Source: a virus
DNA length: 64,000 nt
Virus record (IMG/VR): IMGVR_UViG_3300044858_001565
Location: 1 to 64,000 of that record
Direction: 5' to 3' (one strand)
Below are positions 1 to 64,000 of the stretch, piece by piece; within the stretch, counting starts at the first letter, position 1; each line of letters opens with the position of its first letter. The notes below the pieces were generated by a model. It did not search any database and was not told where the DNA came from. It worked only from the letters and a program-made list of their open reading frames with translations. A program made the position numbers and the translations under genes.

Positions 1-1
1 G

Positions 2-382
2 ATTACTTCTAATGCATCCCCTGTTGCTTGTTACTTGGAAGACTCTTTTAATGTAAAGGGTGTTTCTTGTGGATCAAATGCGGTGTTTGATGTGGCTTTC
101 CTTAGCCCAATGTCCAGCAAAGAGTATTCTGTCATACTGTCTTATGAAACAGAAGACCTGGAAGATGCGAACGCATACGCAAATCTGCAAGAATACTCCA
201 TGCTGCTTGTGCGGCGTGGAGCGTCCGATCAACACAAAACAGTGAATGGATTCCGTTTTGAGGTGCTGAAGCAGAATCCCACAAACAACGGATGGACTCT
301 GCAATCGTTCGTGTATCAATCTGGAAAGACTCAGAGAGTCCATTTCATGGTATTTGGAGGAGCCACCTTTGGATCACAGTAA
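2..382 (+). CDS. hypothetical protein, 5'-truncated by the window edge; probably virion-associated
   Basis: The frame is open from nt 2, so the TTG at 35 is probably not the true start. It carries the G-x-T/S motifs (GVSCG, GWT, GKT, GATFG) seen in the structural genes. Confidence 0.6.
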   Translation: MTSNASPVACYLEDSFNVKGVSCGSNAVFDVAFLSPMSSKEYSVILSYETEDLEDANAYANLQEYSMLLVRRGASDQHKTVNGFRFEVLKQNPTNNGWTLQSFVYQSGKTQRVHFMVFGGATFGSQ

Positions 383-545
383 ACTAAAACCTTTTTCCTC
401 CTTCATTCGTGAGGAATTTCCTCCTCCGATGGCTGTGACACCACCCACTAATGTGGCAGACGGCACGAAGATTGCAGGGCTTCCCCCTGACCTGCCACCC
501 GTAAAGAAATCAAATATTCTGAAGAGAAAGAAGCGTAAAGCCTAA
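354..545 (+). CDS. small conserved T4-like phage protein (FIREE...PTN...IAGLPPD.PPV)
   Basis: The motif pattern resembles small proteins of aquatic T4-like phages, with a basic C-terminus. The start is uncertain. Confidence 0.55.
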   Translation: MEEPPLDHSKLKPFSSFIREEFPPPMAVTPPTNVADGTKIAGLPPDLPPVKKSNILKRKKRKA

Positions 546-548
546 ATA
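542..548 (+). promoter_or_regulatory. T4-type late promoter (CTAAATA)
   Basis: Variant of the TATAAATA late -10 element, upstream of an RBS (AAAGGGG) and the ATG at 571. Confidence 0.6.
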
Positions 549-570
549 CCTCTAGCAGAAAGGGGTATTT

Positions 571-1008
571 ATGTTTACACCAGAACTTATTTCACTTGTG
601 GGCGGTGCTGCCACGGGATTCATATTCCGTTACATGGCACAGAAGGCACAGGATCAGAAAGAGATTTTTGAACGCCTGATTGCCGCCAACAAGCAGACCA
701 CAGAGAATCAGGACAAGGCAGCACAGCGCGTTCCTATTGACCTAGGAAAGGGCATACGGCAACTCATAGTGCTTGCCATCCTGTTTGCCACTCTCCTCGC
801 TCCGTTCATCCTGCCGTTCTTTGGGCTACCCACATTCGTGGAGGTTGATGCTCGTACACCCGAAGGGCTGTTTGGACTCATTCCCGAAACCACCCGCAAA
901 TATTTCGTGGAGGTGAACGGATTCATCTACGCAAGCGAGACTCGTCAAATATTGGTGAGCATTGTGGGCTTCTACTTCGGCACTGCTGCTGCCGGAAACA
1001 AGTCTTAA
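571..1008 (+). CDS. multi-pass membrane protein, putative holin
   Basis: It has 2-3 hydrophobic segments (LISLVGGAATGFIF, LIVLAILFATLLAPFILPFFGL, ILVSIVGFYFG), sits behind a late promoter and is followed by a lipoprotein. Confidence 0.5.
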   Translation: MFTPELISLVGGAATGFIFRYMAQKAQDQKEIFERLIAANKQTTENQDKAAQRVPIDLGKGIRQLIVLAILFATLLAPFILPFFGLPTFVEVDARTPEGLFGLIPETTRKYFVEVNGFIYASETRQILVSIVGFYFGTAAAGNKS

Positions 1009-1018
1009 GGAGGCACCC

Positions 1019-1312
1019 ATGACCAGACTACTACTTCCAATACTGGCACTCGTTCTTGCGGCTTGCGAAACCGCACCAAAAATCATTCCTGATACCACTT
1101 CAGACTCCCCTATTGTGATGCGGCTCCGTCACGAAATACTCAATGGCAGCAAACTCACAAACAACTGGGGATGGATGCTGTGGTATCTTCCCGTGCTGCT
1201 GCTTGTGATAGCATGGGGATGGAAGGAGTTCTTCGGGCGCAAGCGCGAGGACTGCAAGGAAGAGGCAGAGAAGCCCGTAGAGGCGGCTCCTAGTCCTCCT
1301 CCGCAATCCTGA
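1019..1312 (+). CDS. lipoprotein with C-terminal transmembrane helix (u-spanin-like topology)
   Basis: AAGGAGG RBS precedes the ATG at 1019. The signal peptide ends in lipobox LAAC, and TM helix WGWMLWYLPVLLLVIAWGW is followed by KEFFGRKR. Confidence 0.6.
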   Translation: MTRLLLPILALVLAACETAPKIIPDTTSDSPIVMRLRHEILNGSKLTNNWGWMLWYLPVLLLVIAWGWKEFFGRKREDCKEEAEKPVEAAPSPPPQS

Positions 1313-1871
1313 CATCTTCGGGCAGGCTCTCATACATCTTTTTGCAGATGTAATACGAGTCAACAATATCTGAAACAGGACTCACGGACTCTTGGCGCTT
1401 CGGTGTCAAGAGTCCTTTTAAATTGATCCCTGTCTCCAGCAGCCACGAATCGTACATGGCGTTCTTGTCTGCGTTGCCCTTGCCTGTGGCGTATTTCTTT
1501 ACTTCGGTGGGCGGGATCACCGTGACAGGAACGCTCAACTGGTACAGTTTGTATTTAAGAATGCCTGTGTTCTCTGCGATGTGGAACACCTTGCCGCTTG
1601 CGGAATACGCATAGCCTTCCAGTGCCACATGGGTGCAGCCCATCACAATGTCAATCGCCCAGTCTGCAATGGTTTCGTAGCGGTGCTGATCGTTGTCCCA
1701 ATCACTCAACCGCTCACCAAAAATATTCATGGTGCGGATCTCGGACTGCCGCTTGTTGTCGGTGAGGAAATAGAAGGAGCATCCGCTGTACGAGAACTTG
1801 CCTGTGCCGTTTGCGCGGAACAAGCAGATTGCGGGACCACACAGAGAATAGTCAATTCCTGCTATTACCAT
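1290..1871 (-). CDS. RuvC-like Holliday junction resolvase/endonuclease
   Basis: RNase H-fold motifs AGIDYS, ALEGYAY, PPTEVKKYATGKGNADK and DIVDSY. Confidence 0.85.
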   Translation of the reverse strand: MVIAGIDYSLCGPAICLFRANGTGKFSYSGCSFYFLTDNKRQSEIRTMNIFGERLSDWDNDQHRYETIADWAIDIVMGCTHVALEGYAYSASGKVFHIAENTGILKYKLYQLSVPVTVIPPTEVKKYATGKGNADKNAMYDSWLLETGINLKGLLTPKRQESVSPVSDIVDSYYICKKMYESLPEDVRIAEED

Positions 1872-1876
1872 ACCCT

Positions 1877-1895
1877 TATTTAGGTGGTCTACATA
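1877..1895. promoter_or_regulatory. divergent late-promoter pair: CTAAATA (minus, 1877-1883) and CTACATA (plus, 1889-1895)
   Basis: Both motifs lie in the 45-bp gap between the divergent ruvC-like gene and the coiled-coil gene. Confidence 0.5.
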
Positions 1896-1916
1896 CAGGA
1901 GAGGAGGATACTATCC

Positions 1917-2102
1917 ATGATTGAAGCAGAGAATTACAATGAAACCGTGCTGATTCCCATCCTACAGGACAAGATCAATACACTGATGACGCAGGGCATC
2001 CTGCTTGAAGCCAAGTTGCAGATTGCCGAAAAGGAAAAGGCAGCACTGCAAAAGAAACTGGACGCGCTGACTGCGCCTCCTGTTGCCGAAACAGCAGAGT
2101 AA
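1917..2102 (+). CDS. small coiled-coil protein, paralog of the fibre-associated proteins at 11654 and 22286
   Basis: GGAGGA RBS; the NETVLIP.L....L..Q...LEAK motif is shared with both paralogs. Confidence 0.8.
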   Translation: MIEAENYNETVLIPILQDKINTLMTQGILLEAKLQIAEKEKAALQKKLDALTAPPVAETAE

Positions 2103-2104
2103 AG

Positions 2105-2133
2105 CAAACCCCCGAAAGGGGGTTTGTTGTTTT
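2105..2133. terminator. bidirectional intrinsic terminator
   Basis: CAAACCCCC-GAAA-GGGGGTTTG perfect stem with T/A flanks, between convergent genes. Confidence 0.85.
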
Positions 2134-3538
2134 AACAGTCTCCCCATGCGGCTAATAGGATTCCTAAATCAATTCCATCAACTCTGTTATCTTTATTCAA
2201 ATCGGAGTCCTGATCCGATCCTCCCCACCCACCGAGCAGTATTCCCAAGTCGTTTCCGTTCACAACGGAATCCCTATTGATGTCCGCAGGACAGAGTGTT
2301 GGCAGAACGGATCGCAAAGCCTTTCCTGCGTCAATCATTCCCCACCCTGTAAAAATATCGTAGCCTGCCGTTCCCATGTCATCTGCCGTGGTATTCATAG
2401 CACTTTCTACTTGGGCAGGAGTTAGATTGGGATTTACTGAAAGAAGTAGTGCAGCAACACCTGCCGCATACGGAGAAGAGAATGATGTTCCGTCTATGGT
2501 CACCCAGTTTCCGCTGTTGTATCCTGAATTTCCGGTTCGGTCTGTTGTGTATATGGATTGACCTGGAGCAACAAAGGCAATTCCATTTCCGTAACTAGAA
2601 AAGGATGATCGTGTTCCATTTCGGGAAGAAGAGCCTACGGCATTCACGGTGCTGAGTCTGGCAGGAAACCCCATTCCATCGGTTCCTCCGTTTCCTGCAC
2701 TCGCAAAGTGAACGATTCCTGCGTTTCTGGTTGCGGAATACGCGCTGCTCATGGCATTGGATGTGCTGCCGTAATCGTTGCTGTTGTTTGTTACTCGTAT
2801 TCCGTTGCTTGCTGCCCAATTCAGTGCATTGACGGTCCAACTAGTCTGTCCGCTCCATGATCCGTTGCAAGGAGTGCTTGCAATTCCTACCTTTGCCGAA
2901 ACAACGGTGCAACCAGGTGCAATTCCTACGGTTCCAGATGAATTGTTTATCCGTGCAGACACGCATCCTGCCACCGCTGTTCCGTGATTGTCGCATGAAT
3001 TGGTGGGGCTTCCTCCTGCCACACCGTTCACCGCTCCTGTGGTGAAGTCTCGTCCTGTCTGTGTGTTCAAATCAGGATGGGTTTCTTCCACTCCGGTTTC
3101 TATCACCATTACCTTGATGTTGGGGTTTCCTGTTGTGATGCTCCATGCGTCAAGCGCACCCATGTCCCATCCTGCAACCCCACCCGCAGAGCCAGTGTTC
3201 CGCAATCCCCAGCACTGAGAAAATCCTGTATCGTTTGGTGGGGGGAATGACTGCCGTTCAACCGTGATCCATCGGTCTTCTTCAACAAATTCCACGCTTG
3301 GATTGGTGGACAGTTGTGCCACCGCTCTCTTCGCGGATCGGATATCCGTCATGTCCAGCAGTGTCAGGTTTGGGATATTTGAATAGTGGGTAGCCGACTC
3401 CACCCCACTGATAGACGACAGTATTTCGTTTTTGTTTGCGGAGTCTTTCCATTTCACAAACACGGTGTCTATGGGTGGAGCCGTGTCTACTGTTGGAGGC
3501 GAGTTCAGGTAAAGTGCGGCAAGTAGTGGTAGAACCAT
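2132..3538 (-). CDS. secreted S8 subtilisin-like serine protease with C-terminal Planctomycete-type dockerin-like domain
   Basis: AAGGAG RBS before the ATG at 3538, then a signal peptide and prodomain. Catalytic motifs are IETGV (Glu for Asp), NHGTAVAG, SAGN and GTSFSSP. The tail is CPADINRDSVVNGNDLGILLGGWG...DLNKDNRVDGIDLGILLAAWGDC. Confidence 0.9.
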   Translation of the reverse strand: MVLPLLAALYLNSPPTVDTAPPIDTVFVKWKDSANKNEILSSISGVESATHYSNIPNLTLLDMTDIRSAKRAVAQLSTNPSVEFVEEDRWITVERQSFPPPNDTGFSQCWGLRNTGSAGGVAGWDMGALDAWSITTGNPNIKVMVIETGVEETHPDLNTQTGRDFTTGAVNGVAGGSPTNSCDNHGTAVAGCVSARINNSSGTVGIAPGCTVVSAKVGIASTPCNGSWSGQTSWTVNALNWAASNGIRVTNNSNDYGSTSNAMSSAYSATRNAGIVHFASAGNGGTDGMGFPARLSTVNAVGSSSRNGTRSSFSSYGNGIAFVAPGQSIYTTDRTGNSGYNSGNWVTIDGTSFSSPYAAGVAALLLSVNPNLTPAQVESAMNTTADDMGTAGYDIFTGWGMIDAGKALRSVLPTLCPADINRDSVVNGNDLGILLGGWGGSDQDSDLNKDNRVDGIDLGILLAAWGDC

Positions 3539-3595
3539 GATGATCTCCTTTGCCCGTATTACGAAATAACCCAATACAAAGTTCTCTCCATTTTG

Positions 3596-3603
3596 TATTT
3601 ATA
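3596..3603 (-). promoter_or_regulatory. T4 consensus late promoter TATAAATA upstream of the subtilase
   Basis: Exact match, just downstream of the nrdJ terminator. Confidence 0.7.
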
Positions 3604-3636
3604 GAAAAGAAACAACCCCCTCTAGAAGGGGGTTGT
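3602..3636 (-). terminator. intrinsic terminator after nrdJ
   Basis: 10-bp stem ACAACCCCCT/AGGGGGTTGT followed by a T-rich tract on the minus strand. A second hairpin lies at about 3640-3660. Confidence 0.8.
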
Positions 3637-3666
3637 CGGGCGGGAGATGCTATCTCCTGCGGGGTA

Positions 3667-5586
3667 TTAAGTATTTATATCAACAACTTCGCACTTGTCA
3701 CCCGAACACGCAAAGGTTTGGGTGCCCTTTGTGGTGTCTTCTTTTTCAAACTTCGTCAACTCCGTCCAATCAATTTCCTTTGGAAGACGGGCTGCTGCTG
3801 CTTCGTACTGCTCCTGTGTGCAGTCCTGATACGGAGCCTGCTGATAAGTGTGGTCGGAGTGTGGCAGGAACGAGATGCCGCTGATCTCGTCAAAGTGCGA
3901 GTAAACCCACGCACCCACTTCCATCCATTCATGCTCACGAACCGTCACCGTGATGCTGGGCTTGTGTTCGCACCAGTGCCGCTGATAGGTGAGCCACAAC
4001 TCCAAGTGTTCGATTGCAGTCATGTCGTTGCGGGTCACGGAACCCACAGCCTTCATGGGGAACGAGAACACCATTGTGTGGTCGGGACGCATCACACACG
4101 GCTCCGCAGGAATCCCCTTGTCAATCATAAACTGGCACATGGGGTCTTTGCGGTCGGCACGGACGGTGCGGATGTAATACTCGTTGTGCCGTGCGTGGAT
4201 GCCTGACGCAGAATCGGTCAACTGCGACACCGTACCGCTTGGCTTTACACAAGTAATAGCCGCAGCGGGAGCGATTCCGATCCGCTTTGCCCACTCCTTG
4301 TTTGTCTCAACGGCATGAGCCTTCAGGGATTCAAGCAGGGCATCAAGTTCCCCACCCTGCTTACGCATCATTGCGTTGTCAAGAATGCCTGTGAGAGAAA
4401 CGCCAAGCAGCCGCTCCTCTTCGCAGTTCTTGCGCCAGTCGCTGCTGAGATACGGAAAGTGGGTAAGCGAGGCTTGCCATGTGCCCAAGATAGCCGCAAG
4501 GCGAACCTTTCGCTTCAGGGATTCTGCGGTGTCCTCTGCGCGGACAATCACTTCGCTCAGGTTGCAGAACTCCTTGTCTCGGAGAATGATCTCGGAGCAG
4601 GGATTGGTGCCGAACTCGTAGGTGTGGTCGCGGCGGTCGCCCAACTTCGCAACAGTCTTTTGTGCAGCCTGTCGGTTGAAGATGCCGCGCTCACCGCTCT
4701 TGCTCTTGTAGAGCGACACCCACTCTTCCATGAAGGTGCCGATCTCGGGCTTCTCCTTGTAGGCAACAGAGTTGTTTGCTAGTGCCCGTTGGGGATTCTC
4801 CAACCACCACTGTCCCACCTTAGCATCGCGCATTCGCTCGTCGGTGAGATTCGATAGCGAGATAAGAGCCGACCGACGAACTCCGCCGACCACGACAATC
4901 TCTGCAATCTTACAGACAATATCGTGGCACTCAATGGAAGTGAGTTTTCTGCCAGCACTCTTCTTAAAAGTACTGACGGTAAATCGGAACAGGTCTTCAA
5001 GCGGCTGCGGTCCACTTGCTCGTCCACCGAAAGTCTTGAGGCGCGCACCAGCAGGACGAATGTGAGACAAATCCCATCGGGGGATTTGACCTCCAATAAG
5101 TAGGGATACAAGTTCACGGAAGGCTTTTGCCCAACCTTCCTTGGAGTCCTTGACCACAATGACTGTATCACTGTTGGTAAACTCTTCAGCAATTGTAGGA
5201 AGTTTTTCAACATACTGGCGCTCCACGCTGAAGCCTACTCCGGTTCCGCACATGAGAACATACAGAATCTCATCAAATGCGCGAACCTTGTTTACAGCAA
5301 TGTATGAGCAGTTGTAACCAGCGGTGTTGTCCCGCTTCAGGGCTTCACCTGCGGTCATCAGCGACCGCATGGACGGCATGACCTCAAGATTCAGCACTGC
5401 TTCACGCAATTCTTCGCGGACTGCCTTATTTATCTTCACGCCCCCCTCGGTGAACTGCTCGTCAAAGAAGCGGAAGTAGCGATCCACCGTTTCCTCCCAA
5501 GACTCGCGGCGCTTTTCGGATTCAAGCCAGCGAGAGTAACGAGACAGATGGATGAACTCTTGGTAGAGTGTGGGAAGTCGCTTCAT
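3667..5586 (-). CDS. nrdJ: class II (adenosylcobalamin-dependent) ribonucleotide reductase, monomeric RTPR type
   Basis: Motifs GYNCS, GTGVGFSVE, VGGVRRSALISLS, GTNPCSEI, FCNLSE and TCVKPSGTVSQL, plus a C-terminal CxxxxC. No nrdB gene is adjacent. Confidence 0.92.
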   Translation of the reverse strand: MKRLPTLYQEFIHLSRYSRWLESEKRRESWEETVDRYFRFFDEQFTEGGVKINKAVREELREAVLNLEVMPSMRSLMTAGEALKRDNTAGYNCSYIAVNKVRAFDEILYVLMCGTGVGFSVERQYVEKLPTIAEEFTNSDTVIVVKDSKEGWAKAFRELVSLLIGGQIPRWDLSHIRPAGARLKTFGGRASGPQPLEDLFRFTVSTFKKSAGRKLTSIECHDIVCKIAEIVVVGGVRRSALISLSNLTDERMRDAKVGQWWLENPQRALANNSVAYKEKPEIGTFMEEWVSLYKSKSGERGIFNRQAAQKTVAKLGDRRDHTYEFGTNPCSEIILRDKEFCNLSEVIVRAEDTAESLKRKVRLAAILGTWQASLTHFPYLSSDWRKNCEEERLLGVSLTGILDNAMMRKQGGELDALLESLKAHAVETNKEWAKRIGIAPAAAITCVKPSGTVSQLTDSASGIHARHNEYYIRTVRADRKDPMCQFMIDKGIPAEPCVMRPDHTMVFSFPMKAVGSVTRNDMTAIEHLELWLTYQRHWCEHKPSITVTVREHEWMEVGAWVYSHFDEISGISFLPHSDHTYQQAPYQDCTQEQYEAAAARLPKEIDWTELTKFEKEDTTKGTQTFACSGDKCEVVDINT

Positions 5587-5614
5587 GGTTTTACTCCTGT
5601 TTTGTTGGGTAGAT

Positions 5615-5634
5615 TATGTAGTCACAGTATAGCG
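5615..5634 (-). promoter_or_regulatory. promoter elements upstream of nrdJ (GCTATACT -10-like and CTACATA late-like)
   Basis: The same GCTATACT occurs upstream of dUTPase and uvsE. Confidence 0.45.
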
Positions 5635-5657
5635 AAAAGAGAGGCTTGCGCCTCTCT
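5635..5657 (-). terminator. intrinsic terminator ending the fibre operon
   Basis: AGAGAGGC-GCAA-GCCTCTCT stem with a GNRA loop, then TTT. Confidence 0.8.
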
Positions 5658-5684
5658 AAAGTATTCGCTGCGAGTATTTTAGTA

Positions 5685-6008
5685 TCAGGTAATTTCTAAC
5701 AAAGAAACAAAAACATGGACAAATCCGGTGAGTCCTGCTCTTGCTCTTAAATAATCATTTGCTTCTAGCACAATAGGAGAGTCCAGTGCCTGAAATGTTG
5801 TGGCAATAGGAACAGCAGCATTTGTTATAAGCGAACACGCTGTAGAACCTCGTACTGCCTCAAGAGTAACTTCCACTCCACCAAGGTTGCTCACATTGCT
5901 GAAGTTTACATTGTTGACGATTGCTGTTCCTGAACACAATCCATTGTAGATGTTTGTGTTTGCAGTGGTTCCAAGTAGTGTCATAAAACTTTTGTATGTC
6001 TCTGGCAT
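5685..6008 (-). CDS. conserved ~107-aa fibre-cassette terminal protein (paralog 1 of 3)
   Basis: Pattern MP.TY(K/R)S...GTTA.T...QALD....LE....LR..AG.TG..H..VS.LEIT is shared with 14780 and 43143. Confidence 0.85.
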   Translation of the reverse strand: MPETYKSFMTLLGTTANTNIYNGLCSGTAIVNNVNFSNVSNLGGVEVTLEAVRGSTACSLITNAAVPIATTFQALDSPIVLEANDYLRARAGLTGFVHVFVSLLEIT

Positions 6009-6011
6009 AAT

Positions 6012-6278
6012 TTATCCTTGTTCTTGTGGCGGTTCGTAATGCACGGTCATGTCTGTATATGTGGGTTCTTCACTCGGGGGAGGTGGATCTGTTATTCCGT
6101 GAAACGCCAGTGCGTCTTCGCGTGAATCAAACCACCTCCACCCATGCACAGGATACTCGTATTCTTCCCTGTGTTCTCTGCTGATGGAGTAATTAGGAGA
6201 GTCCACGAAGTTTGGTGCGTGAAGCAGTCCCGAAATAGTTCCATCTGTTTCCAATAGGTAAAATCCTGAAGTGTCCAT
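6012..6278 (-). CDS. small fibre/adhesin partner protein (putative chaperone)
   Basis: Paralog of 43456..43668 (DTSGFY.LE...PNFV..P.....YPV.GW.WF.SR.DAL). A CATAAATA late promoter lies at 6288-6295. Confidence 0.75.
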   Translation of the reverse strand: MDTSGFYLLETDGTISGLLHAPNFVDSPNYSISREHREEYEYPVHGWRWFDSREDALAFHGITDPPPPSEEPTYTDMTVHYEPPQEQG

Positions 6279-6296
6279 TGCTCCTCCTATTTATGC

Positions 6297-7949
6297 TCAA
6301 GCAACCAAGCCTCCTCCAGTGAGGGTCACAGTCCATCCTTTTGATGTGGCTATTCCTGCACAACAGCCTCCAGTTCCCCAATTTCCTGTGAGATGAATAT
6401 TGTATGTGGTTCCCGACACTGTTGGAAGTCCAGTAAATATTTCGTTTATGGCAGTCGCAGACAGCATACAGCCAGCGAGAGAAATTGATGTGCGTAGATT
6501 GCTTGCCTCAAATCTTCGGAGGTGATAGTTTTGTCTGAACATACTGTTGGAGTTTGCAGTTCTTCCGTATCCGTTGTTCACTACCGCTCCAGCAGAAAAT
6601 CCTTTTACATGGACAGTCTTGCTGCCTAGCAGCATATTCTGAAACTGTGTTCCATTGGTATAGTCCATTGCAGGGAACACCATTACCTGATTGTATGTGA
6701 ACGCAGACTGCCAGTCACGCACATTTCCAGTGCTTAATCCTTCGGGAATTATTTTCAATCGTTTGCAGTTTGCTGCAAATCCGTTCAGGGATCTTGCATT
6801 CTGAAAATTGAACTTTGGAATTTCACGAAGGCTTGCACAGTTTTGGAACATGGAGGCAAATGTGCCACCGTTTACAGTGTTGTAGAGCGGAACGGTGGTG
6901 ATGTTTGCACAGCCCTGAAACATGGAAGTGAACAGGGTCACATTGGATGTGTCTATCTCTGGAGCCTCGCGCAGGGAATAGCACGCATTGAACATCGCAC
7001 TTGTGTTTGTTGCACTGCTAGTATTCATTTTCGGAAGGTGTTCTAGCAGGACACAACTCTGAAATGTCTGGTCAAACGATGTTGATTTGGAGAAGTCAAG
7101 AGGAGGAATGGTTTTTACTTTGGAGCAACCGTTGAATGCACGGAGGAAACTAGTTACCTTCCCTGTATCTGCCCACGGAATGCGGGTCATCAGGCGGCAC
7201 CCTTCAAAAAAAGAGTTCATGTTTGTCAGGTTTCTTGTATATTTTTCCAAGCCTGCAAACCAACGGAGAGAGTATCCATTGAAGAACGCTGATTGACCGC
7301 TCGTTGGGACGGGCATTTCTGTCGCAACTTCTATGAGGGCAAGGTGCTTCATTCCCACTCTCCACCCGTCAGAGAACACACTGCTTATTCCCACCCCTGC
7401 CATCTTGATGTATGCCCACATATGACTTGCATTGGGAGAGTTTGCAATGCTTGGAAGGGTGACTCCTGCTGCCGAGAAGCGTGAGTTCAGTGTTATGGTG
7501 GTAAGAGTTGCCCCTTGTGGGTGTGGCTGTGGATACGCCCGTATGAGAACTTGCCTGTATCCTTCGGGAGTGTCTGTGCCTGGAAAATCCGCCCAGTTGT
7601 ATTGGCGCTGTGCAACTGTGTTTGAGGCGTGTGAAGTGGTGACTCCGTTTCCCCAATCCACGGTGTATGTTCTGCCTGTTCCTGACATTGCAAGGAGAAA
7701 CGCTGCGTAGTTGGAGTCCGCAGACGCTCCAGAGTTGCCAGACGCTCCTTTTGCAAGATAGAATATGCCAGCAAACTCCTGTGCCGTTGGTCCCATTGCA
7801 GGCATTGGTATCCAGTAAGTGGGATACATCCACGGATCGCTTTTTGCGTATTCGCTGTACAGTTTGTTCACGGTCATTATTCCTTGGAGAGGGTGGATCT
7901 CCGAGGTTCCCACATAACCGCCATTTGATCTGTTCATTGAAAACTTCAT
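6297..7949 (-). CDS. BspA/DUF285-like leucine-rich surface-repeat adhesin
   Basis: ~22-aa repeats (MF.GC..L..IP..DTS.VT), an N-terminal [13 protein letters not shown] domain and C-terminal GNWG...IATSKGWTVT. ATGA overlap with the upstream gene. Confidence 0.85.
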   Translation of the reverse strand: MKFSMNRSNGGYVGTSEIHPLQGIMTVNKLYSEYAKSDPWMYPTYWIPMPAMGPTAQEFAGIFYLAKGASGNSGASADSNYAAFLLAMSGTGRTYTVDWGNGVTTSHASNTVAQRQYNWADFPGTDTPEGYRQVLIRAYPQPHPQGATLTTITLNSRFSAAGVTLPSIANSPNASHMWAYIKMAGVGISSVFSDGWRVGMKHLALIEVATEMPVPTSGQSAFFNGYSLRWFAGLEKYTRNLTNMNSFFEGCRLMTRIPWADTGKVTSFLRAFNGCSKVKTIPPLDFSKSTSFDQTFQSCVLLEHLPKMNTSSATNTSAMFNACYSLREAPEIDTSNVTLFTSMFQGCANITTVPLYNTVNGGTFASMFQNCASLREIPKFNFQNARSLNGFAANCKRLKIIPEGLSTGNVRDWQSAFTYNQVMVFPAMDYTNGTQFQNMLLGSKTVHVKGFSAGAVVNNGYGRTANSNSMFRQNYHLRRFEASNLRTSISLAGCMLSATAINEIFTGLPTVSGTTYNIHLTGNWGTGGCCAGIATSKGWTVTLTGGGLVA

Positions 7950-9691
7950 CCAGTCACCGTCCATCCTTTTGCAGTTGCTATGGAGCGATCACAGGCAGCA
8001 GCGCCCCAGTTGTTCGTTATATTTATGGTGCAAGTTCCCTGACTCGTCACCCCTCCAAGACCAGTGAATATTCTGTTCAGTTCTGTTGGAGACAACACGC
8101 ATCCGCTGCTTGCAGAGCCTGTAAAATTGAGGCTTTTTCTTACATTTTCCATTGTTGCTCTGCGTATGTCAGGACACGCGTTGAATGTGTTAAACAGAGG
8201 ACCAGTGAATGAAAGAGTGGACCCACTCAAGTTGTTTGGAAACTTGAATCCATCTGGCAGATGGGTGAGTGCTGTGCAATTGTTGAACATGGTATTAAAA
8301 GTAGCGGATGTGCTGGAAAAACTGTAGGCAGGCACACTAATGAGATTAAGGCAACCGTCGTACATGGAAGAAAAGGCTGTTCCAGAAAGAGTTATGCCTC
8401 CGGTTGGTGTCCTTACTCGCGGAGCGTATCTGAGGTTGGAGCAACTGGCGAACAGGTTTTGCAGGTTCACCGTGACAGCACAGGTTATGCCTTCCACTTC
8501 GGTGAGTGTGAAGCACGAATTGAACAGGTTTGTTCCTACAGTGCAGTTGGGTGCATTGATGTGACCAACCCTTTCAAGACTGTCACAGTTTTGGAATGTG
8601 CTGGAAAGTGTTGTGGCAGCGTTGAATTGCCACGGTGGAAACTCACGAATACACCTCTGCCGCAGAAAGCAAGAGGACCAGTCGGTAATGAGTGCGGTGT
8701 TCCACATGGGGAGATTGCTCAATATTCCGCCAGGAGCCACAGAAGGCATAGGTGTGTCGCCAATTCCCACAGATTCTGTAAATCCCTGTTGCATATTTGT
8801 GACTTTGCTTGTCACGATGGGAGGGGCTTTTACTAGTCCTTTTGCATCACCTGCCCAATACTGAAGAGTAAGGAGCGCAGGGGTCTTCAGCAGAGGGAGC
8901 GAGCGGATGTTGATTGCACCACTGATAAAGTGGCGGAAGTCTGTCTGTCGTTCAGTCCAGTTCGTTCCCGTGATCCGCTCCACACCAGTGCAAGCGTGGA
9001 GGAATCCTGGAACATTTCCGAATCCCGTGAGACTGGTCATGTGCCCGATCATGTTCACTCTTTGCAGGAGGAAATGGCGGGTGCTGTTGTTGCCCGTGAA
9101 AGACGATCCGCCTATGATTACGCTTGAGAGGTTTGGTCCAGACATTGCCACATCAAGCCATTGGGTGGTTGACTTGAAATCTATGGTTGCTACCCCTGCT
9201 TGGGAGAAAGCCCTGTTCAGATTCACGGTTGTAAGAGTCTGTCCAGTCTGTGGATACGCTTGAATCACCACCTGACGGTATCCATCAGGTGTGAGTGTGG
9301 AAGCAGGCACATCCACCCAGTTGTATTGCCGCTGTGCATCGGTATTGGAGGTGTGTGCGGTGGTGACACCGTTGGGGTTTGCTGGTGTGGTTATTCCCCA
9401 ATCAACAATGTAGTTTCCCGAACAACGGAAAGACACAAAGTTGGAGTCAGCGGTGGAACCTGTGTTGCCAGATGCACCTTGAAATATAGCCACAAGCCCC
9501 ACAAATCTCTGCGTTCCCTCTGCGGGAACAGGAAGCGGCAGCCAGTAGGAAGGACGATTCCAGTCCTGAACCTCTCGCTCCACCAGATGGCATTTGTTTG
9601 GAGTAATAACACCGTATCCGTCCGTGTATCGGAGTGGATACCGTGCGCCTCCAACATATCCATTGTTCATTCGGCTGTTTCGTCTTCTCAT
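7946..9691 (-). CDS. BspA/DUF285-like leucine-rich surface-repeat adhesin (divergent repeats)
   Basis: Same N- and C-terminal domains as 6297 and 43679. ATGA overlap with the fibre gene stop. Confidence 0.85.
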   Translation of the reverse strand: MRRRNSRMNNGYVGGARYPLRYTDGYGVITPNKCHLVEREVQDWNRPSYWLPLPVPAEGTQRFVGLVAIFQGASGNTGSTADSNFVSFRCSGNYIVDWGITTPANPNGVTTAHTSNTDAQRQYNWVDVPASTLTPDGYRQVVIQAYPQTGQTLTTVNLNRAFSQAGVATIDFKSTTQWLDVAMSGPNLSSVIIGGSSFTGNNSTRHFLLQRVNMIGHMTSLTGFGNVPGFLHACTGVERITGTNWTERQTDFRHFISGAINIRSLPLLKTPALLTLQYWAGDAKGLVKAPPIVTSKVTNMQQGFTESVGIGDTPMPSVAPGGILSNLPMWNTALITDWSSCFLRQRCIREFPPWQFNAATTLSSTFQNCDSLERVGHINAPNCTVGTNLFNSCFTLTEVEGITCAVTVNLQNLFASCSNLRYAPRVRTPTGGITLSGTAFSSMYDGCLNLISVPAYSFSSTSATFNTMFNNCTALTHLPDGFKFPNNLSGSTLSFTGPLFNTFNACPDIRRATMENVRKSLNFTGSASSGCVLSPTELNRIFTGLGGVTSQGTCTINITNNWGAAACDRSIATAKGWTVTG

Positions 9692-11631
9692 ATAAACCAA
9701 TGCCTCGCCACGCTTGTGCCTGTAACCGCACCAGTCAATCCATTAAAACTTGTCACTCCATCTCCTCCTCCACCTCCTCCCGATGCTGCAATGGTGATGC
9801 CGCCAGCAACAGAAGAAGTAATAGTCACATTGGAACCTGCATTAAGAGTGATTCCACCAGAAATACCATTGAGAACTGTCACTACCCCGTTGGTGAGTGC
9901 CACCGTTCCAGTTTGGTTGGGAAAGATAATTGTTTTGTTGCTCGTTGCGGTATTTGGTGCGGATAGCGTAGTGGTGAATGCGTTGTTTGCATTTCCAAAA
10001 ATTATGTCTGATGGCTCTGTTATCTCTGAGTCGGATCGTGTTCCTAGATACAGATTTCCACCAGATATTTGAACCTGACCGGTTCCACTATCCGAGTTTT
10101 GTATCACTACTTTAGGAACAGTTCCACCAACTCCAATTCCGACTTGCTGTGGTTCAAAGATTAATTGACCGTATGGGTTGAACCACAGGGTTCTTGCAGT
10201 GGTTGATGTTCCAGAAAGAACCGTGAGTGTGGCACCAGGACTGACAATGGTGCTGACAGCCAAAGATGAATTGAAAGTGGCACCGCTGCCCACATAGAGG
10301 AATCCTGCATTGGTTATTCCTGCACTTGAGGAGTTTACGGTAAGAGTCTGTGAAGATTGCAATCCAGCAACACTCATGCAGATTCCACCAGCAAAAGATT
10401 GGGTGGCAGTGAATGTATTTGTTACCGCAGCACACACGCCACCAACAGCACCAGTCAATCCATTGAAAGACTGAACGCCGATGTTGGTGATTGTGACCGT
10501 ACCAGTGTTTGCGTTTACGCTGATACCTGTGCCAGCAACGGCTCGGGTGACACCAGCATTGGTGATTGTGACTGAACCGGTGGCACCCGACACGGAAATT
10601 CCGTCACCTGCCACCGCAGCGGAGACACCTTGCACCGAACCAGTCCTACCATTGAACGAGGTGACCGTATCTGCAACAATTTCGTTTTGGACAAATGCGG
10701 TAGTGGCAATCTGTGTGGTATTGGTACCAACGGCAGCAGTTGTTGATGCGGGAGTTCCTGTGAAGGTCGGAGATGCCAACAATGCATAACTTGCTGCTGC
10801 TACTCCCCCAAGTTGGGTAGAGTTGGTTGCTGTTGTGGCGGTGGTTGCGTTTCCGCTCAGAGGACCGCTGAAACCTGTTGCAGATGACTGTAGACCTGTG
10901 AATGTGTTGGCACCAAGTGATGCACCCGTCACCGCACCTGTTGCGCCGTTGAATGAATGAACTCCGGTGTTCTGCACAACAACTGCGCCAGTGGTGGGAG
11001 AAACAGATATCCCATTTCCTGAACCAGACACAGAAGAAACTGCTCCGCCTCCGCCACCACCAACAAGATTCGTGCCTACACTTGCACTGACACCAGACAG
11101 ATCAATGTAAACACCGCGATTGGTTCCACCACTTTCAAAGATACGCAATCTGTTTTGGTAAACATCAATTGCTACACCACCAGTCAAACTGGTGTTTGTG
11201 GCAGGCAAACCAAAATCTATTTGACCACCCTCGTCACCACCAACCGTCAGCATTCGGAGGTTTTGGGCATTCAATTGAACAGAGAAAGTTCCGCCGTTTG
11301 CGCTTACGCCAGAATTGAATGATTGTAGTGCGGTGAATGTGTTGGCTTGAGCGGCACAAACACCACCAACGGCACCGGTCAAACCATTGAAAGATGCCAC
11401 AAAGTTTCGCCGTGCATATTCGTATACCGCGTTCTGTGTGGGAACTCGGTTTTGTGAAGCAGCAGAACCTGCACCCATGTCCACGCCACCGGTTATTTCT
11501 CCGCCCATCCATCGCACCGCTGCGGTGTTTCCAATAAAGAGTCTGCTGGTAGCGGTATCAAAAGCAGGCTCACCAACGGTCAGACCGGTGGGAGTTGTGG
11601 TTCCTCTTTTGAATTGTATCTGTGTTGGCAA
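9688..11631 (-). CDS. tail fibre protein (Mtd_N-like anchor; ends RHWFI)
   Basis: N-terminus MPTQIQFKRGT..P.GL..GEPAF, a SPTFTGTP fibre repeat and SFNG.TG repeats. Late promoter CTAAATA at 11651-11657. Confidence 0.85.
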   Translation of the reverse strand: MPTQIQFKRGTTTPTGLTVGEPAFDTATSRLFIGNTAAVRWMGGEITGGVDMGAGSAASQNRVPTQNAVYEYARRNFVASFNGLTGAVGGVCAAQANTFTALQSFNSGVSANGGTFSVQLNAQNLRMLTVGGDEGGQIDFGLPATNTSLTGGVAIDVYQNRLRIFESGGTNRGVYIDLSGVSASVGTNLVGGGGGGAVSSVSGSGNGISVSPTTGAVVVQNTGVHSFNGATGAVTGASLGANTFTGLQSSATGFSGPLSGNATTATTATNSTQLGGVAAASYALLASPTFTGTPASTTAAVGTNTTQIATTAFVQNEIVADTVTSFNGRTGSVQGVSAAVAGDGISVSGATGSVTITNAGVTRAVAGTGISVNANTGTVTITNIGVQSFNGLTGAVGGVCAAVTNTFTATQSFAGGICMSVAGLQSSQTLTVNSSSAGITNAGFLYVGSGATFNSSLAVSTIVSPGATLTVLSGTSTTARTLWFNPYGQLIFEPQQVGIGVGGTVPKVVIQNSDSGTGQVQISGGNLYLGTRSDSEITEPSDIIFGNANNAFTTTLSAPNTATSNKTIIFPNQTGTVALTNGVVTVLNGISGGITLNAGSNVTITSSVAGGITIAASGGGGGGDGVTSFNGLTGAVTGTSVARHWFI

Positions 11632-11653
11632 CGGCGGCTCTCCTGACTAGTAT

Positions 11654-11881
11654 TTAGTAGGTGGAGCCATCAAGTACGGGTGCGTCTTTTTTCCGCTTCT
11701 TGCCCTCGGCGGCTTCCAATTTTGCAATTCGTGCGGCTAGTTCGTTTGCTTGCTTCAGGAGGGCTTCCTTTTCCTGTTCAAGCAGGATGGTCTTTGCTTC
11801 AAGCATGATGTTCTGCGACAGCAGTTCGGCAACGCGCTTATTCAGCAGGGGGATAAGAATGGTTTCATTTGGATTACTCAT
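11654..11881 (-). CDS. small coiled-coil fibre-associated protein (ends LDGSTY)
   Basis: Heptad-rich; paralog of 1917 and 22286. Confidence 0.8.
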   Translation of the reverse strand: MSNPNETILIPLLNKRVAELLSQNIMLEAKTILLEQEKEALLKQANELAARIAKLEAAEGKKRKKDAPVLDGSTY

Positions 11882-11911
11882 GGATATAGTCCTTTCACTA
11901 TTGGATCAAAA

Positions 11912-13336
11912 TCAAGTATACGAACCACCGTCTATGGCAGTAATGGTGACTGCTCCGCTAGTCACGGTGAAGTTAAACGAATCAAAACTGGCTAGACCCT
12001 TCACGGATGATGTGGCATTCTGTATTCTGTATTTACCGCTTGAGATTGTTGATACGCCGTTACCGCTAGCATCGGCAATCAGGAGTTCTCCCCATGCAAA
12101 AAGTCCTGCGCCATCTGCTTGAATCAAGTGTCCTTGTGTATTGCTTACTGCAAGTTTGGATAGAGCCGATCCTGCGGCAGCAGCATACAGTATGTCGCCC
12201 TTTGCATACGAACTGAATCCCGTGCCTCCATATGTTGCGCCAACCACGGTTCCTTGCCACACACCTGTAGAAATGGTTCCAACCTTTGTGAGGTTGGAGT
12301 TTACAATATTTGTCCCAAGGCTTGCACCATCAATGACTACCGTTCCATTGATGTAGTAGGCAGGATTTACGGACTTGGTAAGGTTTATGTCTTGGTTGAA
12401 GTTCCATGCAGCAGCAAGAGTGGTGCCTGATGTGGTGTTTGACCAAACAATGGTCTTGTCTGTTGCGCCCTTCAGGGAGATTCCACCGCCATCAGCCGTG
12501 GTGTCTGTGGGAGAGGTGACGCTTCCCAACTCAATGTTCTTGTCATCAACCGAGATGGTTGTGGAGTTTATGGTGGTTGTGGTGCCGTTGACCACAAAGT
12601 TTCCTGCCACCGTGAGGGTGGCACCCACATACAGATTGGAGTCAAATGTAGAACCGCCGTATGCCTGAATGCTGGTAGTGTTCAGGCTGCTGCTTGTGAT
12701 TCCCTGTGTGGCTGTGAGTAGACGGGAGAACGATGCGGTGGCTCCGTTGAGGGTGCCGGATACAGTGACTCCTGCGGCAAATCGTGCAACTCCACCAACA
12801 TCAAGCGTTGACTCTAGAGTGGTTCCACCAACGACATCAAGAATTCCACCAATATCAACTCTTCCTCCAAGCGTTGCTCCACCGTTTACCTGTAGTGTTC
12901 CACCGAAGGTAGAGCCGATGGACGAATACAGATAAGATGTGGTGATTCCTTGGCTTGCAGTCAACAGTCTGCTAAATGTGGCAGTCGCTCCGTCTACGGT
13001 GCCAGAGAATGTTACTCCGCCGCTGAATGTGTTTGTGCCTGTGAATGTGTTGTTGAGCGGCAGGATGTTTGTTCCTGTGCCCATCTGAAATTCTGTTGTC
13101 CATCCGCTGTTCGCTGTGGTGCCAATCAAGGCATAGTATGCAGACACTCCGCTCACATACACCATCATGCCGCGAGTACGGCGACGGTCAAAGATGTTGT
13201 TCAGATCAGCAGTGGTTCCAACGGTTCGCAGACCACCAAGCCCGTGGGCGGTGTCAAACAGGGGAAAAGTCTGTGTGTCCGTGAAAGGACTTATCTGACT
13301 GTTGATTCTTACATTTGTGCTTGGAAAGTCTGCCAT
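11912..13336 (-). CDS. tail fibre-like structural protein (ends IDGGSYT)
   Basis: The GNFVVNGTTTTINSTTISVDDKNIELG motif is typical of T4-like aquatic phage fibres. Paralog of 22525. Confidence 0.85.
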   Translation of the reverse strand: MADFPSTNVRINSQISPFTDTQTFPLFDTAHGLGGLRTVGTTADLNNIFDRRRTRGMMVYVSGVSAYYALIGTTANSGWTTEFQMGTGTNILPLNNTFTGTNTFSGGVTFSGTVDGATATFSRLLTASQGITTSYLYSSIGSTFGGTLQVNGGATLGGRVDIGGILDVVGGTTLESTLDVGGVARFAAGVTVSGTLNGATASFSRLLTATQGITSSSLNTTSIQAYGGSTFDSNLYVGATLTVAGNFVVNGTTTTINSTTISVDDKNIELGSVTSPTDTTADGGGISLKGATDKTIVWSNTTSGTTLAAAWNFNQDINLTKSVNPAYYINGTVVIDGASLGTNIVNSNLTKVGTISTGVWQGTVVGATYGGTGFSSYAKGDILYAAAAGSALSKLAVSNTQGHLIQADGAGLFAWGELLIADASGNGVSTISSGKYRIQNATSSVKGLASFDSFNFTVTSGAVTITAIDGGSYT

Positions 13337-13351
13337 GTTAGTTTTTCCCTA

Positions 13352-14704
13352 TCATTCAGAATAGATGGAAATTGATGTAATGTCTGTTGGTTCTGCTGAA
13401 CGATACACTTTGTAATTTGCGGCAAATCCTGAAGCATTTGTTACTGAAAGGGTTGCTCCCAGAGGAGCGCCACCGTTTCCTGTCATTCCAAAACCAAATC
13501 CATCCTTTGATTCTTTCCAAGACGATATTGTGTTGTAGTAATCATGCACAAGAATGTACAAATACTGAAGTCCTCCTCCGCTTGCTTGGCTCGGAGTAAA
13601 TGTCAGAGTTGTTCCGCTTGTGTTTGCAAACGAAAGAGCAGCATTGGTGCTTGTAATCATTCTGGCACTTTGACCCATTCCAGTGCTCACCAACTGTGAT
13701 CTGTTTGTGATTGATGTTCCACTGGTGTATCCGAAATATATGTTTGAATACCAGTTTGTTGTTCCAAAACTGTAGGTTGCAGTTGCACCAGTGCTAATAT
13801 TTGATGGAATTGAAGAACCACCCGCTGCCTGATACGCAGTCCACTGGCTAGCCCTGGCGGTTACAGAGAAAGAACTGCCGATTGTGTAGCCGCGAATTTC
13901 TGGCAAAGATCCCACTCTGTTGCTTGTTGGACCGAATGAAGTGGCTCCCATCACGGTGCCAGACGCTATTCCGCCTCCACCCGTGTAGACCACAGACATT
14001 CCGAGCGAGTCAATATTGCTAGAATTTGACACATTCCAAGAGAAAGTATACAGTCCCAAATCAGCAGCAGTCTCTCCTAGTTCTAGGTTTCTTGTGTCGT
14101 ATTGGGGAGCAATGGTCGCTGATATAAAAGACACATTCTGATAGGAAAACAAGAGGCTTTCAAGAATATCAAACACGGTTTTGCCTGCCAGATTTGTTCC
14201 GTTTGCGATTCCGCCAACCGATCCTGCGTTTGTTGGGGTTGCCGATCCCCATGTGGCACCCGAAACCAAAAGAGCGCCGGTAGAACCACCGAAAATGGCA
14301 ACCACAGATTTCTTCCAGTCTCCACTCAACCCGAGAGTGCGAACACCGTTGTTTGTGACAGTGATGCTGCCTGACGCAGACGAAACCCCAATATTTGAAC
14401 CACCTAGAAGATTCAGTGTTCCTGTCAGGGAGTTCAGGCTAGCCACACCAGAGGTGTTTGTAGCCACATAATCCGTAACATAGTTCTTTACCGCTGCAAG
14501 ACTGGGAATCTGTAGTGTAAGCCCTGCCGCAATGTCTGAAGACAGACCGCTGATACGGGCACCAATCCACGCTGCCGTTACTCCTGCGCCCCGACCGATG
14601 TGAAGCGTCTGATCGGTAGTGTTGAACGCTGGCTCGCCAAGCGTGAGTCCCGAAGCCGCTGTTGGAGCCGCCGTTCCACGGCGTATAATGATTGTTGTTG
14701 GCAT
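13352..14704 (-). CDS. structural/fibre protein with Mtd_N-like N-terminus
   Basis: MPTTIIIRRGT...LTLGEPAF; positional paralog of 24572. Late promoter CATAAATA at 14748-14755. Confidence 0.8.
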   Translation of the reverse strand: MPTTIIIRRGTAAPTAASGLTLGEPAFNTTDQTLHIGRGAGVTAAWIGARISGLSSDIAAGLTLQIPSLAAVKNYVTDYVATNTSGVASLNSLTGTLNLLGGSNIGVSSASGSITVTNNGVRTLGLSGDWKKSVVAIFGGSTGALLVSGATWGSATPTNAGSVGGIANGTNLAGKTVFDILESLLFSYQNVSFISATIAPQYDTRNLELGETAADLGLYTFSWNVSNSSNIDSLGMSVVYTGGGGIASGTVMGATSFGPTSNRVGSLPEIRGYTIGSSFSVTARASQWTAYQAAGGSSIPSNISTGATATYSFGTTNWYSNIYFGYTSGTSITNRSQLVSTGMGQSARMITSTNAALSFANTSGTTLTFTPSQASGGGLQYLYILVHDYYNTISSWKESKDGFGFGMTGNGGAPLGATLSVTNASGFAANYKVYRSAEPTDITSISIYSE

Positions 14705-14779
14705 GAGTGCTTCCTGTATTCAAATATTAGCAGTCTATTCCCTTTATTATTTATGCGCCGCGCAACAGTCCGTCTATGG

Positions 14780-15103
14780 TCAGGTAATTTCTAAAACAGA
14801 AACAAAGGCATGGATGTATCCTGTTGCTCCGGCGGTGCAGCGCAGAGTGTTGCCTGTTTCCAACACAATAGGCGCGTCAAGTGCTTGCAGGGTGGACGAA
14901 AACGGCACTGCTGCTCCAGTGATGAGTGAGTATCCTGTAGAGCCTTTCACGGCTTCCAGTGTGGCAGTGGTGTTGTTGACACCGTTCACATTGCTCAACA
15001 TGACACCGTTCACGATGGTGGTTGTTGACGCTGGCGTGGTGTAGATGGTGGTTGCAGCAGTGGTGCCGAGAATGGTTCCGAAACTCTTGTAGGTGTCTGG
15101 CAT
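14780..15103 (-). CDS. conserved ~107-aa fibre-cassette terminal protein (paralog 2 of 3)
   Basis: Clear similarity to 5685 and 43143; AAGGAG RBS. Confidence 0.85.
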   Translation of the reverse strand: MPDTYKSFGTILGTTAATTIYTTPASTTTIVNGVMLSNVNGVNNTTATLEAVKGSTGYSLITGAAVPFSSTLQALDAPIVLETGNTLRCTAGATGYIHAFVSVLEIT

Positions 15104-15116
15104 GATGTCTCCTTAG

Positions 15117-15470
15117 TTAAGCAAATCTTCTCACTGGATGCGATGGCGGTGGTATAAGAGGGAGGTACTGTTTTTGTGCTTCGTACAATTCAGTGGTGGT
15201 TCGTAAATTGGTGTGCCATCGAGAATCCTTCACTCCACCACTTGCATCGAAAATGTTCCCACTATTTTTAAGTATTTCTGGTTCTGGCGGCGGCTCTATA
15301 CTTATATGCGGACCCATGTGGTCTACAGCCACCCCCGTGTTTTCCACAAAACAGGTTACGCCTTGAACTTGAACATAATGCCCAAGTCCTGCACCCACAA
15401 GACGAGACTCCATCTCTTCTTTGGTATCAGTTCTCAAATAATAATCGTAGTAATTATACAAGTTATACAC
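15117..15470 (-). CDS. small partner protein of the lectin-like adhesin (putative chaperone)
   Basis: YYLR...WHTNLR...PPSHPVRRFA pattern. It occupies the same cassette slot as 6012 and 43456. Confidence 0.65.
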   Translation of the reverse strand: MYNLYNYYDYYLRTDTKEEMESRLVGAGLGHYVQVQGVTCFVENTGVAVDHMGPHISIEPPPEPEILKNSGNIFDASGGVKDSRWHTNLRTTTELYEAQKQYLPLIPPPSHPVRRFA

Positions 15471-16980
15471 GGGTAATGTCTCTCATTTCCTGTGCTGTGA
15501 GTTCCCGAGGATAGAATCGAACTTTACGAATAATTCCATCGTAAAAATTAGAGTATCCACTTGTGAGTCCCGTGCTGCGAGAGCCAATGGTGATCCATTG
15601 TGCTGCGTCTATGTTGAAATCACTTGTGGCAATTCCTGATGCGGTTCCTCCGTTCAGGACTATTTGAACACTTGAACTTGCACCGCTTACTCCTCTTACT
15701 GAGAACGCAACACGATTTAGTCCAGTGACTCCACCAGGCGCAGTGGTGGAGCCTCCAGTCCACCGAAGTGCCACTGTTGTTCCACTTGGAACATGATCCA
15801 CGCAGATAAATCGTCCATTTACATTGTCCGTGGCAATAATGGTATTTTGCGTAATGTTTGTTCCGCTTGCTAACCCGTCCCTGCGATAGTATTCCACAAA
15901 GAAAGTACCAGGAAACTGCAACCAAGAGGTCACGCCAGAAATGTACACCTGATCGGCTTTTCGTGTTGAAACTGCGCCAGAAGGATTTATAACATATCCT
16001 GGAGGTTGATAAATTTCACCAATCGGATCGTAGTTTCCTGTCCGTATGTAAGATGTTGGATAGTACGCACCTAGTTCACTTTGGAATCCCCACAACAGCA
16101 TTCCTGTCTGACCAGGTGTGCTTGCCGTGTATCCGTTGTAAACGGGACCATACGGATTGGGAGTTTCGTTGTTTGAAGGATAGGCACCAATATTTGGTGT
16201 TATGATGCCTATTCTTGAAAACGAACACCGCCACCACCCATTCCCGTAATTTTCTATCCACGCAGAACATACACCCGCTTGTGATATAATAGTTCCGCTT
16301 ATTATGTTGTATCGGACATTAAAGGCATTGTTTCCAGCATCACCGATTTGCAGACGGGTGGGTGCGGTGCCGCCTTCCACCGTGACCCCGTAGACTTTTG
16401 CAAATATAGACATAACTCCGTGAGTGGCACCTGATTTTGTAATATATGGGTTACCGTGATAGCACATTTTCTGTCCAGCAGAACCCGGTACATATAAATC
16501 AGCAGTAGGAAATCCATCGGGAGCGCAGGCTCCCGCAAAATCAATGATGGACCATCCTCCGGTTGCACTTTGGGTGGCAGTCCACCCGCGTGTCCATTCA
16601 GGATTGAAGAAAATCCACGGTCCTCCGTAGATGTGGAATGTCTCGCTGTTACCGTTGCCCCAGTTTGAAGTTGTATGATTGGTGCTTTGGCGTTCCACCA
16701 AAAGACCAAGAGTCACGCCAGAGGTACGCCCGTATTCAATACGAAGAGCACCTGAGTTTGATCGTAGAGTCCCTGTGCTGTCCGTATATGAACCCAATGA
16801 CATACGATCAATATTTACTTTGCTATAGTATGATCCCGTGGTGAAATCGTATTCCACGAACCGTCCTTGGTTCATTGCGTCAAGGTATTCTGCACGGGGG
16901 CGGAATATACCATCGTTGCCAACACGCTTGTCTACGCCGATGAATCCACGATTGAGAGAATTGTTCCTGTTTACTGCCAT
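15463..16980 (-). CDS. receptor-binding protein with LamG/ConA-like (spike-fibre type) domain
   Basis: Motifs GLLVERQSTN, GNGWWRCS, LWGFQSELG..PTSYI.T and G.IRKVRFYPRELT. Its N-terminal NRGFIG resembles the NNGYVG of the LRR adhesins. Confidence 0.7.
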   Translation of the reverse strand: MAVNRNNSLNRGFIGVDKRVGNDGIFRPRAEYLDAMNQGRFVEYDFTTGSYYSKVNIDRMSLGSYTDSTGTLRSNSGALRIEYGRTSGVTLGLLVERQSTNHTTSNWGNGNSETFHIYGGPWIFFNPEWTRGWTATQSATGGWSIIDFAGACAPDGFPTADLYVPGSAGQKMCYHGNPYITKSGATHGVMSIFAKVYGVTVEGGTAPTRLQIGDAGNNAFNVRYNIISGTIISQAGVCSAWIENYGNGWWRCSFSRIGIITPNIGAYPSNNETPNPYGPVYNGYTASTPGQTGMLLWGFQSELGAYYPTSYIRTGNYDPIGEIYQPPGYVINPSGAVSTRKADQVYISGVTSWLQFPGTFFVEYYRRDGLASGTNITQNTIIATDNVNGRFICVDHVPSGTTVALRWTGGSTTAPGGVTGLNRVAFSVRGVSGASSSVQIVLNGGTASGIATSDFNIDAAQWITIGSRSTGLTSGYSNFYDGIIRKVRFYPRELTAQEMRDITRV

Positions 16981-16987
16981 AGTGTCC

Positions 16988-19900
16988 TCACATGAACCAG
17001 CCTCTGGCGTTGCTCTTGGTTTCCAGAGCGACGGTTCCGCTTTCGTTTGGAAGGGTTATGGTCTTGTCGCTCCCTGATGGATTAGCCGTTAGTGTGGTGT
17101 AACGAATCGGAAAAGAGGTTCCAGTGAATTCCAAAGCGACTGGTGTGTAATCTTCTCCATTAGCAGATTTTGTCCCGAGAACCAGATCAGAGCCATTGAC
17201 AGTGACTGAACCGTCAGCATTTCCAGTTCCAGCATTCAAAAGCAACTCTGCATAGGTGCCTAGTCCAATTCCTCCACTAGGATTAGACGAATACAGACCA
17301 ATGTTTCCAGAAGCATAAACATTTAAAGGGCAATTTCCAGCAAAACCAGAGGTTGTTCCTGTGTATACATTAAAAATAGAGTTGTTCAACAGATTCAGCG
17401 GTCCCCCGCGAACGGTGAGTGGAGCGCCGCTTGCAGAGCCAAGCGTGGTTCCGCGATCCACGATCAAGCCTCCAGCATTGTCTATGTTGGATGATACTCT
17501 GGTCTGCCGCAATCCGTATTCAAAAACCACTCCTTGTGGTGCGCCAAATGTGGTTCCTCCTCCGTTTACATACAGTCCACCACTATTGATGGTCTGCAAG
17601 CCATTGAATGTGTTCGCACCAAGCGATGCACCCGTGACCGCACCAGTGGCTCCGTTGAATGACAGGACACCACTATTCGTGATTGTAACCGTACCAGTAT
17701 TTGCATTTACGCTGATGCCAGTTCCCGCAACCGCTCGGGTGACACCAGCATTGGTGATGGTAACGGAACCAGTGGCACCTGAAACAGTTATGCCGTCACC
17801 GGCAACAGCAGCAGAGACACCTTGAACTGAACCAGTGCGCCCGTTGAAAGCAGTGACTGTATCAGCAACTATTTCATTCTGAACGAAAGCAGTAGTAGCA
17901 ATCTGTGTTGTATTGGTTCCAACAGCAGCAGTGGTTGATGCAGGAGTTCCGGTGAAGGTTGGAGATGCTAGCAGTGCATAACTGGCAGCAGCAACACCAC
18001 CCAATTGAGAAGCATTGGTTGCACTTGTGGCATTTCCAGTCAATGGACCGCTAAAGCCCGTAGCCGATGTCTGTAGACCTGTGAAGGTGTTTGCTGATCC
18101 TAGTTGTGCCCACCCACTGGCAGCGGTATTTCCTAGAGCAGACGAATTGGAAGCAGTTCCCGTCAACGAAGCAGTAATAGTACCAGCAGAGAAGTTTCCG
18201 CTGGCATCACGGAATACTATTGTGGAAGCAGTGTTTGCATTGGTTGCGTTTGATGTAACAGTGAATGTAGCGGCACTGGATTGATTGGCAGTAAATGTCT
18301 GAGTACCAGAAATTCCGTTGCCGCTGGTGTTCATCGTCAGGGTTCCATTGTTCACCGTTGGAACAGTCGCATTTATTGTGACTGCACCCGTTCCGCCTGT
18401 GGGGGAGATGGTGACATTGGAACCAGCGACGATTGAACCCACACCTGATATAGCACCAGTGCTGCCGTTGAATGACTGCACACCATTATTTGTTACTGTT
18501 ACAGCACCTGTGCTTGCATTGACTCCAATACCAGTTCCTGCTGCAAGACTGGTGACACCGCTATTGGTTATGGTAACCGTACCAGTGTTTGCGTTTACAC
18601 TGATGCCAGTGCCAGCAACCGCTCGGGTGACACCAGCATTGGTGATGGTTACAGAACCAGTGGCACCTGATACGGTTATGCCGTCACCAGCAACGGCAGC
18701 AGAAACACCCTGTACCGCACCCGTGCGACCGTTGAATGAGGTTACGGTGTCGGCAATAATCTCGTTCTGAACAAATGCGGTGGTAGCAATCTGTGTGGTA
18801 TTGGTGCCAACGGCGGCAGTGGTTGATGCAGGAGTCCCCGTAAAGGTTGGGGATGCTAGCAATGCATAGTTGGCAGCAGCAACACCACCCAATTGGGTGG
18901 AATTGGTTGCGGTGGTGGCAGTGGTTGCGTTTCCAGTCAACGGACCACTAAAACCTGTAGCCGATGTCTGTAGACCAGTGAATGTATTTGCTGCCGCGAG
19001 TTGTGCCCATCCACTAGCAGCAGTATTTCCCAAAGCAGACGCATTTGATGCGGTTCCAGTCAGTGCAGCAGTAATAGTTCCTGCGGAGAAGTTGCCACTG
19101 GCATTGCGGAACACAATGGTGGAAGCGGTGTTTGCATCAGTGGCATTGGATGCCACTGTGAATGTAGCGGCACTGGATTGATTTGCGGTGAATGTTTGAG
19201 TACCAGAAATCCCGTTGCCACTGGTGTTCATCGTCAGGGTTCCATTGTTCACCGTTGGAACCGTTGCGTTGATGGTAACAGCACCCGTGCCACCTGTGGG
19301 TGAGATGGTGACATTTGAACCAGCGACGATTGAGCCTACGCCAGTGATTGCACCAGTGCTGCCGTTGAAAGACTGAACTCCATTGTTGGTGACAGTAACA
19401 GCACCAGTGCTTGCATTTACGCCGACGCCGGTTCCTGCTGCAAGACTAGTGACACCGCTATTGGTTATGGTAACCGTACCAGTATTTGCGTTTACACTGA
19501 TGCCCGTGCCAGCAACGGCTCGGGTGACACCAGCATTGGTGATGGTTACAGAACCAGTGGCACCTGATACGGTTATGCCGTCACCTGCCACTGCTGCCGA
19601 TACACCTTGTACCGAACCAGTGCGTCCATTGAACGCGGTTACGGTGTCGGCAACAATCTCGTTCTGAACGAAAGCAGTGGTGGCAATCTGTGTGGTGTTG
19701 GTTCCAACAGCAGCGGTGGTTGATGCAGGAGTTCCCGTAAAGGTTGGTGATGCAAGGAGTGCCCAAGAAGCGGCGGCTGTTCCACCCAATTGGGTGGAAT
19801 TGGTTGCGGTGGCTGCGTTACCTGTGATGCTGATGCCCCAAGTGCCGCTAGCGCCTCCGCCAGTGGTTCCTGCCTTGTTCGCAAGAGAATTGGTTATGGT

Positions 19901-22261
19901 TGTGGAGAAGTTTGCGTCGTTTCCTAGAGCAGCAGCCAGTTCATTCAGTGTGTCTAGTGCAGCGGGCGCAGCATTCACCAAATTTGTAATTTCAGTTCTA
20001 ACAAATTGAGTGGTGGCAACCTGTGTGGTATTGGTTCCTGATGTGGCAGTAGGTGCTGTGGGTGTTCCTGTGAGGCTTGGAGACACCAAAGTAATTCCAG
20101 CAGCAGCAGAAATGCCGCCAGTAAAGGTTTGCAGAGCAGTGAATGTATTCGCTGTTCCTGTTCCGACTGCACCGATTTCACCAAGAGTCCATGAAACATC
20201 TGCGCTGCCGTTCACTGACTTTCCAGTGGAACCAATGGTTATGGTTCTGCTCGTTCCCCAGTTCGCTGTGGTAATGTCGGCGGAACCATTGAAAGCGGTT
20301 CCGTTGATGTTTCTAGCGGTCTGTAGGGTGGTTGCAGTGGTGGCATTTCCTGTTACAGCACCTGTAATAGGACCACTGAATCCAGTTGCTGATGTCTGTA
20401 GACCCGTGAAGGTGTTTGCACCTAGAGATGCACCCGTGACCGCACCGGCGTTCCCGTTGAACGACAGGACACCAGTATTTGAAATGGTCACAGAACCAGT
20501 TGCAGCCGATACTGAAATTCCACTGCCTGCCACTGCTGCCGATACACCTTGTACAGAACCAGTGCGACCATTGAAAGCGGTCACTGTGTCAGCAACAATT
20601 TCATTCTGAACGAAAGCAGTAGTTGCTATTTGTGTGGTATTGGTTCCAACAGCAGCAGTGGTTGATGCAGGAGTCCCCGTAAAGGTTGGTGATGCTAGCA
20701 GTGCGTAACTAGCAGCAGCAACCCCACCCAATTGTGTGGAATTGGTTGCGGTTGTGGCATTTCCTGTGAGAGGACCACTGAAACCCGTAGCCGATGTTTG
20801 TAGACCTGTAAATGTATTCGCGCCAAGAGATGCACCCGTCACTGCACCAGTGGCTCCGTTGAAGGACTGAACACCTATGTTCGTGACGGTCACGGCACCA
20901 GTTCCCGCACTGACGGCAACACCCGTTCCTGCGGCAAGACTTGTGACACCACTGTTTGTGATAGTAACTGTACCAGTGTTAGCCGAAACGGAAATTCCTG
21001 TGCCAGCAACCGCTCGGGTGACACCCGCATTTGTAATAGTTACTGCGCCAGTAGCACCAGAAACGCTTATGCCGTCGCCTGCTACCGCTGCTGATACTCC
21101 CTGAACTGAACCAGTTCTACCATTGAACGAGGTGACCGTATCCGCAACAATTTCGTTTTGAACAAATGCAGTAGTGGCAATCTGTGTGGTGTTGGTTCCA
21201 ACGGCGGCAGTGGTTGATGCAGGGGTTCCCGTGAAAGTGGGAGATGCCAGTAGTGCGTAACTGGCGGCGGCAACGCCTCCCAACTGAGTTGAGTTGGTTG
21301 CTGTAGTGGCAGTGGTTGCGTTTCCAGTAAGAGGACCGCTGAAACCAGTAGCCGATGTCTGTAGACCTGTGAATGTATTTGCACCAAGGGATGCGCCTGT
21401 GACTGCACCTGTTCTTCCATTGAAAGATGTAACTATGCCATCAGATACTATTGCAGTTTTTAGATTTGTAAACGAAATGAATCCACTGGTCAGTCCAGGA
21501 TCTGATCCACACGCTCCTTGAAAGCCATTGAGATTAAATTGTGGAAGTGCTGAAGTTGCATCTCCAGCACCAAATCCTGTTGGTGGTCCTTCTGTGTTTA
21601 TTTCCGTGTACAATGCAACCTTCAGGGCAGGAAGGTTTGCAAGGTACATTGAATTGGGCGTTCCGCTCTGTTGAAATGCAATCCAGTCTTCCGGACCTAT
21701 CTTTTTCGACGGCATCGTTGAGCCACCGAACAGGTAATTTAGATTGATGTGAAATGTGTTTCCCGCCGGAGACATGGGGAATGTTATTCCAAGACCGGCA
21801 GACAATCCAACTGTGCCGGTTTTTCCGTTTACAGATGAAACAAGAGTGGTAATTCGTGTTCCGTTTAGGGTGATTCCTGAAGTAGAGATGCCGAGTGGAG
21901 TATTAACATATGCATTTCCAAATTGCACATAAGGACTTGTCAGAGCATCAATAGAGTCAACTCCAATGTTTGCGTAGAAAAACGCACTAGTGTCAAATTG
22001 TGCTTGACCAGAAACGAGAATACTTTCATTGAAAGTTGCCGATTCATCGAAATACACAGGCTGAAGGAAGGCTGCTCTTCCGGTGAATGTGTTTCCAGCA
22101 CCAAGACCAACCAACTCAAGGGTGTTAGCAGTGCTGCCAATGAACATTCGATTCTGAACAAGGTTGACAGCCAATTCACCTGTAGTAAGACCAGATGCTC
22201 CATCAAATGTGGGAATTCCACCTGCTCCATTGGTGCTGTATTTGATCTTGATTTTTGCCAT
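16988..22261 (-). CDS. long tail fibre protein (1757 aa) with internal modular repeats (ends ARGWFM)
   Basis: Mtd_N-like start and the classic SPSLTGTPTAPT...AALDTLNELAAALGND fibre motif. Five copies of a ~100-aa module. Late promoter CTAAATA at 22272-22278. Confidence 0.9.
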   Translation of the reverse strand: MAKIKIKYSTNGAGGIPTFDGASGLTTGELAVNLVQNRMFIGSTANTLELVGLGAGNTFTGRAAFLQPVYFDESATFNESILVSGQAQFDTSAFFYANIGVDSIDALTSPYVQFGNAYVNTPLGISTSGITLNGTRITTLVSSVNGKTGTVGLSAGLGITFPMSPAGNTFHINLNYLFGGSTMPSKKIGPEDWIAFQQSGTPNSMYLANLPALKVALYTEINTEGPPTGFGAGDATSALPQFNLNGFQGACGSDPGLTSGFISFTNLKTAIVSDGIVTSFNGRTGAVTGASLGANTFTGLQTSATGFSGPLTGNATTATTATNSTQLGGVAAASYALLASPTFTGTPASTTAAVGTNTTQIATTAFVQNEIVADTVTSFNGRTGSVQGVSAAVAGDGISVSGATGAVTITNAGVTRAVAGTGISVSANTGTVTITNSGVTSLAAGTGVAVSAGTGAVTVTNIGVQSFNGATGAVTGASLGANTFTGLQTSATGFSGPLTGNATTATNSTQLGGVAAASYALLASPTFTGTPASTTAAVGTNTTQIATTAFVQNEIVADTVTAFNGRTGSVQGVSAAVAGSGISVSAATGSVTISNTGVLSFNGNAGAVTGASLGANTFTGLQTSATGFSGPITGAVTGNATTATTLQTARNINGTAFNGSADITTANWGTSRTITIGSTGKSVNGSADVSWTLGEIGAVGTGTANTFTALQTFTGGISAAAGITLVSPSLTGTPTAPTATSGTNTTQVATTQFVRTEITNLVNAAPAALDTLNELAAALGNDANFSTTITNSLANKAGTTGGGASGTWGISITGNAATATNSTQLGGTAAASWALLASPTFTGTPASTTAAVGTNTTQIATTAFVQNEIVADTVTAFNGRTGSVQGVSAAVAGDGITVSGATGSVTITNAGVTRAVAGTGISVNANTGTVTITNSGVTSLAAGTGVGVNASTGAVTVTNNGVQSFNGSTGAITGVGSIVAGSNVTISPTGGTGAVTINATVPTVNNGTLTMNTSGNGISGTQTFTANQSSAATFTVASNATDANTASTIVFRNASGNFSAGTITAALTGTASNASALGNTAASGWAQLAAANTFTGLQTSATGFSGPLTGNATTATTATNSTQLGGVAAANYALLASPTFTGTPASTTAAVGTNTTQIATTAFVQNEIIADTVTSFNGRTGAVQGVSAAVAGDGITVSGATGSVTITNAGVTRAVAGTGISVNANTGTVTITNSGVTSLAAGTGIGVNASTGAVTVTNNGVQSFNGSTGAISGVGSIVAGSNVTISPTGGTGAVTINATVPTVNNGTLTMNTSGNGISGTQTFTANQSSAATFTVTSNATNANTASTIVFRDASGNFSAGTITASLTGTASNSSALGNTAASGWAQLGSANTFTGLQTSATGFSGPLTGNATSATNASQLGGVAAASYALLASPTFTGTPASTTAAVGTNTTQIATTAFVQNEIVADTVTAFNGRTGSVQGVSAAVAGDGITVSGATGSVTITNAGVTRAVAGTGISVNANTGTVTITNSGVLSFNGATGAVTGASLGANTFNGLQTINSGGLYVNGGGTTFGAPQGVVFEYGLRQTRVSSNIDNAGGLIVDRGTTLGSASGAPLTVRGGPLNLLNNSIFNVYTGTTSGFAGNCPLNVYASGNIGLYSSNPSGGIGLGTYAELLLNAGTGNADGSVTVNGSDLVLGTKSANGEDYTPVALEFTGTSFPIRYTTLTANPSGSDKTITLPNESGTVALETKSNARGWFM
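17630..21430 (-). repeat. intragenic repeats: five copies of the (NSTQLGG..ALLASPTFTGTPASTTAAVGTNTTQIATTAFVQNEIVADTVT.FNGRTG.VQGVSAAVAG) module, including a ~897-bp tandem duplication
   Basis: Visible in the translation. DNA at 18301 matches DNA at 19198. A sixth copy lies at about 10480-10950 in the other fibre. Confidence 0.9.
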
Positions 22262-22285
22262 AGTGTATCAGTATTTAGCGACAGA

Positions 22286-22507
22286 TTAGTAGACCTGTCC
22301 GTCCAAATGAGGCTCTTCACGCTTTTTGCGCTTGGACTGTGATTCTATTTTGGATTGCAGTTCTTCTATTTGCTTGTGTAGAAAAGCATTCCGTTCCCGT
22401 TCTATGAACAGGTTTGCTTCAAGGATCAGATTCTGATTTGTAAGTTCTCTAAACTTGTTTTGTAAAAAAGGAATGACAACAGTTTCATTGTAATTAGGTT
22501 CACTCAT
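22286..22507 (-). CDS. small coiled-coil fibre-associated protein (ends LDGQVY)
   Basis: Paralog of 11654 and 1917; AAGGAG RBS. Confidence 0.8.
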   Translation of the reverse strand: MSEPNYNETVVIPFLQNKFRELTNQNLILEANLFIERERNAFLHKQIEELQSKIESQSKRKKREEPHLDGQVY

Positions 22508-22524
22508 GGGGATTCTCCTTTAGA

Positions 22525-24552
22525 TCAAGACCAGACACCACCGTCTATGGTGGCTTCAATTTGTGTGCAACTCAAAATATTTGTATTCGCATTAAATGTT
22601 ATTCCAGAAGCCTTGTCAATCCACAGGTCTAGTGCGTCACCAGCATCAGCCACAAAAGTAAGGAACATTTCTCCATTAGTGGTGTTTCTGTCCTGAACTT
22701 TAACTTTGTTTGCCGTTCCTACGGTGAGTCCCGTTGGAGAAGTAAAAACAGGAACTCCAGAAGCATTGGCAAGCAGAATTTGTCCATTCGTACCAGCAGC
22801 GGTTGCAGTAAGACTAGTGGCTGTCTTATAAATTACTCCATTTGTTGCAACCCCACTTATGTCTGCTCCTGCACCACCGTAAGCAAGACCAATCGCGGTT
22901 GCGTTCCATGTTCCGTTGGTAACGGTTCCCACGGATGCCAGGCTTGATCCAACAACTCCACTTCCAAGGAATGTTGATGCAAGAGCAGTGGCTCCATTTA
23001 TTCTGTATGCATAACCAGAATCTAAATTGAAGTGCTGATTGCTTGTCCAAGCACCACCATTATCGTTTTTCCACAGGAGTGTTTTCTGTGTAGGATTTCC
23101 TGTTGTGTTTACTGCAATACCTGACCCATCCATTGCAGAATCAGTACCGGTAGAGCCACCTCCAATTCCGTTGTTTCCAAGTTCAAAAATCTTGTCGTCT
23201 ATCTGAACATTGGTTGAATTTATTGTGGTCTGTGTTCCGTTTACAAACAGGTTTCCACTGACAGTAAGAGTAGCACCTATGGTAGCATTTCCAACTGTAT
23301 CAAAAGTGGTGTTTCCTGCACTGCCAATAATAGTCAGTGTTTCGTTAACAGCAACTTTACCGTTGAAAGTAATTCCGCCAGCAGCAGACAGTCCTGCGGT
23401 GAGGGTTTGCAGACCAGTGAATGTGTTTGCACCAAGAGATGCGCCTGTGGCATTTAGTGTGATTGCTGCCGATCCATTGTAGGGACCACCTGATAGGAGG
23501 TGACCAGCAGACAGGTTTGCAAGGTCACTGCCCAGTGCAATACCAGAAATGGTTGAATTGGCTAGTTTGGTATTCGCTATTGAACCAGTGGGAATTGTGG
23601 TGGTCAGAGTGACATTTGCAGTACCATCAAAGTTGACTGCTGGAGCCGTAATATCACCAGAAAGCGAGAACCCTCTGGGTGTATTTAGAGCGGTTGCAGT
23701 AGAAGCATTTCCTGTCAGGCTGCCAGTGAATGTAGCGGCACGAACCGCGCCTGCAAAATCAACTGCTCGTTCAAATGTGGTTCCCACACGAACATACATT
23801 ACTCCCTGTGTTCCGCCTGGCAGAACTCCTCCGCTCGGACCAATCAGCACATTCCCATTGAAACCGGCATTGGTCAGAACAGCAAAGGAAATTCCCTGAC
23901 CAAGAGATGTGCCAGCAGGAATATTTGCTAGTGGATATGTTACTCCACCCAAAGTTCCAAATATGTTTTCTGTATGCAATCGTGCGTAACTGGCACCCGA
24001 AATACCTGCAAGATTCCACGAATCGTTTGCAATTCCGTTTAGATTGCCAGTAAATGTGGTGGCAGTTACAGATCCACCAAATGTGGCATTTCCATTAAGA
24101 GACAACCCATTCATTCCATAGACAAGACCCGCAAATGTGGCACCATTAGACACCCACAGATTAGATGTGGTGATTCCTTGCAGTGCGTTCACAAGTCTGG
24201 TGAATGTCGCACCAGCAGCGGATATTCCCGTGACAAACTCTGATCCTGTTGCTGAACCAGACGCAAACTCTACGAGATCACCGTTACCTGTTCCACCACG
24301 ATACCAATACACATATGCCTGAGTGACACCACCTGGAACTCCTGGTGTGCTGTTTGCAACAATTATTACCTTTTGACCAATGTAACGAACACCGGGAACA
24401 ATCAAGCCATTTACTAGTGCAACACCAGCGGCGGTTGTTCCAAGCGGATCTTCCCACGGACCCAGATACGCATCTGCTGGTCGTGGAACGAGAACCTTGA
24501 AACCCTTTGCGGGTTCATTGTTTGCTTGGAATGCAGAGTATCCTATAGGCAT
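22525..24552 (-). CDS. tail fibre-like structural protein (ends IDGGVWS)
   Basis: GNLFVNGTQTTINSTNVQIDDKIFELG, ASTATAL.TPR.FSLSGD and FDGTANVTL fibre motifs. Paralog of 11912. Confidence 0.85.
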   Translation of the reverse strand: MPIGYSAFQANNEPAKGFKVLVPRPADAYLGPWEDPLGTTAAGVALVNGLIVPGVRYIGQKVIIVANSTPGVPGGVTQAYVYWYRGGTGNGDLVEFASGSATGSEFVTGISAAGATFTRLVNALQGITTSNLWVSNGATFAGLVYGMNGLSLNGNATFGGSVTATTFTGNLNGIANDSWNLAGISGASYARLHTENIFGTLGGVTYPLANIPAGTSLGQGISFAVLTNAGFNGNVLIGPSGGVLPGGTQGVMYVRVGTTFERAVDFAGAVRAATFTGSLTGNASTATALNTPRGFSLSGDITAPAVNFDGTANVTLTTTIPTGSIANTKLANSTISGIALGSDLANLSAGHLLSGGPYNGSAAITLNATGASLGANTFTGLQTLTAGLSAAGGITFNGKVAVNETLTIIGSAGNTTFDTVGNATIGATLTVSGNLFVNGTQTTINSTNVQIDDKIFELGNNGIGGGSTGTDSAMDGSGIAVNTTGNPTQKTLLWKNDNGGAWTSNQHFNLDSGYAYRINGATALASTFLGSGVVGSSLASVGTVTNGTWNATAIGLAYGGAGADISGVATNGVIYKTATSLTATAAGTNGQILLANASGVPVFTSPTGLTVGTANKVKVQDRNTTNGEMFLTFVADAGDALDLWIDKASGITFNANTNILSCTQIEATIDGGVWS

Positions 24553-24571
24553 ATGTCCTCTTCCTACTTAA

Positions 24572-26260
24572 TCAGGGTGCCGATGTTTCATCCGACCAAA
24601 TCGTTCCATTGAATGCGACAACTAGGTTTTGATTGCCTCCATAAGCACTACCAAGAGTCATACTGTAAATAACATAACCATGAGCCACGCCTGATACATC
24701 ATCAGCCTGAGCCAATGATATTTGATTAAACGAGTCGTTTTCTTGAACAGAATTTCCAAATAGAGTTTCATTACCAGCGTCTATATTCACCACTCCTTTG
24801 ATAGACTGGTTTTTATCATTTAGGGTTAGACCTCGTGGAAGGGCTATGACAAATGTTGAGTATTGCGTTCCTGATGCCATATTAAAGGTTGATCCAGCAA
24901 CCCCCGCTGCAATCGCGGTACCAGAAGTTGGTCCCAAGAACGAATTTGGAAGACTTCTTACAGCGGCAGAGGTGGTTGGAACGCTTGCTGTTGGTCCATA
25001 GAAAATTCTCTTTCGGAACGACACATATGTGTTTGTTCCGTCTGCAAGCATCTGTATACCGTTTCCAGTGTTTGCAGTCAGACCTTCTTTTGCGAAGAAT
25101 CGGAACATCATTGAGGTAAGACCAGCAGCAGGATTTACGGGATTGTTCACCGTAAATGTTGTTCCTGTTGATCCCACATTTGGAGTAACCAAAACAAAGT
25201 TTACTCCGTTTTCAGTATGAGTAGTGCTGTACCAGTTTGTGCCGTTGTTTGGCGAGTACTGCATTCCCACTTCTGCAATATTGTGGTATGTAGTACTCAT
25301 GTTGGGTCCAACAGCAATGGTCACATTTACACTTGTGCCTGTGTTTCCGCGTTCTCTCCGTCTTCCAATTTCTCCTATATGGACACCCGTGAGGGTGGTT
25401 GTCCCCGTAACTCCAGTTGCACTTACTGTTGCGGTGGGATTAGCGAATGTCTGTGGCTGTATTGTGGTGTAGGTAAGTGTAAATCCAGTTGGCTGACCAG
25501 AATTGTCCTTGACTGTATATCTGTAGTGGTATGGAGTGGTTATCCACTGCGTGATGTTTGCCGTATGGGTTGCACTTGCGGTGTATCCTCCTCCATTTAC
25601 GCTCGGAAACTCTGCAAATGGAGCGGATGTATCGTGGAATGGAGATCCGCTGATGGAAGTTGTTGACCACCCACCAGGATTGGCAATAGCGGCGGCAAGA
25701 CTGGCGGCTTGTTGCCATTCAAGTGTTGATCCATTAGCAGTATATCCTGGAGTGAGCAAGTTATAACTAAAAGTCAATCCGAGAGAGACATTTCCCTGAA
25801 CTCCATACAAAATTGTGTTTGCCTGTGTATGCGAAGTGAGATGTATTCTCATGGTAATATACTCTACCAACGCGTCCAAAATTACTTCAATTGGACTCTT
25901 TCCCGCTGATAGTATTGTTTCTCCTGTCCTAAATCTTCCAAAACTTTTATTATCACTCAGGTTTAGTGTCACATTGGATGTGAAAAGAGTGGCACCAGCA
26001 ATGGCAGCAGCAAGATCGTATATGCCTTTGACGGTGCTGAGAGTTGCAGCGGCAGTAATGCCTGTGGGACCGCCCTGAATGTTCAGCAGATTTCCGTTTG
26101 TGATGCCTGCTCCGACCCATACAGAGCCGCCATCTGCATTTCCAATGTACACTCTGTTTGCAAAAGTGCCACCAGTCTGACCCATGAAAGCAAATTCACC
26201 AAAGGTCAATCCGCTTGGGACTGTAGTGGTTGTGGTGCGCTTGATCCTAATAATTGCCAT
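24572..26260 (-). CDS. structural/fibre protein with Mtd_N-like N-terminus
   Basis: MAIIRIKRT...PSGLTFGEFAF; G/T/S-rich beta composition; positional paralog of 13352. Confidence 0.8.
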   Translation of the reverse strand: MAIIRIKRTTTTTVPSGLTFGEFAFMGQTGGTFANRVYIGNADGGSVWVGAGITNGNLLNIQGGPTGITAAATLSTVKGIYDLAAAIAGATLFTSNVTLNLSDNKSFGRFRTGETILSAGKSPIEVILDALVEYITMRIHLTSHTQANTILYGVQGNVSLGLTFSYNLLTPGYTANGSTLEWQQAASLAAAIANPGGWSTTSISGSPFHDTSAPFAEFPSVNGGGYTASATHTANITQWITTPYHYRYTVKDNSGQPTGFTLTYTTIQPQTFANPTATVSATGVTGTTTLTGVHIGEIGRRRERGNTGTSVNVTIAVGPNMSTTYHNIAEVGMQYSPNNGTNWYSTTHTENGVNFVLVTPNVGSTGTTFTVNNPVNPAAGLTSMMFRFFAKEGLTANTGNGIQMLADGTNTYVSFRKRIFYGPTASVPTTSAAVRSLPNSFLGPTSGTAIAAGVAGSTFNMASGTQYSTFVIALPRGLTLNDKNQSIKGVVNIDAGNETLFGNSVQENDSFNQISLAQADDVSGVAHGYVIYSMTLGSAYGGNQNLVVAFNGTIWSDETSAP

Positions 26261-26262
26261 TT

Positions 26263-26712
26263 TTAGAACTCTCCTCCGTCAAGGGATACATCCGTTATTG
26301 GTTCCACAGTACCGTCTAGTGTGAATCCACTGAAGCCTGTCTTGGAAACAATCACACCATCCACGAGCAGTTTTCCTGTGATATTTATATCACCAACCAC
26401 TCCCAGAGTGCTTGAGAGAGTCACCCCCGAAGGGCTTCCGCTAAAGGTGTTTCCATTAACATTGAAATATTGAGCAGTGAGGGTGTCTGTTACAGTCACA
26501 TTGTCGGGCAACCCTATGGTGTAGGTGTTGCCGCTGGCTGTGATCTCTATTTCATTTTCCGTTCCAACCAGTGCAGCACCACCCGATGCACCGCTTGCAC
26601 CTATTACAGTAAAGGTGTACGACTCCCACCCCTCGCCGTTCCACCGCCAGGTCTTGCCGTAGGCAGTGTAGAGTTGATTGGAAACCGGTGAGTTGGGAAA
26701 GTTCAGGGGCAT
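26263..26712 (-). CDS. short virion structural protein (ends LDGGEF)
   Basis: The MPLNFPNSP...Y...GKTW.WNG..W N-terminal motif is common in phage fibre proteins. Confidence 0.75.
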   Translation of the reverse strand: MPLNFPNSPVSNQLYTAYGKTWRWNGEGWESYTFTVIGASGASGGAALVGTENEIEITASGNTYTIGLPDNVTVTDTLTAQYFNVNGNTFSGSPSGVTLSSTLGVVGDINITGKLLVDGVIVSKTGFSGFTLDGTVEPITDVSLDGGEF

Positions 26713-27953
26713 TACAGTAGTTCAAACCATCCCAATTCACCCAAGAACGATGTTCCGTCCGTATACGGGGACACCACAAGGGTCACGGTATCGGATGTGC
26801 CGCCAATGGTGTGTCCCAACTGGTACGAAAACTCACGCGCACCATCCGATCCGCCCAACTCCATTATCGCATTAGAATCAAAATATCCTGACCGTATAGA
26901 AGTTCCGCCGGACACGGATATGGCTCCCCCTGACGGATACGCATACTCCACCGCGCTGTTCGCGCTGTGTGCAGTCCACCCTGCGTTGGTGAGGGTGGCA
27001 TTGGAGAACAGTTCCCACCGAACCACACGGGGCTGATTTGCATTGAGAGGAATAATTGCAGCAGAAATGTTTGCAGGAATCACGATGGAGTCCAATCGGT
27101 CACTCCTCAGCCGTATGGACGCAACATGGTAATACTGCCCTGCGGTGGCAAGATTGACTGGAGCAAGAGTGGTTCCCACATGGAACAGGGGAGATATGGG
27201 TTCAAATCCACCCTCTGATATCACGGACGAGCATATGGTCTTCAGAGTGCTGCCACTGCCAGCGGTGTTGCCGTTGAATATCTCTGCCCGTATGGGAAGA
27301 CACGCGGTAGTCATGTACGGGGTGCTGTACAGGTTGTCATTGTGGAAGGTGTGTGCAATCACTGGCTTGCCGTCGTGGAAGAATCCGCAACGAACATCAC
27401 CCACACCAAGCCACTCCACATCCATCCAGAAAATGTTGCCCTTTGTTGGGTCAAGGGTTATTCCTGAAGCCCCGCTGCCGTCTAGTTTGTCTCCGTTCCA
27501 CTGACCCTGATACACGCGCCGCTCTGCGGAAGAACCAGTGACGCTTGAGCGCAGCACGAACGCAAGACTTACTCCCATCAGCCCTGCCTGCTCAAAATAT
27601 ATTCCGTTGTCTTGGTTGTAGAAGCCCACGCGCTGTGTAAGATTGGCTTTTCCAGGATTCATAACAAAGGTGTTCAGCACCAACAGGGACTTGCCTGGCT
27701 GATACGCAAAAATTCGTTTGGTCTGACGAATCACGGACGCTCCTGCCGTGGTGCCGATCACCATGTCTACGGAACTCTGATTTGACAGATAGGATGTGGT
27801 TCCGCCGTTCACCACAGCAGTATCAAACTTTCCGTTGTCCTTGTATCGGTGCTGCGAATCAAACAGGGTGAACGGCGTGGCTACCTTCAGGCGGTTGAAT
27901 GCGTCAATCGCACCGTCTTCAAAGCCAACCTTGTTGTTGAACAAGTAACTCAT
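26712..27953 (-). CDS. conserved T4-like virion structural protein
   Basis: DAFNRLKV..PFTLFDSQ, RQT...F.YQPGKS and WLGVG.VR.GF motifs seen in aquatic T4-like phages. ATGA/TAATG coupling to both neighbours. Confidence 0.75.
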   Translation of the reverse strand: MSYLFNNKVGFEDGAIDAFNRLKVATPFTLFDSQHRYKDNGKFDTAVVNGGTTSYLSNQSSVDMVIGTTAGASVIRQTKRIFAYQPGKSLLVLNTFVMNPGKANLTQRVGFYNQDNGIYFEQAGLMGVSLAFVLRSSVTGSSAERRVYQGQWNGDKLDGSGASGITLDPTKGNIFWMDVEWLGVGDVRCGFFHDGKPVIAHTFHNDNLYSTPYMTTACLPIRAEIFNGNTAGSGSTLKTICSSVISEGGFEPISPLFHVGTTLAPVNLATAGQYYHVASIRLRSDRLDSIVIPANISAAIIPLNANQPRVVRWELFSNATLTNAGWTAHSANSAVEYAYPSGGAISVSGGTSIRSGYFDSNAIMELGGSDGAREFSYQLGHTIGGTSDTVTLVVSPYTDGTSFLGELGWFELL

Positions 27954-29725
27954 ACGATTCTCCACCCGTTTCTGTATATGAAGTGTAGAGCAGCACTATT
28001 TATGTTGATTACCGCAGACGATTTGTTGTCTATGAGTTCACCATCCGCTCCCACGATGGTTATTCTCTTGTTCCAGTTTCCGCTATGTCCTGCTTCATCC
28101 TTCACGATGATTTCGCGTCCTGTTTCTGGCTCGGAAGGCATCACCACCGTGGTTGGACCGTTGTAACTGATTCCAATATAGTAGTCCAACTGCGTGGCAG
28201 AATAAGTCTCGCCCGTGTACCCAACCACCGTATTGATGGTTGGGCTGATGATGCTCGGAACACTGGGCTGAACCCACTGCTGCGAGTTTCCGTCATCAAT
28301 GTAAATATACTCTTGACCATTTTCCGAGTCCATCCACCGCGAACCAACGGTGACTCCTGCCACCGGAGGAGTTGTCTGATAGAAGAAGTTTGTTCCTCCA
28401 TCTGCTGTTGCAGTGGATGATATGGTCACCGCACCAGTGGAACCGGATATGGTTATGTTTGATCCTGCGATGAGTTGGCTTACACCAGTGACATCACCAG
28501 TTGAACCGTTGAATGTTTTTACATAGTCTCCGCTTATTCCACCAGATGCAGCACCGTTTATATTAACGGTGACCTTTCCTCCCACCTTGGTGTGAGTTAC
28601 AGTAACTCCTGTGCCAGTAAAGTCAAGAACACGAACATCAGGAGTTACTTTTGTTCCGTTCACATATACAGCCACCTTGCCACCACCGCCAGTGGATGCA
28701 AGCCATCCCATGTCTGCTGCGGAAACAGACTTTCCACCAATTATTCGTTTGAGGATTTTTTCTAGTCTCTGCTCGTCAATCTTGATTGACTTCTCGTCTT
28801 TGTCGTAGACAAGAGGAAACTCTGCACTTATTACGCCAGATTCTCCTGTGTCGCCACGATCACCCCTTTCGCCTTTTGATCCCTTCGGACCACGCTTGCC
28901 AGCAGCACCCGGCTTGCCGTCACTACCGCGCTCACCTCTTTCACCACGCGGACCAACAGGACCAATAGGACCAGCAGGACCGACTGCGCCAGCAACACCA
29001 TTCTGTCCTTTGTCTCCCTTGTCGCCCTTTTCGCCGCGCTGTCCCCGTTCTCCCCGTTCTCCCTTTTCACCACGATCACCCTTCTGTCCCTTTTCACCCC
29101 GCTCACCCCTTTCACCTCGCGGACCAATTTCTCCACGATCACCCTTATCGCCCTTTTCTCCTGTTGATCCGCGCTCTCCCTGCGGACCAGTGGCTCCAAT
29201 AGCACCAGCAGGACCAGTGGCACCCATCGGTCCCGCATCGCCTTTCGGTCCACGATCACCCTGCACTCCTTGGAAGCCACGGGTTCCGCGTTCCCCCCGC
29301 TCTCCCCGTTCACCCTTGACCACAGGGGACGGCAGTGCCTGAACCTGCTCGTTTAATCGCTCAACTTGCTTCTGTAGAACGGATTCTTCGGGTGGGGCAG
29401 TCTCTTCCGCCTCCTCCAACACCATCTCAAATGGAGTTTCCACATATTCAAATATGGAATCAATCTGTTTGTCGCCTGCCTCTATCTTCAGAGGCAGACC
29501 ACGGGGATCGGTGAAGAAGGCTTCACCCACTCCACCCAATTTCAATATATTAGGATCATGGCAGTCTGCTTCATCCAAAAGCATGAATTGATCGCCCACA
29601 GAGTACGCGGAACCACGGATTTCGCGCACTAAACGAAACAGCGAACCCGACACGAACTGACCAGTTGAAATGGCGGCAGTTCGGCGTGGCTCTGTGGGCT
29701 TGGATGACTTGCGAGGTCTATTCAT
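27950..29725 (-). CDS. collagen-like fibre protein (charged GER/GEK/GDK triplets)
   Basis: About 50 uninterrupted G-X-Y triplets (about 28840-29320) and a C-terminal fibre-like domain. Late promoter CTAAATA at 29732-29738. Confidence 0.85.
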   Translation of the reverse strand: MNRPRKSSKPTEPRRTAAISTGQFVSGSLFRLVREIRGSAYSVGDQFMLLDEADCHDPNILKLGGVGEAFFTDPRGLPLKIEAGDKQIDSIFEYVETPFEMVLEEAEETAPPEESVLQKQVERLNEQVQALPSPVVKGERGERGERGTRGFQGVQGDRGPKGDAGPMGATGPAGAIGATGPQGERGSTGEKGDKGDRGEIGPRGERGERGEKGQKGDRGEKGERGERGQRGEKGDKGDKGQNGVAGAVGPAGPIGPVGPRGERGERGSDGKPGAAGKRGPKGSKGERGDRGDTGESGVISAEFPLVYDKDEKSIKIDEQRLEKILKRIIGGKSVSAADMGWLASTGGGGKVAVYVNGTKVTPDVRVLDFTGTGVTVTHTKVGGKVTVNINGAASGGISGDYVKTFNGSTGDVTGVSQLIAGSNITISGSTGAVTISSTATADGGTNFFYQTTPPVAGVTVGSRWMDSENGQEYIYIDDGNSQQWVQPSVPSIISPTINTVVGYTGETYSATQLDYYIGISYNGPTTVVMPSEPETGREIIVKDEAGHSGNWNKRITIVGADGELIDNKSSAVININSAALHFIYRNGWRIV

Positions 29726-29743
29726 CGCAAGTATTTAGGCGCG

Positions 29744-30460
29744 TCAGACAGGCTCTTTGCCCGTCAAAGCCGCCCAAGAATGGGGGAAAAGAGGCTGAAT
29801 TATTGTGTGTATTCCCTCTGCATACTGGCGGCACTCCCATTGGGCGTGTGGATCGCTCCGCTGCGAGAACACCCGTGCATACGCTGAAAGCGAACCCGTC
29901 CACCACCACTCCGTATATGTTCCCTGCGGCAGGACAGCCCGTGCCTGCTCTGGAGCCACGCCCCGCTTCAGGAGTTCGTCGTATGTGAGCAATGCCTCTT
30001 TCACAGTCATTTCATAGTGACGGTTCACCGTGTTGTAGTCTTCGTCTATGGGCATGAAGTCTTCCGACCCCTGCTTTGCACCATTGATGGGCTTGCCTCT
30101 CCACCGTGGCATATACACAGTTGGGGGATCGCTCACATAACGGCGGCTCACCTCGTTCTCCGTGAATCCCACCTTGTGCTTGAACAGTTGAGTCCGCACA
30201 AAGATGGGAGCCTTGATCCGCAGGGTGATCTGTGGATGTGCGAACGGAGTCCAGTGCTTATGTGTAGCGAGATACTTGATGAGTTTGCGATCCCGATCAG
30301 ACAGTTTCTGCTTTCGGTAGCCTGTCCAATTAGGTTCACTGTCCCAATCGCTCTCCTTGTTGAATGAAACTCGGGCAGCGTTCACCACCGTAAGATCGTT
30401 GCCTAGATGGTCAACATACTCAACGAATCCACTATCAAGCACTAGAACATTTTTTGTCAT
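29744..30460 (-). CDS. thyX: FAD-dependent thymidylate synthase
   Basis: VVNAARVSF, HWTPF, QLFKH....NEVSRRY, APEQARAVLP and HAQWE motifs. Confidence 0.95.
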   Translation of the reverse strand: MTKNVLVLDSGFVEYVDHLGNDLTVVNAARVSFNKESDWDSEPNWTGYRKQKLSDRDRKLIKYLATHKHWTPFAHPQITLRIKAPIFVRTQLFKHKVGFTENEVSRRYVSDPPTVYMPRWRGKPINGAKQGSEDFMPIDEDYNTVNRHYEMTVKEALLTYDELLKRGVAPEQARAVLPQGTYTEWWWTGSLSAYARVFSQRSDPHAQWECRQYAEGIHTIIQPLFPHSWAALTGKEPV

Positions 30461-30687
30461 GGCTGATTTTCCTTCTCTAGTTCACTGATCCTTGCACGCA
30501 GAGTCTTTATCTCCTCCGCAGAGGCTATAAGCGTTTCCTGTATTTCCTTCCAAAAAGAAAACATCTGAGACATGGACGCAGCCTGAGTGCGTTCAACGAT
30601 GTCCATGTTTGTGATTCTGTTGTGAAGCAACCTTCCGTTTTCGGTGTTGCAAAATTCATTTATTGGGTTCAATTCATAATGACTCAT
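30457..30687 (-). CDS. hypothetical protein
   Basis: ATGA overlaps with both primase and thyX. Confidence 0.65.
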   Translation of the reverse strand: MSHYELNPINEFCNTENGRLLHNRITNMDIVERTQAASMSQMFSFWKEIQETLIASAEEIKTLRARISELEKENQP

Positions 30688-31673
30688 CGCACTCTCCATT
30701 GTGAAAATCGTGCCAGTGCAGTCAATCCGCTGCACGAACACTCGTCAATGATACGCTGAACTTCCTGCGGGGATCGTCCCGCAAGCACCATGTCGTTGAT
30801 GTCCTTCTCGCCTATGCTGTCGCTCCACACACATACGGAATATCCACCTCGTATGGCTTCTTCGATTTTCTTGGTGATTTCTGAATTGCGTGGCTCATTA
30901 TCATAAACAATAACGCAATCACGGAACAACTTGACAGCAGAAGCCAGTTCACAGCCAGCGAGAGCAACGCTATTATCAAGAAATACAGAATCAAGTGGAC
31001 CCTCAACAACATAAACCCTCTTGGAATAATCCAACCGATCCTCTCCGTAAATGGCTCTGCCGTCCTTGCTGAACTTTACGGTGATGTATCGGATTGAGTT
31101 CTTGGAGCCGCTTATGCTGCGTCCTTGCGCTGCAACGAGTTCTCCTGCCTTGTTCACGAATGGGATGACGATACGCTCGTCATTCGGGATGGTGGTGTAT
31201 GTAGGGTCAATGGCACGAACCCAGTCACCAAACGCATTTGAAAAATAGAACCTGTCCAATTCTTTAATTCCTCTGCCTTCCAAATACAGCCGTGCTGCGT
31301 GATCTGGTGGCAGAGTGTCGCACCGAGGAAGTTTGATATTTGCATTTGGCAGGAGTTTGGGTTCTTCGGGCTTTACATAATTGCTCTTCCCGTTCTCACC
31401 GTTTCTCCACCGCTCAAGTGCATACTCTTGAGCCATTGCAGGAGCAACAATCTCAAGAAATCTGTAGACCGAGTGCCCTGCTCCGCAGTTGTGGCACTTG
31501 AAAAAGTAGTCGTTCTTCTTTGGAAAGAAAAACCCACGCGCCTTGCTCTTGTTCTTCCGCGAGTCTCCGCAGATAGGGCAACGGCAGTTTGCAAGGTTCG
31601 GACCCTTCCACTTGAATCGCTCAAGTTGAGCCGACACCATGTTGATGTATTTCTTGTCAATATACGCAGACAT
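30684..31673 (-). CDS. gp61: DNA primase (T4 gp61-like)
   Basis: Zn finger CPICGDS...KCHNC; TOPRIM motifs VVEGPLDS, YDNEPRN and KDINDM. Confidence 0.95.
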   Translation of the reverse strand: MSAYIDKKYINMVSAQLERFKWKGPNLANCRCPICGDSRKNKSKARGFFFPKKNDYFFKCHNCGAGHSVYRFLEIVAPAMAQEYALERWRNGENGKSNYVKPEEPKLLPNANIKLPRCDTLPPDHAARLYLEGRGIKELDRFYFSNAFGDWVRAIDPTYTTIPNDERIVIPFVNKAGELVAAQGRSISGSKNSIRYITVKFSKDGRAIYGEDRLDYSKRVYVVEGPLDSVFLDNSVALAGCELASAVKLFRDCVIVYDNEPRNSEITKKIEEAIRGGYSVCVWSDSIGEKDINDMVLAGRSPQEVQRIIDECSCSGLTALARFSQWRVR

Positions 31674-33088
31674 TATATCGTCCAGTCGCTTGTGTCTCGC
31701 TTGTCGCCAAACTTTGCCTTGAAGTCCTTTGCACCGAACCCTGCTCCGTATCCGTCGTTCTCACCCTTCTCAATGTTGGAGTCCATGAGGTCTTCGGATA
31801 GTTCGCTGTCAATATCATAGAACTTCATCTTGGCGTAGTTCAAGCCCACGATGAATTTCTTGTTTGCAGTCTTGCCGTTGTAGCGATTCTTCAACTGCTT
31901 CACCATGATCTGCCCTGCCTTTTCCAACTCGTCCGTTGTGATGAGGGCAATCATCAGGTCAGCGGTGTGGGGCAAGCCAAACGATTCTGAAGTATCCGTG
32001 AGGTCAACATCGGTGGACGAGAAGCCTGCTCGGTTTACCTGTGTGGCACTCACGATGGGCACATCCCGTTCCATTGCCAACCCACGCAACTCCTCTGCAA
32101 TAGCCTTGATGTATCCGTATGAATTGATGTTGTTGCCGTGCTTGAACCGTGCAGACGAGCAGATATTGATATAGTCCACGAAAATAATGTCAGGCGTGAA
32201 CTGCTTCTTTAGCCGCAACTCGTCCAACAGGACACGGAAGTGGTTCACATTCGCAAACGAAGTGGGATACTCCTTTACGATGAGTTTTCCGCTTACTCCC
32301 CGTGTGCTACCAAGCAGCCGCTTCTCATACATTTCAAGCGGCAGGTCTTGCAGTTCATCCATCGTGATGTCCATGATGTTTGCATCAATTCGCTCTGCAA
32401 TCCGTTCCTCTGCCATTTCAAGAGTGATATACAGCACATTCTTGTTCTGCATGAGGCAAGCAGCCGCGTGATGGCACATGAACAGGGACTTGCCCACACC
32501 TGTGCCTGCCATGATGATGTTCAGAGTCTTGGGCGAGATTCCGCCCTTTGTGATGACATTGAACATCTCAAGATCAAACGGAATCTTCTTCTCCACCCTG
32601 TGGTAGAACTCATGCCGCTTCTCGTAGTCCTCAAGGAAATCGTGTCCCACATTGGTGTCAAACGAAACCGCAAGTGCCTTGGACAGGATTTCAGGCAGGG
32701 CATGGGGCGTGAGGTTCTTGTCCTTGCCGTCAATAATCTGAATGGACTGCAAGATGGCATTGTAGATCGCTTTGTCCTTGCAGAACTTTTCCGTGGTGTC
32801 TGTGAGCCACGCGGTGTCCTGCTGCGGACTCTTGCCCATGTCCACTACAAGAGTCTTGCACTTGGAGAACTCGTCCTCCGTCAGCCCCTTGTTGTCTTCA
32901 AGTGCAATAAGCAGGGCATCCTTTGTGGGAATGCCCTTGTACTGATTGACGAAATCCCTGATGGATCGGAACACTGCACGATCCACTCGGTCAAGGAAAT
33001 ACTCCTCCTGCAAGAACGGAATGGTCCGCTTGCAGTATTCGCTGTCGTTAAGCAGCCCCGCCAGTATTGTCTTTTCGGTTTGGCTCAT
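31673..33088 (-). CDS. gp41: replicative DNA helicase (T4 gp41-like)
   Basis: Walker A AGTGVGKS, ITLEMAEE, VDYINI, SATQ and SESFGLP.TAD. Confidence 0.95.
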   Translation of the reverse strand: MSQTEKTILAGLLNDSEYCKRTIPFLQEEYFLDRVDRAVFRSIRDFVNQYKGIPTKDALLIALEDNKGLTEDEFSKCKTLVVDMGKSPQQDTAWLTDTTEKFCKDKAIYNAILQSIQIIDGKDKNLTPHALPEILSKALAVSFDTNVGHDFLEDYEKRHEFYHRVEKKIPFDLEMFNVITKGGISPKTLNIIMAGTGVGKSLFMCHHAAACLMQNKNVLYITLEMAEERIAERIDANIMDITMDELQDLPLEMYEKRLLGSTRGVSGKLIVKEYPTSFANVNHFRVLLDELRLKKQFTPDIIFVDYINICSSARFKHGNNINSYGYIKAIAEELRGLAMERDVPIVSATQVNRAGFSSTDVDLTDTSESFGLPHTADLMIALITTDELEKAGQIMVKQLKNRYNGKTANKKFIVGLNYAKMKFYDIDSELSEDLMDSNIEKGENDGYGAGFGAKDFKAKFGDKRDTSDWTI

Positions 33089-33449
33089 TTAGTCCAAGTT
33101 CCTCATCAAGTTCAGCCAGACGATCCATTGCTTCCTGACGCTCTTTGTATTCGGGGGTTTCCCGCAACTGAAGAAAATACTCCAATGCACCATCTGCTGT
33201 AGGGGCATTATACATTGCTTCCGAGCGATCATCAATCTCTTTCTGCAACTTCTTGCCGTCTTCTGATGCCTTCCACGCTTCAATCGCAGGATGGTCGCAG
33301 GAACATACAAGAGCCTCATGGGAGTTTGGTCCTACGAGCATACCGTCCCACTCAAGGCACCAATGCCACCCTGCTTCAAACTCTTCAGGAGTCAACTTCT
33401 CTTCCCAATTGTCCATGAGGAAGATGTATCTCTCTCTACTCATCTCCAT
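33048..33449 (-). CDS. hypothetical protein
   Basis: Fills the gap between uvsX and gp41; contains HWC...C.CDH. The start is at 33449 or 33443. Confidence 0.6.
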   Translation of the reverse strand: MEMSRERYIFLMDNWEEKLTPEEFEAGWHWCLEWDGMLVGPNSHEALVCSCDHPAIEAWKASEDGKKLQKEIDDRSEAMYNAPTADGALEYFLQLRETPEYKERQEAMDRLAELDEELGLNEPNRKDNTGGAA

Positions 33450-34485
33450 TCGATGGCTCCTCCGCTGGCTTTTCGTCTGTGCCGTAGCAAAATTCCTTTC
33501 GGACGGCAAGATCAATAGCCTTCAGGACATCTTCCGTGAAATACTTCTCGGGATCGCGGTTGATCTGTGATTCGAAAGCAGTCTTCCCGTTGGGCAACTG
33601 AATCTTTGTGGACACCTTTTGGAAAATTCCATACTTGATGGCAATGTCCAAAAGCCCGTAATACTTGTTCAGCCCTGTCTCAAAGTTCAACTGAACATCC
33701 ACCATCTTGTCCTGCTTCGTCAGTCGGCTCTTGTAAGTCTTGCAATGGATGATGTTGCCAACCACCTCGTTGTCCACCTTGTCCTTCTTCTTGGACAGGT
33801 AGATGATGGTGGACGCAGCATACTTCAGACCACTACCGCCGCCCATCTCCTTCGTGGGCACATACGCACCCACCACATCGTAGGTGTGATTCGTCATCAG
33901 CAGGGGAATCCGTGCGTGACCCAACTTGATGGTGAGAACGCGGAACGCCGCCTTCGTGACCTGTGCGCGAGTCATGTCGCGGGTGGTCTTGCCCTCTGCG
34001 GTATCGTTCATCTCCTTCTCGGTGGACAACATTCCAAGCGAGTCAAGCACGATCATCATGCGGGGGCGAGTGTCCTTGTCCTCTTCAAGATACTTGTCCA
34101 CAGACAGGACGCACTGGTGACGGAACTCTTCCACCGTGGCAACAGGCAGCACAGCCACGCGGTCGGTGTCAATCCCGCGTCCACGGAGCAGATCAGAGGT
34201 AATGGCTTGTTCCGTATCAAAATACAACACCATTGCCTTCGGATCGGAATTCAGGAACTCACGCACCACATTGAGAGCAAAGTAGGTCTTGCCCGTGGCT
34301 TGCTCTCCTGCAAGAGCAACGATCTTGTTGTCGGGAATACCACCGTGGATCGAACCGCTCAAGAGCGCGTTGAACGAATACGATCCCGTGGAGATGAACC
34401 CCTTGACATCGCTGCCCTCAAGCCCTTCGGATGCCACGGTTGCGTACTTGTTTCCTGCTGCCTTCAGAATGTCCTTCAGTTTCAT
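33436..34485 (-). CDS. uvsX: RecA-like recombinase UvsX
   Basis: STGSY.FNALLSG, Walker A GEQATGKT, DSLGMLST, NHTY and GGGSGLKYAAS. Confidence 0.95.
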   Translation of the reverse strand: MKLKDILKAAGNKYATVASEGLEGSDVKGFISTGSYSFNALLSGSIHGGIPDNKIVALAGEQATGKTYFALNVVREFLNSDPKAMVLYFDTEQAITSDLLRGRGIDTDRVAVLPVATVEEFRHQCVLSVDKYLEEDKDTRPRMMIVLDSLGMLSTEKEMNDTAEGKTTRDMTRAQVTKAAFRVLTIKLGHARIPLLMTNHTYDVVGAYVPTKEMGGGSGLKYAASTIIYLSKKKDKVDNEVVGNIIHCKTYKSRLTKQDKMVDVQLNFETGLNKYYGLLDIAIKYGIFQKVSTKIQLPNGKTAFESQINRDPEKYFTEDVLKAIDLAVRKEFCYGTDEKPAEEPSNGDE

Positions 34486-34655
34486 AGTCTCTCCAATGAT
34501 TTGGTCTGTGTGTCAATGAGAACCATCTCGTTCTCGTTAGCCCTTATTGTATCCAGGGGCGTGAGTTTGTCAACGATCATCTGCTGCGTTTCACGGCGCA
34601 GCAGGTCTTTTCGCGCTGCGAGAAGACCTTTCAAGTATTCAATATTAAGATTCAT
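34482..34655 (-). CDS. small hypothetical protein (57 aa, MNLNIEYLKGLL...), not in the ORF track
   Basis: Hand-translated. It overlaps the stop and start codons of both neighbours (TGATG and ATGA). Confidence 0.7.
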   Translation of the reverse strand: MNLNIEYLKGLLAARKDLLRRETQQMIVDKLTPLDTIRANENEMVLIDTQTKSLERL

Positions 34656-34984
34656 CAGGTTGTAATCTTTAGACCTGGAGCCTTAACGCCCTTGTCGGGC
34701 ACCACGATTCCGCTGCCGAACGCAGAACTGAATTCATTCATAAGGTCAGTCATGGGTTCAGCAGTGAACATTACATACGATGCAGGAACAGTGATAGCCT
34801 GATCCTTTACCGAAGCCATCCACGGCACGACCGCGATGTTTGCGCCGCCGCCCTTTGTAGGCACGGGCACAACCATGCACGGATTCTTCAGCGTGTATGC
34901 CACGATCTTTTCGCCTTCAAACTTCTCGGTGACCGATGCAATGAGTTCTTCGCCGGTCTGAACCTTCACGATCTTTATAGCCAT
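34655..34984 (-). CDS. conserved T4-like Sm-fold hypothetical protein
   Basis: IKIVK..TGEELIA...LKNP...PW...FGSGIV motif. CTACATA upstream at 35012-35018. Confidence 0.75.
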   Translation of the reverse strand: MAIKIVKVQTGEELIASVTEKFEGEKIVAYTLKNPCMVVPVPTKGGGANIAVVPWMASVKDQAITVPASYVMFTAEPMTDLMNEFSSAFGSGIVVPDKGVKAPGLKITT

Positions 34985-35018
34985 GATATATCCTTTTTGT
35001 AAGAGTTACAGTATGTAG

Positions 35019-37571
35019 TCAAGCGAACAGAGATTCAAGAGTATTTCGTTCTTCGGGACTCCACCCCACTGCATTTGTGATTGCGCGAAGCGGTTCAAGA
35101 AATGTCTTTTCAAATTGGAGTTGGCGATTGATGTATTTCTCAAGCGCGAACTCCTTTGGGATGGATGACGGAAAACCAATGACACTTTCGTGAAATGGAT
35201 TGGGTGTCTTCAAGTAGATGAACTTGATCTTCTCGCCGTCACCGATGGTGCGGTACTTCTTGTCTAGTTTCATCCGCTTTATGTGGTGATTGTACAGCAG
35301 CGCACCCTTGACTGCAATAGGCGTGGACTTTTTGTATACGGTGCCGCTGTGTGCGTACTCTTCCATTCCCGATACGGATCGGGGAGAAGCCACATCCTCA
35401 ACAGGCAGGGACATGAACTCCTTCTCCGTTGCCTTCACAAACTGCTGAAGTGTGCCCTCGTCGCGCATGAGGATCATCTCAATGGCAGTCTTCAGTGCCT
35501 TGCGGACATACGCAGGAGTGGATGAACGGGCAGTCTCAATACCCATGATCTTGAACTTCGGAGTCTTGTAGCGGACACCCTCTGCATCCCATACGGACAG
35601 CATATACCTCTTCTTCGCAGTCCACACGCCCTGCTCGGCAATGACTTCGCGTCCCATCACCATCTTGTTGGAGTAGGCGTTCATGCAGTCCGCAAGGGTG
35701 GCGAACTCCCGCTCAATCTGTGGCTGAATCACCCGCTCACAGAATCCGTTCAGGAAGTCCACCACCCGTTGCGTGTCCCGCTCGCCCTTGAAGGACGAAT
35801 CCACCACCTTGCCAAGTCTCAAATACACGGAGTCGGTGTCCATGTAGATCACATACACCTCGCCGTCCGTCTTCAGGATGCGGTTCAGGAATCGGTTGAG
35901 TGCTTCACCGATCCATCGGATGCTCAATTGCCCTGAAAGCGTGATGGCTTCCGCAAGCGCCACATCAAAGAATCTGAAGTATTGGTTGCCGATTGCGCCG
36001 TATGCGGAGTTCAACTGAATCTTACGCACCAACTGAAAGTTGTGATACTTGGAAATCTCGTATTCAATCTTTCGCCGCTCGGACTCGGGAGCGTTCTTGT
36101 CCAATTCCACAAGCCGCTTCTGTGCTGCAATCATCAGGCTCTTGTAGTGCTTGCGTTCCACATACATCTTTTCCATCAGTTCGGGAAGGAAGCCTTGGCG
36201 GTCGCGGACGAACGCAACACCGTTTGCGGCAACACTCGCCCCGTCTGCCTTCGCAGCGTTGAGATATTCCGCAGGATCAACAAACTCCTTCACCGACTCT
36301 CCGCTGTTGCGGGACAGCAAGGACTCTGGAGTAATGCTCCCGCGCCGCCACACGGGATTGGTGTGCTTTGTCTCGGGCGAGATGTTGTACTGCATGATGA
36401 GGTGTGGATACAGGGAGTTCAGGTCAAAACTCACCACCCAATCGTGCTTGCCCACGATGGGGTCCATCACATACGCACCCGCGTACTGATCGTCTTTCTT
36501 TTGTTCGGTCTTCTGCGGGATCACCATGCCCTTGCTCATCAGGTGGTGGTGGATGATGGCATCCCATGTGCGAACTTGGGAAAACACATCCTCAAAGTTC
36601 ACCCGTGCCGAATACGCAAGGGCTACAGCCAGTTCCATCAGTTTCAGTTTGGATTCCAAGCGGTCAACGAGCCGCACATCCTGAAGGTTATACTCCATGA
36701 ACTTCTGAAAGTTCTGTGCGTAGAATTCCTGAATCGTTTCGTATTCCGCATACGACAGTTTTTCCTCACCCAACTCCACCTTGGAAATGTGGTTCAGGGA
36801 ATACGCTTCCTGCTTCACATAGGTGAAAGTCCTGTACAACTCAAGGTAGTCAAGGGTGGCTACACCGCTAATCACATACGCGGTCTGATCGCGTCCCATG
36901 CGGTTCACCACAGTCTCGCGCAGTCTGCCCCACGGCGAGAGGGAGTTTCCCCATCCTTCTTCAAGATAGTTCATCCGTGCCACAAGGTACGGAATGTCAA
37001 AGAAACGGATGTTCCATCCTGTCACGATGTCGGGATCAAGGAACTTCCACAGTTCAATGAATCCCGCGAGGAGTTCTCGTTCGTCATCGTAAGGAATGCA
37101 GGACACTCCCTCTCCCTCAATATGAAAGTCTCCCAAGCCTAGCACATAGGTCTTGTCACCCATTGAGATCGTGATCGCAATGACTCGCTCCGTGGGAGCG
37201 GAGGGCGTGGGAAAACCGCCGTCACACGATGTCTCAATGTCCAAGTTGGCTATGCGGAGGCTGCTGAAGTCATAATCCACTTCATTGGGAAACTCCTTGT
37301 AAAGGTATTGGTAAACAAAGTTCGTGTTGCCGTAGATTGGATAGTTCCCCACATCCTTGAACTTATCCATGAACTCTCGGGCTTCTCCAATACCGTCAAA
37401 CTGCACAGGCTGCACAGGCTTGCCGTTGATGGTGGTGAACTCCCCCGCCTCCTTGGACGGAATGTATAGTGTGGGACAGAACGGAACGCGGAGGTGCTGC
37501 CTCTGCCCGTTCTTCCATCCACGATACAGGATGTTCTTGCCACGAATATCAACGGAAGTGTAGAAGTCCAT
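35019..37571 (-). CDS. gp43: family B DNA polymerase (T4 gp43-like)
   Basis: ExoI DIET, TGWNIRFFD, SFDLNSLYP, KIQLNSAYG, YMDTDS and KKRY motifs. C-terminal clamp-binding motif TLESLF. Confidence 0.97.
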   Translation of the reverse strand: MDFYTSVDIRGKNILYRGWKNGQRQHLRVPFCPTLYIPSKEAGEFTTINGKPVQPVQFDGIGEAREFMDKFKDVGNYPIYGNTNFVYQYLYKEFPNEVDYDFSSLRIANLDIETSCDGGFPTPSAPTERVIAITISMGDKTYVLGLGDFHIEGEGVSCIPYDDERELLAGFIELWKFLDPDIVTGWNIRFFDIPYLVARMNYLEEGWGNSLSPWGRLRETVVNRMGRDQTAYVISGVATLDYLELYRTFTYVKQEAYSLNHISKVELGEEKLSYAEYETIQEFYAQNFQKFMEYNLQDVRLVDRLESKLKLMELAVALAYSARVNFEDVFSQVRTWDAIIHHHLMSKGMVIPQKTEQKKDDQYAGAYVMDPIVGKHDWVVSFDLNSLYPHLIMQYNISPETKHTNPVWRRGSITPESLLSRNSGESVKEFVDPAEYLNAAKADGASVAANGVAFVRDRQGFLPELMEKMYVERKHYKSLMIAAQKRLVELDKNAPESERRKIEYEISKYHNFQLVRKIQLNSAYGAIGNQYFRFFDVALAEAITLSGQLSIRWIGEALNRFLNRILKTDGEVYVIYMDTDSVYLRLGKVVDSSFKGERDTQRVVDFLNGFCERVIQPQIEREFATLADCMNAYSNKMVMGREVIAEQGVWTAKKRYMLSVWDAEGVRYKTPKFKIMGIETARSSTPAYVRKALKTAIEMILMRDEGTLQQFVKATEKEFMSLPVEDVASPRSVSGMEEYAHSGTVYKKSTPIAVKGALLYNHHIKRMKLDKKYRTIGDGEKIKFIYLKTPNPFHESVIGFPSSIPKEFALEKYINRQLQFEKTFLEPLRAITNAVGWSPEERNTLESLFA

Positions 37572-37834
37572 TATCGCTCCACTACGGCAACCCAATCCTG
37601 ATGCACCATGTCCTTGTCTTCGTGACCCTGCCCCTTGTTCTGTGTACGATCCCAAAGAACACGGTCACCTACGCGAATGTCTTCCGACAGTTTATCACCG
37701 ATTGCCACAACCGTAGCCCAAATGTAGCGAGAATTGATTATTTCGTTGTAAACAATTCCTGCCGATGTGGTGGTCTGACCTCCAAGGTGAGACTGCACCC
37801 AAATCCATTTTCCAATTGGCTTGAATTTACCCAT
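37571..37834 (-). CDS. GroES/Cpn10-like co-chaperonin
   Basis: FKPIGKWIWV...TTSAGIVY...ATVVAIGD....IRVGDRVL. Confidence 0.85.
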   Translation of the reverse strand: MGKFKPIGKWIWVQSHLGGQTTTSAGIVYNEIINSRYIWATVVAIGDKLSEDIRVGDRVLWDRTQNKGQGHEDKDMVHQDWVAVVER

Positions 37835-38792
37835 TTAGAATCTCCTCAAGTGTTTGTGGAACGGCTTCCTTGATCCGTTCCTCTGCGATTTTAACATATT
37901 CAGGATTCAGTTCTGTTCCGATGTAGTTGCGTCCATTTTTGAGTGCAACCACAGCAGTGGTGCCGCTGCCTGTGAACGGATCAAACACAGTGCCTCCCAC
38001 GGGGCATCCTGCCAGCACACACGGCTCAATCAGGTTCTCGGGATACACCGCAAAGTGTGCGCCCTTGTAGCCTTTTGAGTTTACCGTCCAGACAGACCGC
38101 TTGTTTTTTAGTCCACTACTCAAATTACCAACAGCCTTCATGTTACCGTTGGTCTTTGCTCCACCGTTTGCTCGGGTAGAACCAGTTTGTGATTGGATGT
38201 TCTGTTGTAGTCGTGAAACGGAACTTTCTGCCAGTGGCTCCTTGATGGCTTCAAAATCGTAGTAATACTTGGGCTTCTTGGACAGAAGGAAGATGTATTC
38301 ATGCGACTTTGTGCAGCGGTCTTCCACGCTTTCGGGCATGGGATTTGGCTTGCTCCAAATTATGTCCTGCCGCAGATACCACCCGTCCGCTTGCAGCGCA
38401 AAGGCTACGCGCCAAGGAATGCCAATCAAGTCCTTGGTCTTCAGCCCCTTCTGATCTTTGCGGTTTGCAGGAACAAAGTCTGAAGGCATTCCGCGCTGAC
38501 CGCCCTGAGTCTGCGGGGGCGGGGCGCAGTTCTTTGCGCTCATGTACGAGTCGCCAAGGTTCAGCCACAGGGTGCCGTCATCACGCAGGATACGGCGCAC
38601 CTCGCGGAATACTTCGGTCATCTTCTGCACATAACCCTCAACGGTGTCTTCTTGACCGATCTCGCTGTCCCCGCCACCGTAGTCGCGGAGTCCGAAATAG
38701 GGAGGTGATGTAATGCAAGTGTTAACGATTCCATCGGGCAGCGTCTTCATGCCCTCAATGCAGTCTCCGACAATAATGCGGTGGGTGTTCAT
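37827..38792 (-). CDS. N4-cytosine/N6-adenine DNA methyltransferase (beta class)
   Basis: Catalytic TSPPY near the N-terminus, HFAVYP, and SAM-binding FDPFTGSGTT near the C-terminus. Confidence 0.93.
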   Translation of the reverse strand: MNTHRIIVGDCIEGMKTLPDGIVNTCITSPPYFGLRDYGGGDSEIGQEDTVEGYVQKMTEVFREVRRILRDDGTLWLNLGDSYMSAKNCAPPPQTQGGQRGMPSDFVPANRKDQKGLKTKDLIGIPWRVAFALQADGWYLRQDIIWSKPNPMPESVEDRCTKSHEYIFLLSKKPKYYYDFEAIKEPLAESSVSRLQQNIQSQTGSTRANGGAKTNGNMKAVGNLSSGLKNKRSVWTVNSKGYKGAHFAVYPENLIEPCVLAGCPVGGTVFDPFTGSGTTAVVALKNGRNYIGTELNPEYVKIAEERIKEAVPQTLEEILNG

Positions 38793-38813
38793 ATACTATT
38801 ATTCCACATAATT

Positions 38814-39398
38814 CTACTTGTCTGATATTCCTATAACGACAACTGGAACAGAAGGGGATGTGTTTCCTATCATGTTTAAATCCCACACTAATTGTTCGTA
38901 ACATGATACACCACTACACATAGATTCCGCAAATCTTTTTGTTGGAACTATTTCTACACCACAGTCTATTAATCCTAGTTTCTTAAAAACTGGAATCTTT
39001 CCTAGAATGTCATAGACCATGAATGAATATTTACCAAACTGAACTTCCACTCCAACTTTAGATTTTACAAAATCAATTTCTCTGAAACCTTTCAAAAATT
39101 TGGTTTGGGGCACAACCCCGTCCTTGTACTGAAGAGGAACATAATCACAGTCTATTCTCTTTCTTTCCCACCCACCATCAATATCTTGTGTTCCGAAGAG
39201 TCTTTTAAACTCCGAATTCAATTTCACCTGACTATACAGAAGTTTTCCTTTCATCTTCTTCTCTTTGCTAACCTTCGTTTTAAACTTACGAGCATTTATC
39301 TTTTCTATAACTGTCTGAATTTGTTTTAACTCGCAATTATGATATTCGTTCATAAACTCTATACCACCATTGAACGAATAAATTGAAGATATTTTCAC
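38814..39398 (-). CDS. BglII/BstYI-family type II restriction endonuclease-like protein
   Basis: AAAGGAG RBS before the GTG at 39398; EIDFVK..VGVEVQFGKYSFMVYD and GVEIVP motifs; AT-rich. Confidence 0.8.
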   Translation of the reverse strand: MKISSIYSFNGGIEFMNEYHNCELKQIQTVIEKINARKFKTKVSKEKKMKGKLLYSQVKLNSEFKRLFGTQDIDGGWERKRIDCDYVPLQYKDGVVPQTKFLKGFREIDFVKSKVGVEVQFGKYSFMVYDILGKIPVFKKLGLIDCGVEIVPTKRFAESMCSGVSCYEQLVWDLNMIGNTSPSVPVVVIGISDK

Positions 39399-39420
39399 TT
39401 GCTGGTCTCCTTTACGATAA

Positions 39421-39816
39421 TCATCTGATATCTCCGTATCCCATCCCACGCACAAAGAAATGCTCTTCGTGCTGCTGAAACCCAAAGCACTCCCGTGCGT
39501 AGTCAAGAATGATCTGCTTGTCAAACTTGTTGCACGAATACACATCAAGGGTAATGAATCGCTTTGGTTCCATTGAGTGAATCTGAATACCGCTCTCAAT
39601 GAGTGGAACCCATCCGCTGACTCCTGCCTTGTCGGGATAGAGTTCCACACCAAAAGCAGTTGGACCGTGAATCACGATGGGCTGACTCATGCGGGTCATG
39701 CCGATCTTGTCCACCACTCGCTCAAGAAAGCGGTAGTGGAGTTCTAGATCATCGGCTGCACCGATGCGACAGTTGTACATATCAAGGTAATACGAATATC
39801 CGAATGGCTTGCTCAT
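39421..39816 (-). CDS. speD: S-adenosylmethionine decarboxylase proenzyme
   Basis: GVSG...LIE|SG.QIH pyruvoyl cleavage site and LDVYSC motif. Confidence 0.85.
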   Translation of the reverse strand: MSKPFGYSYYLDMYNCRIGAADDLELHYRFLERVVDKIGMTRMSQPIVIHGPTAFGVELYPDKAGVSGWVPLIESGIQIHSMEPKRFITLDVYSCNKFDKQIILDYARECFGFQQHEEHFFVRGMGYGDIR

Positions 39817-40622
39817 GTGAAAAAATCCTCTAATGTTGGCTTGCTCTTTAGCGGCTTGCCTGTAATCAATGCGTCCAAATCGTCTTCACCCAATCCTAGT
39901 CCGTCCGCAAGTTGTCGCACAAACTCCCATGCTCGTTCAGGGCTGACCCGCTCAGTATACAGGCGGAAATGATCGGGCGCAAGAGCAATCGCTTCGGGAA
40001 GGAGTTTTGCATTTTTTGATTGATTTTCGGAGCCTTCAAGTATTCTCAAGTTGAGGGGGTGATGGATGCCACCGTGAATGATCGGAAGAATATGGTCAAT
40101 GTGATATTCTCGTCCTGTCTCCCTTTGGAGTTCTTGGCGAGTGCGTTCTAAAATGAGAAGTTGTTGGTTTTCATTTGCGGTCAAGTGAATTGATGCATTT
40201 CTCTCTCTGCATCTTCGTCTTCTACCTCTTTCCGCTACTCGTTCGGGATTGCGTTCACGCCAAGCCTTGCTTGCTGCCGCTGCTCGTTCGGGATTGCGTT
40301 CAGCCCAAGCCTTGCGTACTGCCGCTGCTCGTTCACGATTGAGTTCACGCCAAGCCTTGTCTGTTTCCGCTTTCCGTTCACGATTGCGTTCAGCCCAAGC
40401 CTTGGCTACTGCTGCTTTCCGTTCACGATTGCGTTCACGCCAAGCCTTGTCTGCTGCCGCTTTCTGTTCACGATTGCGTTCACGCCAAGCCTTGCGTACT
40501 GCCAATGCTTGTTCACGATTGCGTTCATACCAAGCCTTGGCTACTGCCGCTACTCGTTCACGATTGCGTTCACGATAAGCCTTTTCTGTTGCCTTCTTTT
40601 TTTCGGGATCTTTGTATGCCAC
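39813..40622 (-). CDS. HNH endonuclease with N-terminal 15-aa tandem repeats
   Basis: HIDHILP...GGIHHPLNL......ENQSKN motif; eight KAW.ERN.E repeats; C-terminal TLEDFF. Confidence 0.88.
   Translation of the reverse strand: MAYKDPEKKKATEKAYRERNRERVAAVAKAWYERNREQALAVRKAWRERNREQKAAADKAWRERNRERKAAVAKAWAERNRERKAETDKAWRELNRERAAAVRKAWAERNPERAAAASKAWRERNPERVAERGRRRRCRERNASIHLTANENQQLLILERTRQELQRETGREYHIDHILPIIHGGIHHPLNLRILEGSENQSKNAKLLPEAIALAPDHFRLYTERVSPERAWEFVRQLADGLGLGEDDLDALITGKPLKSKPTLEDFFT
40224..40583 (-). repeat. 8 x 45-bp coding tandem repeat
   Basis: Period of 45 bp (e.g. CTCGTTCGGGATT at 40238 and 40283), encoding KAW(R/A/Y)ERN(R/P)ExxAAxx. Confidence 0.9.
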
Positions 40623-40625
40623 ATC

Positions 40626-41012
40626 TCACCCCCGCATCGCCTTCACGATCTTACGCCAATACTTCAGGGTTCCCGACAGGCGGTGCCCCTTTGGACCGCC
40701 GTTGTGAATCCGTGCCAACTGCTCAACAGTCGCGCCCTTCGGGGCATACCGCGTCCAATACGCACGGATGATCCGCTCCGAATACGCCTTGTCCATGCAG
40801 TCACGATACGAGCCGCCGATGGAAGGATCGTGTTCCACAGCGTCCTGCCAGTACTCGCGCCAAATCTGATACGGACCAATGGCGCGTCCACCGTCACCCA
40901 CAAGATTCTTGCCACTGGTGGACTCCACCGCATACATGGCATCAAGCAGAGGACGGGTATCAACGGTGGGGGGAACAAGGCACAGAACTGCGGACAGAAT
41001 CAAACCAAACAT
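40626..41012 (-). CDS. i-type (destabilase-like) lysozyme with N-terminal signal sequence
   Basis: AVES, GPYQIW..YWQDA and ARIHNGGP.G motifs; hydrophobic N-terminus. Confidence 0.8.
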   Translation of the reverse strand: MFGLILSAVLCLVPPTVDTRPLLDAMYAVESTSGKNLVGDGGRAIGPYQIWREYWQDAVEHDPSIGGSYRDCMDKAYSERIIRAYWTRYAPKGATVEQLARIHNGGPKGHRLSGTLKYWRKIVKAMRG

Positions 41013-41932
41013 GGCGAGTAGACCTTTCTGTACTCTAGTAGAGCCAAATCCTTTGCTTTGGCTTCAATCATCACATCGTACTCCACCGTATCCGACAGTG
41101 GAGGAATTTCCTTGCGAATGTAGTCGGAGTGGGCTTGCGGTCGCGCACCTTCCTTGGATTCGGAGTAGTGAACTTTTGGAATCTCGCAGAAGCCGCTCCA
41201 TGTGCGGAATGCCATGTCTGCTGCTTCGCGCAGGGACTCCTGCTGACAGAAGCGGTGGTGGTGGATGTCCAACACTAGTTTCACAGTGCAGTGCTTGCCA
41301 ACCTCCTTGAACAGTTCGGTCATGCTCCACATTGAGGGCTTGTCATCGTTCTCAAGTGTGAGCCGCCGCTTGATGTTGTCAGGGAGTCGGGAGAACTCGC
41401 GGAGAAACCGCCCTGCGGTTTGGTGCTTGTCGCCGTAGACTCCGCCCATGTGGATGTTGATGGCAAACTCGTCCCCGTAGCCCAACAGGTCTGCAATGAG
41501 CGAGTGCATTTGGAGACACAGCACACTCTTCTTAACGGTGTCGGGATCAGGGGACGCAATACAGGTGTAAGGACCGGGATGGCACGACAGGCGCAACCCG
41601 TTTGCCTTGCCGTAGTCCCCTGCTGCCTTCAGTGCCGCACGGATTGCCCCTTCGTGTTGTGGGGACAACTTCCCGATCCCGTAGCCAAGTGTGGGGTGAT
41701 CCATGAACGGAAACATCCCGCTGCCAATGCGGAAGAATCGAATCCCGTTGGCAACATTCCACTGTAGGATGGGGAGGAGATCGGCAGCGTTCCGCGCACC
41801 AAGTTCTCCCACACGCTCTAGAGAAAAGCGATCCATCCGCAGGGTTCGGTCTGTGAAGAACCGATCCTTTGCTTTCCGTCCCTCACACAGGGACAGGTTT
41901 TGACAGGCGTAGCCTAGGTGTCGGATGGGCAT
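41000..41932 (-). CDS. uvsE: UV damage endonuclease UvsE/UvdE
   Basis: LGYAC, FFRI.S..FP, RLSCHPG, INIHMGG.YG, LENDD, LDIHHH, HYSES, HSDY and MIEAK.KD. Confidence 0.95.
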   Translation of the reverse strand: MPIRHLGYACQNLSLCEGRKAKDRFFTDRTLRMDRFSLERVGELGARNAADLLPILQWNVANGIRFFRIGSGMFPFMDHPTLGYGIGKLSPQHEGAIRAALKAAGDYGKANGLRLSCHPGPYTCIASPDPDTVKKSVLCLQMHSLIADLLGYGDEFAINIHMGGVYGDKHQTAGRFLREFSRLPDNIKRRLTLENDDKPSMWSMTELFKEVGKHCTVKLVLDIHHHRFCQQESLREAADMAFRTWSGFCEIPKVHYSESKEGARPQAHSDYIRKEIPPLSDTVEYDVMIEAKAKDLALLEYRKVYSPCLV

Positions 41933-41938
41933 GGGTGC

Positions 41939-41947
41939 AGTATAGCA
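41939..41947 (-). promoter_or_regulatory. extended -10 host-sigma promoter (TGCTATACT), probably leaderless, for uvsE
   Basis: TGnTATACT located 6 nt before the ATG. Confidence 0.55.
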
Positions 41948-41983
41948 GACGGCATTATTTCAATCTACCGTGGACTGAATATT

Positions 41984-42310
41984 TTACGGCTTCTGTGCTT
42001 CTTTGTCTTTCAAATATGCAGCAAGCAGCACCATGTAATTAATAACATCCACACAGGTGTCCTTGAAAGACTCGTCCTTGATGTGCATCTTACCAGCGCG
42101 GACAAACGAGGACAGGCGACTCATCTTGTCCGTGAGGCGCACCATGAACCCCTGCTCTGTCTTGCAGATGCCCATAGCCTCCACACGGGTAAAGTTTGCA
42201 AACGGCTCAAGCCCTTCGTTTCCTGCGTAGTCCCGATTCTTCAGGCTCATCAGGTCACGGGCTTCCTTTGTGATCTCTTCGTGAAACTTCAGCAGTTCAT
42301 CTCGGGTCAT
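41984..42310 (-). CDS. DUF1599-like (nucleotide-modification-associated) protein
   Basis: KNRDYA...FANF...VRLTDK.SRL...ES..DT..D..NY motif; ATGA overlap with dut. Confidence 0.75.
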   Translation of the reverse strand: MTRDELLKFHEEITKEARDLMSLKNRDYAGNEGLEPFANFTRVEAMGICKTEQGFMVRLTDKMSRLSSFVRAGKMHIKDESFKDTCVDVINYMVLLAAYLKDKEAQKP

Positions 42311-42885
42311 GGCTGTGCTCCTGGGTTTGCGTCCCAACTAAACTGTCCTGTGCTGCCGAATCCACCGTCGCGCTGTGTCTTCTGCATGGGTGGGTGGTCA
42401 ATCCGTGCCAGCGACACGGGCTGATTCCGCACCAGTTCGCCTTGGCAAATGCGCGACCCGTTAGGAACGGACACGATGCACGACGAGATTGCGGTGACCA
42501 TGATCTTCAATTCGTCCGTGTAGTCGGAGTCAATTACCCCCTCCGCATTCGCAAGCACCAAGCCCTCCTTCAGCGCAAGTCCGCTCCGTGCATGGAGCCG
42601 AACGGAGTAGCCCTGCGGAATATCCAAAATCAGTCCTGTGGGAATGAGGAAACGCCAACCCGCAGGCACATCCAACACCCCATTCGTGGGGTGGAGTTCC
42701 ATGCGGACATTCTGTGGTCCGTAGGCAACCACTGTCTTGTATGCGGTCCAGTCACCTTCGGAATTGGTGGGATCGTGATGGAATCGGGCACAGATGTCAA
42801 AACACGCAGAGCCGTCTGTGGCAAACGCGGGAACCTCTGCGCCTGTGTCTGGAATGATATAGAAACCGAGTGTGGGTGTATCCAT
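42307..42885 (-). CDS. dut: trimeric dUTPase
   Basis: All five motifs present: GSACFD, RSGLA, GVIDSDY, RICQ and RDGGFGSTG. Confidence 0.95.
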   Translation of the reverse strand: MDTPTLGFYIIPDTGAEVPAFATDGSACFDICARFHHDPTNSEGDWTAYKTVVAYGPQNVRMELHPTNGVLDVPAGWRFLIPTGLILDIPQGYSVRLHARSGLALKEGLVLANAEGVIDSDYTDELKIMVTAISSCIVSVPNGSRICQGELVRNQPVSLARIDHPPMQKTQRDGGFGSTGQFSWDANPGAQP

Positions 42886-42906
42886 GATGTAGTCTCCTTG
42901 GGGTGG

Positions 42907-42934
42907 AGTATAGCACAGGGTGCAGGAGTGTCAA
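42907..42934 (-). promoter_or_regulatory. sigma70-type early promoter TTGACA-N16-TATACT with extended TG
   Basis: Perfect -35 and near-perfect -10 upstream of the AAGGAG RBS of dut. Confidence 0.8.
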
Positions 42935-43146
42935 TCGTTTTGCTTCAGGATTTTGGTGAACTTTTCTTTTTGCAAAATTACCCCTGTGAGTTCATCGGTT
43001 TTCAGCACAGAGCGGTTGTTTGTTTTTTGAAGCACCACACCGCTTGGCTTGGGTTTCACCGAGATTTCGCTTGTCCGCACCACCACCTTGCCCTCTGTCT
43101 GCTTGGGCTTAGTGTCGTGGGAACGGGTCTTGATCCGTATCTTCAT
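42931..43146 (-). CDS. small basic hypothetical protein
   Basis: ATGA-coupled to the upstream gene. Confidence 0.6.
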   Translation of the reverse strand: MKIRIKTRSHDTKPKQTEGKVVVRTSEISVKPKPSGVVLQKTNNRSVLKTDELTGVILQKEKFTKILKQND

Positions 43147-43463
43147 GTTATTTCAAGCACCGAAACCACTGCATGAACAGAACCGGTATTACCTGCTGTG
43201 GCACGGAGAGTGTCGTTTTCCTGCAACACCAACGAAGAGTCAAGTGCCTGTAATGATGTGCTGTTTGGAAGCACTCCGCGAGTGAGGAGTGAATACGCCG
43301 TGAGTCCACGAACCATTTCAAGAGTAACGGTGGTGGAGTTTGAAGGGTGAACATTTGAAAACACTACGGCATTGACAATGGCAGTTCCGCTCAAGCCCGG
43401 ATATAGTGCTGTTGCAGCAGTGGTTCCCATGACTACAGGATAACTTCGGTATGTGTTAGGCAT
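43143..43463 (-). CDS. conserved ~107-aa fibre-cassette terminal protein (paralog 3 of 3)
   Basis: MPNTYRSY..MGTTAAT...LQALD...VSVLEIT. Confidence 0.85.
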   Translation of the reverse strand: MPNTYRSYPVVMGTTAATALYPGLSGTAIVNAVVFSNVHPSNSTTVTLEMVRGLTAYSLLTRGVLPNSTSLQALDSSLVLQENDTLRATAGNTGSVHAVVSVLEIT

Positions 43464-43668
43464 TGGTGTCCTCGCTCTGTTCGTCCGCAGTGATTCCAAA
43501 ATGGGTCAGTGCATCGGTTCGTGAACCAAACCACCACCACCCGTTCACAGGATATGTATGGGTTGAGTGGCTGTCCCTGTACAGGGCAAAGTCTGGTCCT
43601 TCCACGAAATTTGGTCCGTAGAAGAGTTCGGTGTTTTCTAGTTTGTAAAATCCTGATGTGTCTTCCAT
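43456..43668 (-). CDS. small adhesin partner protein (putative chaperone)
   Basis: Paralog of 6012..6278. Confidence 0.75.
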   Translation of the reverse strand: MEDTSGFYKLENTELFYGPNFVEGPDFALYRDSHSTHTYPVNGWWWFGSRTDALTHFGITADEQSEDTNA

Positions 43669-43678
43669 ATGGTCCTCT

Positions 43679-45913
43679 TTATCCGGTTACGGTCCAGCCC
43701 TTGCCTGTTGCAATGCTCCTGTTGCAGGCAGCAGCGCCCCAGTTTCCGGTGATGGTTACGGTTTTTCCTGCGCCAGTGGACGACAGATTGGTGAATATGC
43801 GGTTCAGTTCAGTCGGAGACAGGTTGCAGTTTTGATATGAGATGCTTGCGTTTGTTCCATACAGAGTGGCAACAGACAGGTTGTAGCAGTTGGAGAATGT
43901 GCTAGAAAATGATGTTATGGAAGACGCGGTGAATCCTCCAATAGAAGACAGCCTAGAGCAGTTTGAGAACATACTTGTCACACTGTTAGAAGCAGATGAG
44001 GGCATAGTGATATAACCCACACTCTGTAATGACAGACATCCAAAGAACATACTGCCAAAAGAAGTGCATAATGGAGCGTTTATATCTGAAACTCTTTTGA
44101 GAGAAGTGCAACTGGAGAACATACTCGAAAGACTTATAGCCTTCGATACATCCAAATTAGGAACTTGTTCCAAAGAATAACAGGAGGTGAACATCTGAGA
44201 GAAATCTGTTGCTTTTGATGTATTCAGTTCTGGAACAGTAATCAAAGCCCCACAACTATCAAACATACCCGAAAGACTGTTTCCATTAACGGTATTCAAC
44301 GAAGATACCTGCCTCAAGGCTCGGCAATTCCTAAAAATATTAGCAAATGTCTGACAGGAGGAAGTGTCTCCAAAAGCAACTGTTTCTAGACTTCTACAAC
44401 CAGAGAACATGGCTGTCATGTTCGTTGCTTTGGATGTATTGAAAACAGGAACACTCTTCAGACTAGTGCATCCTTCAAACATATATGTAAAATTCAAACA
44501 TCCACTCGTATCGAAAAGAGGAATCTCACTCAAACTATTGCAACCGTTAAACATATATGAGCAACTTGTTATGTTTTGAGTATTGATTAGTCTGGGAACA
44601 ACTCTTAGTGCGTAGCAATTTACAAACATATTAGCCGTAGAATTGCAATTGCCTAGAGAATATACACCCTGAACATCTCTGAGAGATTTGCAGTTCCAAA
44701 ACATCTGAAATACACTAGTGCATTTGCTCAAATCTAGGGGGGGAACTGATAGCAGAGACTCACAACCCAAAAACATATTTCCAAAATCCGTTCCTTTGGA
44801 TGTGTTCAACTGAGGAATGGTCTTCAAAGCCTGACAACTTCCAAACATGGTATTGAACATTGTTCCATTTGATGTGTCTAGTGGAGGAATTTTTTTCAAG
44901 GAATAACAACCAGCAAACATTCCAAAGAAATTACTAACTTTTGATGTGTCTATGAGTGGAATGCTTTTCAATGCAAAGCATTGATTAAACATATAACCAC
45001 AATCATTGTTTCTAGAGGTATCAAGTGCTGGTATTGCGGGTAAAGACCAGCACTCAGCGAACATACCATTCATGTTTTGTCCATTTGATGTATTGAACCT
45101 AGAAATATTCACAAGGGACCGACACCCATCAAACATATTTGAAAAATTTGTTCCGTTTGATGTCCAATCAGTACCAGAAACATTTCTAAGACCCCGACAC
45201 TTACCAAGTATATACGAAAAATTTGAAATGGAACTAGATCCAACCCATTCAAAGTTTTGCAAAAGGTCTAGTGTTACTACGGGAGTTGTAATTGGCTGCT
45301 TCAGTCCAAAAAAACAACCAGTGATTCCAGATCCTGCAATCTTGATGTCTAACCAATTTGCTCCAAGATTTCCTGTTGGAGTTGCACTACCATAGAAAGT
45401 AACTCCAGGTTCACGATACTGTTTCTGCAAATCAATGAATGTCAGTGTTGCTCCGCCGACATATGCAGGATATGCCTTAATGAGCACCTGCCTGAATCCA
45501 CCAGATGTTGTTGTTTCTGCTGATACTCCATCATAATTGTACCGGTATTGTGCTGTTGCTCCAGAAGCATACTGTTGAGTTACACCATTTCCCCAGTCAA
45601 CAATGTAATCTCTTGCCAATCCATTCAATCCTAGAGAAAAAGCAACAAAATTGCTGTCAGCAGATGCTCCCGAATTTCCACTCGCTCCCTGATAAATAGC
45701 AAGTATTCCACAAAACATCTGATCGCTCGGTGTGAGTGTTGGCATTGGCAGCCAGTCCGCAGGGCGATTCCATGCCGTTGGAAGTTCTGCATCAGATTCA
45801 TTGGTTTCTACCCCACGAACATATCGTTTAGACGGAGAAACCAATCCCCTATCTTCATAGTCAAGGGCATTTAGAGCAATATATCCGTTGTTGTATCTGT
45901 TCTTCTTGCTCAT
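43679..45913 (-). CDS. BspA/DUF285-like leucine-rich surface-repeat adhesin (long, about 20 repeats)
   Basis: Regular MF.GC.SL..IP.LDTS repeats, with the same terminal domains as 6297 and 7946. ATGA overlap with the collagen gene stop. Confidence 0.88.
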
Positions 45914-47565
45914 GCGAAAAACCAAGAAAGAGTGCTGTCTCCTCCACCGCCGCCGATGGAAGATATGGTCAAAGTCTGTCCAGATACCGTTATAGTGATG
46001 TTTGTTCCTGCTGATATACCCACTGGTCCGGACAGTCCGTTCAGAGAAGAAACATAAAAATCAACTGGTCCAGTGTCTCCCTTTGGACCAGTGGGACCAG
46101 TGTTTCCTTGTGGTCCCGTTGGACCAGTCGGACCCGTTGGACCAGGAACTGTGGAGTCTGCGCCAGTATTTCCTTGTGGACCTGTTGGTCCGGTGTTTCC
46201 TTGTGGTCCCGTTGGACCTATTGGACCAATCGGACCAGTTTCACCTGTGCTGCCTTGCGGTCCTGTCGGACCCATCGGACCTGTTGGACCAATCGGACCA
46301 GTTTCACCTGTGCTTCCCTGTGGACCAGTCGGTCCCGTATTGCCTTGTGGACCAGTCGGACCCATTGGACCAATCGGACCAGTTTCACCTGTGCTGCCTT
46401 GCGGTCCTGTCGGACCCATCGGACCTGTTGGACCAGGAACCGTGGAGTCTGCACCAGTATTGCCTTGTGGACCTGTTGGACCTGTCGGACCCATAGGACC
46501 TGTTGGACCAGGAACCGTGGAGTCTGCGCCAGTATTGCCTTGTGGACCTGTTGGTCCCGTGTTGCCTTGTGGACCAGTCGGACCTGTTGGACCTATTGAT
46601 CCTGTATTTCCTTGAGGACCAGTTTCACCTGTGTTGCCTTGTGGTCCTGTCGGACCTGCTGGACCAGGAACGGTGGAGTCTGCACCGGTATTACCCTGTA
46701 GACCAGTCGGTCCCGTATTGCCTTGTGGACCAGTCGGACCTATTGGTCCTGTATTTCCTTGAGGACCAGTTTCACCTGTGTTGCCTTGTGGTCCTGTCGG
46801 ACCTGTTGGACCAGGAACGGTGGAGTCTGCACCAGTATTGCCTTGTGGACCTGTTGGACCAGTCGGACCTACAGAACCAGTTTCGCCCTTGCTGCCTTGT
46901 GGTCCTATCGGACCTGCTGGACCAGGAACTGTGGAGTCTGCGCCAGTATTGCCTTGTGGACCTGTTGGTCCGGTGTTTCCTTGTGGTCCCGTTGGACCTA
47001 TGGGACCAGTTTCACCCTTGCTGCCCTGCGGACCCGGAATCAACACCTGATTTGCAGAAACAAGATTTCCAAAAATGTTTGTTCCGAGAGCAAGAGTAAC
47101 ACCGACAAAACTCAGAGTTGCACCAGGCAGAACCGCTGTCCCCAACCTAGTCACTTTTGGGCTCACCACAAACTGACCACTCATCAGTTCTTCGGTTCTT
47201 CCATCCTTTGCCAGATCAATAGAATATTTCCACGAACCAACACGAACATAACTCATCGAAACAGCATCTGCTGAAATGAATATGCCACCAGTCATGGTGG
47301 CACCCGTTGATCCCTTGTTTAGATAAACGCCTCCCACACCAGCAAGACCGCCAGTTGCTCCAAAGTCTCCTGCTGTGCCGCCGCTGATTACTTCACTGTT
47401 TGAAATATGAAGATATAGACGACTGCTTTCTGTGTTCGGTCGCACTTGCAGGCGTACAGTATAGCCAGTCAGATCAACAGGATCACCGTTTTCATCGTAA
47501 TACTCTATGTGAAAATTAAAGGTGGAACTCTGCTGAGTATTGATGTCGTAGTATGCGGATGCCAT
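45910..47565 (-). CDS. BclA-like collagen fibre (GPT/GPQ/GNT triplets; ends LSWFFA)
   Basis: About 100 G-X-Y triplets rich in Thr at Y, interrupted by GADSTVP. The N-terminal domain is paralogous to 47593. Confidence 0.9.
46068..47037 (-). repeat. collagen-coding low-complexity tandem repeat (9-bp periodicity, higher-order units)
   Basis: Recurrent GGACCAACAGGTCCACAAGGCAATACT-like units. Confidence 0.9.
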
Positions 47566-47592
47566 TACCCTGTTCCCCCTGTGATCGGTTGG

Positions 47593-47988
47593 TCATCCTC
47601 TAGTAACTTTAGGCAATACCACGAATCTCCCGTGCATGATTTCCTCTGTTGTGTCACCGGCAGTGAGTTCAAGCGAATAGTGCCACGATCCTTCAGGAAC
47701 ATATCCCATAGATTCGGTGTCAGCAAATATCCTGACCCCACCCGTAAGCACTCCACCTGTCTCACCACAATTCAAATATATTCCACCACTTCCACCCGTG
47801 ACCCCACTGGTCACGCCAGAACCCGTTATTTCCAAGTAACGCACATCCGAAGCGGAACTGGGCTTTACATGAAAACGAGCAGAGTACTGTCCCATATTTA
47901 TAGGAGTTTCGTCATCGGCAAGATACTCTAAATGCAAATCCAAAGTGGAGTCTTGCTGTGCCTGTATATCGTAATACGCGGATGCCAT
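47593..47988 (-). CDS. stand-alone anchor domain, paralog of the collagen N-terminus (baseplate-upper/Ig-like)
   Basis: [11 protein letters not shown]...H.EY...G.W.YS..L......E.M.G.FVV.PKVTR is shared with 45910. Confidence 0.8.
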   Translation of the reverse strand: MASAYYDIQAQQDSTLDLHLEYLADDETPINMGQYSARFHVKPSSASDVRYLEITGSGVTSGVTGGSGGIYLNCGETGGVLTGGVRIFADTESMGYVPEGSWHYSLELTAGDTTEEIMHGRFVVLPKVTRG

Positions 47989-48125
47989 TACAATGCCTTT
48001 TCCTTGTTTAAAATATTTTGGTGACGATTCTGACTCTTTACCAAAACCCTATGCTTTCGTGTCCTGCGAGTGGCACTGCTTGCAAATCCACCACGACCTT
48101 TTCCAGACGGAGAATTTCTAGCCAT
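47988..48125 (-). CDS. small basic protein (45 aa, MARNSPSGKGRGG...), not in the ORF track
   Basis: Hand-translated. TAATG overlaps at both ends couple the TPR glycosyltransferase to the collagen cassette. Confidence 0.7.
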   Translation of the reverse strand: MARNSPSGKGRGGFASSATRRTRKHRVLVKSQNRHQNILNKEKAL

Positions 48126-49348
48126 TATCGCTTCCTCTTCTTGAAGGTCTTTGCCTTCACTGTATTTATAGTGGTCACCATAGGCTGTGAAATGGGCGAA
48201 GAACGCAGCATATTCAATGCATCAGGGTGACTCGCCTTTATCTGATTGATGCGTTCCATGTATGAAGCGTGGTTCTTTTGATTACGCTCAATCTCACTCT
48301 GCGGCAAACGGTTTTCTTTGAGCAACTTCTCGCAGGCAGCAAGACCTGTCATGTAGTCGTGAACATAAAAAGCGGTAGAACCCAGTTCGTCCAGTGCCAT
48401 CCAGTTGTATACATTGTTGTCAATGAAAAGGATGTCCTGATGTGGATACGGAATTTGAGCCGCTTCTTTTGCAAACAGGTAGGCAGCACGGGGTCGCCCG
48501 TTCATCCGCAGAAATCGCGCAATAGCATGGAGAGGTTCTGCACGGCACGGACGGAAATCATATGAGTCCAAGAACTTCTGCTGCACTGTCGTCCACGGAG
48601 ACTCCTTGGAGATTTCACACAGAGCGATGCGGAACAGGGAGTAGTAGCACTCCTCTTCCCATCCACCCATCTCCACGCGCTTGTAGTATGCTGCAATAGC
48701 CTTGTCCCACTGCTGTGAGTCAAAATACGACTGCGCGAGATAGAACTGATAGCGCGTGTTGTTTGGGTCTGTCTCAAGAGCCTTCTCAAGCAGAATGGCA
48801 TCCTTGGAATACTTCTCCACGGGGGTGATGTTCACATTTCGGTGACCAATTGTCCGTGCTTCGAGATGATAATTTCCATCAATCTTGAGTTGATTGAGTG
48901 GCTGCTTGTCGCAGTGCGCGTATTCATGTAGGATTCCCACATACTTCCAACCGATTCCCGTCTTGAAGATTTGATTGCGCCACCAGATGCACTGATCGCG
49001 TCCGCACTTCAGAGCATATCCATCGTGAATCAGGTTCTTGCCGTTGGGATACACAAAGTTTCCAACAATACGGTCATCTGCATCAATCATCCAAGCATAG
49101 TCCGCCTTTCCATCACAGAGTGCTAGAGCCTCGGAACGATTGTGTCCAAAGTCAACCCACGGACGCTCATGGAGTTCTCCAGGAATTCCCTTTTCAGCAA
49201 AATACTTCTTAATAAGTTCTTGTGTTCCGTCAGTAGAACCCGTATCCACAATCACCCAATAGTCTATATGTGGAGAGATAGAGTCCAAGCATTCGTGGAT
49301 AATGTGCGTTTCATTCTTTACAATCATTGATAGACATACTGTAGACAT
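48125..49348 (-). CDS. GT2 glycosyltransferase with C-terminal TPR repeats (putative protein glycosyltransferase)
   Basis: CLSMIVKNE, IVDTGSTDGT, DFGHNR, IDADD and G.LHE motifs, then TPR-like RYQFYLAQSY.D, AY.KR...GGW.EE and RP.RAE. Confidence 0.9.
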   Translation of the reverse strand: MSTVCLSMIVKNETHIIHECLDSISPHIDYWVIVDTGSTDGTQELIKKYFAEKGIPGELHERPWVDFGHNRSEALALCDGKADYAWMIDADDRIVGNFVYPNGKNLIHDGYALKCGRDQCIWWRNQIFKTGIGWKYVGILHEYAHCDKQPLNQLKIDGNYHLEARTIGHRNVNITPVEKYSKDAILLEKALETDPNNTRYQFYLAQSYFDSQQWDKAIAAYYKRVEMGGWEEECYYSLFRIALCEISKESPWTTVQQKFLDSYDFRPCRAEPLHAIARFLRMNGRPRAAYLFAKEAAQIPYPHQDILFIDNNVYNWMALDELGSTAFYVHDYMTGLAACEKLLKENRLPQSEIERNQKNHASYMERINQIKASHPDALNMLRSSPISQPMVTTINTVKAKTFKKRKR

Positions 49349-49371
49349 TACGATTCTCCTGTTTATTTCAA

Positions 49372-49959
49372 TCAAGACCACTCATGGACTATGATGTTAT
49401 TTAGCCTCAATTGATCTATGAGTTCTTTCTTTTCGGCTATCTTTTTTTCGTGATTTGGATACCAGAATCTATCGTGCCACTCAATGTAGATTTCCTTGAC
49501 ACAGTTTAGTCTGCTGCTCTTTAGCAAATCCGATAGGAACAAAAACTCTGCTCCTTCTATATCACACTTTATCTTTATGTTATCAGTTTCGCTTGCATCA
49601 CAAACATATAGAAGTGTCTCCGCACAAATACTATTGACTGGAATTTGCGACCAAGAAAAAGATGCTCCATAAACAACATCCATCTCTGGAGGAGACTCTA
49701 GAGCGTTACAAGCATTACTTGTTTTATTTTTCTCTATGTTGAACGGAACTATTCCGTCAGTATCAAGAACAGCACAGTTATAAACGGTGAGACTGGAAAA
49801 TCGGTTTCGTATGACATCTGCTCGGTCTAATGCTTTCACATAGACATATGGATTTGCCTCAAAACTATAAACAGAATATGTGTGGTCTATTGCTCCCGTA
49901 GACAGTATGCTTTCTAGACCTTCTAATCCATGACAACCTAAATCTATAAACTTGTTCAC
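49372..49959 (-). CDS. FkbM-family SAM methyltransferase
   Basis: FIDLG...G, SFEANP, KCDIEGAE and IEWH motifs; GGAGG RBS before a GTG start. Confidence 0.85.
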   Translation of the reverse strand: MNKFIDLGCHGLEGLESILSTGAIDHTYSVYSFEANPYVYVKALDRADVIRNRFSSLTVYNCAVLDTDGIVPFNIEKNKTSNACNALESPPEMDVVYGASFSWSQIPVNSICAETLLYVCDASETDNIKIKCDIEGAEFLFLSDLLKSSRLNCVKEIYIEWHDRFWYPNHEKKIAEKKELIDQLRLNNIIVHEWS

Positions 49960-49978
49960 TTGTATATCCTCCAAGAGG

Positions 49979-50911
49979 TCAACTAGAAACCACCGAATCA
50001 AACTTCTGATCTATGATCTTTCTAAGCACATCAAACTTAGATCCTTCTTCCACAGAAGCATTCCACCTTCTGGCGCTATGCCAGTGCCAAGCAAAACAGC
50101 CTTCATGTGGATCGTAAGCGTAGTCGTGCTTCTTGAGGTGATTGAAATCCGATGGCATATTGGCAAGCAACTCTATATTGAACCAAGAGCAGGGCAGTTT
50201 ATACAAATTGGGATCTTGCACGACATCATACAAAGCACACCCCCAACATACACTGTTTGGAACGGGTCTAATATATCGTAGTTGTTCTAGGAATCTAAAT
50301 GCTGTAATGCTTTCCTTTTGCAACCCCATTATCGCGCCGTTACAGAGTATTCTTTTTGGTGGCGGACCACCCATTGGATTTAGAGCGTCAGGATTGGCTC
50401 CAGTATCTCCCCATTGATACAGAAAATTCAGATCATTGAGCGGACTCATATCCCGTAGGATGAAGACATCCATATCAACAAAAAATCCACCGTACTTGTA
50501 TAAACACAAAATCTTGAACAGGTCTATTCCTAGCCAGCACAAAGAATCATCTACTACCACGGACTTAAAATAGTCTATGTGATCCTCTAGTGGGGTTCCT
50601 ACCATCTCTTCTAGCGGATTCCAAAGCCGATGCTTCACGAAAGGAGAAACCGGCTTCAAGATTTCGTTTTGACTCAAATCAAGATTAGACCACAGATTAA
50701 TCTCGTAATTTTCGTGATTCATCTCTTCGTGGTTTGCAACTATGGATTTCAGACAGGTAAGATGTTTGTCTCCCACATCGGAGGGAACTCTCCAATACAG
50801 ATGAAACTGCATCTTGTTTGGTGTTCTGTTCGGCTTGAGTGTTTTTGCAAAAGATAAAGCGTCAGTATAATCTTTGCAGTATAAATTTGGATGTGTGTTT
50901 ATTGATATCAT
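49979..50911 (-). CDS. DxD glycosyltransferase (GT32/Gb3-synthase-like)
   Basis: DLFKILCLYKYGGFFVDMD motif. Confidence 0.85.
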   Translation of the reverse strand: MISINTHPNLYCKDYTDALSFAKTLKPNRTPNKMQFHLYWRVPSDVGDKHLTCLKSIVANHEEMNHENYEINLWSNLDLSQNEILKPVSPFVKHRLWNPLEEMVGTPLEDHIDYFKSVVVDDSLCWLGIDLFKILCLYKYGGFFVDMDVFILRDMSPLNDLNFLYQWGDTGANPDALNPMGGPPPKRILCNGAIMGLQKESITAFRFLEQLRYIRPVPNSVCWGCALYDVVQDPNLYKLPCSWFNIELLANMPSDFNHLKKHDYAYDPHEGCFAWHWHSARRWNASVEEGSKFDVLRKIIDQKFDSVVSS

Positions 50912-50938
50912 GTAAACCTCTACTCTAAATGACGATAA

Positions 50939-51787
50939 TCATAATACTGAACCATCTTTGCAAATAGAACTATAGTAATCACACATATACTTTATTCCAT
51001 CCGAAATACTAGTCTTTGGTTTCCAATAGTTCAAGATGTTTGTATTGGGATCATTTCTTGCATTTCGCTGAATGCAATCAACATCCACCGAAGGAACTAT
51101 ATCACATTGTATGTTGGATTGAATAATCTTAGCAATATCTATTATCTTCACCCACTCAAAACTAGACACATGAAAATCTTCTGACCTATCAATAGAATCG
51201 TAAATAGTGGATAGTTGGTGTAGGCACTCGCAGCAGTCATCAGCATATAGAAACTGACGCTCTTCCATTCCATCAGTCATCATATCAATAGTTCCAGTGT
51301 TGATAGCCTTCTTTATAAAGTCGGTTATAACATGAGATTTCTCTTCATCGTGTTCAATTCCATACACATTCCAAAACCTAGCAACCAAGCCATTTAGCGA
51401 TCTTGTATAGCGTTCACCGAGTCTTTTAAGCGTTCCATATGAAGAATATTCCATACTAGACATCTGCGAAGACGCAAACAAAAACGGCTTTTTTGATTCG
51501 TTCAAATAATAAAAGCCCGTATTCATTATTTTTATGTTGTTGTCTATGAACTGGTAAGTATCTTGATATCGTTTCAAGTATCTTGATCCACCAACATCAA
51601 ACGCTAGAAAATACACAAAATCTGCGGTATTGATCTTTTCTTTCAAAAGATCATTTGGATACTTTCTGATATCGTGATCTTCTGACAAAACTATATCAAA
51701 AGTGTCGGCAATGTGTCCCCGATCAATTAGAAATTTTGTTAGATGACTACCGATTTGTCCAGAAGAACCAAGGATCAAATATCGCAT
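50939..51787 (-). CDS. NAD-dependent nucleotide-sugar epimerase/dehydratase
   Basis: GSSGQIG, ASS, YGTLK, NVYG and R.FLYADD motifs. Confidence 0.9.
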   Translation of the reverse strand: MRYLILGSSGQIGSHLTKFLIDRGHIADTFDIVLSEDHDIRKYPNDLLKEKINTADFVYFLAFDVGGSRYLKRYQDTYQFIDNNIKIMNTGFYYLNESKKPFLFASSQMSSMEYSSYGTLKRLGERYTRSLNGLVARFWNVYGIEHDEEKSHVITDFIKKAINTGTIDMMTDGMEERQFLYADDCCECLHQLSTIYDSIDRSEDFHVSSFEWVKIIDIAKIIQSNIQCDIVPSVDVDCIQRNARNDPNTNILNYWKPKTSISDGIKYMCDYYSSICKDGSVL

Positions 51788-52353
51788 CAGTATTTCCTCA
51801 ATATGGTGAGTCCATTGCAAAACGGAAGAGTAGAGTATTCCCAAACATCAGAATCAAGACCACATACTGCGCCAAATGGTCCGCCGTTTCCAAACTCACC
51901 GTATCCAACATCTGTGTTGTAATTCGGATGAGTCCTAGCCATCAGATCATGGAGGAGTACTACAGTATTTTTATTGCAATACGGTTCTAGAAGGTCTATC
52001 TCTTTTTTAACATGAATACCATCATGCCAATCATCAATAAAAATCAAATCGAATGAAGTCTGATTTTTTTCTAGAAAGTCGATTGCATCGCTCTTTAAGA
52101 AATTCCAATTTGGTTTTAAATCTTCTGGACAATCAAAGGTCGTTTCTTCAATATCGACAGATGTTACAGTTGCACCCAATTCCTTTGCTGCTGCTAAAAG
52201 AGGAAGAGTGGTGTGTCCCTCTCTAACACCAAGTTCAAGAAATCTCTTTCCTCTAGTCGTGAGTGCAATCCCAAAAATTGCGGCGCACAATTGTTCCGAA
52301 TCACCCGATCCATTGACAGTAGTGTGTATTATTTTTTCAATATAACTATTCAT
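51787..52353 (-). CDS. class I SAM methyltransferase (Methyltransf_24-like, probable sugar O-methylase)
   Basis: LELGVREG.TT, SVDI, DLIFID..H and LLHD motifs. Confidence 0.85.
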   Translation of the reverse strand: MNSYIEKIIHTTVNGSGDSEQLCAAIFGIALTTRGKRFLELGVREGHTTLPLLAAAKELGATVTSVDIEETTFDCPEDLKPNWNFLKSDAIDFLEKNQTSFDLIFIDDWHDGIHVKKEIDLLEPYCNKNTVVLLHDLMARTHPNYNTDVGYGEFGNGGPFGAVCGLDSDVWEYSTLPFCNGLTILRKY

Positions 52354-53198
52354 CAGTGTACACTTTCTTCAAATGTTTTGTCTGCATATCCCCACAACTC
52401 TGAATTGTGAGTAACCACATACTTGTTGAACGCATCCTCTTTGTTGTTTCTTATAATCGTATTGTCCTTTGTCCAGAAGTATGGATTATTTTTGTGTTCT
52501 AGATGAAACCAATCAATATCTAAAAGTTCAACAGAATGTCCTTTTAGATTTGCAACCTTTGCTTGCACATTGGAATCACTAAAACATCTATGATAAAGTG
52601 CCTCTTCAAACCCACGAATAGTATTCCATACAGACCGGTGTGCTGCTTGAAAATCTCCACAACCAATTACTAGAGAATATCTGTCTGCTGGATCATATTT
52701 TTCTATTCTTTCCATCTTTTCAAGAATGTTTCTATTTTGAATTAGAGCAGATATCTTGTCTGATGGACTGAGATTCAATAGATGTATCAGGTGTATGTTC
52801 TCTGGAACATTCCACTTTGCTATGGTATAGATTTTTTTAGGATCAAGTGTCTGTTCTGAAAATGGAGTTGGTATATTGTCTATGTTGCAGGAGACAATCC
52901 AATCTCCTTTTGCTCTGCGTATTCCGACATTTCTAGCCAAGACTTCGCAGCATGGCTGTGCTTCTTTTGGCAGATTGGCTGCGACAAACCCTTTATCGAC
53001 AGTAATACATCGCAGTTTTCCTGTCGGTTGGACAAAATCTTTTATCTGATCTATCATTGGAACACCATGAGGAGAGTTCCAATCTACGAGTATAACCTCA
53101 TCAAAAACCTCTACCATGCAGTTCAAACACTGAATTGCTCTTTCTGCCAAGAACATCCCGTAATTATCATTTCTAGTTGGTATTACAGCAGTTTTCAC
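52353..53198 (-). CDS. GT-A fold (GT2-like) glycosyltransferase
   Basis: RNDNYG, EVILVDWNS, ARNVGIRRAKGD.I...NID, GDFQ and GFEE motifs. Confidence 0.8.
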   Translation of the reverse strand: MKTAVIPTRNDNYGMFLAERAIQCLNCMVEVFDEVILVDWNSPHGVPMIDQIKDFVQPTGKLRCITVDKGFVAANLPKEAQPCCEVLARNVGIRRAKGDWIVSCNIDNIPTPFSEQTLDPKKIYTIAKWNVPENIHLIHLLNLSPSDKISALIQNRNILEKMERIEKYDPADRYSLVIGCGDFQAAHRSVWNTIRGFEEALYHRCFSDSNVQAKVANLKGHSVELLDIDWFHLEHKNNPYFWTKDNTIIRNNKEDAFNKYVVTHNSELWGYADKTFEESVH

Positions 53199-53212
53199 AT
53201 GAAACTCTCTTT

Positions 53213-53923
53213 CTAGTAATGAACTTTAGTCCACTCATTTTTTCTAGAAAACTCAATGTCGTGAACTTTGCACATATGATAAAAAAGTTTACCAGAAAGT
53301 CTACTCATAGATTCGACTAAATGGATGAAAGATGAATCTATACAATGTACTTCCGTTGCCTTTTCTACAACACACATCCAGTCAAACATGGAAGATTCGC
53401 TGCTTGTGTGACGAACTCTGACTATTGGTAGATCAGTGTCTATTTTCAAATCATACTTTCCAATACTAGAAACATCGTGAACCAATAAAAATTTTTCAGG
53501 AAGGTTTAGTTCTGCTATGAGTTTTTGCTCGCTAATGTGATTTCTCTTGATGTAGAAAGAATCCCATCTTTCGCTGAAAGGAACACCGACAGAATCATAC
53601 ATTGACTTATCAAACTCAGAATTGATACACTTCTCAAAACCTGCACGAACCAATCTAATTTTTGACCAATCATATGGCATATTGTATAAATCCTGATCGT
53701 GCTGAACAGGAAGTATCTTTATGCGTGGTTCATCTGCATACATGGCTTTTACATTATTTCCATATTTATTTTTAGTCACTAGCCACAAGCAAGATGGAGA
53801 TGCGTGTTTGAGTATATATCGTACCATTCCATTGCAAATGATATGATCTCCTAGTCCAAGATGGTGATGAACTATTATTGAATTAGGATCAAAATCAATA
53901 TGCTGCATATGATTTTTCCTCAA
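53213..53923 (-). CDS. putative GT-B glycosyltransferase (HLGLGD family)
   Basis: HHHLGLGDHIICNGMVR N-terminus and A.EVHCIDSSF C-terminal motif. Confidence 0.65.
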   Translation of the reverse strand: MRKNHMQHIDFDPNSIIVHHHLGLGDHIICNGMVRYILKHASPSCLWLVTKNKYGNNVKAMYADEPRIKILPVQHDQDLYNMPYDWSKIRLVRAGFEKCINSEFDKSMYDSVGVPFSERWDSFYIKRNHISEQKLIAELNLPEKFLLVHDVSSIGKYDLKIDTDLPIVRVRHTSSESSMFDWMCVVEKATEVHCIDSSFIHLVESMSRLSGKLFYHMCKVHDIEFSRKNEWTKVHY

Positions 53924-54266
53924 ACAAAGAAGATCCTGTTTGCTCGTTTATCTTTCTTTTTATTGAAGCGCGAGCATCGTTGACAATGTAAACCTTTCTA
54001 GCCAACTCAATAAACTCTTGATCGAATTCTTTCGCTCTTTCTTTGTCTCTTATTGCGTCTTCAATTATCCACAACTCGGCGTTCACGGACTTTAGTTGTT
54101 GAAACAGAGGATGATCTGTTTCCATAAAAGAATTCATGCCAGGTAGTATGGCATTCAGTTCACTGATGACATTAGAAATCTTTTCTGGATTGGATAGTCT
54201 TTCTTTCTTTATCATCAGAATAGAAACCTTGTCTGCTATCTCTCCATTAGAAACTTCTATCTTCAT
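53895..54266 (-). CDS. DUF6165-like protein (glycosyltransferase-associated)
   Basis: IEVS.GEI.DK..IL.IK...N..LW.IED.IR..E....FD..FIELAR.VY..ND.R..IKR.IN. Confidence 0.8.
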   Translation of the reverse strand: MKIEVSNGEIADKVSILMIKKERLSNPEKISNVISELNAILPGMNSFMETDHPLFQQLKSVNAELWIIEDAIRDKERAKEFDQEFIELARKVYIVNDARASIKRKINEQTGSSLFEEKSYAAY

Positions 54267-54973
54267 CGTGGATCTCGCGTGTGAATAAGGAACTGATGCT
54301 CTTCTCCATTTTCTCCGTGCTGAACTCCCCATTGCGTGGGATCTGGCATCATAGTAATGGAATGCTTCTTTGTCAATAGACTCCATATAGATTGATCGTG
54401 ACGATGATCCACGAATCCTAGTTCAATCCATCCGTCCTCATTCGGACCATCCATTATTAGTTTGGGATTGCAGCAGAGAGACAGATATTCATTTGCAATG
54501 AATCTAGCAAAATCCGTTCCTCTGAAACACATGAAACTAGCCATCCTCTGGGGTGTATCAGTGTACTCTGGCGTTACTGCATCCATGTAAGTAAATACAT
54601 CTCTTTTAGTATAGTACTTTTCTAGATGCTTTCCTGCAAGATTAAAAGAAATAACACCTCTTGCATCCAAATGAACTTCATTAAACACAGGCTCCATTCT
54701 ACGAACAAACACAGAACCAGAATCGGAGTAAAAAAGAACATCATCTGGTGTTAATGTTGACAGTATTTTTGTTATGAAGTATGGTTTCCACAACCAATAC
54801 CCAACTCCTCTTTTCTGTGACAGTATGTTGTTGTTTGTCTTCATAAAATCGGAGTCTATATCAGAACGACCCATGTTGTAGACAACATTAAATCCCGATG
54901 CCAATCCAGTTTGGCTGTTCAACAACTGCGAGTGTAAAAACTTTCCATCAGCGTAGTTTAATAGAACCTTCAT
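54263..54973 (-). CDS. putative glycosyltransferase (GYWLWKP / HRHDQS family)
   Basis: RGVGYWLWKPY, Y.DSG and DHRHDQSIWSLL motifs. Confidence 0.75.
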   Translation of the reverse strand: MKVLLNYADGKFLHSQLLNSQTGLASGFNVVYNMGRSDIDSDFMKTNNNILSQKRGVGYWLWKPYFITKILSTLTPDDVLFYSDSGSVFVRRMEPVFNEVHLDARGVISFNLAGKHLEKYYTKRDVFTYMDAVTPEYTDTPQRMASFMCFRGTDFARFIANEYLSLCCNPKLIMDGPNEDGWIELGFVDHRHDQSIWSLLTKKHSITMMPDPTQWGVQHGENGEEHQFLIHTRDPR

Positions 54974-55608
54974 TGCTGCTCCTGTGGGACAAGCGATTCG
55001 GTGGTCTTTGAATTGTAAATGTAACCATGAAGGGATTCTGGAATGTGATACTCCGTCTGCACCTTTGGATACAACCGCATGAGCCAGTCAATATCTTCAC
55101 TAGACTGACCATTTGATCCATATACTGGATTGAATGCCTCGCTGACCGCGATCTCACGCCGCCACACACACATATGGTACGGCGGACGCTTGATGTCACC
55201 AAGGAATCCCTCCTCGTCGCGCCACAACTGCCCATGCGGATTACCGATGCCAAACTCCACATCCATCGGCTCACCGTCAAGGCTGCACCACTGGTTGAAT
55301 GTAATGCAGTCCACATCGTTCTCGTCAATAGCAGTCAGTATCTTGCTCATATAATCCATGCTGACCGCATCATCATCATCCAAGAAAGCAATATACTTGC
55401 CCCGTGCCATCTGCAAAAGATCATTGCGCTTCTCGGAAATGCTCTTGGACTTGTTGTCAAGCAGAACAAGAATCTCAACAGACTTGCCCTGCCCCGTGGC
55501 ATCGACTTGTTCCTGTAGATGCGTGACCGCCGCCTTCAGCGATTCAAATCGGGACGGGATGGACAGAATCAGAATGCTGAACTTGATTTCACTTGCTGGT
55601 ACCGGCAT
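54970..55608 (-). CDS. GT2 glycosyltransferase
   Basis: FSILILSIP.R, KRN.LL..ARGKYIAFLDDDD and ED..W motifs. Confidence 0.85.
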   Translation of the reverse strand: MPVPASEIKFSILILSIPSRFESLKAAVTHLQEQVDATGQGKSVEILVLLDNKSKSISEKRNDLLQMARGKYIAFLDDDDAVSMDYMSKILTAIDENDVDCITFNQWCSLDGEPMDVEFGIGNPHGQLWRDEEGFLGDIKRPPYHMCVWRREIAVSEAFNPVYGSNGQSSEDIDWLMRLYPKVQTEYHIPESLHGYIYNSKTTESLVPQEQQ

Positions 55609-56293
55609 AGAACATCTTCTCCATGTCAAATTTATTGGCTGCACGACGCTTGAAGGTTTCACCGTCGATTCCGTACATTTCCTTATTTTCATTCCGTGCA
55701 TGGAGCGTATCCCACGGTTCTCCGCTCCACTGATGCTGAATGATGCACAGATCACACCGCCGCAACTTGCCCAACGCCATGCACACCTGCGTCTGCTCAT
55801 TGTCGCAGTACAGGGACTTGTATTCAGGATTGTAAATGTATCCAAACCGCTTGTATAAGGGGAATCCCATGACCGTGAGGGTCATCAGGGGGTCTTCCTT
55901 TGGACGCAATCCGTCCCAGAACTTGATGGCACCATCGTAATCGGGAAAAGCCTGTGCGTACACCTGACTGATGATCTCGTCGTATCCCATGTGGACTGGC
56001 ACCATATCGTCCGATGCCAGCATCAGAACATCGCCGTCCACTCCCTCTAGATTGGCGTTGCAAGCCTCAATCTTCGTCTTGGAGTGCCCGTAAAAGCACT
56101 CTATTTGGGCACAGCGGGCACGGGTGGCAATCCACTGCTGCATGGCATCGTTGTTCATGGTTGCGTCATCCTCGTCCATAGTGAGGATGAACCGCACATC
56201 ATGCCGACCACTGAGGAATGTCAGGTATCGGGTGAATACGGCTTTGAACTTGTCCGGACGATTACGGGTGGGGAACTTTATCACTAGTCTCAT
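55589..56293 (-). CDS. GT2-like glycosyltransferase
   Basis: IKFPTR.R, DEDD, KIEACN, LASDDM and Y.SLYCDNE motifs. Confidence 0.8.
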   Translation of the reverse strand: MRLVIKFPTRNRPDKFKAVFTRYLTFLSGRHDVRFILTMDEDDATMNNDAMQQWIATRARCAQIECFYGHSKTKIEACNANLEGVDGDVLMLASDDMVPVHMGYDEIISQVYAQAFPDYDGAIKFWDGLRPKEDPLMTLTVMGFPLYKRFGYIYNPEYKSLYCDNEQTQVCMALGKLRRCDLCIIQHQWSGEPWDTLHARNENKEMYGIDGETFKRRAANKFDMEKMFYAGTSK

Positions 56294-56308
56294 TATGAAT
56301 CTCCATTT

Positions 56309-56746
56309 TCACTCTTCGGGTTTAATGTTCTTCTTGGAACGCCCTATGTGGTATTTAGGACACAATTCCCACTCGCCCTTCTCCTTGTACGGGAGAATCT
56401 TTATTTTGTTCAGCGGGACTCGCTCTTCAGCCTTTTTCTTGTCAACAATCTTGACAAGCCCCCACTCTTCCAGCAGACACGCAATGGTATTTCTCCGTCC
56501 AATGTCTTCGGAATTTATGGATGTGGGTAGATCATCCAGAGCAAACATCTCCTTGAAGTGGACAATGTAGTATTTGCCCTTCTTGTGGAGAATGTGGCAG
56601 GACTGCCACAGTTTCTTTTCAGTACGGGACGAAACGCCAATTCGGGTAAGCGTTTCACGGACTTTCAAAAAGTCATCAGGCTTTTGTAGGGTGACCTCTA
56701 GAAGATCGGTTGCTTCAAGGTCGATATAGCGTTCGTCTTGTTCCAT
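56309..56746 (-). CDS. regA: translational repressor RegA
   Basis: PDDFLKVRETLTRIGV, QSCHILHK.G.YYIVHFKE.F.LD and RRN.IA.LL..WGL. Confidence 0.97.
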   Translation of the reverse strand: MEQDERYIDLEATDLLEVTLQKPDDFLKVRETLTRIGVSSRTEKKLWQSCHILHKKGKYYIVHFKEMFALDDLPTSINSEDIGRRNTIACLLEEWGLVKIVDKKKAEERVPLNKIKILPYKEKGEWELCPKYHIGRSKKNIKPEE

Positions 56747-56784
56747 GTTCTGTTCACTCCGTTAATTCTGAACTGACACGGAAC

Positions 56785-56791
56785 TATTTAG
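56785..56791 (-). promoter_or_regulatory. late-type promoter CTAAATA upstream of regA and the glycosyltransferase cluster
   Basis: Same motif as in front of the structural genes, in the gp62-regA gap. Confidence 0.55.
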
Positions 56792-56795
56792 AAAT

Positions 56796-57179
56796 CTATC
56801 GCTTTCCACCCTTGCTCACTAGAGCCACAATATCAGAAACTACATCCTCTGTCAGAACGGTGAGGGCTTCCCGTGCCTTTCGGCTAGAGATGCCGTAATA
56901 CTCCACCAGAGCCGCCACACGCTCGTCCTCCTCCCGCTTCAGCCACTTGGAGAACCGCTTGCGTGGACGGACTGCACCCCGCAGAAAGTCAAAGTGCATT
57001 TTTGAATCCATCACGGGACGAATATTTACTTCGTTGGCAGCAAACAGGGTATCGGGAAAATACGAAAGGCACCGTGCCACCACGAACGGGGGATACGAGT
57101 GCTTTGCGTAAACCTCACTCTCGTCCATGAGGGGTTCCTTGTTCACATTGATGGCATTCAAATAATCAGACAGATTCAC
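56796..57179 (-). CDS. gp62: clamp loader small subunit (gp62)
   Basis: L.DYLN.IN..K, YPPF...RCLS...D...ANE.N and RKRFSKW.K motifs; position after gp44. Confidence 0.92.
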   Translation of the reverse strand: MNLSDYLNAINVNKEPLMDESEVYAKHSYPPFVVARCLSYFPDTLFAANEVNIRPVMDSKMHFDFLRGAVRPRKRFSKWLKREEDERVAALVEYYGISSRKAREALTVLTEDVVSDIVALVSKGGKR

Positions 57180-58129
57180 TTGAACTTTACCTCCATCATC
57201 AACTGAACCAGACACGCGGTGGTATTGATCTCCGCATCAGCCGCAAACGCAGCCTTATACTGATAGTCCGAAAGGATCAGGATGGCAGGAGGAATGGATG
57301 CGGGTTCGGCATATTCATACAGGCTGTCGTAGATGGATCGGTAGATACGGGTCTGATCGTTGTCTAGGTTCTCCACCACCCACTTGCGGACTGCCGTAAA
57401 GTCCTTTGCCTTCATGGACTTCATCAGGGACTTCACCTGAACATCGCCCATTGTCTGTAGAATACCCACATCAATCTTGCCGTTCACCGAATACCGCTGC
57501 AACTCGTTCAGAGTCCTGCGGAAGTCAGGGAAGTGCTTGCTGATAAGTTGGGCAACCACCTTCTGATCGTATTCCACTCCCTCTTCCCCAAGAATCTCCT
57601 CCGCTCGCTTCAGGAACTTTACTGCGAGTTGAGCCTTCTCTTTCGTGGGAATTCTGAAATCAATGGGTGTGCATCGGGAGTGCAGCGGCTCAATGATCCG
57701 ATTCTTGAAATTGCAGGTCAGAATGAATCGGCAGTTGTTCGCAAACTCCTCAATGAAACCGCGAAGGGCAGGTTGAGTGGACTGTGCGTTTGAGTAGTCA
57801 AACTCGTCCAGTATCACCACTTTCCTTACTCCATCCATGAGAGACACGGTGGATGCAAAGTTTCGGATGCGAGTCCGCAGCGTATCAATGTTGCCATCCT
57901 CGGAGCAGTTCACCACAATATGGTCGCAATCAAGATCATTGCACAATGCTCGGGCAACAGAGGTCTTTCCACAGCCAGCGCCCCCACTCAGGAGCAGATT
58001 CTGTGGTTCGCCGCGCTCTACCATCTGCATGAAAAGATCATGCGTTTCCTGTGGCAGGATACAGTCGCCCACACTGCGTGGACGATACTTCTCAACCCAA
58101 AGACCCTTCACGGTTTCAGTTGTAGTCAC
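57176..58129 (-). CDS. gp44: clamp loader large subunit (gp44)
   Basis: LWVEKYRP, G.AGCGKT, ILDEFD, LHSRC and FPDFRR.LN.LQRY. Confidence 0.96.
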   Translation of the reverse strand: MTTTETVKGLWVEKYRPRSVGDCILPQETHDLFMQMVERGEPQNLLLSGGAGCGKTSVARALCNDLDCDHIVVNCSEDGNIDTLRTRIRNFASTVSLMDGVRKVVILDEFDYSNAQSTQPALRGFIEEFANNCRFILTCNFKNRIIEPLHSRCTPIDFRIPTKEKAQLAVKFLKRAEEILGEEGVEYDQKVVAQLISKHFPDFRRTLNELQRYSVNGKIDVGILQTMGDVQVKSLMKSMKAKDFTAVRKWVVENLDNDQTRIYRSIYDSLYEYAEPASIPPAILILSDYQYKAAFAADAEINTTACLVQLMMEVKFK

Positions 58130-58131
58130 GA

Positions 58132-58830
58132 TCAAGCCTCGTAAGTGGAATCGGCGTTCAGAGCAATCCAATAGGTAATAGGTTCATTCTTGTTGGAGAA
58201 GCACGACACAACCTTCTCCGAAATCTCAACGGTGTAGTCGCCGGGAATCATCTTCAAGTTGTCCACATCAAAGATGAATTCAAACTTCGCACCAGAGGTG
58301 TTTTCTCCCACATCCACACAGAACGAATTGGAAGTCCTGTCGCTCTTGTCAGACACCGCCAGTTCAATCCGCGAACCGTCTTCCGATGAACGCACAATCA
58401 TGTGCATCACCTGAAGCACGGATGCTGCCTTCAGAACTTCGGCAAACTCCTTCCCGTCAAGATCAAACTTAACGACAGCCTTCGGCATATTGATCCGCTT
58501 GTTGGTTGACACCACAAGAGTGGGATCGCAATACCAATACTTCACACTAGCCTTGCCGCTCTTGATGAGGATGTAGTTGTCCTCAAACACAAACTCTGGA
58601 TCCTTGAACAGACTGACCGTTCCAAGAAACTTGTTCAACTCGTAGATGGAAAACTTCTTCGGGAAGGTTTCGGTCACACGAGCCTCTGCCACGATGCTCT
58701 TGCCTGATTCAACGGTGTTCAGCACATTGCCTTCGTTCACCGTGATGCCAGAATTGATGGCAGAGAAGTTCTTCAGAATGTCAAGAGTCTTCTTTGAAAT
58801 GGTAATTGTATTAGTCTTCGTAGTCGTCAT
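58132..58830 (-). CDS. gp45: sliding clamp (gp45)
   Basis: IS..TL.ILKNFS.IN, F.IY.LN.FL, NLKMIPGDY.V and YWIAL. Confidence 0.95.
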   Translation of the reverse strand: MTTTKTNTITISKKTLDILKNFSAINSGITVNEGNVLNTVESGKSIVAEARVTETFPKKFSIYELNKFLGTVSLFKDPEFVFEDNYILIKSGKASVKYWYCDPTLVVSTNKRINMPKAVVKFDLDGKEFAEVLKAASVLQVMHMIVRSSEDGSRIELAVSDKSDRTSNSFCVDVGENTSGAKFEFIFDVDNLKMIPGDYTVEISEKVVSCFSNKNEPITYWIALNADSTYEA

Positions 58831-58987
58831 AATCAAAATCTCGCTTTCCTGCGTTGTAGTCTTCCACATATCGCTTCAGGTGTTCTTTTCCATCGTGACG
58901 GCGGCGGCTCTTGTGCTTGCGATCAGCACTCTTTCGCGCCTTCTTTGCGGCAGGGTCACGGCTGTCGTAGTCAAAACGGTCTTCCAT
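58811..58987 (-). CDS. small charged hypothetical protein (58 aa, MEDRFDYDSRD...), not in the ORF track
   Basis: Hand-translated; TAATG coupling to the rnh stop. Confidence 0.6.
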   Translation of the reverse strand: MEDRFDYDSRDPAAKKARKSADRKHKSRRRHDGKEHLKRYVEDYNAGKRDFDYDDYED

Positions 58988-59835
58988 TAGAAATCCTGGA
59001 TGTCTCCAATAAGGTTGCGTAGCCCCTTCTCTATCATGTAGGGAAGAATCTTGCTGCGGGAAGGGGAAAAAGGTTTATTCCATTCGGCTTCAATTTTTTC
59101 TTCATAGTCCGTTGGAATACGCAACAAGTCAATTAGTTTAGCGTTTCTGTCCCAATTTGCTGCGTACTTTTCAGGAACCTTTCCTGTTGCCGCAAGATGG
59201 TCAAGAATCTCTTCAATCCGCTTCTTTGTCACGGGCTTCTGCCGCTTGTCCTCTGCCATGAAGCAGTCATCATCCGAAAGAATGTTCGGCACTCCATCCG
59301 ACGAATCGCCCTTGATGATGTGTTCAAGAAGGAACTGCTTCGGGTTTTCCACCGTCACGAACTTCTTCAGCATGGGCGAGTATTGTGCCACATTGGGGTG
59401 CAACTGCAACTGACCGAAATCCTTGTCACCGCTGAGGATCAAAACCTTTTCGCGCTGGCAATATCGCTTTGCAAGGAAAGCAATCACATCATCGGCTTCG
59501 CAGCCCTGAACATGAACGCACCGATACGGAAAGTTTGCGGCAACCTCTTCTCGGATGATATTGATGATGTCATAGAACCGCTGCCACTGCTCTTCGTTTT
59601 CCTTCCGCTCGGCACGACGCTTGGCTTTGTATAGAGGGAAGAACTGCCGCCTCCATGACGCTCCACCGTCCTCGCAAATCACAAGTTCTCCGTATTCGCG
59701 GAAGAACTTCTTGCGATAGGTTCGATAGGTGTTCAGCACCATGTGCCGCACTAGGTCTTCGTTCACCCCATCCAAGTTTCGCTGCTGTGCGAAAATGGAT
59801 GCCATTATCACTTGTGTATTGTCAACGAGAATCAT
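58987..59835 (-). CDS. rnh: T4 RNase H (5'-3' exonuclease)
   Basis: MILVD..QV, WRR.FFP.YKA.R, EADDVIA, ILSGDKDF.QL and GD.SDGVPN. Confidence 0.95.
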   Translation of the reverse strand: MILVDNTQVIMASIFAQQRNLDGVNEDLVRHMVLNTYRTYRKKFFREYGELVICEDGGASWRRQFFPLYKAKRRAERKENEEQWQRFYDIINIIREEVAANFPYRCVHVQGCEADDVIAFLAKRYCQREKVLILSGDKDFGQLQLHPNVAQYSPMLKKFVTVENPKQFLLEHIIKGDSSDGVPNILSDDDCFMAEDKRQKPVTKKRIEEILDHLAATGKVPEKYAANWDRNAKLIDLLRIPTDYEEKIEAEWNKPFSPSRSKILPYMIEKGLRNLIGDIQDF

Positions 59836-60956
59836 TAGTTTACCTGTAGCAGCAAGCAGTGCTTGTTGATCCGTCCTGTTGGTTCGGAGTTCTTGGTCTT
59901 CACGCCGCTGAGGTAACGAACCGCAGAGGCAAAAGTCTTTCGGCAACCATCAGCATTCTTCAGGAATTCATCAGGCTTCCGCACAGTCTTTTCAAAAGAC
60001 TTTGCAGGATCAAATCCCGTCAAGGTGGAACCCTTGACTCCCAAACCGCTCTTGGGTTCAGAAGCCACGAATACCGTTGCCTTGTTGGTGTTGGTGTTGA
60101 ACACGATGAGTCCTTGTGCCCCGATGATAGCCTCTGGCTTCGCAGAGTCAACCCCAAACTGCTCGTTTCTGACGCAGTAGTTCAACTTTTTGATTTGAGA
60201 TTCCGCACTCTTGGCTTTACGCTTTCGGGGCTTTCGTGAAGCCTTCAGGACTCCTAGCCTGTCGTTCAGCACCGAAACCGCTGAATTCAAATTATCAACC
60301 ATGTGCTTCAGGCTTGTCTTTTTGAAATGGGAGTAGCCCTCGCGCAGATCAGGATCAGTGCCGTCCCGTGCAGCGGCTACCTCGTCAAGCAGAGACTGAA
60401 TGCGATCACGCACAATAAGCGCAAGTGGACGGTTCAGATCACTCCGATCAATCCACTCCTTCAGGGAATTGTCTACCTTCTTGCCCCCTTGGACAGAAGC
60501 CACCACGCGATCAATAACAGGCTCAAGATCACAAAGAACGGCATCAGCCTTCGCAGCGATACGGTCTTGGACGGTGGGACGGGTTTCTGCGGGAGCGTTG
60601 GAACGAGCATTGTCTAGTAATTCTCCAAGGTGCTTTGCGATCAGTGACTGAAACTTCTCTCCGAGAGGGAAGCCCCGAACAGCCATGCGGCAGTAGGGAG
60701 CAACAAATCGGAAATTGCTCTTGTCTGCGCGACCGCAAATTTCGGAATCTTCGGTTCGTCCAACAGACTGTAGATATTCCCGAACCCAAGACTTGGCTGT
60801 GGGTAGACGGTAGTTCTGTCTGTACCAGTACAGTGCTTTTTCAATTGCGAGATCAAGTTCATCTGCCTTGGTCTGCGGGTCGTATTGAGGCTCTGCTCCA
60901 CCCGCAAGGATGCGCTGTGCCCGTTCTTTTGAAAGTTTCCGACTCATGGTTAGCAT
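59835..60956 (-). CDS. conserved hypothetical T4-like phage protein
   Basis: Long ORF coupled to its neighbours; C-terminal IIGA...VFNT..., VKGSTL.GFD...S..KT.RKP and GRIN...LLL. Confidence 0.75.
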   Translation of the reverse strand: MLTMSRKLSKERAQRILAGGAEPQYDPQTKADELDLAIEKALYWYRQNYRLPTAKSWVREYLQSVGRTEDSEICGRADKSNFRFVAPYCRMAVRGFPLGEKFQSLIAKHLGELLDNARSNAPAETRPTVQDRIAAKADAVLCDLEPVIDRVVASVQGGKKVDNSLKEWIDRSDLNRPLALIVRDRIQSLLDEVAAARDGTDPDLREGYSHFKKTSLKHMVDNLNSAVSVLNDRLGVLKASRKPRKRKAKSAESQIKKLNYCVRNEQFGVDSAKPEAIIGAQGLIVFNTNTNKATVFVASEPKSGLGVKGSTLTGFDPAKSFEKTVRKPDEFLKNADGCRKTFASAVRYLSGVKTKNSEPTGRINKHCLLLQVN

Positions 60957-62662
60957 AGTTTGCTGAAGTTGTTGACCTTCTTGTAGGTCAGGATGTTCTG
61001 GAACTTATCTAGCAATTGGTCAGACTTGTGGGAGATCACGAAGATGTTGTTGGAACCGCCCATGCTCTGGAGAATCTTGATGACTTCCTCAGTACCCACG
61101 GCATCCAAAGAAGAATCAAATACCTCGTCCAAGATGAGGAGATTGGTGTTGGCACAGTTCTTCATTCTAGCAATGTCTCGCCACGCAAGCAAGAGGGAAA
61201 GATCAATACGCAATTTTTCACCCTCACTGAAATTTTCATACGAAAATTCATCGCGGTGGCGGCTCTTGATTATTTCAACAAAGTCCTCGTTCAGGGTGAA
61301 CTGAGCAAAAAAGTCCATTGAAATCAAATACTTGTTGATGATTTTGTTTAGTGCGGGGATATATTTACGAATGATCTTGCGCTTGATGCCGCTGTCCTTC
61401 AGCAGCACCGTGGCAATTTCCATTGTGTGGAGATCCTGCACCAACTCCTTTTTCTGTGCTTCCGCTTCCTCTTCCTGTGCTTGCAGATCGGTCATGGCAT
61501 CCCGCTCTGTCTGTAGGGAAGCCTTTTCGCTGCGAACCTTTTCGGCAAGTTCCTGCAACTGCTTCAGATATTTCTTGGATGAGGCAATAGCCGAATCGGT
61601 CTTGTGTGACTCCTGCCGCTTGTCTTCCATCTGCTTTACCACCACATTTGCAATATCCAATTTCGTCCGAGCGTCCTCAAGCATCTGATTCATCTTCTGT
61701 AGAGCAAGAGCCAGTTCGGTTTCGCGTGACTCCTTCTTTCCGATCATCTCCTGACGGAACTCTTCGGACAGATCGTGCTTGCACACGGGGCACTCTTCGT
61801 TCTGCTCGTAGAACGCTCGTTCTTCCTGAGCCTTCTTTGCGTTGCCCTGCATCTGCTTGCGTAGCGCAGTCATCTGTGAAATGGAGTCACGCTGCTTGTC
61901 CACGGACGCAACGCTTTCCGCGAGAGCGGCAATCTCGCTTTGCAGGGTAGCCTTCCGTTCAAGCAGGGCTTGCAGGGCTTCCTGCTCCTCCGTAGCGGAC
62001 TTCTTGTAGGACTCCAACTGCGTATCGGACTTCTCTTCAATCTTCTTGATGAGATCCGCCTTATGCTCAGTCTTCATCCGTATTGTGGTGATTTCGGTTT
62101 CCACTCCACGCAATTCTTCCTTTGAGGAAGTCAAGCGAGACTTCAAGGCTTCGTTCATCTTGGAGAACACATCAATATCCAACAGGTTTTCCACGATGTT
62201 GCGGCGATCCGCAGCAGGGAGCCGCATAAACGGCACATAATTCGTGGAGCCAAGAATCACTACCTGACAGAATGTCTTGTAGTTCATCTTCAGGATTTGC
62301 CCCTCTAGAATGGCTTGGTAGTCCTTGGCATTGGCAGTCTGATCCACCGCCTTGCCGTCCTTCTCAATAAGAAAGACCTTTGGTGCCTGACCGCGTGTCA
62401 CCTTGTATTTGCTGCCGTTGCTAGTGAATTCAATCTCCACCACACAGTCCTTGCCGTTGATGGAGTTCACCAACTGGGGCAGATTGATGTTGCGGAATGG
62501 CTTGCCGTACAGCACGAATGTGAGCGCATCCAGCATCGTGGTCTTGCCTGCTCCGTTCTCGCCGCAGACAAGGGTGGTGGAGTGCTTGTCCAACTGGACT
62601 TCAGTGAACAGGTTTCCTGTACTGAGCAGGTTCTTCCATCGAATCTTGTTGAAGGTAATCAT
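60950..62662 (-). CDS. gp46: recombination endonuclease subunit gp46 (Rad50/SbcC-like)
   Basis: KNLLSTGN, Walker A GENGAGKT, Zn hook CPVC, signature FSEGEK and LILDEVFD. Confidence 0.96.
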   Translation of the reverse strand: MITFNKIRWKNLLSTGNLFTEVQLDKHSTTLVCGENGAGKTTMLDALTFVLYGKPFRNINLPQLVNSINGKDCVVEIEFTSNGSKYKVTRGQAPKVFLIEKDGKAVDQTANAKDYQAILEGQILKMNYKTFCQVVILGSTNYVPFMRLPAADRRNIVENLLDIDVFSKMNEALKSRLTSSKEELRGVETEITTIRMKTEHKADLIKKIEEKSDTQLESYKKSATEEQEALQALLERKATLQSEIAALAESVASVDKQRDSISQMTALRKQMQGNAKKAQEERAFYEQNEECPVCKHDLSEEFRQEMIGKKESRETELALALQKMNQMLEDARTKLDIANVVVKQMEDKRQESHKTDSAIASSKKYLKQLQELAEKVRSEKASLQTERDAMTDLQAQEEEAEAQKKELVQDLHTMEIATVLLKDSGIKRKIIRKYIPALNKIINKYLISMDFFAQFTLNEDFVEIIKSRHRDEFSYENFSEGEKLRIDLSLLLAWRDIARMKNCANTNLLILDEVFDSSLDAVGTEEVIKILQSMGGSNNIFVISHKSDQLLDKFQNILTYKKVNNFSKLC

Positions 62663-63723
62663 GGCTTGGCAGTCTCGTTTGCAATGCATTCCGCATACAG
62701 GTCACGAACAAGGGTCTTCAACCTGTTGGGATCAGAAATATTCTGAAGGGCTTCTATTTCCTTGTTGATGATGGAGATGGTGTCTTCTCCCAAATCCACT
62801 AGGTCGCTGTCCCCGTTTTGGTCGGGTTGCAGGTCTTCTATAATGGTCACGCCGTGGGGCGACGATGCGTATACCGAATCCACGAATTTCTCAAACAGAT
62901 ACGGCTTGGTCTTGTTCTCCACGATGATGCGGACAAACTTGCCCCGTGTGCGCTCATCTTCCACCGACAGGGGCACCGTATCGCTTGCTGCGGAGTCATC
63001 ATAGCGGATCTGCGTGAAGATCGTATGGGGATTCTTCACGAACTCCAACTCGCGGGTTTCGGTGTCAAGAATATGAAATCCCTTCTTGTCGCCGTAATCG
63101 TTCATGGTGATCTGATACGGGCATCCCAAGTAGTGGATGTTTTCCCGCGAGTGTCGTGTGTGGAAGTGCCCCGTATACACGGCAGAATACCGGTCAAATA
63201 TGTCGGATTTCATGCCGCCGTCAAACGGGGTGTTCCGCAGCACCTGAAATCCGTTCAATTCAAGGTGCCCACACAGGATGTCTGCCTCTGCTTCCTGCAC
63301 AAACTTCAGAGACTCTGCTTCGTTTTCCCGATTGATCCACGGCAGCAGTGCAATAGGCAGACCGTCAAAATCCATAACCGTTGGCTTGTGATGCACCACG
63401 AACTTGTCCGAGAACAGTTCCTGTAGTGAGTTCACCTCGCTCTTGTTCTTGAAGAAGATATCGTGATTCCCGAGAATGCAGTGCATAGTGGCACCGCTCT
63501 CCTCCAACCGCTTCAAGAATCCGTTTCGCACCGCGTTCAGTGTCAGAAAGTTCACGAACTTGCGACGATCCAAGAAGTCTCCCAAATGGATAATGGTAGT
63601 GATTCCCTCCGCTTGAATGCGCGGAAAGAACACGCGGTCAAAGAACCGCATGAAGTGTTCCATGAATATGGGGGAGTCGTTACGCGCACCAAAGTGCGTG
63701 TCCGTCACAAGGGCAATCTTCAC
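62659..63723 (-). CDS. gp47: recombination nuclease subunit gp47 (Mre11/SbcD-like)
   Basis: DTHFG, HLGD..D.R, GNHD, GHLE and GHFH metallophosphoesterase motifs. Confidence 0.96.
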   Translation of the reverse strand: MKIALVTDTHFGARNDSPIFMEHFMRFFDRVFFPRIQAEGITTIIHLGDFLDRRKFVNFLTLNAVRNGFLKRLEESGATMHCILGNHDIFFKNKSEVNSLQELFSDKFVVHHKPTVMDFDGLPIALLPWINRENEAESLKFVQEAEADILCGHLELNGFQVLRNTPFDGGMKSDIFDRYSAVYTGHFHTRHSRENIHYLGCPYQITMNDYGDKKGFHILDTETRELEFVKNPHTIFTQIRYDDSAASDTVPLSVEDERTRGKFVRIIVENKTKPYLFEKFVDSVYASSPHGVTIIEDLQPDQNGDSDLVDLGEDTISIINKEIEALQNISDPNRLKTLVRDLYAECIANETAKP

Positions 63724-64000
63724 TTCTTCTTGTCCTTCTTCTTGGGCTTGGCAGCAGGCTTTTTTGCCTTTGGCTTTCTCGTAGTCTTTCGTGCTTTCTT
63801 TGGCTTTTCAATAACAGGCTCGGGTTCGGTTTTCTTCTCAAAATTCTGAATATCGTTTTCCGTCAGGAAGGTGGGAAGTGTTTCAAAATTGTCACCCACC
63901 TTCAGGTAGTTCTCACGGAACCACTTCTTCATTGCCGAGTCCACATCGCTCATCTCAATCTTCTTCAGTTTGATATATGCCTGCTTCTTTTCCTTTTGAA
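63720..64000 (-). CDS. gp55: late-transcription sigma factor gp55, C-terminal part (truncated by the window edge)
   Basis: The frame is open to the window end and reads (I)QKEKKQAYIKLKKIE; canonical position upstream of gp47. Confidence 0.75.
   Translation of the reverse strand, partial: QKEKKQAYIKLKKIEMSDVDSAMKKWFRENYLKVGDNFETLPTFLTENDIQNFEKKTEPEPVIEKPKKARKTTRKPKAKKPAAKPKKKDKKK

Follow-up and report, generated by a model that had tools for sequence, protein, structure and literature searches.

The window, i.e., the whole stretch of DNA analysed here, comprises 64,000 nt (positions 1 to 64,000) of the record IMGVR_UViG_3300044858_001565 and belongs to an uncultured T4-like phage. The block that we examined (5685-29725) encodes fibres, adhesin-like proteins and other virion proteins, and the last two features listed, a second collagen-like fibre and the glycosyltransferase-like protein TPR-GT2, lie outside this block. 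Counts of the tripeptide G-x-T are given as observed versus expected from composition.

5685..6008, minus strand: 107-aa small protein (phrog_1276) containing GLCSG; paralog of 14780-15103 and 43143-43499
6297..9700, minus strand: two paralogous DUF285/BspA-type LRR adhesin-like proteins (6297-7964 and 7946-9700); G-x-T 9 vs 5.1 and 12 vs 6.2
9688..11631, minus strand: 647-aa fibre with Mtd_N-like N-terminus and S-F-N-G-x-T-G-x-V repeats; all three Cys in G-x-C (GVC twice, GIC)
11912..13336, minus strand: 474-aa virion structural protein (phrog_6002); G-x-T 21 vs 10.7
13352..14704, minus strand: 450-aa fibre with Mtd_N N-terminal domain; G-x-T 16 vs 7.7
15463..16980, minus strand: 505-aa tail protein (phrog_5939) with ConA-like/Laminin_G_3 C-terminus; contains GACAP and GVCSA
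16988..22261, minus strand: 1757-aa modular fibre, repeated blocks in common with 9688-11631; G-x-T 45 vs 46.9, both Cys in G-x-C
22525..24552, minus strand: 675-aa structural protein (phrog_6002/697); G-x-T 16 vs 13.9
24572..26260, minus strand: 562-aa protein, modelled as tandem Ig-like beta-sandwiches; G-x-T 24 vs 9.6
26712..27965, minus strand: 417-aa virion structural protein (phrog_1645) with ConA-like lectin fold; G-x-T 11 vs 3.6
27950..29725, minus strand: 591-aa collagen-like fibre of charged type (GER/GDR/GEK); PF01391 E 1.2e-28, 54 triplets
45910..47565, minus strand, outside the block: 551-aa Thr-type collagen-like fibre (GPT 27, GNT 16, GET 7); PF01391 E 3.2e-38, 100 triplets
48125..49381, minus strand, outside the block: TPR-GT2, N-terminal GT-A domain with D100-A-D102 motif, followed by TPR repeats

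The blocks common to the fibres 16988-22261 and 9688-11631 are 48-86% identical, and orthologues of the lectin-like protein 26712-27965 occur in more than 120 cultured cyanophages. Both collagen-like fibres have long uninterrupted G-x-y runs, as do PF01391 proteins; in the charged type (27950-29725) Thr is found at the third triplet position in just 7%.

TPR-GT2 and the Thr-type collagen

TPR-GT2, which is conserved in this phage clade, matches PF00535 at residues 19-111 (E 3.3e-10) and carries D100-A-D102 as its DxD motif. Further towards the C-terminus, residues 191-250 give matches to several TPR families, and the PDB matches include consensus TPR proteins. Among solved GT domains, the best matches are GmaR (E 3.5e-8), followed by ThuS and SunS (E 3.6e-6 to 5.7e-4); each of the closest relatives with a solved structure is a protein glycosyltransferase. 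As judged from these matches, TPR-GT2 is a member of the protein-glycosylating GT-A+TPR class, and it is predicted to be a cytoplasmic protein O-glycosyltransferase of the SgtA/GmaR type. The GPT/GNT collagen 45910-47565, encoded downstream, lies 560 bp from the enzyme gene, in agreement with the first-pass annotation, which had placed the two side by side. Elsewhere the distance is 209 bp (G002), 3.7 kb (Tunturi_5) or 53-105 kb (G026 and G020). The pair of enzyme and Thr-type collagen recurs in three phages, two of which are unrelated or just distantly related to the phage studied here. We infer a functional pairing, in which the Thr-type collagen, and this protein only, is most likely the substrate.

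The G-x-T excess in the structural proteins of the window

The first-pass annotation had gone further, and had read the G-x-T, G-x-S and G-x-C tripeptides of unrelated structural proteins as a glycosylation sequon. Its starting observation is borne out, as G-x-T exceeds composition in the 16 structural ORFs of the window (213 vs 139 expected, z 7.6, ratio 1.53). It was likewise right, within the window, in exempting the replication enzymes, since G-x-T is as frequent as expected in the 36 non-structural ORFs (36 vs 36.5, ratio 0.99). Such a sharp contrast would be expected if TPR-GT2 O-glycosylated Thr, and less often Ser, in the G-x-T(-G/hydrophobic) of numerous outer proteins of the virion prior to assembly, thus forming a glycan coat, because selection for acceptor sites would then generate the excess; for reasons given below we nevertheless consider this unlikely. 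An excess is seen in 13 of the 16 structural ORFs, with folds as different as LRR, Ig-like and ConA-like; the large repetitive fibre 16988-22261 is among those without it. Enrichment extends to the non-collagen fibre cassette adjoining the GT island (17 vs 8.3), another point in favour of a virion-wide sequon.

Given that the block is highly repetitive, not only in its two fibres with common blocks but also in the LRR and 107-aa paralog pairs, the same units might have been counted repeatedly. This reading is refuted: with internal repeats and paralogs masked in every copy but the first, the excess is larger still, at 1.77x (144 vs 81 expected, z 8.0), and the most repetitive protein of all, 16988-22261, is unenriched, leaving next to no probability for a counting artefact. 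Of the 38 G-x-T-G occurrences in the block, about 17 come from the clade-specific fibre repeat S-[FV]-N-G-x-T-G-x-V; the overall excess, which grows after repeat masking, is not due to this repeat.

In the structural ORFs, Thr is enriched at position +2 after Gly alone, and not at +1, +3 or +4. Residues enriched at G+2 are Thr (1.79), Ser (1.21) and Val (1.14, or 1.37-1.47 in the unmasked data). The G-x-T excess is distributed across nearly all Gly/Thr codon pairs, and thus arises at the amino-acid level and is not explained by a DNA-level motif. This spread argues against a neutral context bias of the clade, i.e., a drift of the whole proteome towards G-x-T that is unrelated to fold or modification and more visible in Gly/Thr-rich proteins, as do the flat non-structural ORFs of the window and the conservation of many G-x-T sites, located at strand starts.

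At the level of secondary structure, the G-x-T sites of the modelled proteins cluster at loop-to-strand junctions. The AF2 model of 24572-26260 places 7 of the 17 G-x-T Thr between -1 and +2 relative to a strand start, and 5 of the 52 Thr outside the motif (Fisher p 0.0065); in that of 26712-27965 the corresponding numbers are 10/20 and 17/52, a difference in the same direction that is not significant. The excess is family-wide for 24572-26260 (2.12 in 40 homologues), where eight G-x-T sites hardly vary and almost never have Ser in place of Thr, and where the variable sites exchange Thr for Val or Ile. For the broad family of 11912-13336 (150 representatives), the mean ratio is only 1.20. According to the first-pass annotation, a nucleophilic side chain is kept two residues after Gly. 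This could not be substantiated in the two protein families compared: Thr conservation is 48.5% in G-x-T and 41.4% elsewhere, replacement by Ser 15.1% and 16.1%, and replacement of G-x-T Thr by Cys about 0, i.e., G-x-T Thr does not stand out from other Thr by stronger conservation or by more frequent exchange for Ser or Cys. The lack of extra conservation of the hydroxyl group, a Ser enrichment of just 1.2x and the co-enrichment of Val all speak against a virion-wide sequon.

The enrichment of G-x-S in the structural ORFs is marginal, at about 1.2x (119 vs 94; masked 75 vs 63). G-x-C occurs 11 times versus 4.9 expected (masked 8 vs 2.8), two cases being duplicates of one repeat; in the comparison across genomes, the count for this phage is 10 vs 4.1. 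All the Cys-containing strings cited in the first-pass annotation are present, namely GVCAA (twice) and GICM in 9688-11631, GACG in 16988-22261, GACAP and GVCSA in 15463-16980, and GLCSG in 5685-6008. The GLSG-containing paralog cited for comparison with the latter also exists (118-aa ORF, 43143-43499); it is located outside the block to which the pattern had been ascribed, and a one-residue indel is needed to align the two. In a rival reading, these cysteines would be thiol acceptors of a SunS/ThuS-like activity of TPR-GT2, which would fit with the finding that all five Cys of the otherwise Cys-poor fibres 9688-11631 and 16988-22261 sit in G-x-C, with GVC occupying in some repeats the place of GVS or GAS in sister repeats, and with the presence of ThuS and SunS among the PDB matches. 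S-glycosylation is, however, very improbable, as the pattern was chosen post hoc from just 11 cases, Ser to Cys takes a single base change, and the G-x-C excess is not reproduced in other enzyme carriers (1 vs 4.8, 2 vs 3.1, 0 vs 0.6 and 8 vs 9.7). The near absence of Cys at G-x-T Thr positions in the two families also speaks against the proposed substitution of Cys for Thr or Ser in a sequon; most likely, the Cys cases reflect ordinary small-residue substitutions and chance.

Distribution of the excess across genomes

Carriers of TPR-GT2, including G020, G026, G002 and Tunturi_5, were compared with G025 (a contig without any GT1/GT2-family match), G005 (no PF00535 or TPR-GT2 match, in a search that covered GT2 only), four cultured cyanophages and T4. 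In non-collagen proteins, the G-x-T excess does not track the presence of TPR-GT2 across these genomes: the ratios of enzyme carriers are 1.49, 1.51 (G026), 1.11 (G020), 0.99 (G002) and 1.06 (Tunturi_5), and that of GT-less G025 is 1.43. Thus, no association is found outside the clade, and G020 shows little excess despite an enzyme 74% identical to that of G026, two points against a virion-wide sequon. The preference at G+2 is for Leu/Ser in one of these two genomes and for Thr/Val in the other. The first-pass annotation had asked whether different TPR-GT alleles go along with different tripeptides, and we count against a sequon that enzymes as similar as these accompany differing biases.

In the four cultured cyanophages, which lack GTs, comparable Gly/Thr-rich proteins have almost no excess (1.02-1.12), and T4 fibres reach 1.27; G-x-T is therefore no general property of phage fibres. 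Among orthologues of the same fold, those of the clade have roughly double the G-x-T number of those from cultured phages. The expectation that homologous fibres of phages lacking GTs would not be equally enriched thus agrees with the overall ratios of the cyanophages, but not with the lectin-like protein 26712-27965, five G-x-[TS] sites of which are retained in GT-less cultured cyanophages. The four-residue form G-[AVILFP]-T-[AVILFG] is in excess in three clade genomes that share the enzyme (2.6x, 2.6x and 1.8x) and is at about 1.0 elsewhere, a coincidence with a conserved enzyme that favours a virion-wide sequon, although the existing association of enzyme and motif is inseparable from shared descent.

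When orthologues are matched, the sister genomes G020 and G026 have the same excess in the T4-type virion core (1.45) as in other shared genes (1.47), the cultured cyanophages standing at 0.97 and 0.96. For the replication-region subset, i.e., 18 of the 'other' genes located outside the structural module, a hand sum gives 1.53 in the sisters versus 1.06 in cultured cyanophages, and the 'other' genes of G005 reach 1.34. The equality of virion and non-virion genes, together with the value of G005, supports the neutral clade-wide bias, to which we attach a low probability in view of the window's own contrast and site conservation. The same equality also weighs against a virion-wide sequon, as a promiscuous cytoplasmic enzyme should select against acceptor sites in non-virion proteins.

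We favour, with reasonable though limited confidence, the view that the G-x-T excess, which is genuine in the virion proteins of this clade, represents a structural and compositional signature and not a recognition code, TPR-GT2 serving the Thr-type collagen. The structural role of G-x-T would be as follows. In virion proteins built of Gly/Thr-rich beta-sandwich, LRR and fibre modules, Gly would tend to close a loop, and the beta-branched residue two positions further on (Thr, but also Val) would tend to lie in the first turn of the next strand. The clade-specific fibre repeat is one source of the excess, and the remainder would stem from a clade-wide G-x-T preference that reaches non-virion proteins of the sister genomes.

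Several observations are counted on the other side of this structural reading: the sharp contrast between structural and non-structural ORFs in the window, the near lack of excess in T4 and cyanophages, the roughly doubled G-x-T number in clade orthologues, the four-residue motif excess and the SgtA precedent. That the SgtA-like TPR-GT2 of the clade recognizes a simple linear sequon, glycosylating Thr in G-x-T(-G/hydrophobic) on the collagen as well as on many outer virion proteins of differing folds and so producing a glycan coat, appears quite improbable. Of the original sequon proposal, the enzyme class, the precedent of SgtA and the adjacent Thr-type collagen remain, and an excess that does not track the enzyme, the lack of extra hydroxyl conservation and the unreplicated Cys pattern tell against the rest. 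If a phage-encoded protein glycosyltransferase did follow such a simple sequon, virion glycosylation could be predicted from sequence, with consequences for the recognition between phage and host, for the stability of the particles and for their recognition by the immune system. It is not safe to predict sequons by counting motifs alone, since the excess is common to sister non-virion proteins and does not follow the enzyme.

Comparison with known systems

In beta-sandwich domains, Gly is found at loop ends and Thr or Val at the first strand positions. The G-x-T/V of the window, with its alternating hydrophobic neighbours, resembles this general pattern, and differs from it in the size of the excess, which is clade-specific and absent from T4 and the four cultured cyanophages. 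SunS and ThuS are S-glycosyltransferases that modify Cys of glycocin peptides, and their GT2 domains (PDB 7msp, 7msn, 7msk) are among the best PDB matches of TPR-GT2; the similarity is weak, concerns just about 90 N-terminal residues, and the Cys pattern is absent in relatives of the phage. The surface filament BclA of Bacillus anthracis is collagen-like, and its GPT-rich region bears O-linked sugars; differently from this bacterial exosporium protein, the Thr-type collagen of the window is a phage fibre.

The best solved match of the TPR-GT2 GT domain, GmaR of Listeria monocytogenes, has the same order of GT and TPR domains and, according to PMC9638930, O-GlcNAcylates flagellin, a surface filament protein. 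GmaR is a 637-aa protein with an additional antirepressor domain that distinguishes it from TPR-GT2, and the text consulted states no G-x-T sequon for it. In SgtA of Clostridioides difficile, the GT-A domain is N-terminal and the TPR repeats are C-terminal; the enzyme is encoded next to the GPT-rich collagen-like BclA3 and transfers beta-O-GlcNAc onto Thr of GPT/GAT triplets in short peptides, accepting Ser as well (PMC7157674). Its acceptance of short linear GPT/GAT peptides provides a precedent for a G-x-T acceptor, and in this respect favours a virion-wide sequon; action of SgtA on folded non-collagen proteins is not reported. TPR-GT2 and the neighbouring collagen share with SgtA/BclA3 both architecture and adjacency, and differ from it in being phage-borne and in the GPT/GNT/GPQ composition of the collagen. 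On a narrower scale, the recurrence in three phages of a pair organized like SgtA/BclA3, with a GT-A+TPR enzyme close to a Thr-type collagen fibre, remains well grounded.

Gene content of the structural block and its Gly-x-Thr excess

The window covers the first 64 kb of a virus record 80.5 kb long, and nearly all of its genes lie on the minus strand. From its predicted ThyX, DnaB-type helicase, RecA/UvsX-type protein and gp43-type polymerase, the phage can be placed among the T4-like phages; its polymerase gene shares about 76% nucleotide identity with Synechococcus phages over 230 bases. The structural block (5685-29725; 16 ORFs, 7785 aa in total) matched no cultured phage at the nucleotide level, and protein searches of cultured phages with 24572-26260 and 9688-11631 returned either nothing or one short match only. 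Because these searches were nearly empty, related genomes were drawn from IMG/VR. The block includes:

5685-29725: two LRR proteins of the DUF285/BspA type
5685-29725: fibres with Mtd_N-like N-termini
5685-29725: a modular fibre of 1757 aa
5685-29725: a tail protein with a ConA-like C-terminus
5685-29725: two phrog_6002 structural proteins
24572-26260: tandem Ig-like sandwiches, by model
26712-27965: phrog_1645 structural protein with a ConA-like lectin fold
27950-29725: collagen-like fibre

Three small phrog_1276 paralogs of 107-118 aa (5685-6008, 14780-15103 and 43143-43499), with the C-terminus ...LEIT, each lie at the downstream boundary of a fibre or adhesin module.

In the structural proteins Gly-x-Thr (G-x-T), which the first-pass annotation had noticed as pervasive, is commoner than composition predicts, with 213 occurrences against 139.2 expected from per-protein shuffles (z 7.6), and the spacings G+1, G+3 and G+4 are at expectation or below in such shuffles. 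Because the block is very repetitive, repeats and paralogs were masked by removing every later copy; this increased the excess (144 vs 81.2, z 8.0) and thus rules out a repeat artefact as its cause. Observed/expected ratios at G+2 in the block are 1.79 for Thr, 1.21 for Ser and 1.14 for Val, G-x-S being marginal; in the unmasked block G-x-V reaches 1.37 and, among gap-2 pairs, F-x-G alone is stronger than G-x-T. The consensus around the motif is [S/N/D]-G-[A/V/I]-T-[G/A/L/F]. Nearly every combination of Gly and Thr codons is enriched; the excess therefore acts at the amino-acid level, and its distribution across codon pairs rules out a DNA-level motif or codon-pair bias. The 36 non-structural ORFs of the window show no excess (36 vs 36.5), which agrees, within the window, with the earlier claim that replication enzymes are free of it.

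A fibre repeat, S-F-N-G-x-T-G-x-V-x-G-x-[S/C], occurs in 14 copies at 9688-11631 and 16988-22261. Its core, N-G-x-T-G-x-[VIL], is present 17 times in the genome of the window's record (G000) and 19 and 7 times in the sister IMG/VR genomes G026 and G020, and is absent from T4, four cultured cyanophages, the genome G002 and the cultured jumbo phage Tunturi_5 (PP885688).

Distribution of the excess among phages and orthologues

The first-pass annotation had interpreted the motif, as G-x-[T/S/C], as a possible O-/S-glycosylation sequon, the candidate enzyme being the putative glycosyltransferase (GT) TPR-GT2. A general property of phage fibres is ruled out as the source of the excess by T4 (structural proteins 1.11, fibres 1.27), by four cultured cyanophages with complete genomes (1.02-1.12 in their Gly/Thr-rich ORFs) and by the 11912-13336 family (1.20 in 150 representatives of this large family). 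The families of 24572-26260 (2.12; 40 homologues, down to 29% identity) and 26712-27965 (2.05; 120 homologues) carry the excess throughout, and Gly/Thr-rich ORFs beside 24572-26260 relatives on 41 IMG/VR contigs average 1.80, collagen runs included. Tandem doublets, G-x-[TS]-G-x-[TS], are enriched 2.5-fold in the window and, S-CAM9 (1.5-fold) excepted, 2.6- to 3.0-fold in the four GT-less cultured cyanophages, which rules them out as a specific signal. None of these four phages has a GT2 match; a GT1 match, sub-threshold, was found in S-CAM9 only.

When whole genomes were compared after taking out G-x-y runs of at least three triplets, the ratios in TPR-GT2 carriers were 1.49 (G000), 1.51 (G026), 1.11 (G020), 0.99 (G002) and 1.06 (Tunturi_5), and those in genomes with no detected GT were 1.43 (G025, an IMG/VR relative 83% complete), 1.02-1.12 (the four cultured cyanophages) and 0.78 (G005, another relative, on few residues). 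The earlier idea that different TPR-GT alleles go with different tripeptides fails in the sister genomes, whose enzymes are 74% identical and whose preferences at G+2 differ (Leu/Ser in G020, Thr/Val in G026), a misfit with a sequon. The extended motif G-[AVILFP]-T-[AVILFG] is enriched 2.6-fold in G000 and G026 and 1.8-fold in G020, and stands at about 1 elsewhere; since only these three genomes show it, any association of motif and enzyme is, as judged from the sequences, confined to one clade and inseparable from shared descent.

The lectin-like protein 26712-27965 contains 11 G-x-T against 3.6 expected in the window, and 12 against 4.3 in G020. The earlier prediction that homologues from GT-less phages would lack comparable enrichment held only in part: the orthologues in GT-less cultured cyanophages have fewer G-x-T (5-8) than the clade (11-12), but still exceed expectation (3.2-4.1) and have five G-x-[TS] sites in common with the window. 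Non-virion orthologues of G020 and G026, replication genes included, stand at about 1.5 and those of cultured cyanophages at about 1.0, the window's non-structural genes being without excess. Across 34 orthogroups common to G026, G020 and cultured cyanophages, T4-type virion core orthologues give 1.45 in the clade genomes and 0.97 in the cultured phages, and all other shared orthologues 1.47 and 0.96; a hand sum over 18 genes not belonging to the structural module, including nine that match replication-region genes of the window, gives 1.53 in the clade genomes and 1.06 in the cultured phages. This argues against a sequon, since a cytoplasmic transferase that recognised G-x-T should favour loss of the motif from enzymes rather than its gain.

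Residue conservation, structure and the Cys variant

In the 24572-26260 family, homologues retain the Thr of G-x-T in 48.5% of alignment cells vs 41.4% for other Thr, with Ser in its place in 15.1% vs 16.1%; in the 26712-27965 family, conservation is 56.4% vs 58.6% and Ser replacement 9.4% vs 5.7%. At eight nearly invariant sites of the former family Thr is retained and Ser almost absent, and at its variable sites Thr swaps with Val or Ile. Modelling of 24572-26260 (mean pLDDT 70.7) puts 7 of 17 G-x-T Thr at positions -1 to +2 relative to a strand start, compared with 5 of 52 other Thr (p 0.0065); the model of 26712-27965 (mean pLDDT 79.4) has the same trend, not significant. The G-x-T excess is genuine and clade-specific, and an origin in structure and composition is the one favoured by the evidence.

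Cys had also been proposed to stand in for Thr/Ser as acceptor. All strings quoted for this are present in the sequence, and G-x-C occurs 11 times in the block vs 4.9 expected; the paralog said to carry GLSG exists (118-aa ORF 43143-43499), but its alignment needs an indel. Since no relative examined has an excess of G-x-C, the sequences do not support the Cys extension. In the 24572-26260 family, Cys replaces the Thr of G-x-T in 0.1% of alignment cells. Cys was found to be common at a motif position only at residue 46 of this family, in a low-confidence N-terminal region, where the G-x-[TSC] column holds Thr 15, Ser 11 and Cys 13 times in the 40 homologues.

TPR-GT2 and its collagen-like neighbour

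In the product of ORF 48125-49381, a GT2 domain bearing a DAD motif precedes TPR repeats. Its best matches among solved GTs are GmaR (E 3.5e-8), ThuS and SunS; GmaR is described as a GT and TPR protein that adds GlcNAc to flagellin (PMC9638930). Homologues are found in 11 of 29 related contigs (three of the four that are at least 90% complete) and also in the unrelated Tunturi_5. The sugar-gene island 43000-56000 is low in G+C (0.36-0.45 vs about 0.50 elsewhere) and contains several glycosyltransferases, two methyltransferases and one epimerase.

Two classes of collagen-like fibre are present per phage in the window, G020 and G026, a charged one (GER/GDK/GEK), with Thr in at most 7% of third positions, and a Thr-type one, with 50-68%:

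Window 27950-29725 and 45910-47565: collagen-like fibres, both classes
G020 161505-165726: collagen-like fibres, both classes
G026 86024-88876 and 100951-103386: collagen-like fibres, both classes

The collagen of the structural block (27950-29725) is of the charged GER/GDR/GEK type. Synteny is conserved between window 26712-29725 and G020 161505-165726, the charged collagen gene directly preceding the phrog_1645 lectin-like protein, which in G020 is flanked by charged and Thr-type collagens. TPR-GT2 lies 560 bp from collagen 45910-47565 (triplets GPT 27, GNT 16, GET 7); the distance from Thr-type collagen to enzyme is 209 bp in G002 and 3.7 kb in Tunturi_5, where the collagen has GPT/GAT triplets and the excess is missing from the remaining proteins. 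Such neighbours thus occur in three phages (window 45910-49381, G002 103790-107921, Tunturi_5 28905-38267), two of them unrelated or only distantly related to the window's phage.

Clostridioides difficile SgtA likewise joins a GT-A domain to TPR repeats, is encoded immediately upstream of bclA3 and, in short peptides, puts O-GlcNAc on the Thr of GPT and GAT triplets, Ser being accepted too (PMC7157674). Because of this precedent and the contrast between structural and non-structural proteins inside the window, a role of G-x-T as sugar-attachment site on virion proteins retains a modest probability beside the favoured structural and compositional origin. The proposed pairing of collagen and enzyme is well supported by the SgtA analogy and by its recurrence across phages, the layout of TPR-GT2 and the Thr-type collagen gene being that of sgtA-bclA3 in C. 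difficile.
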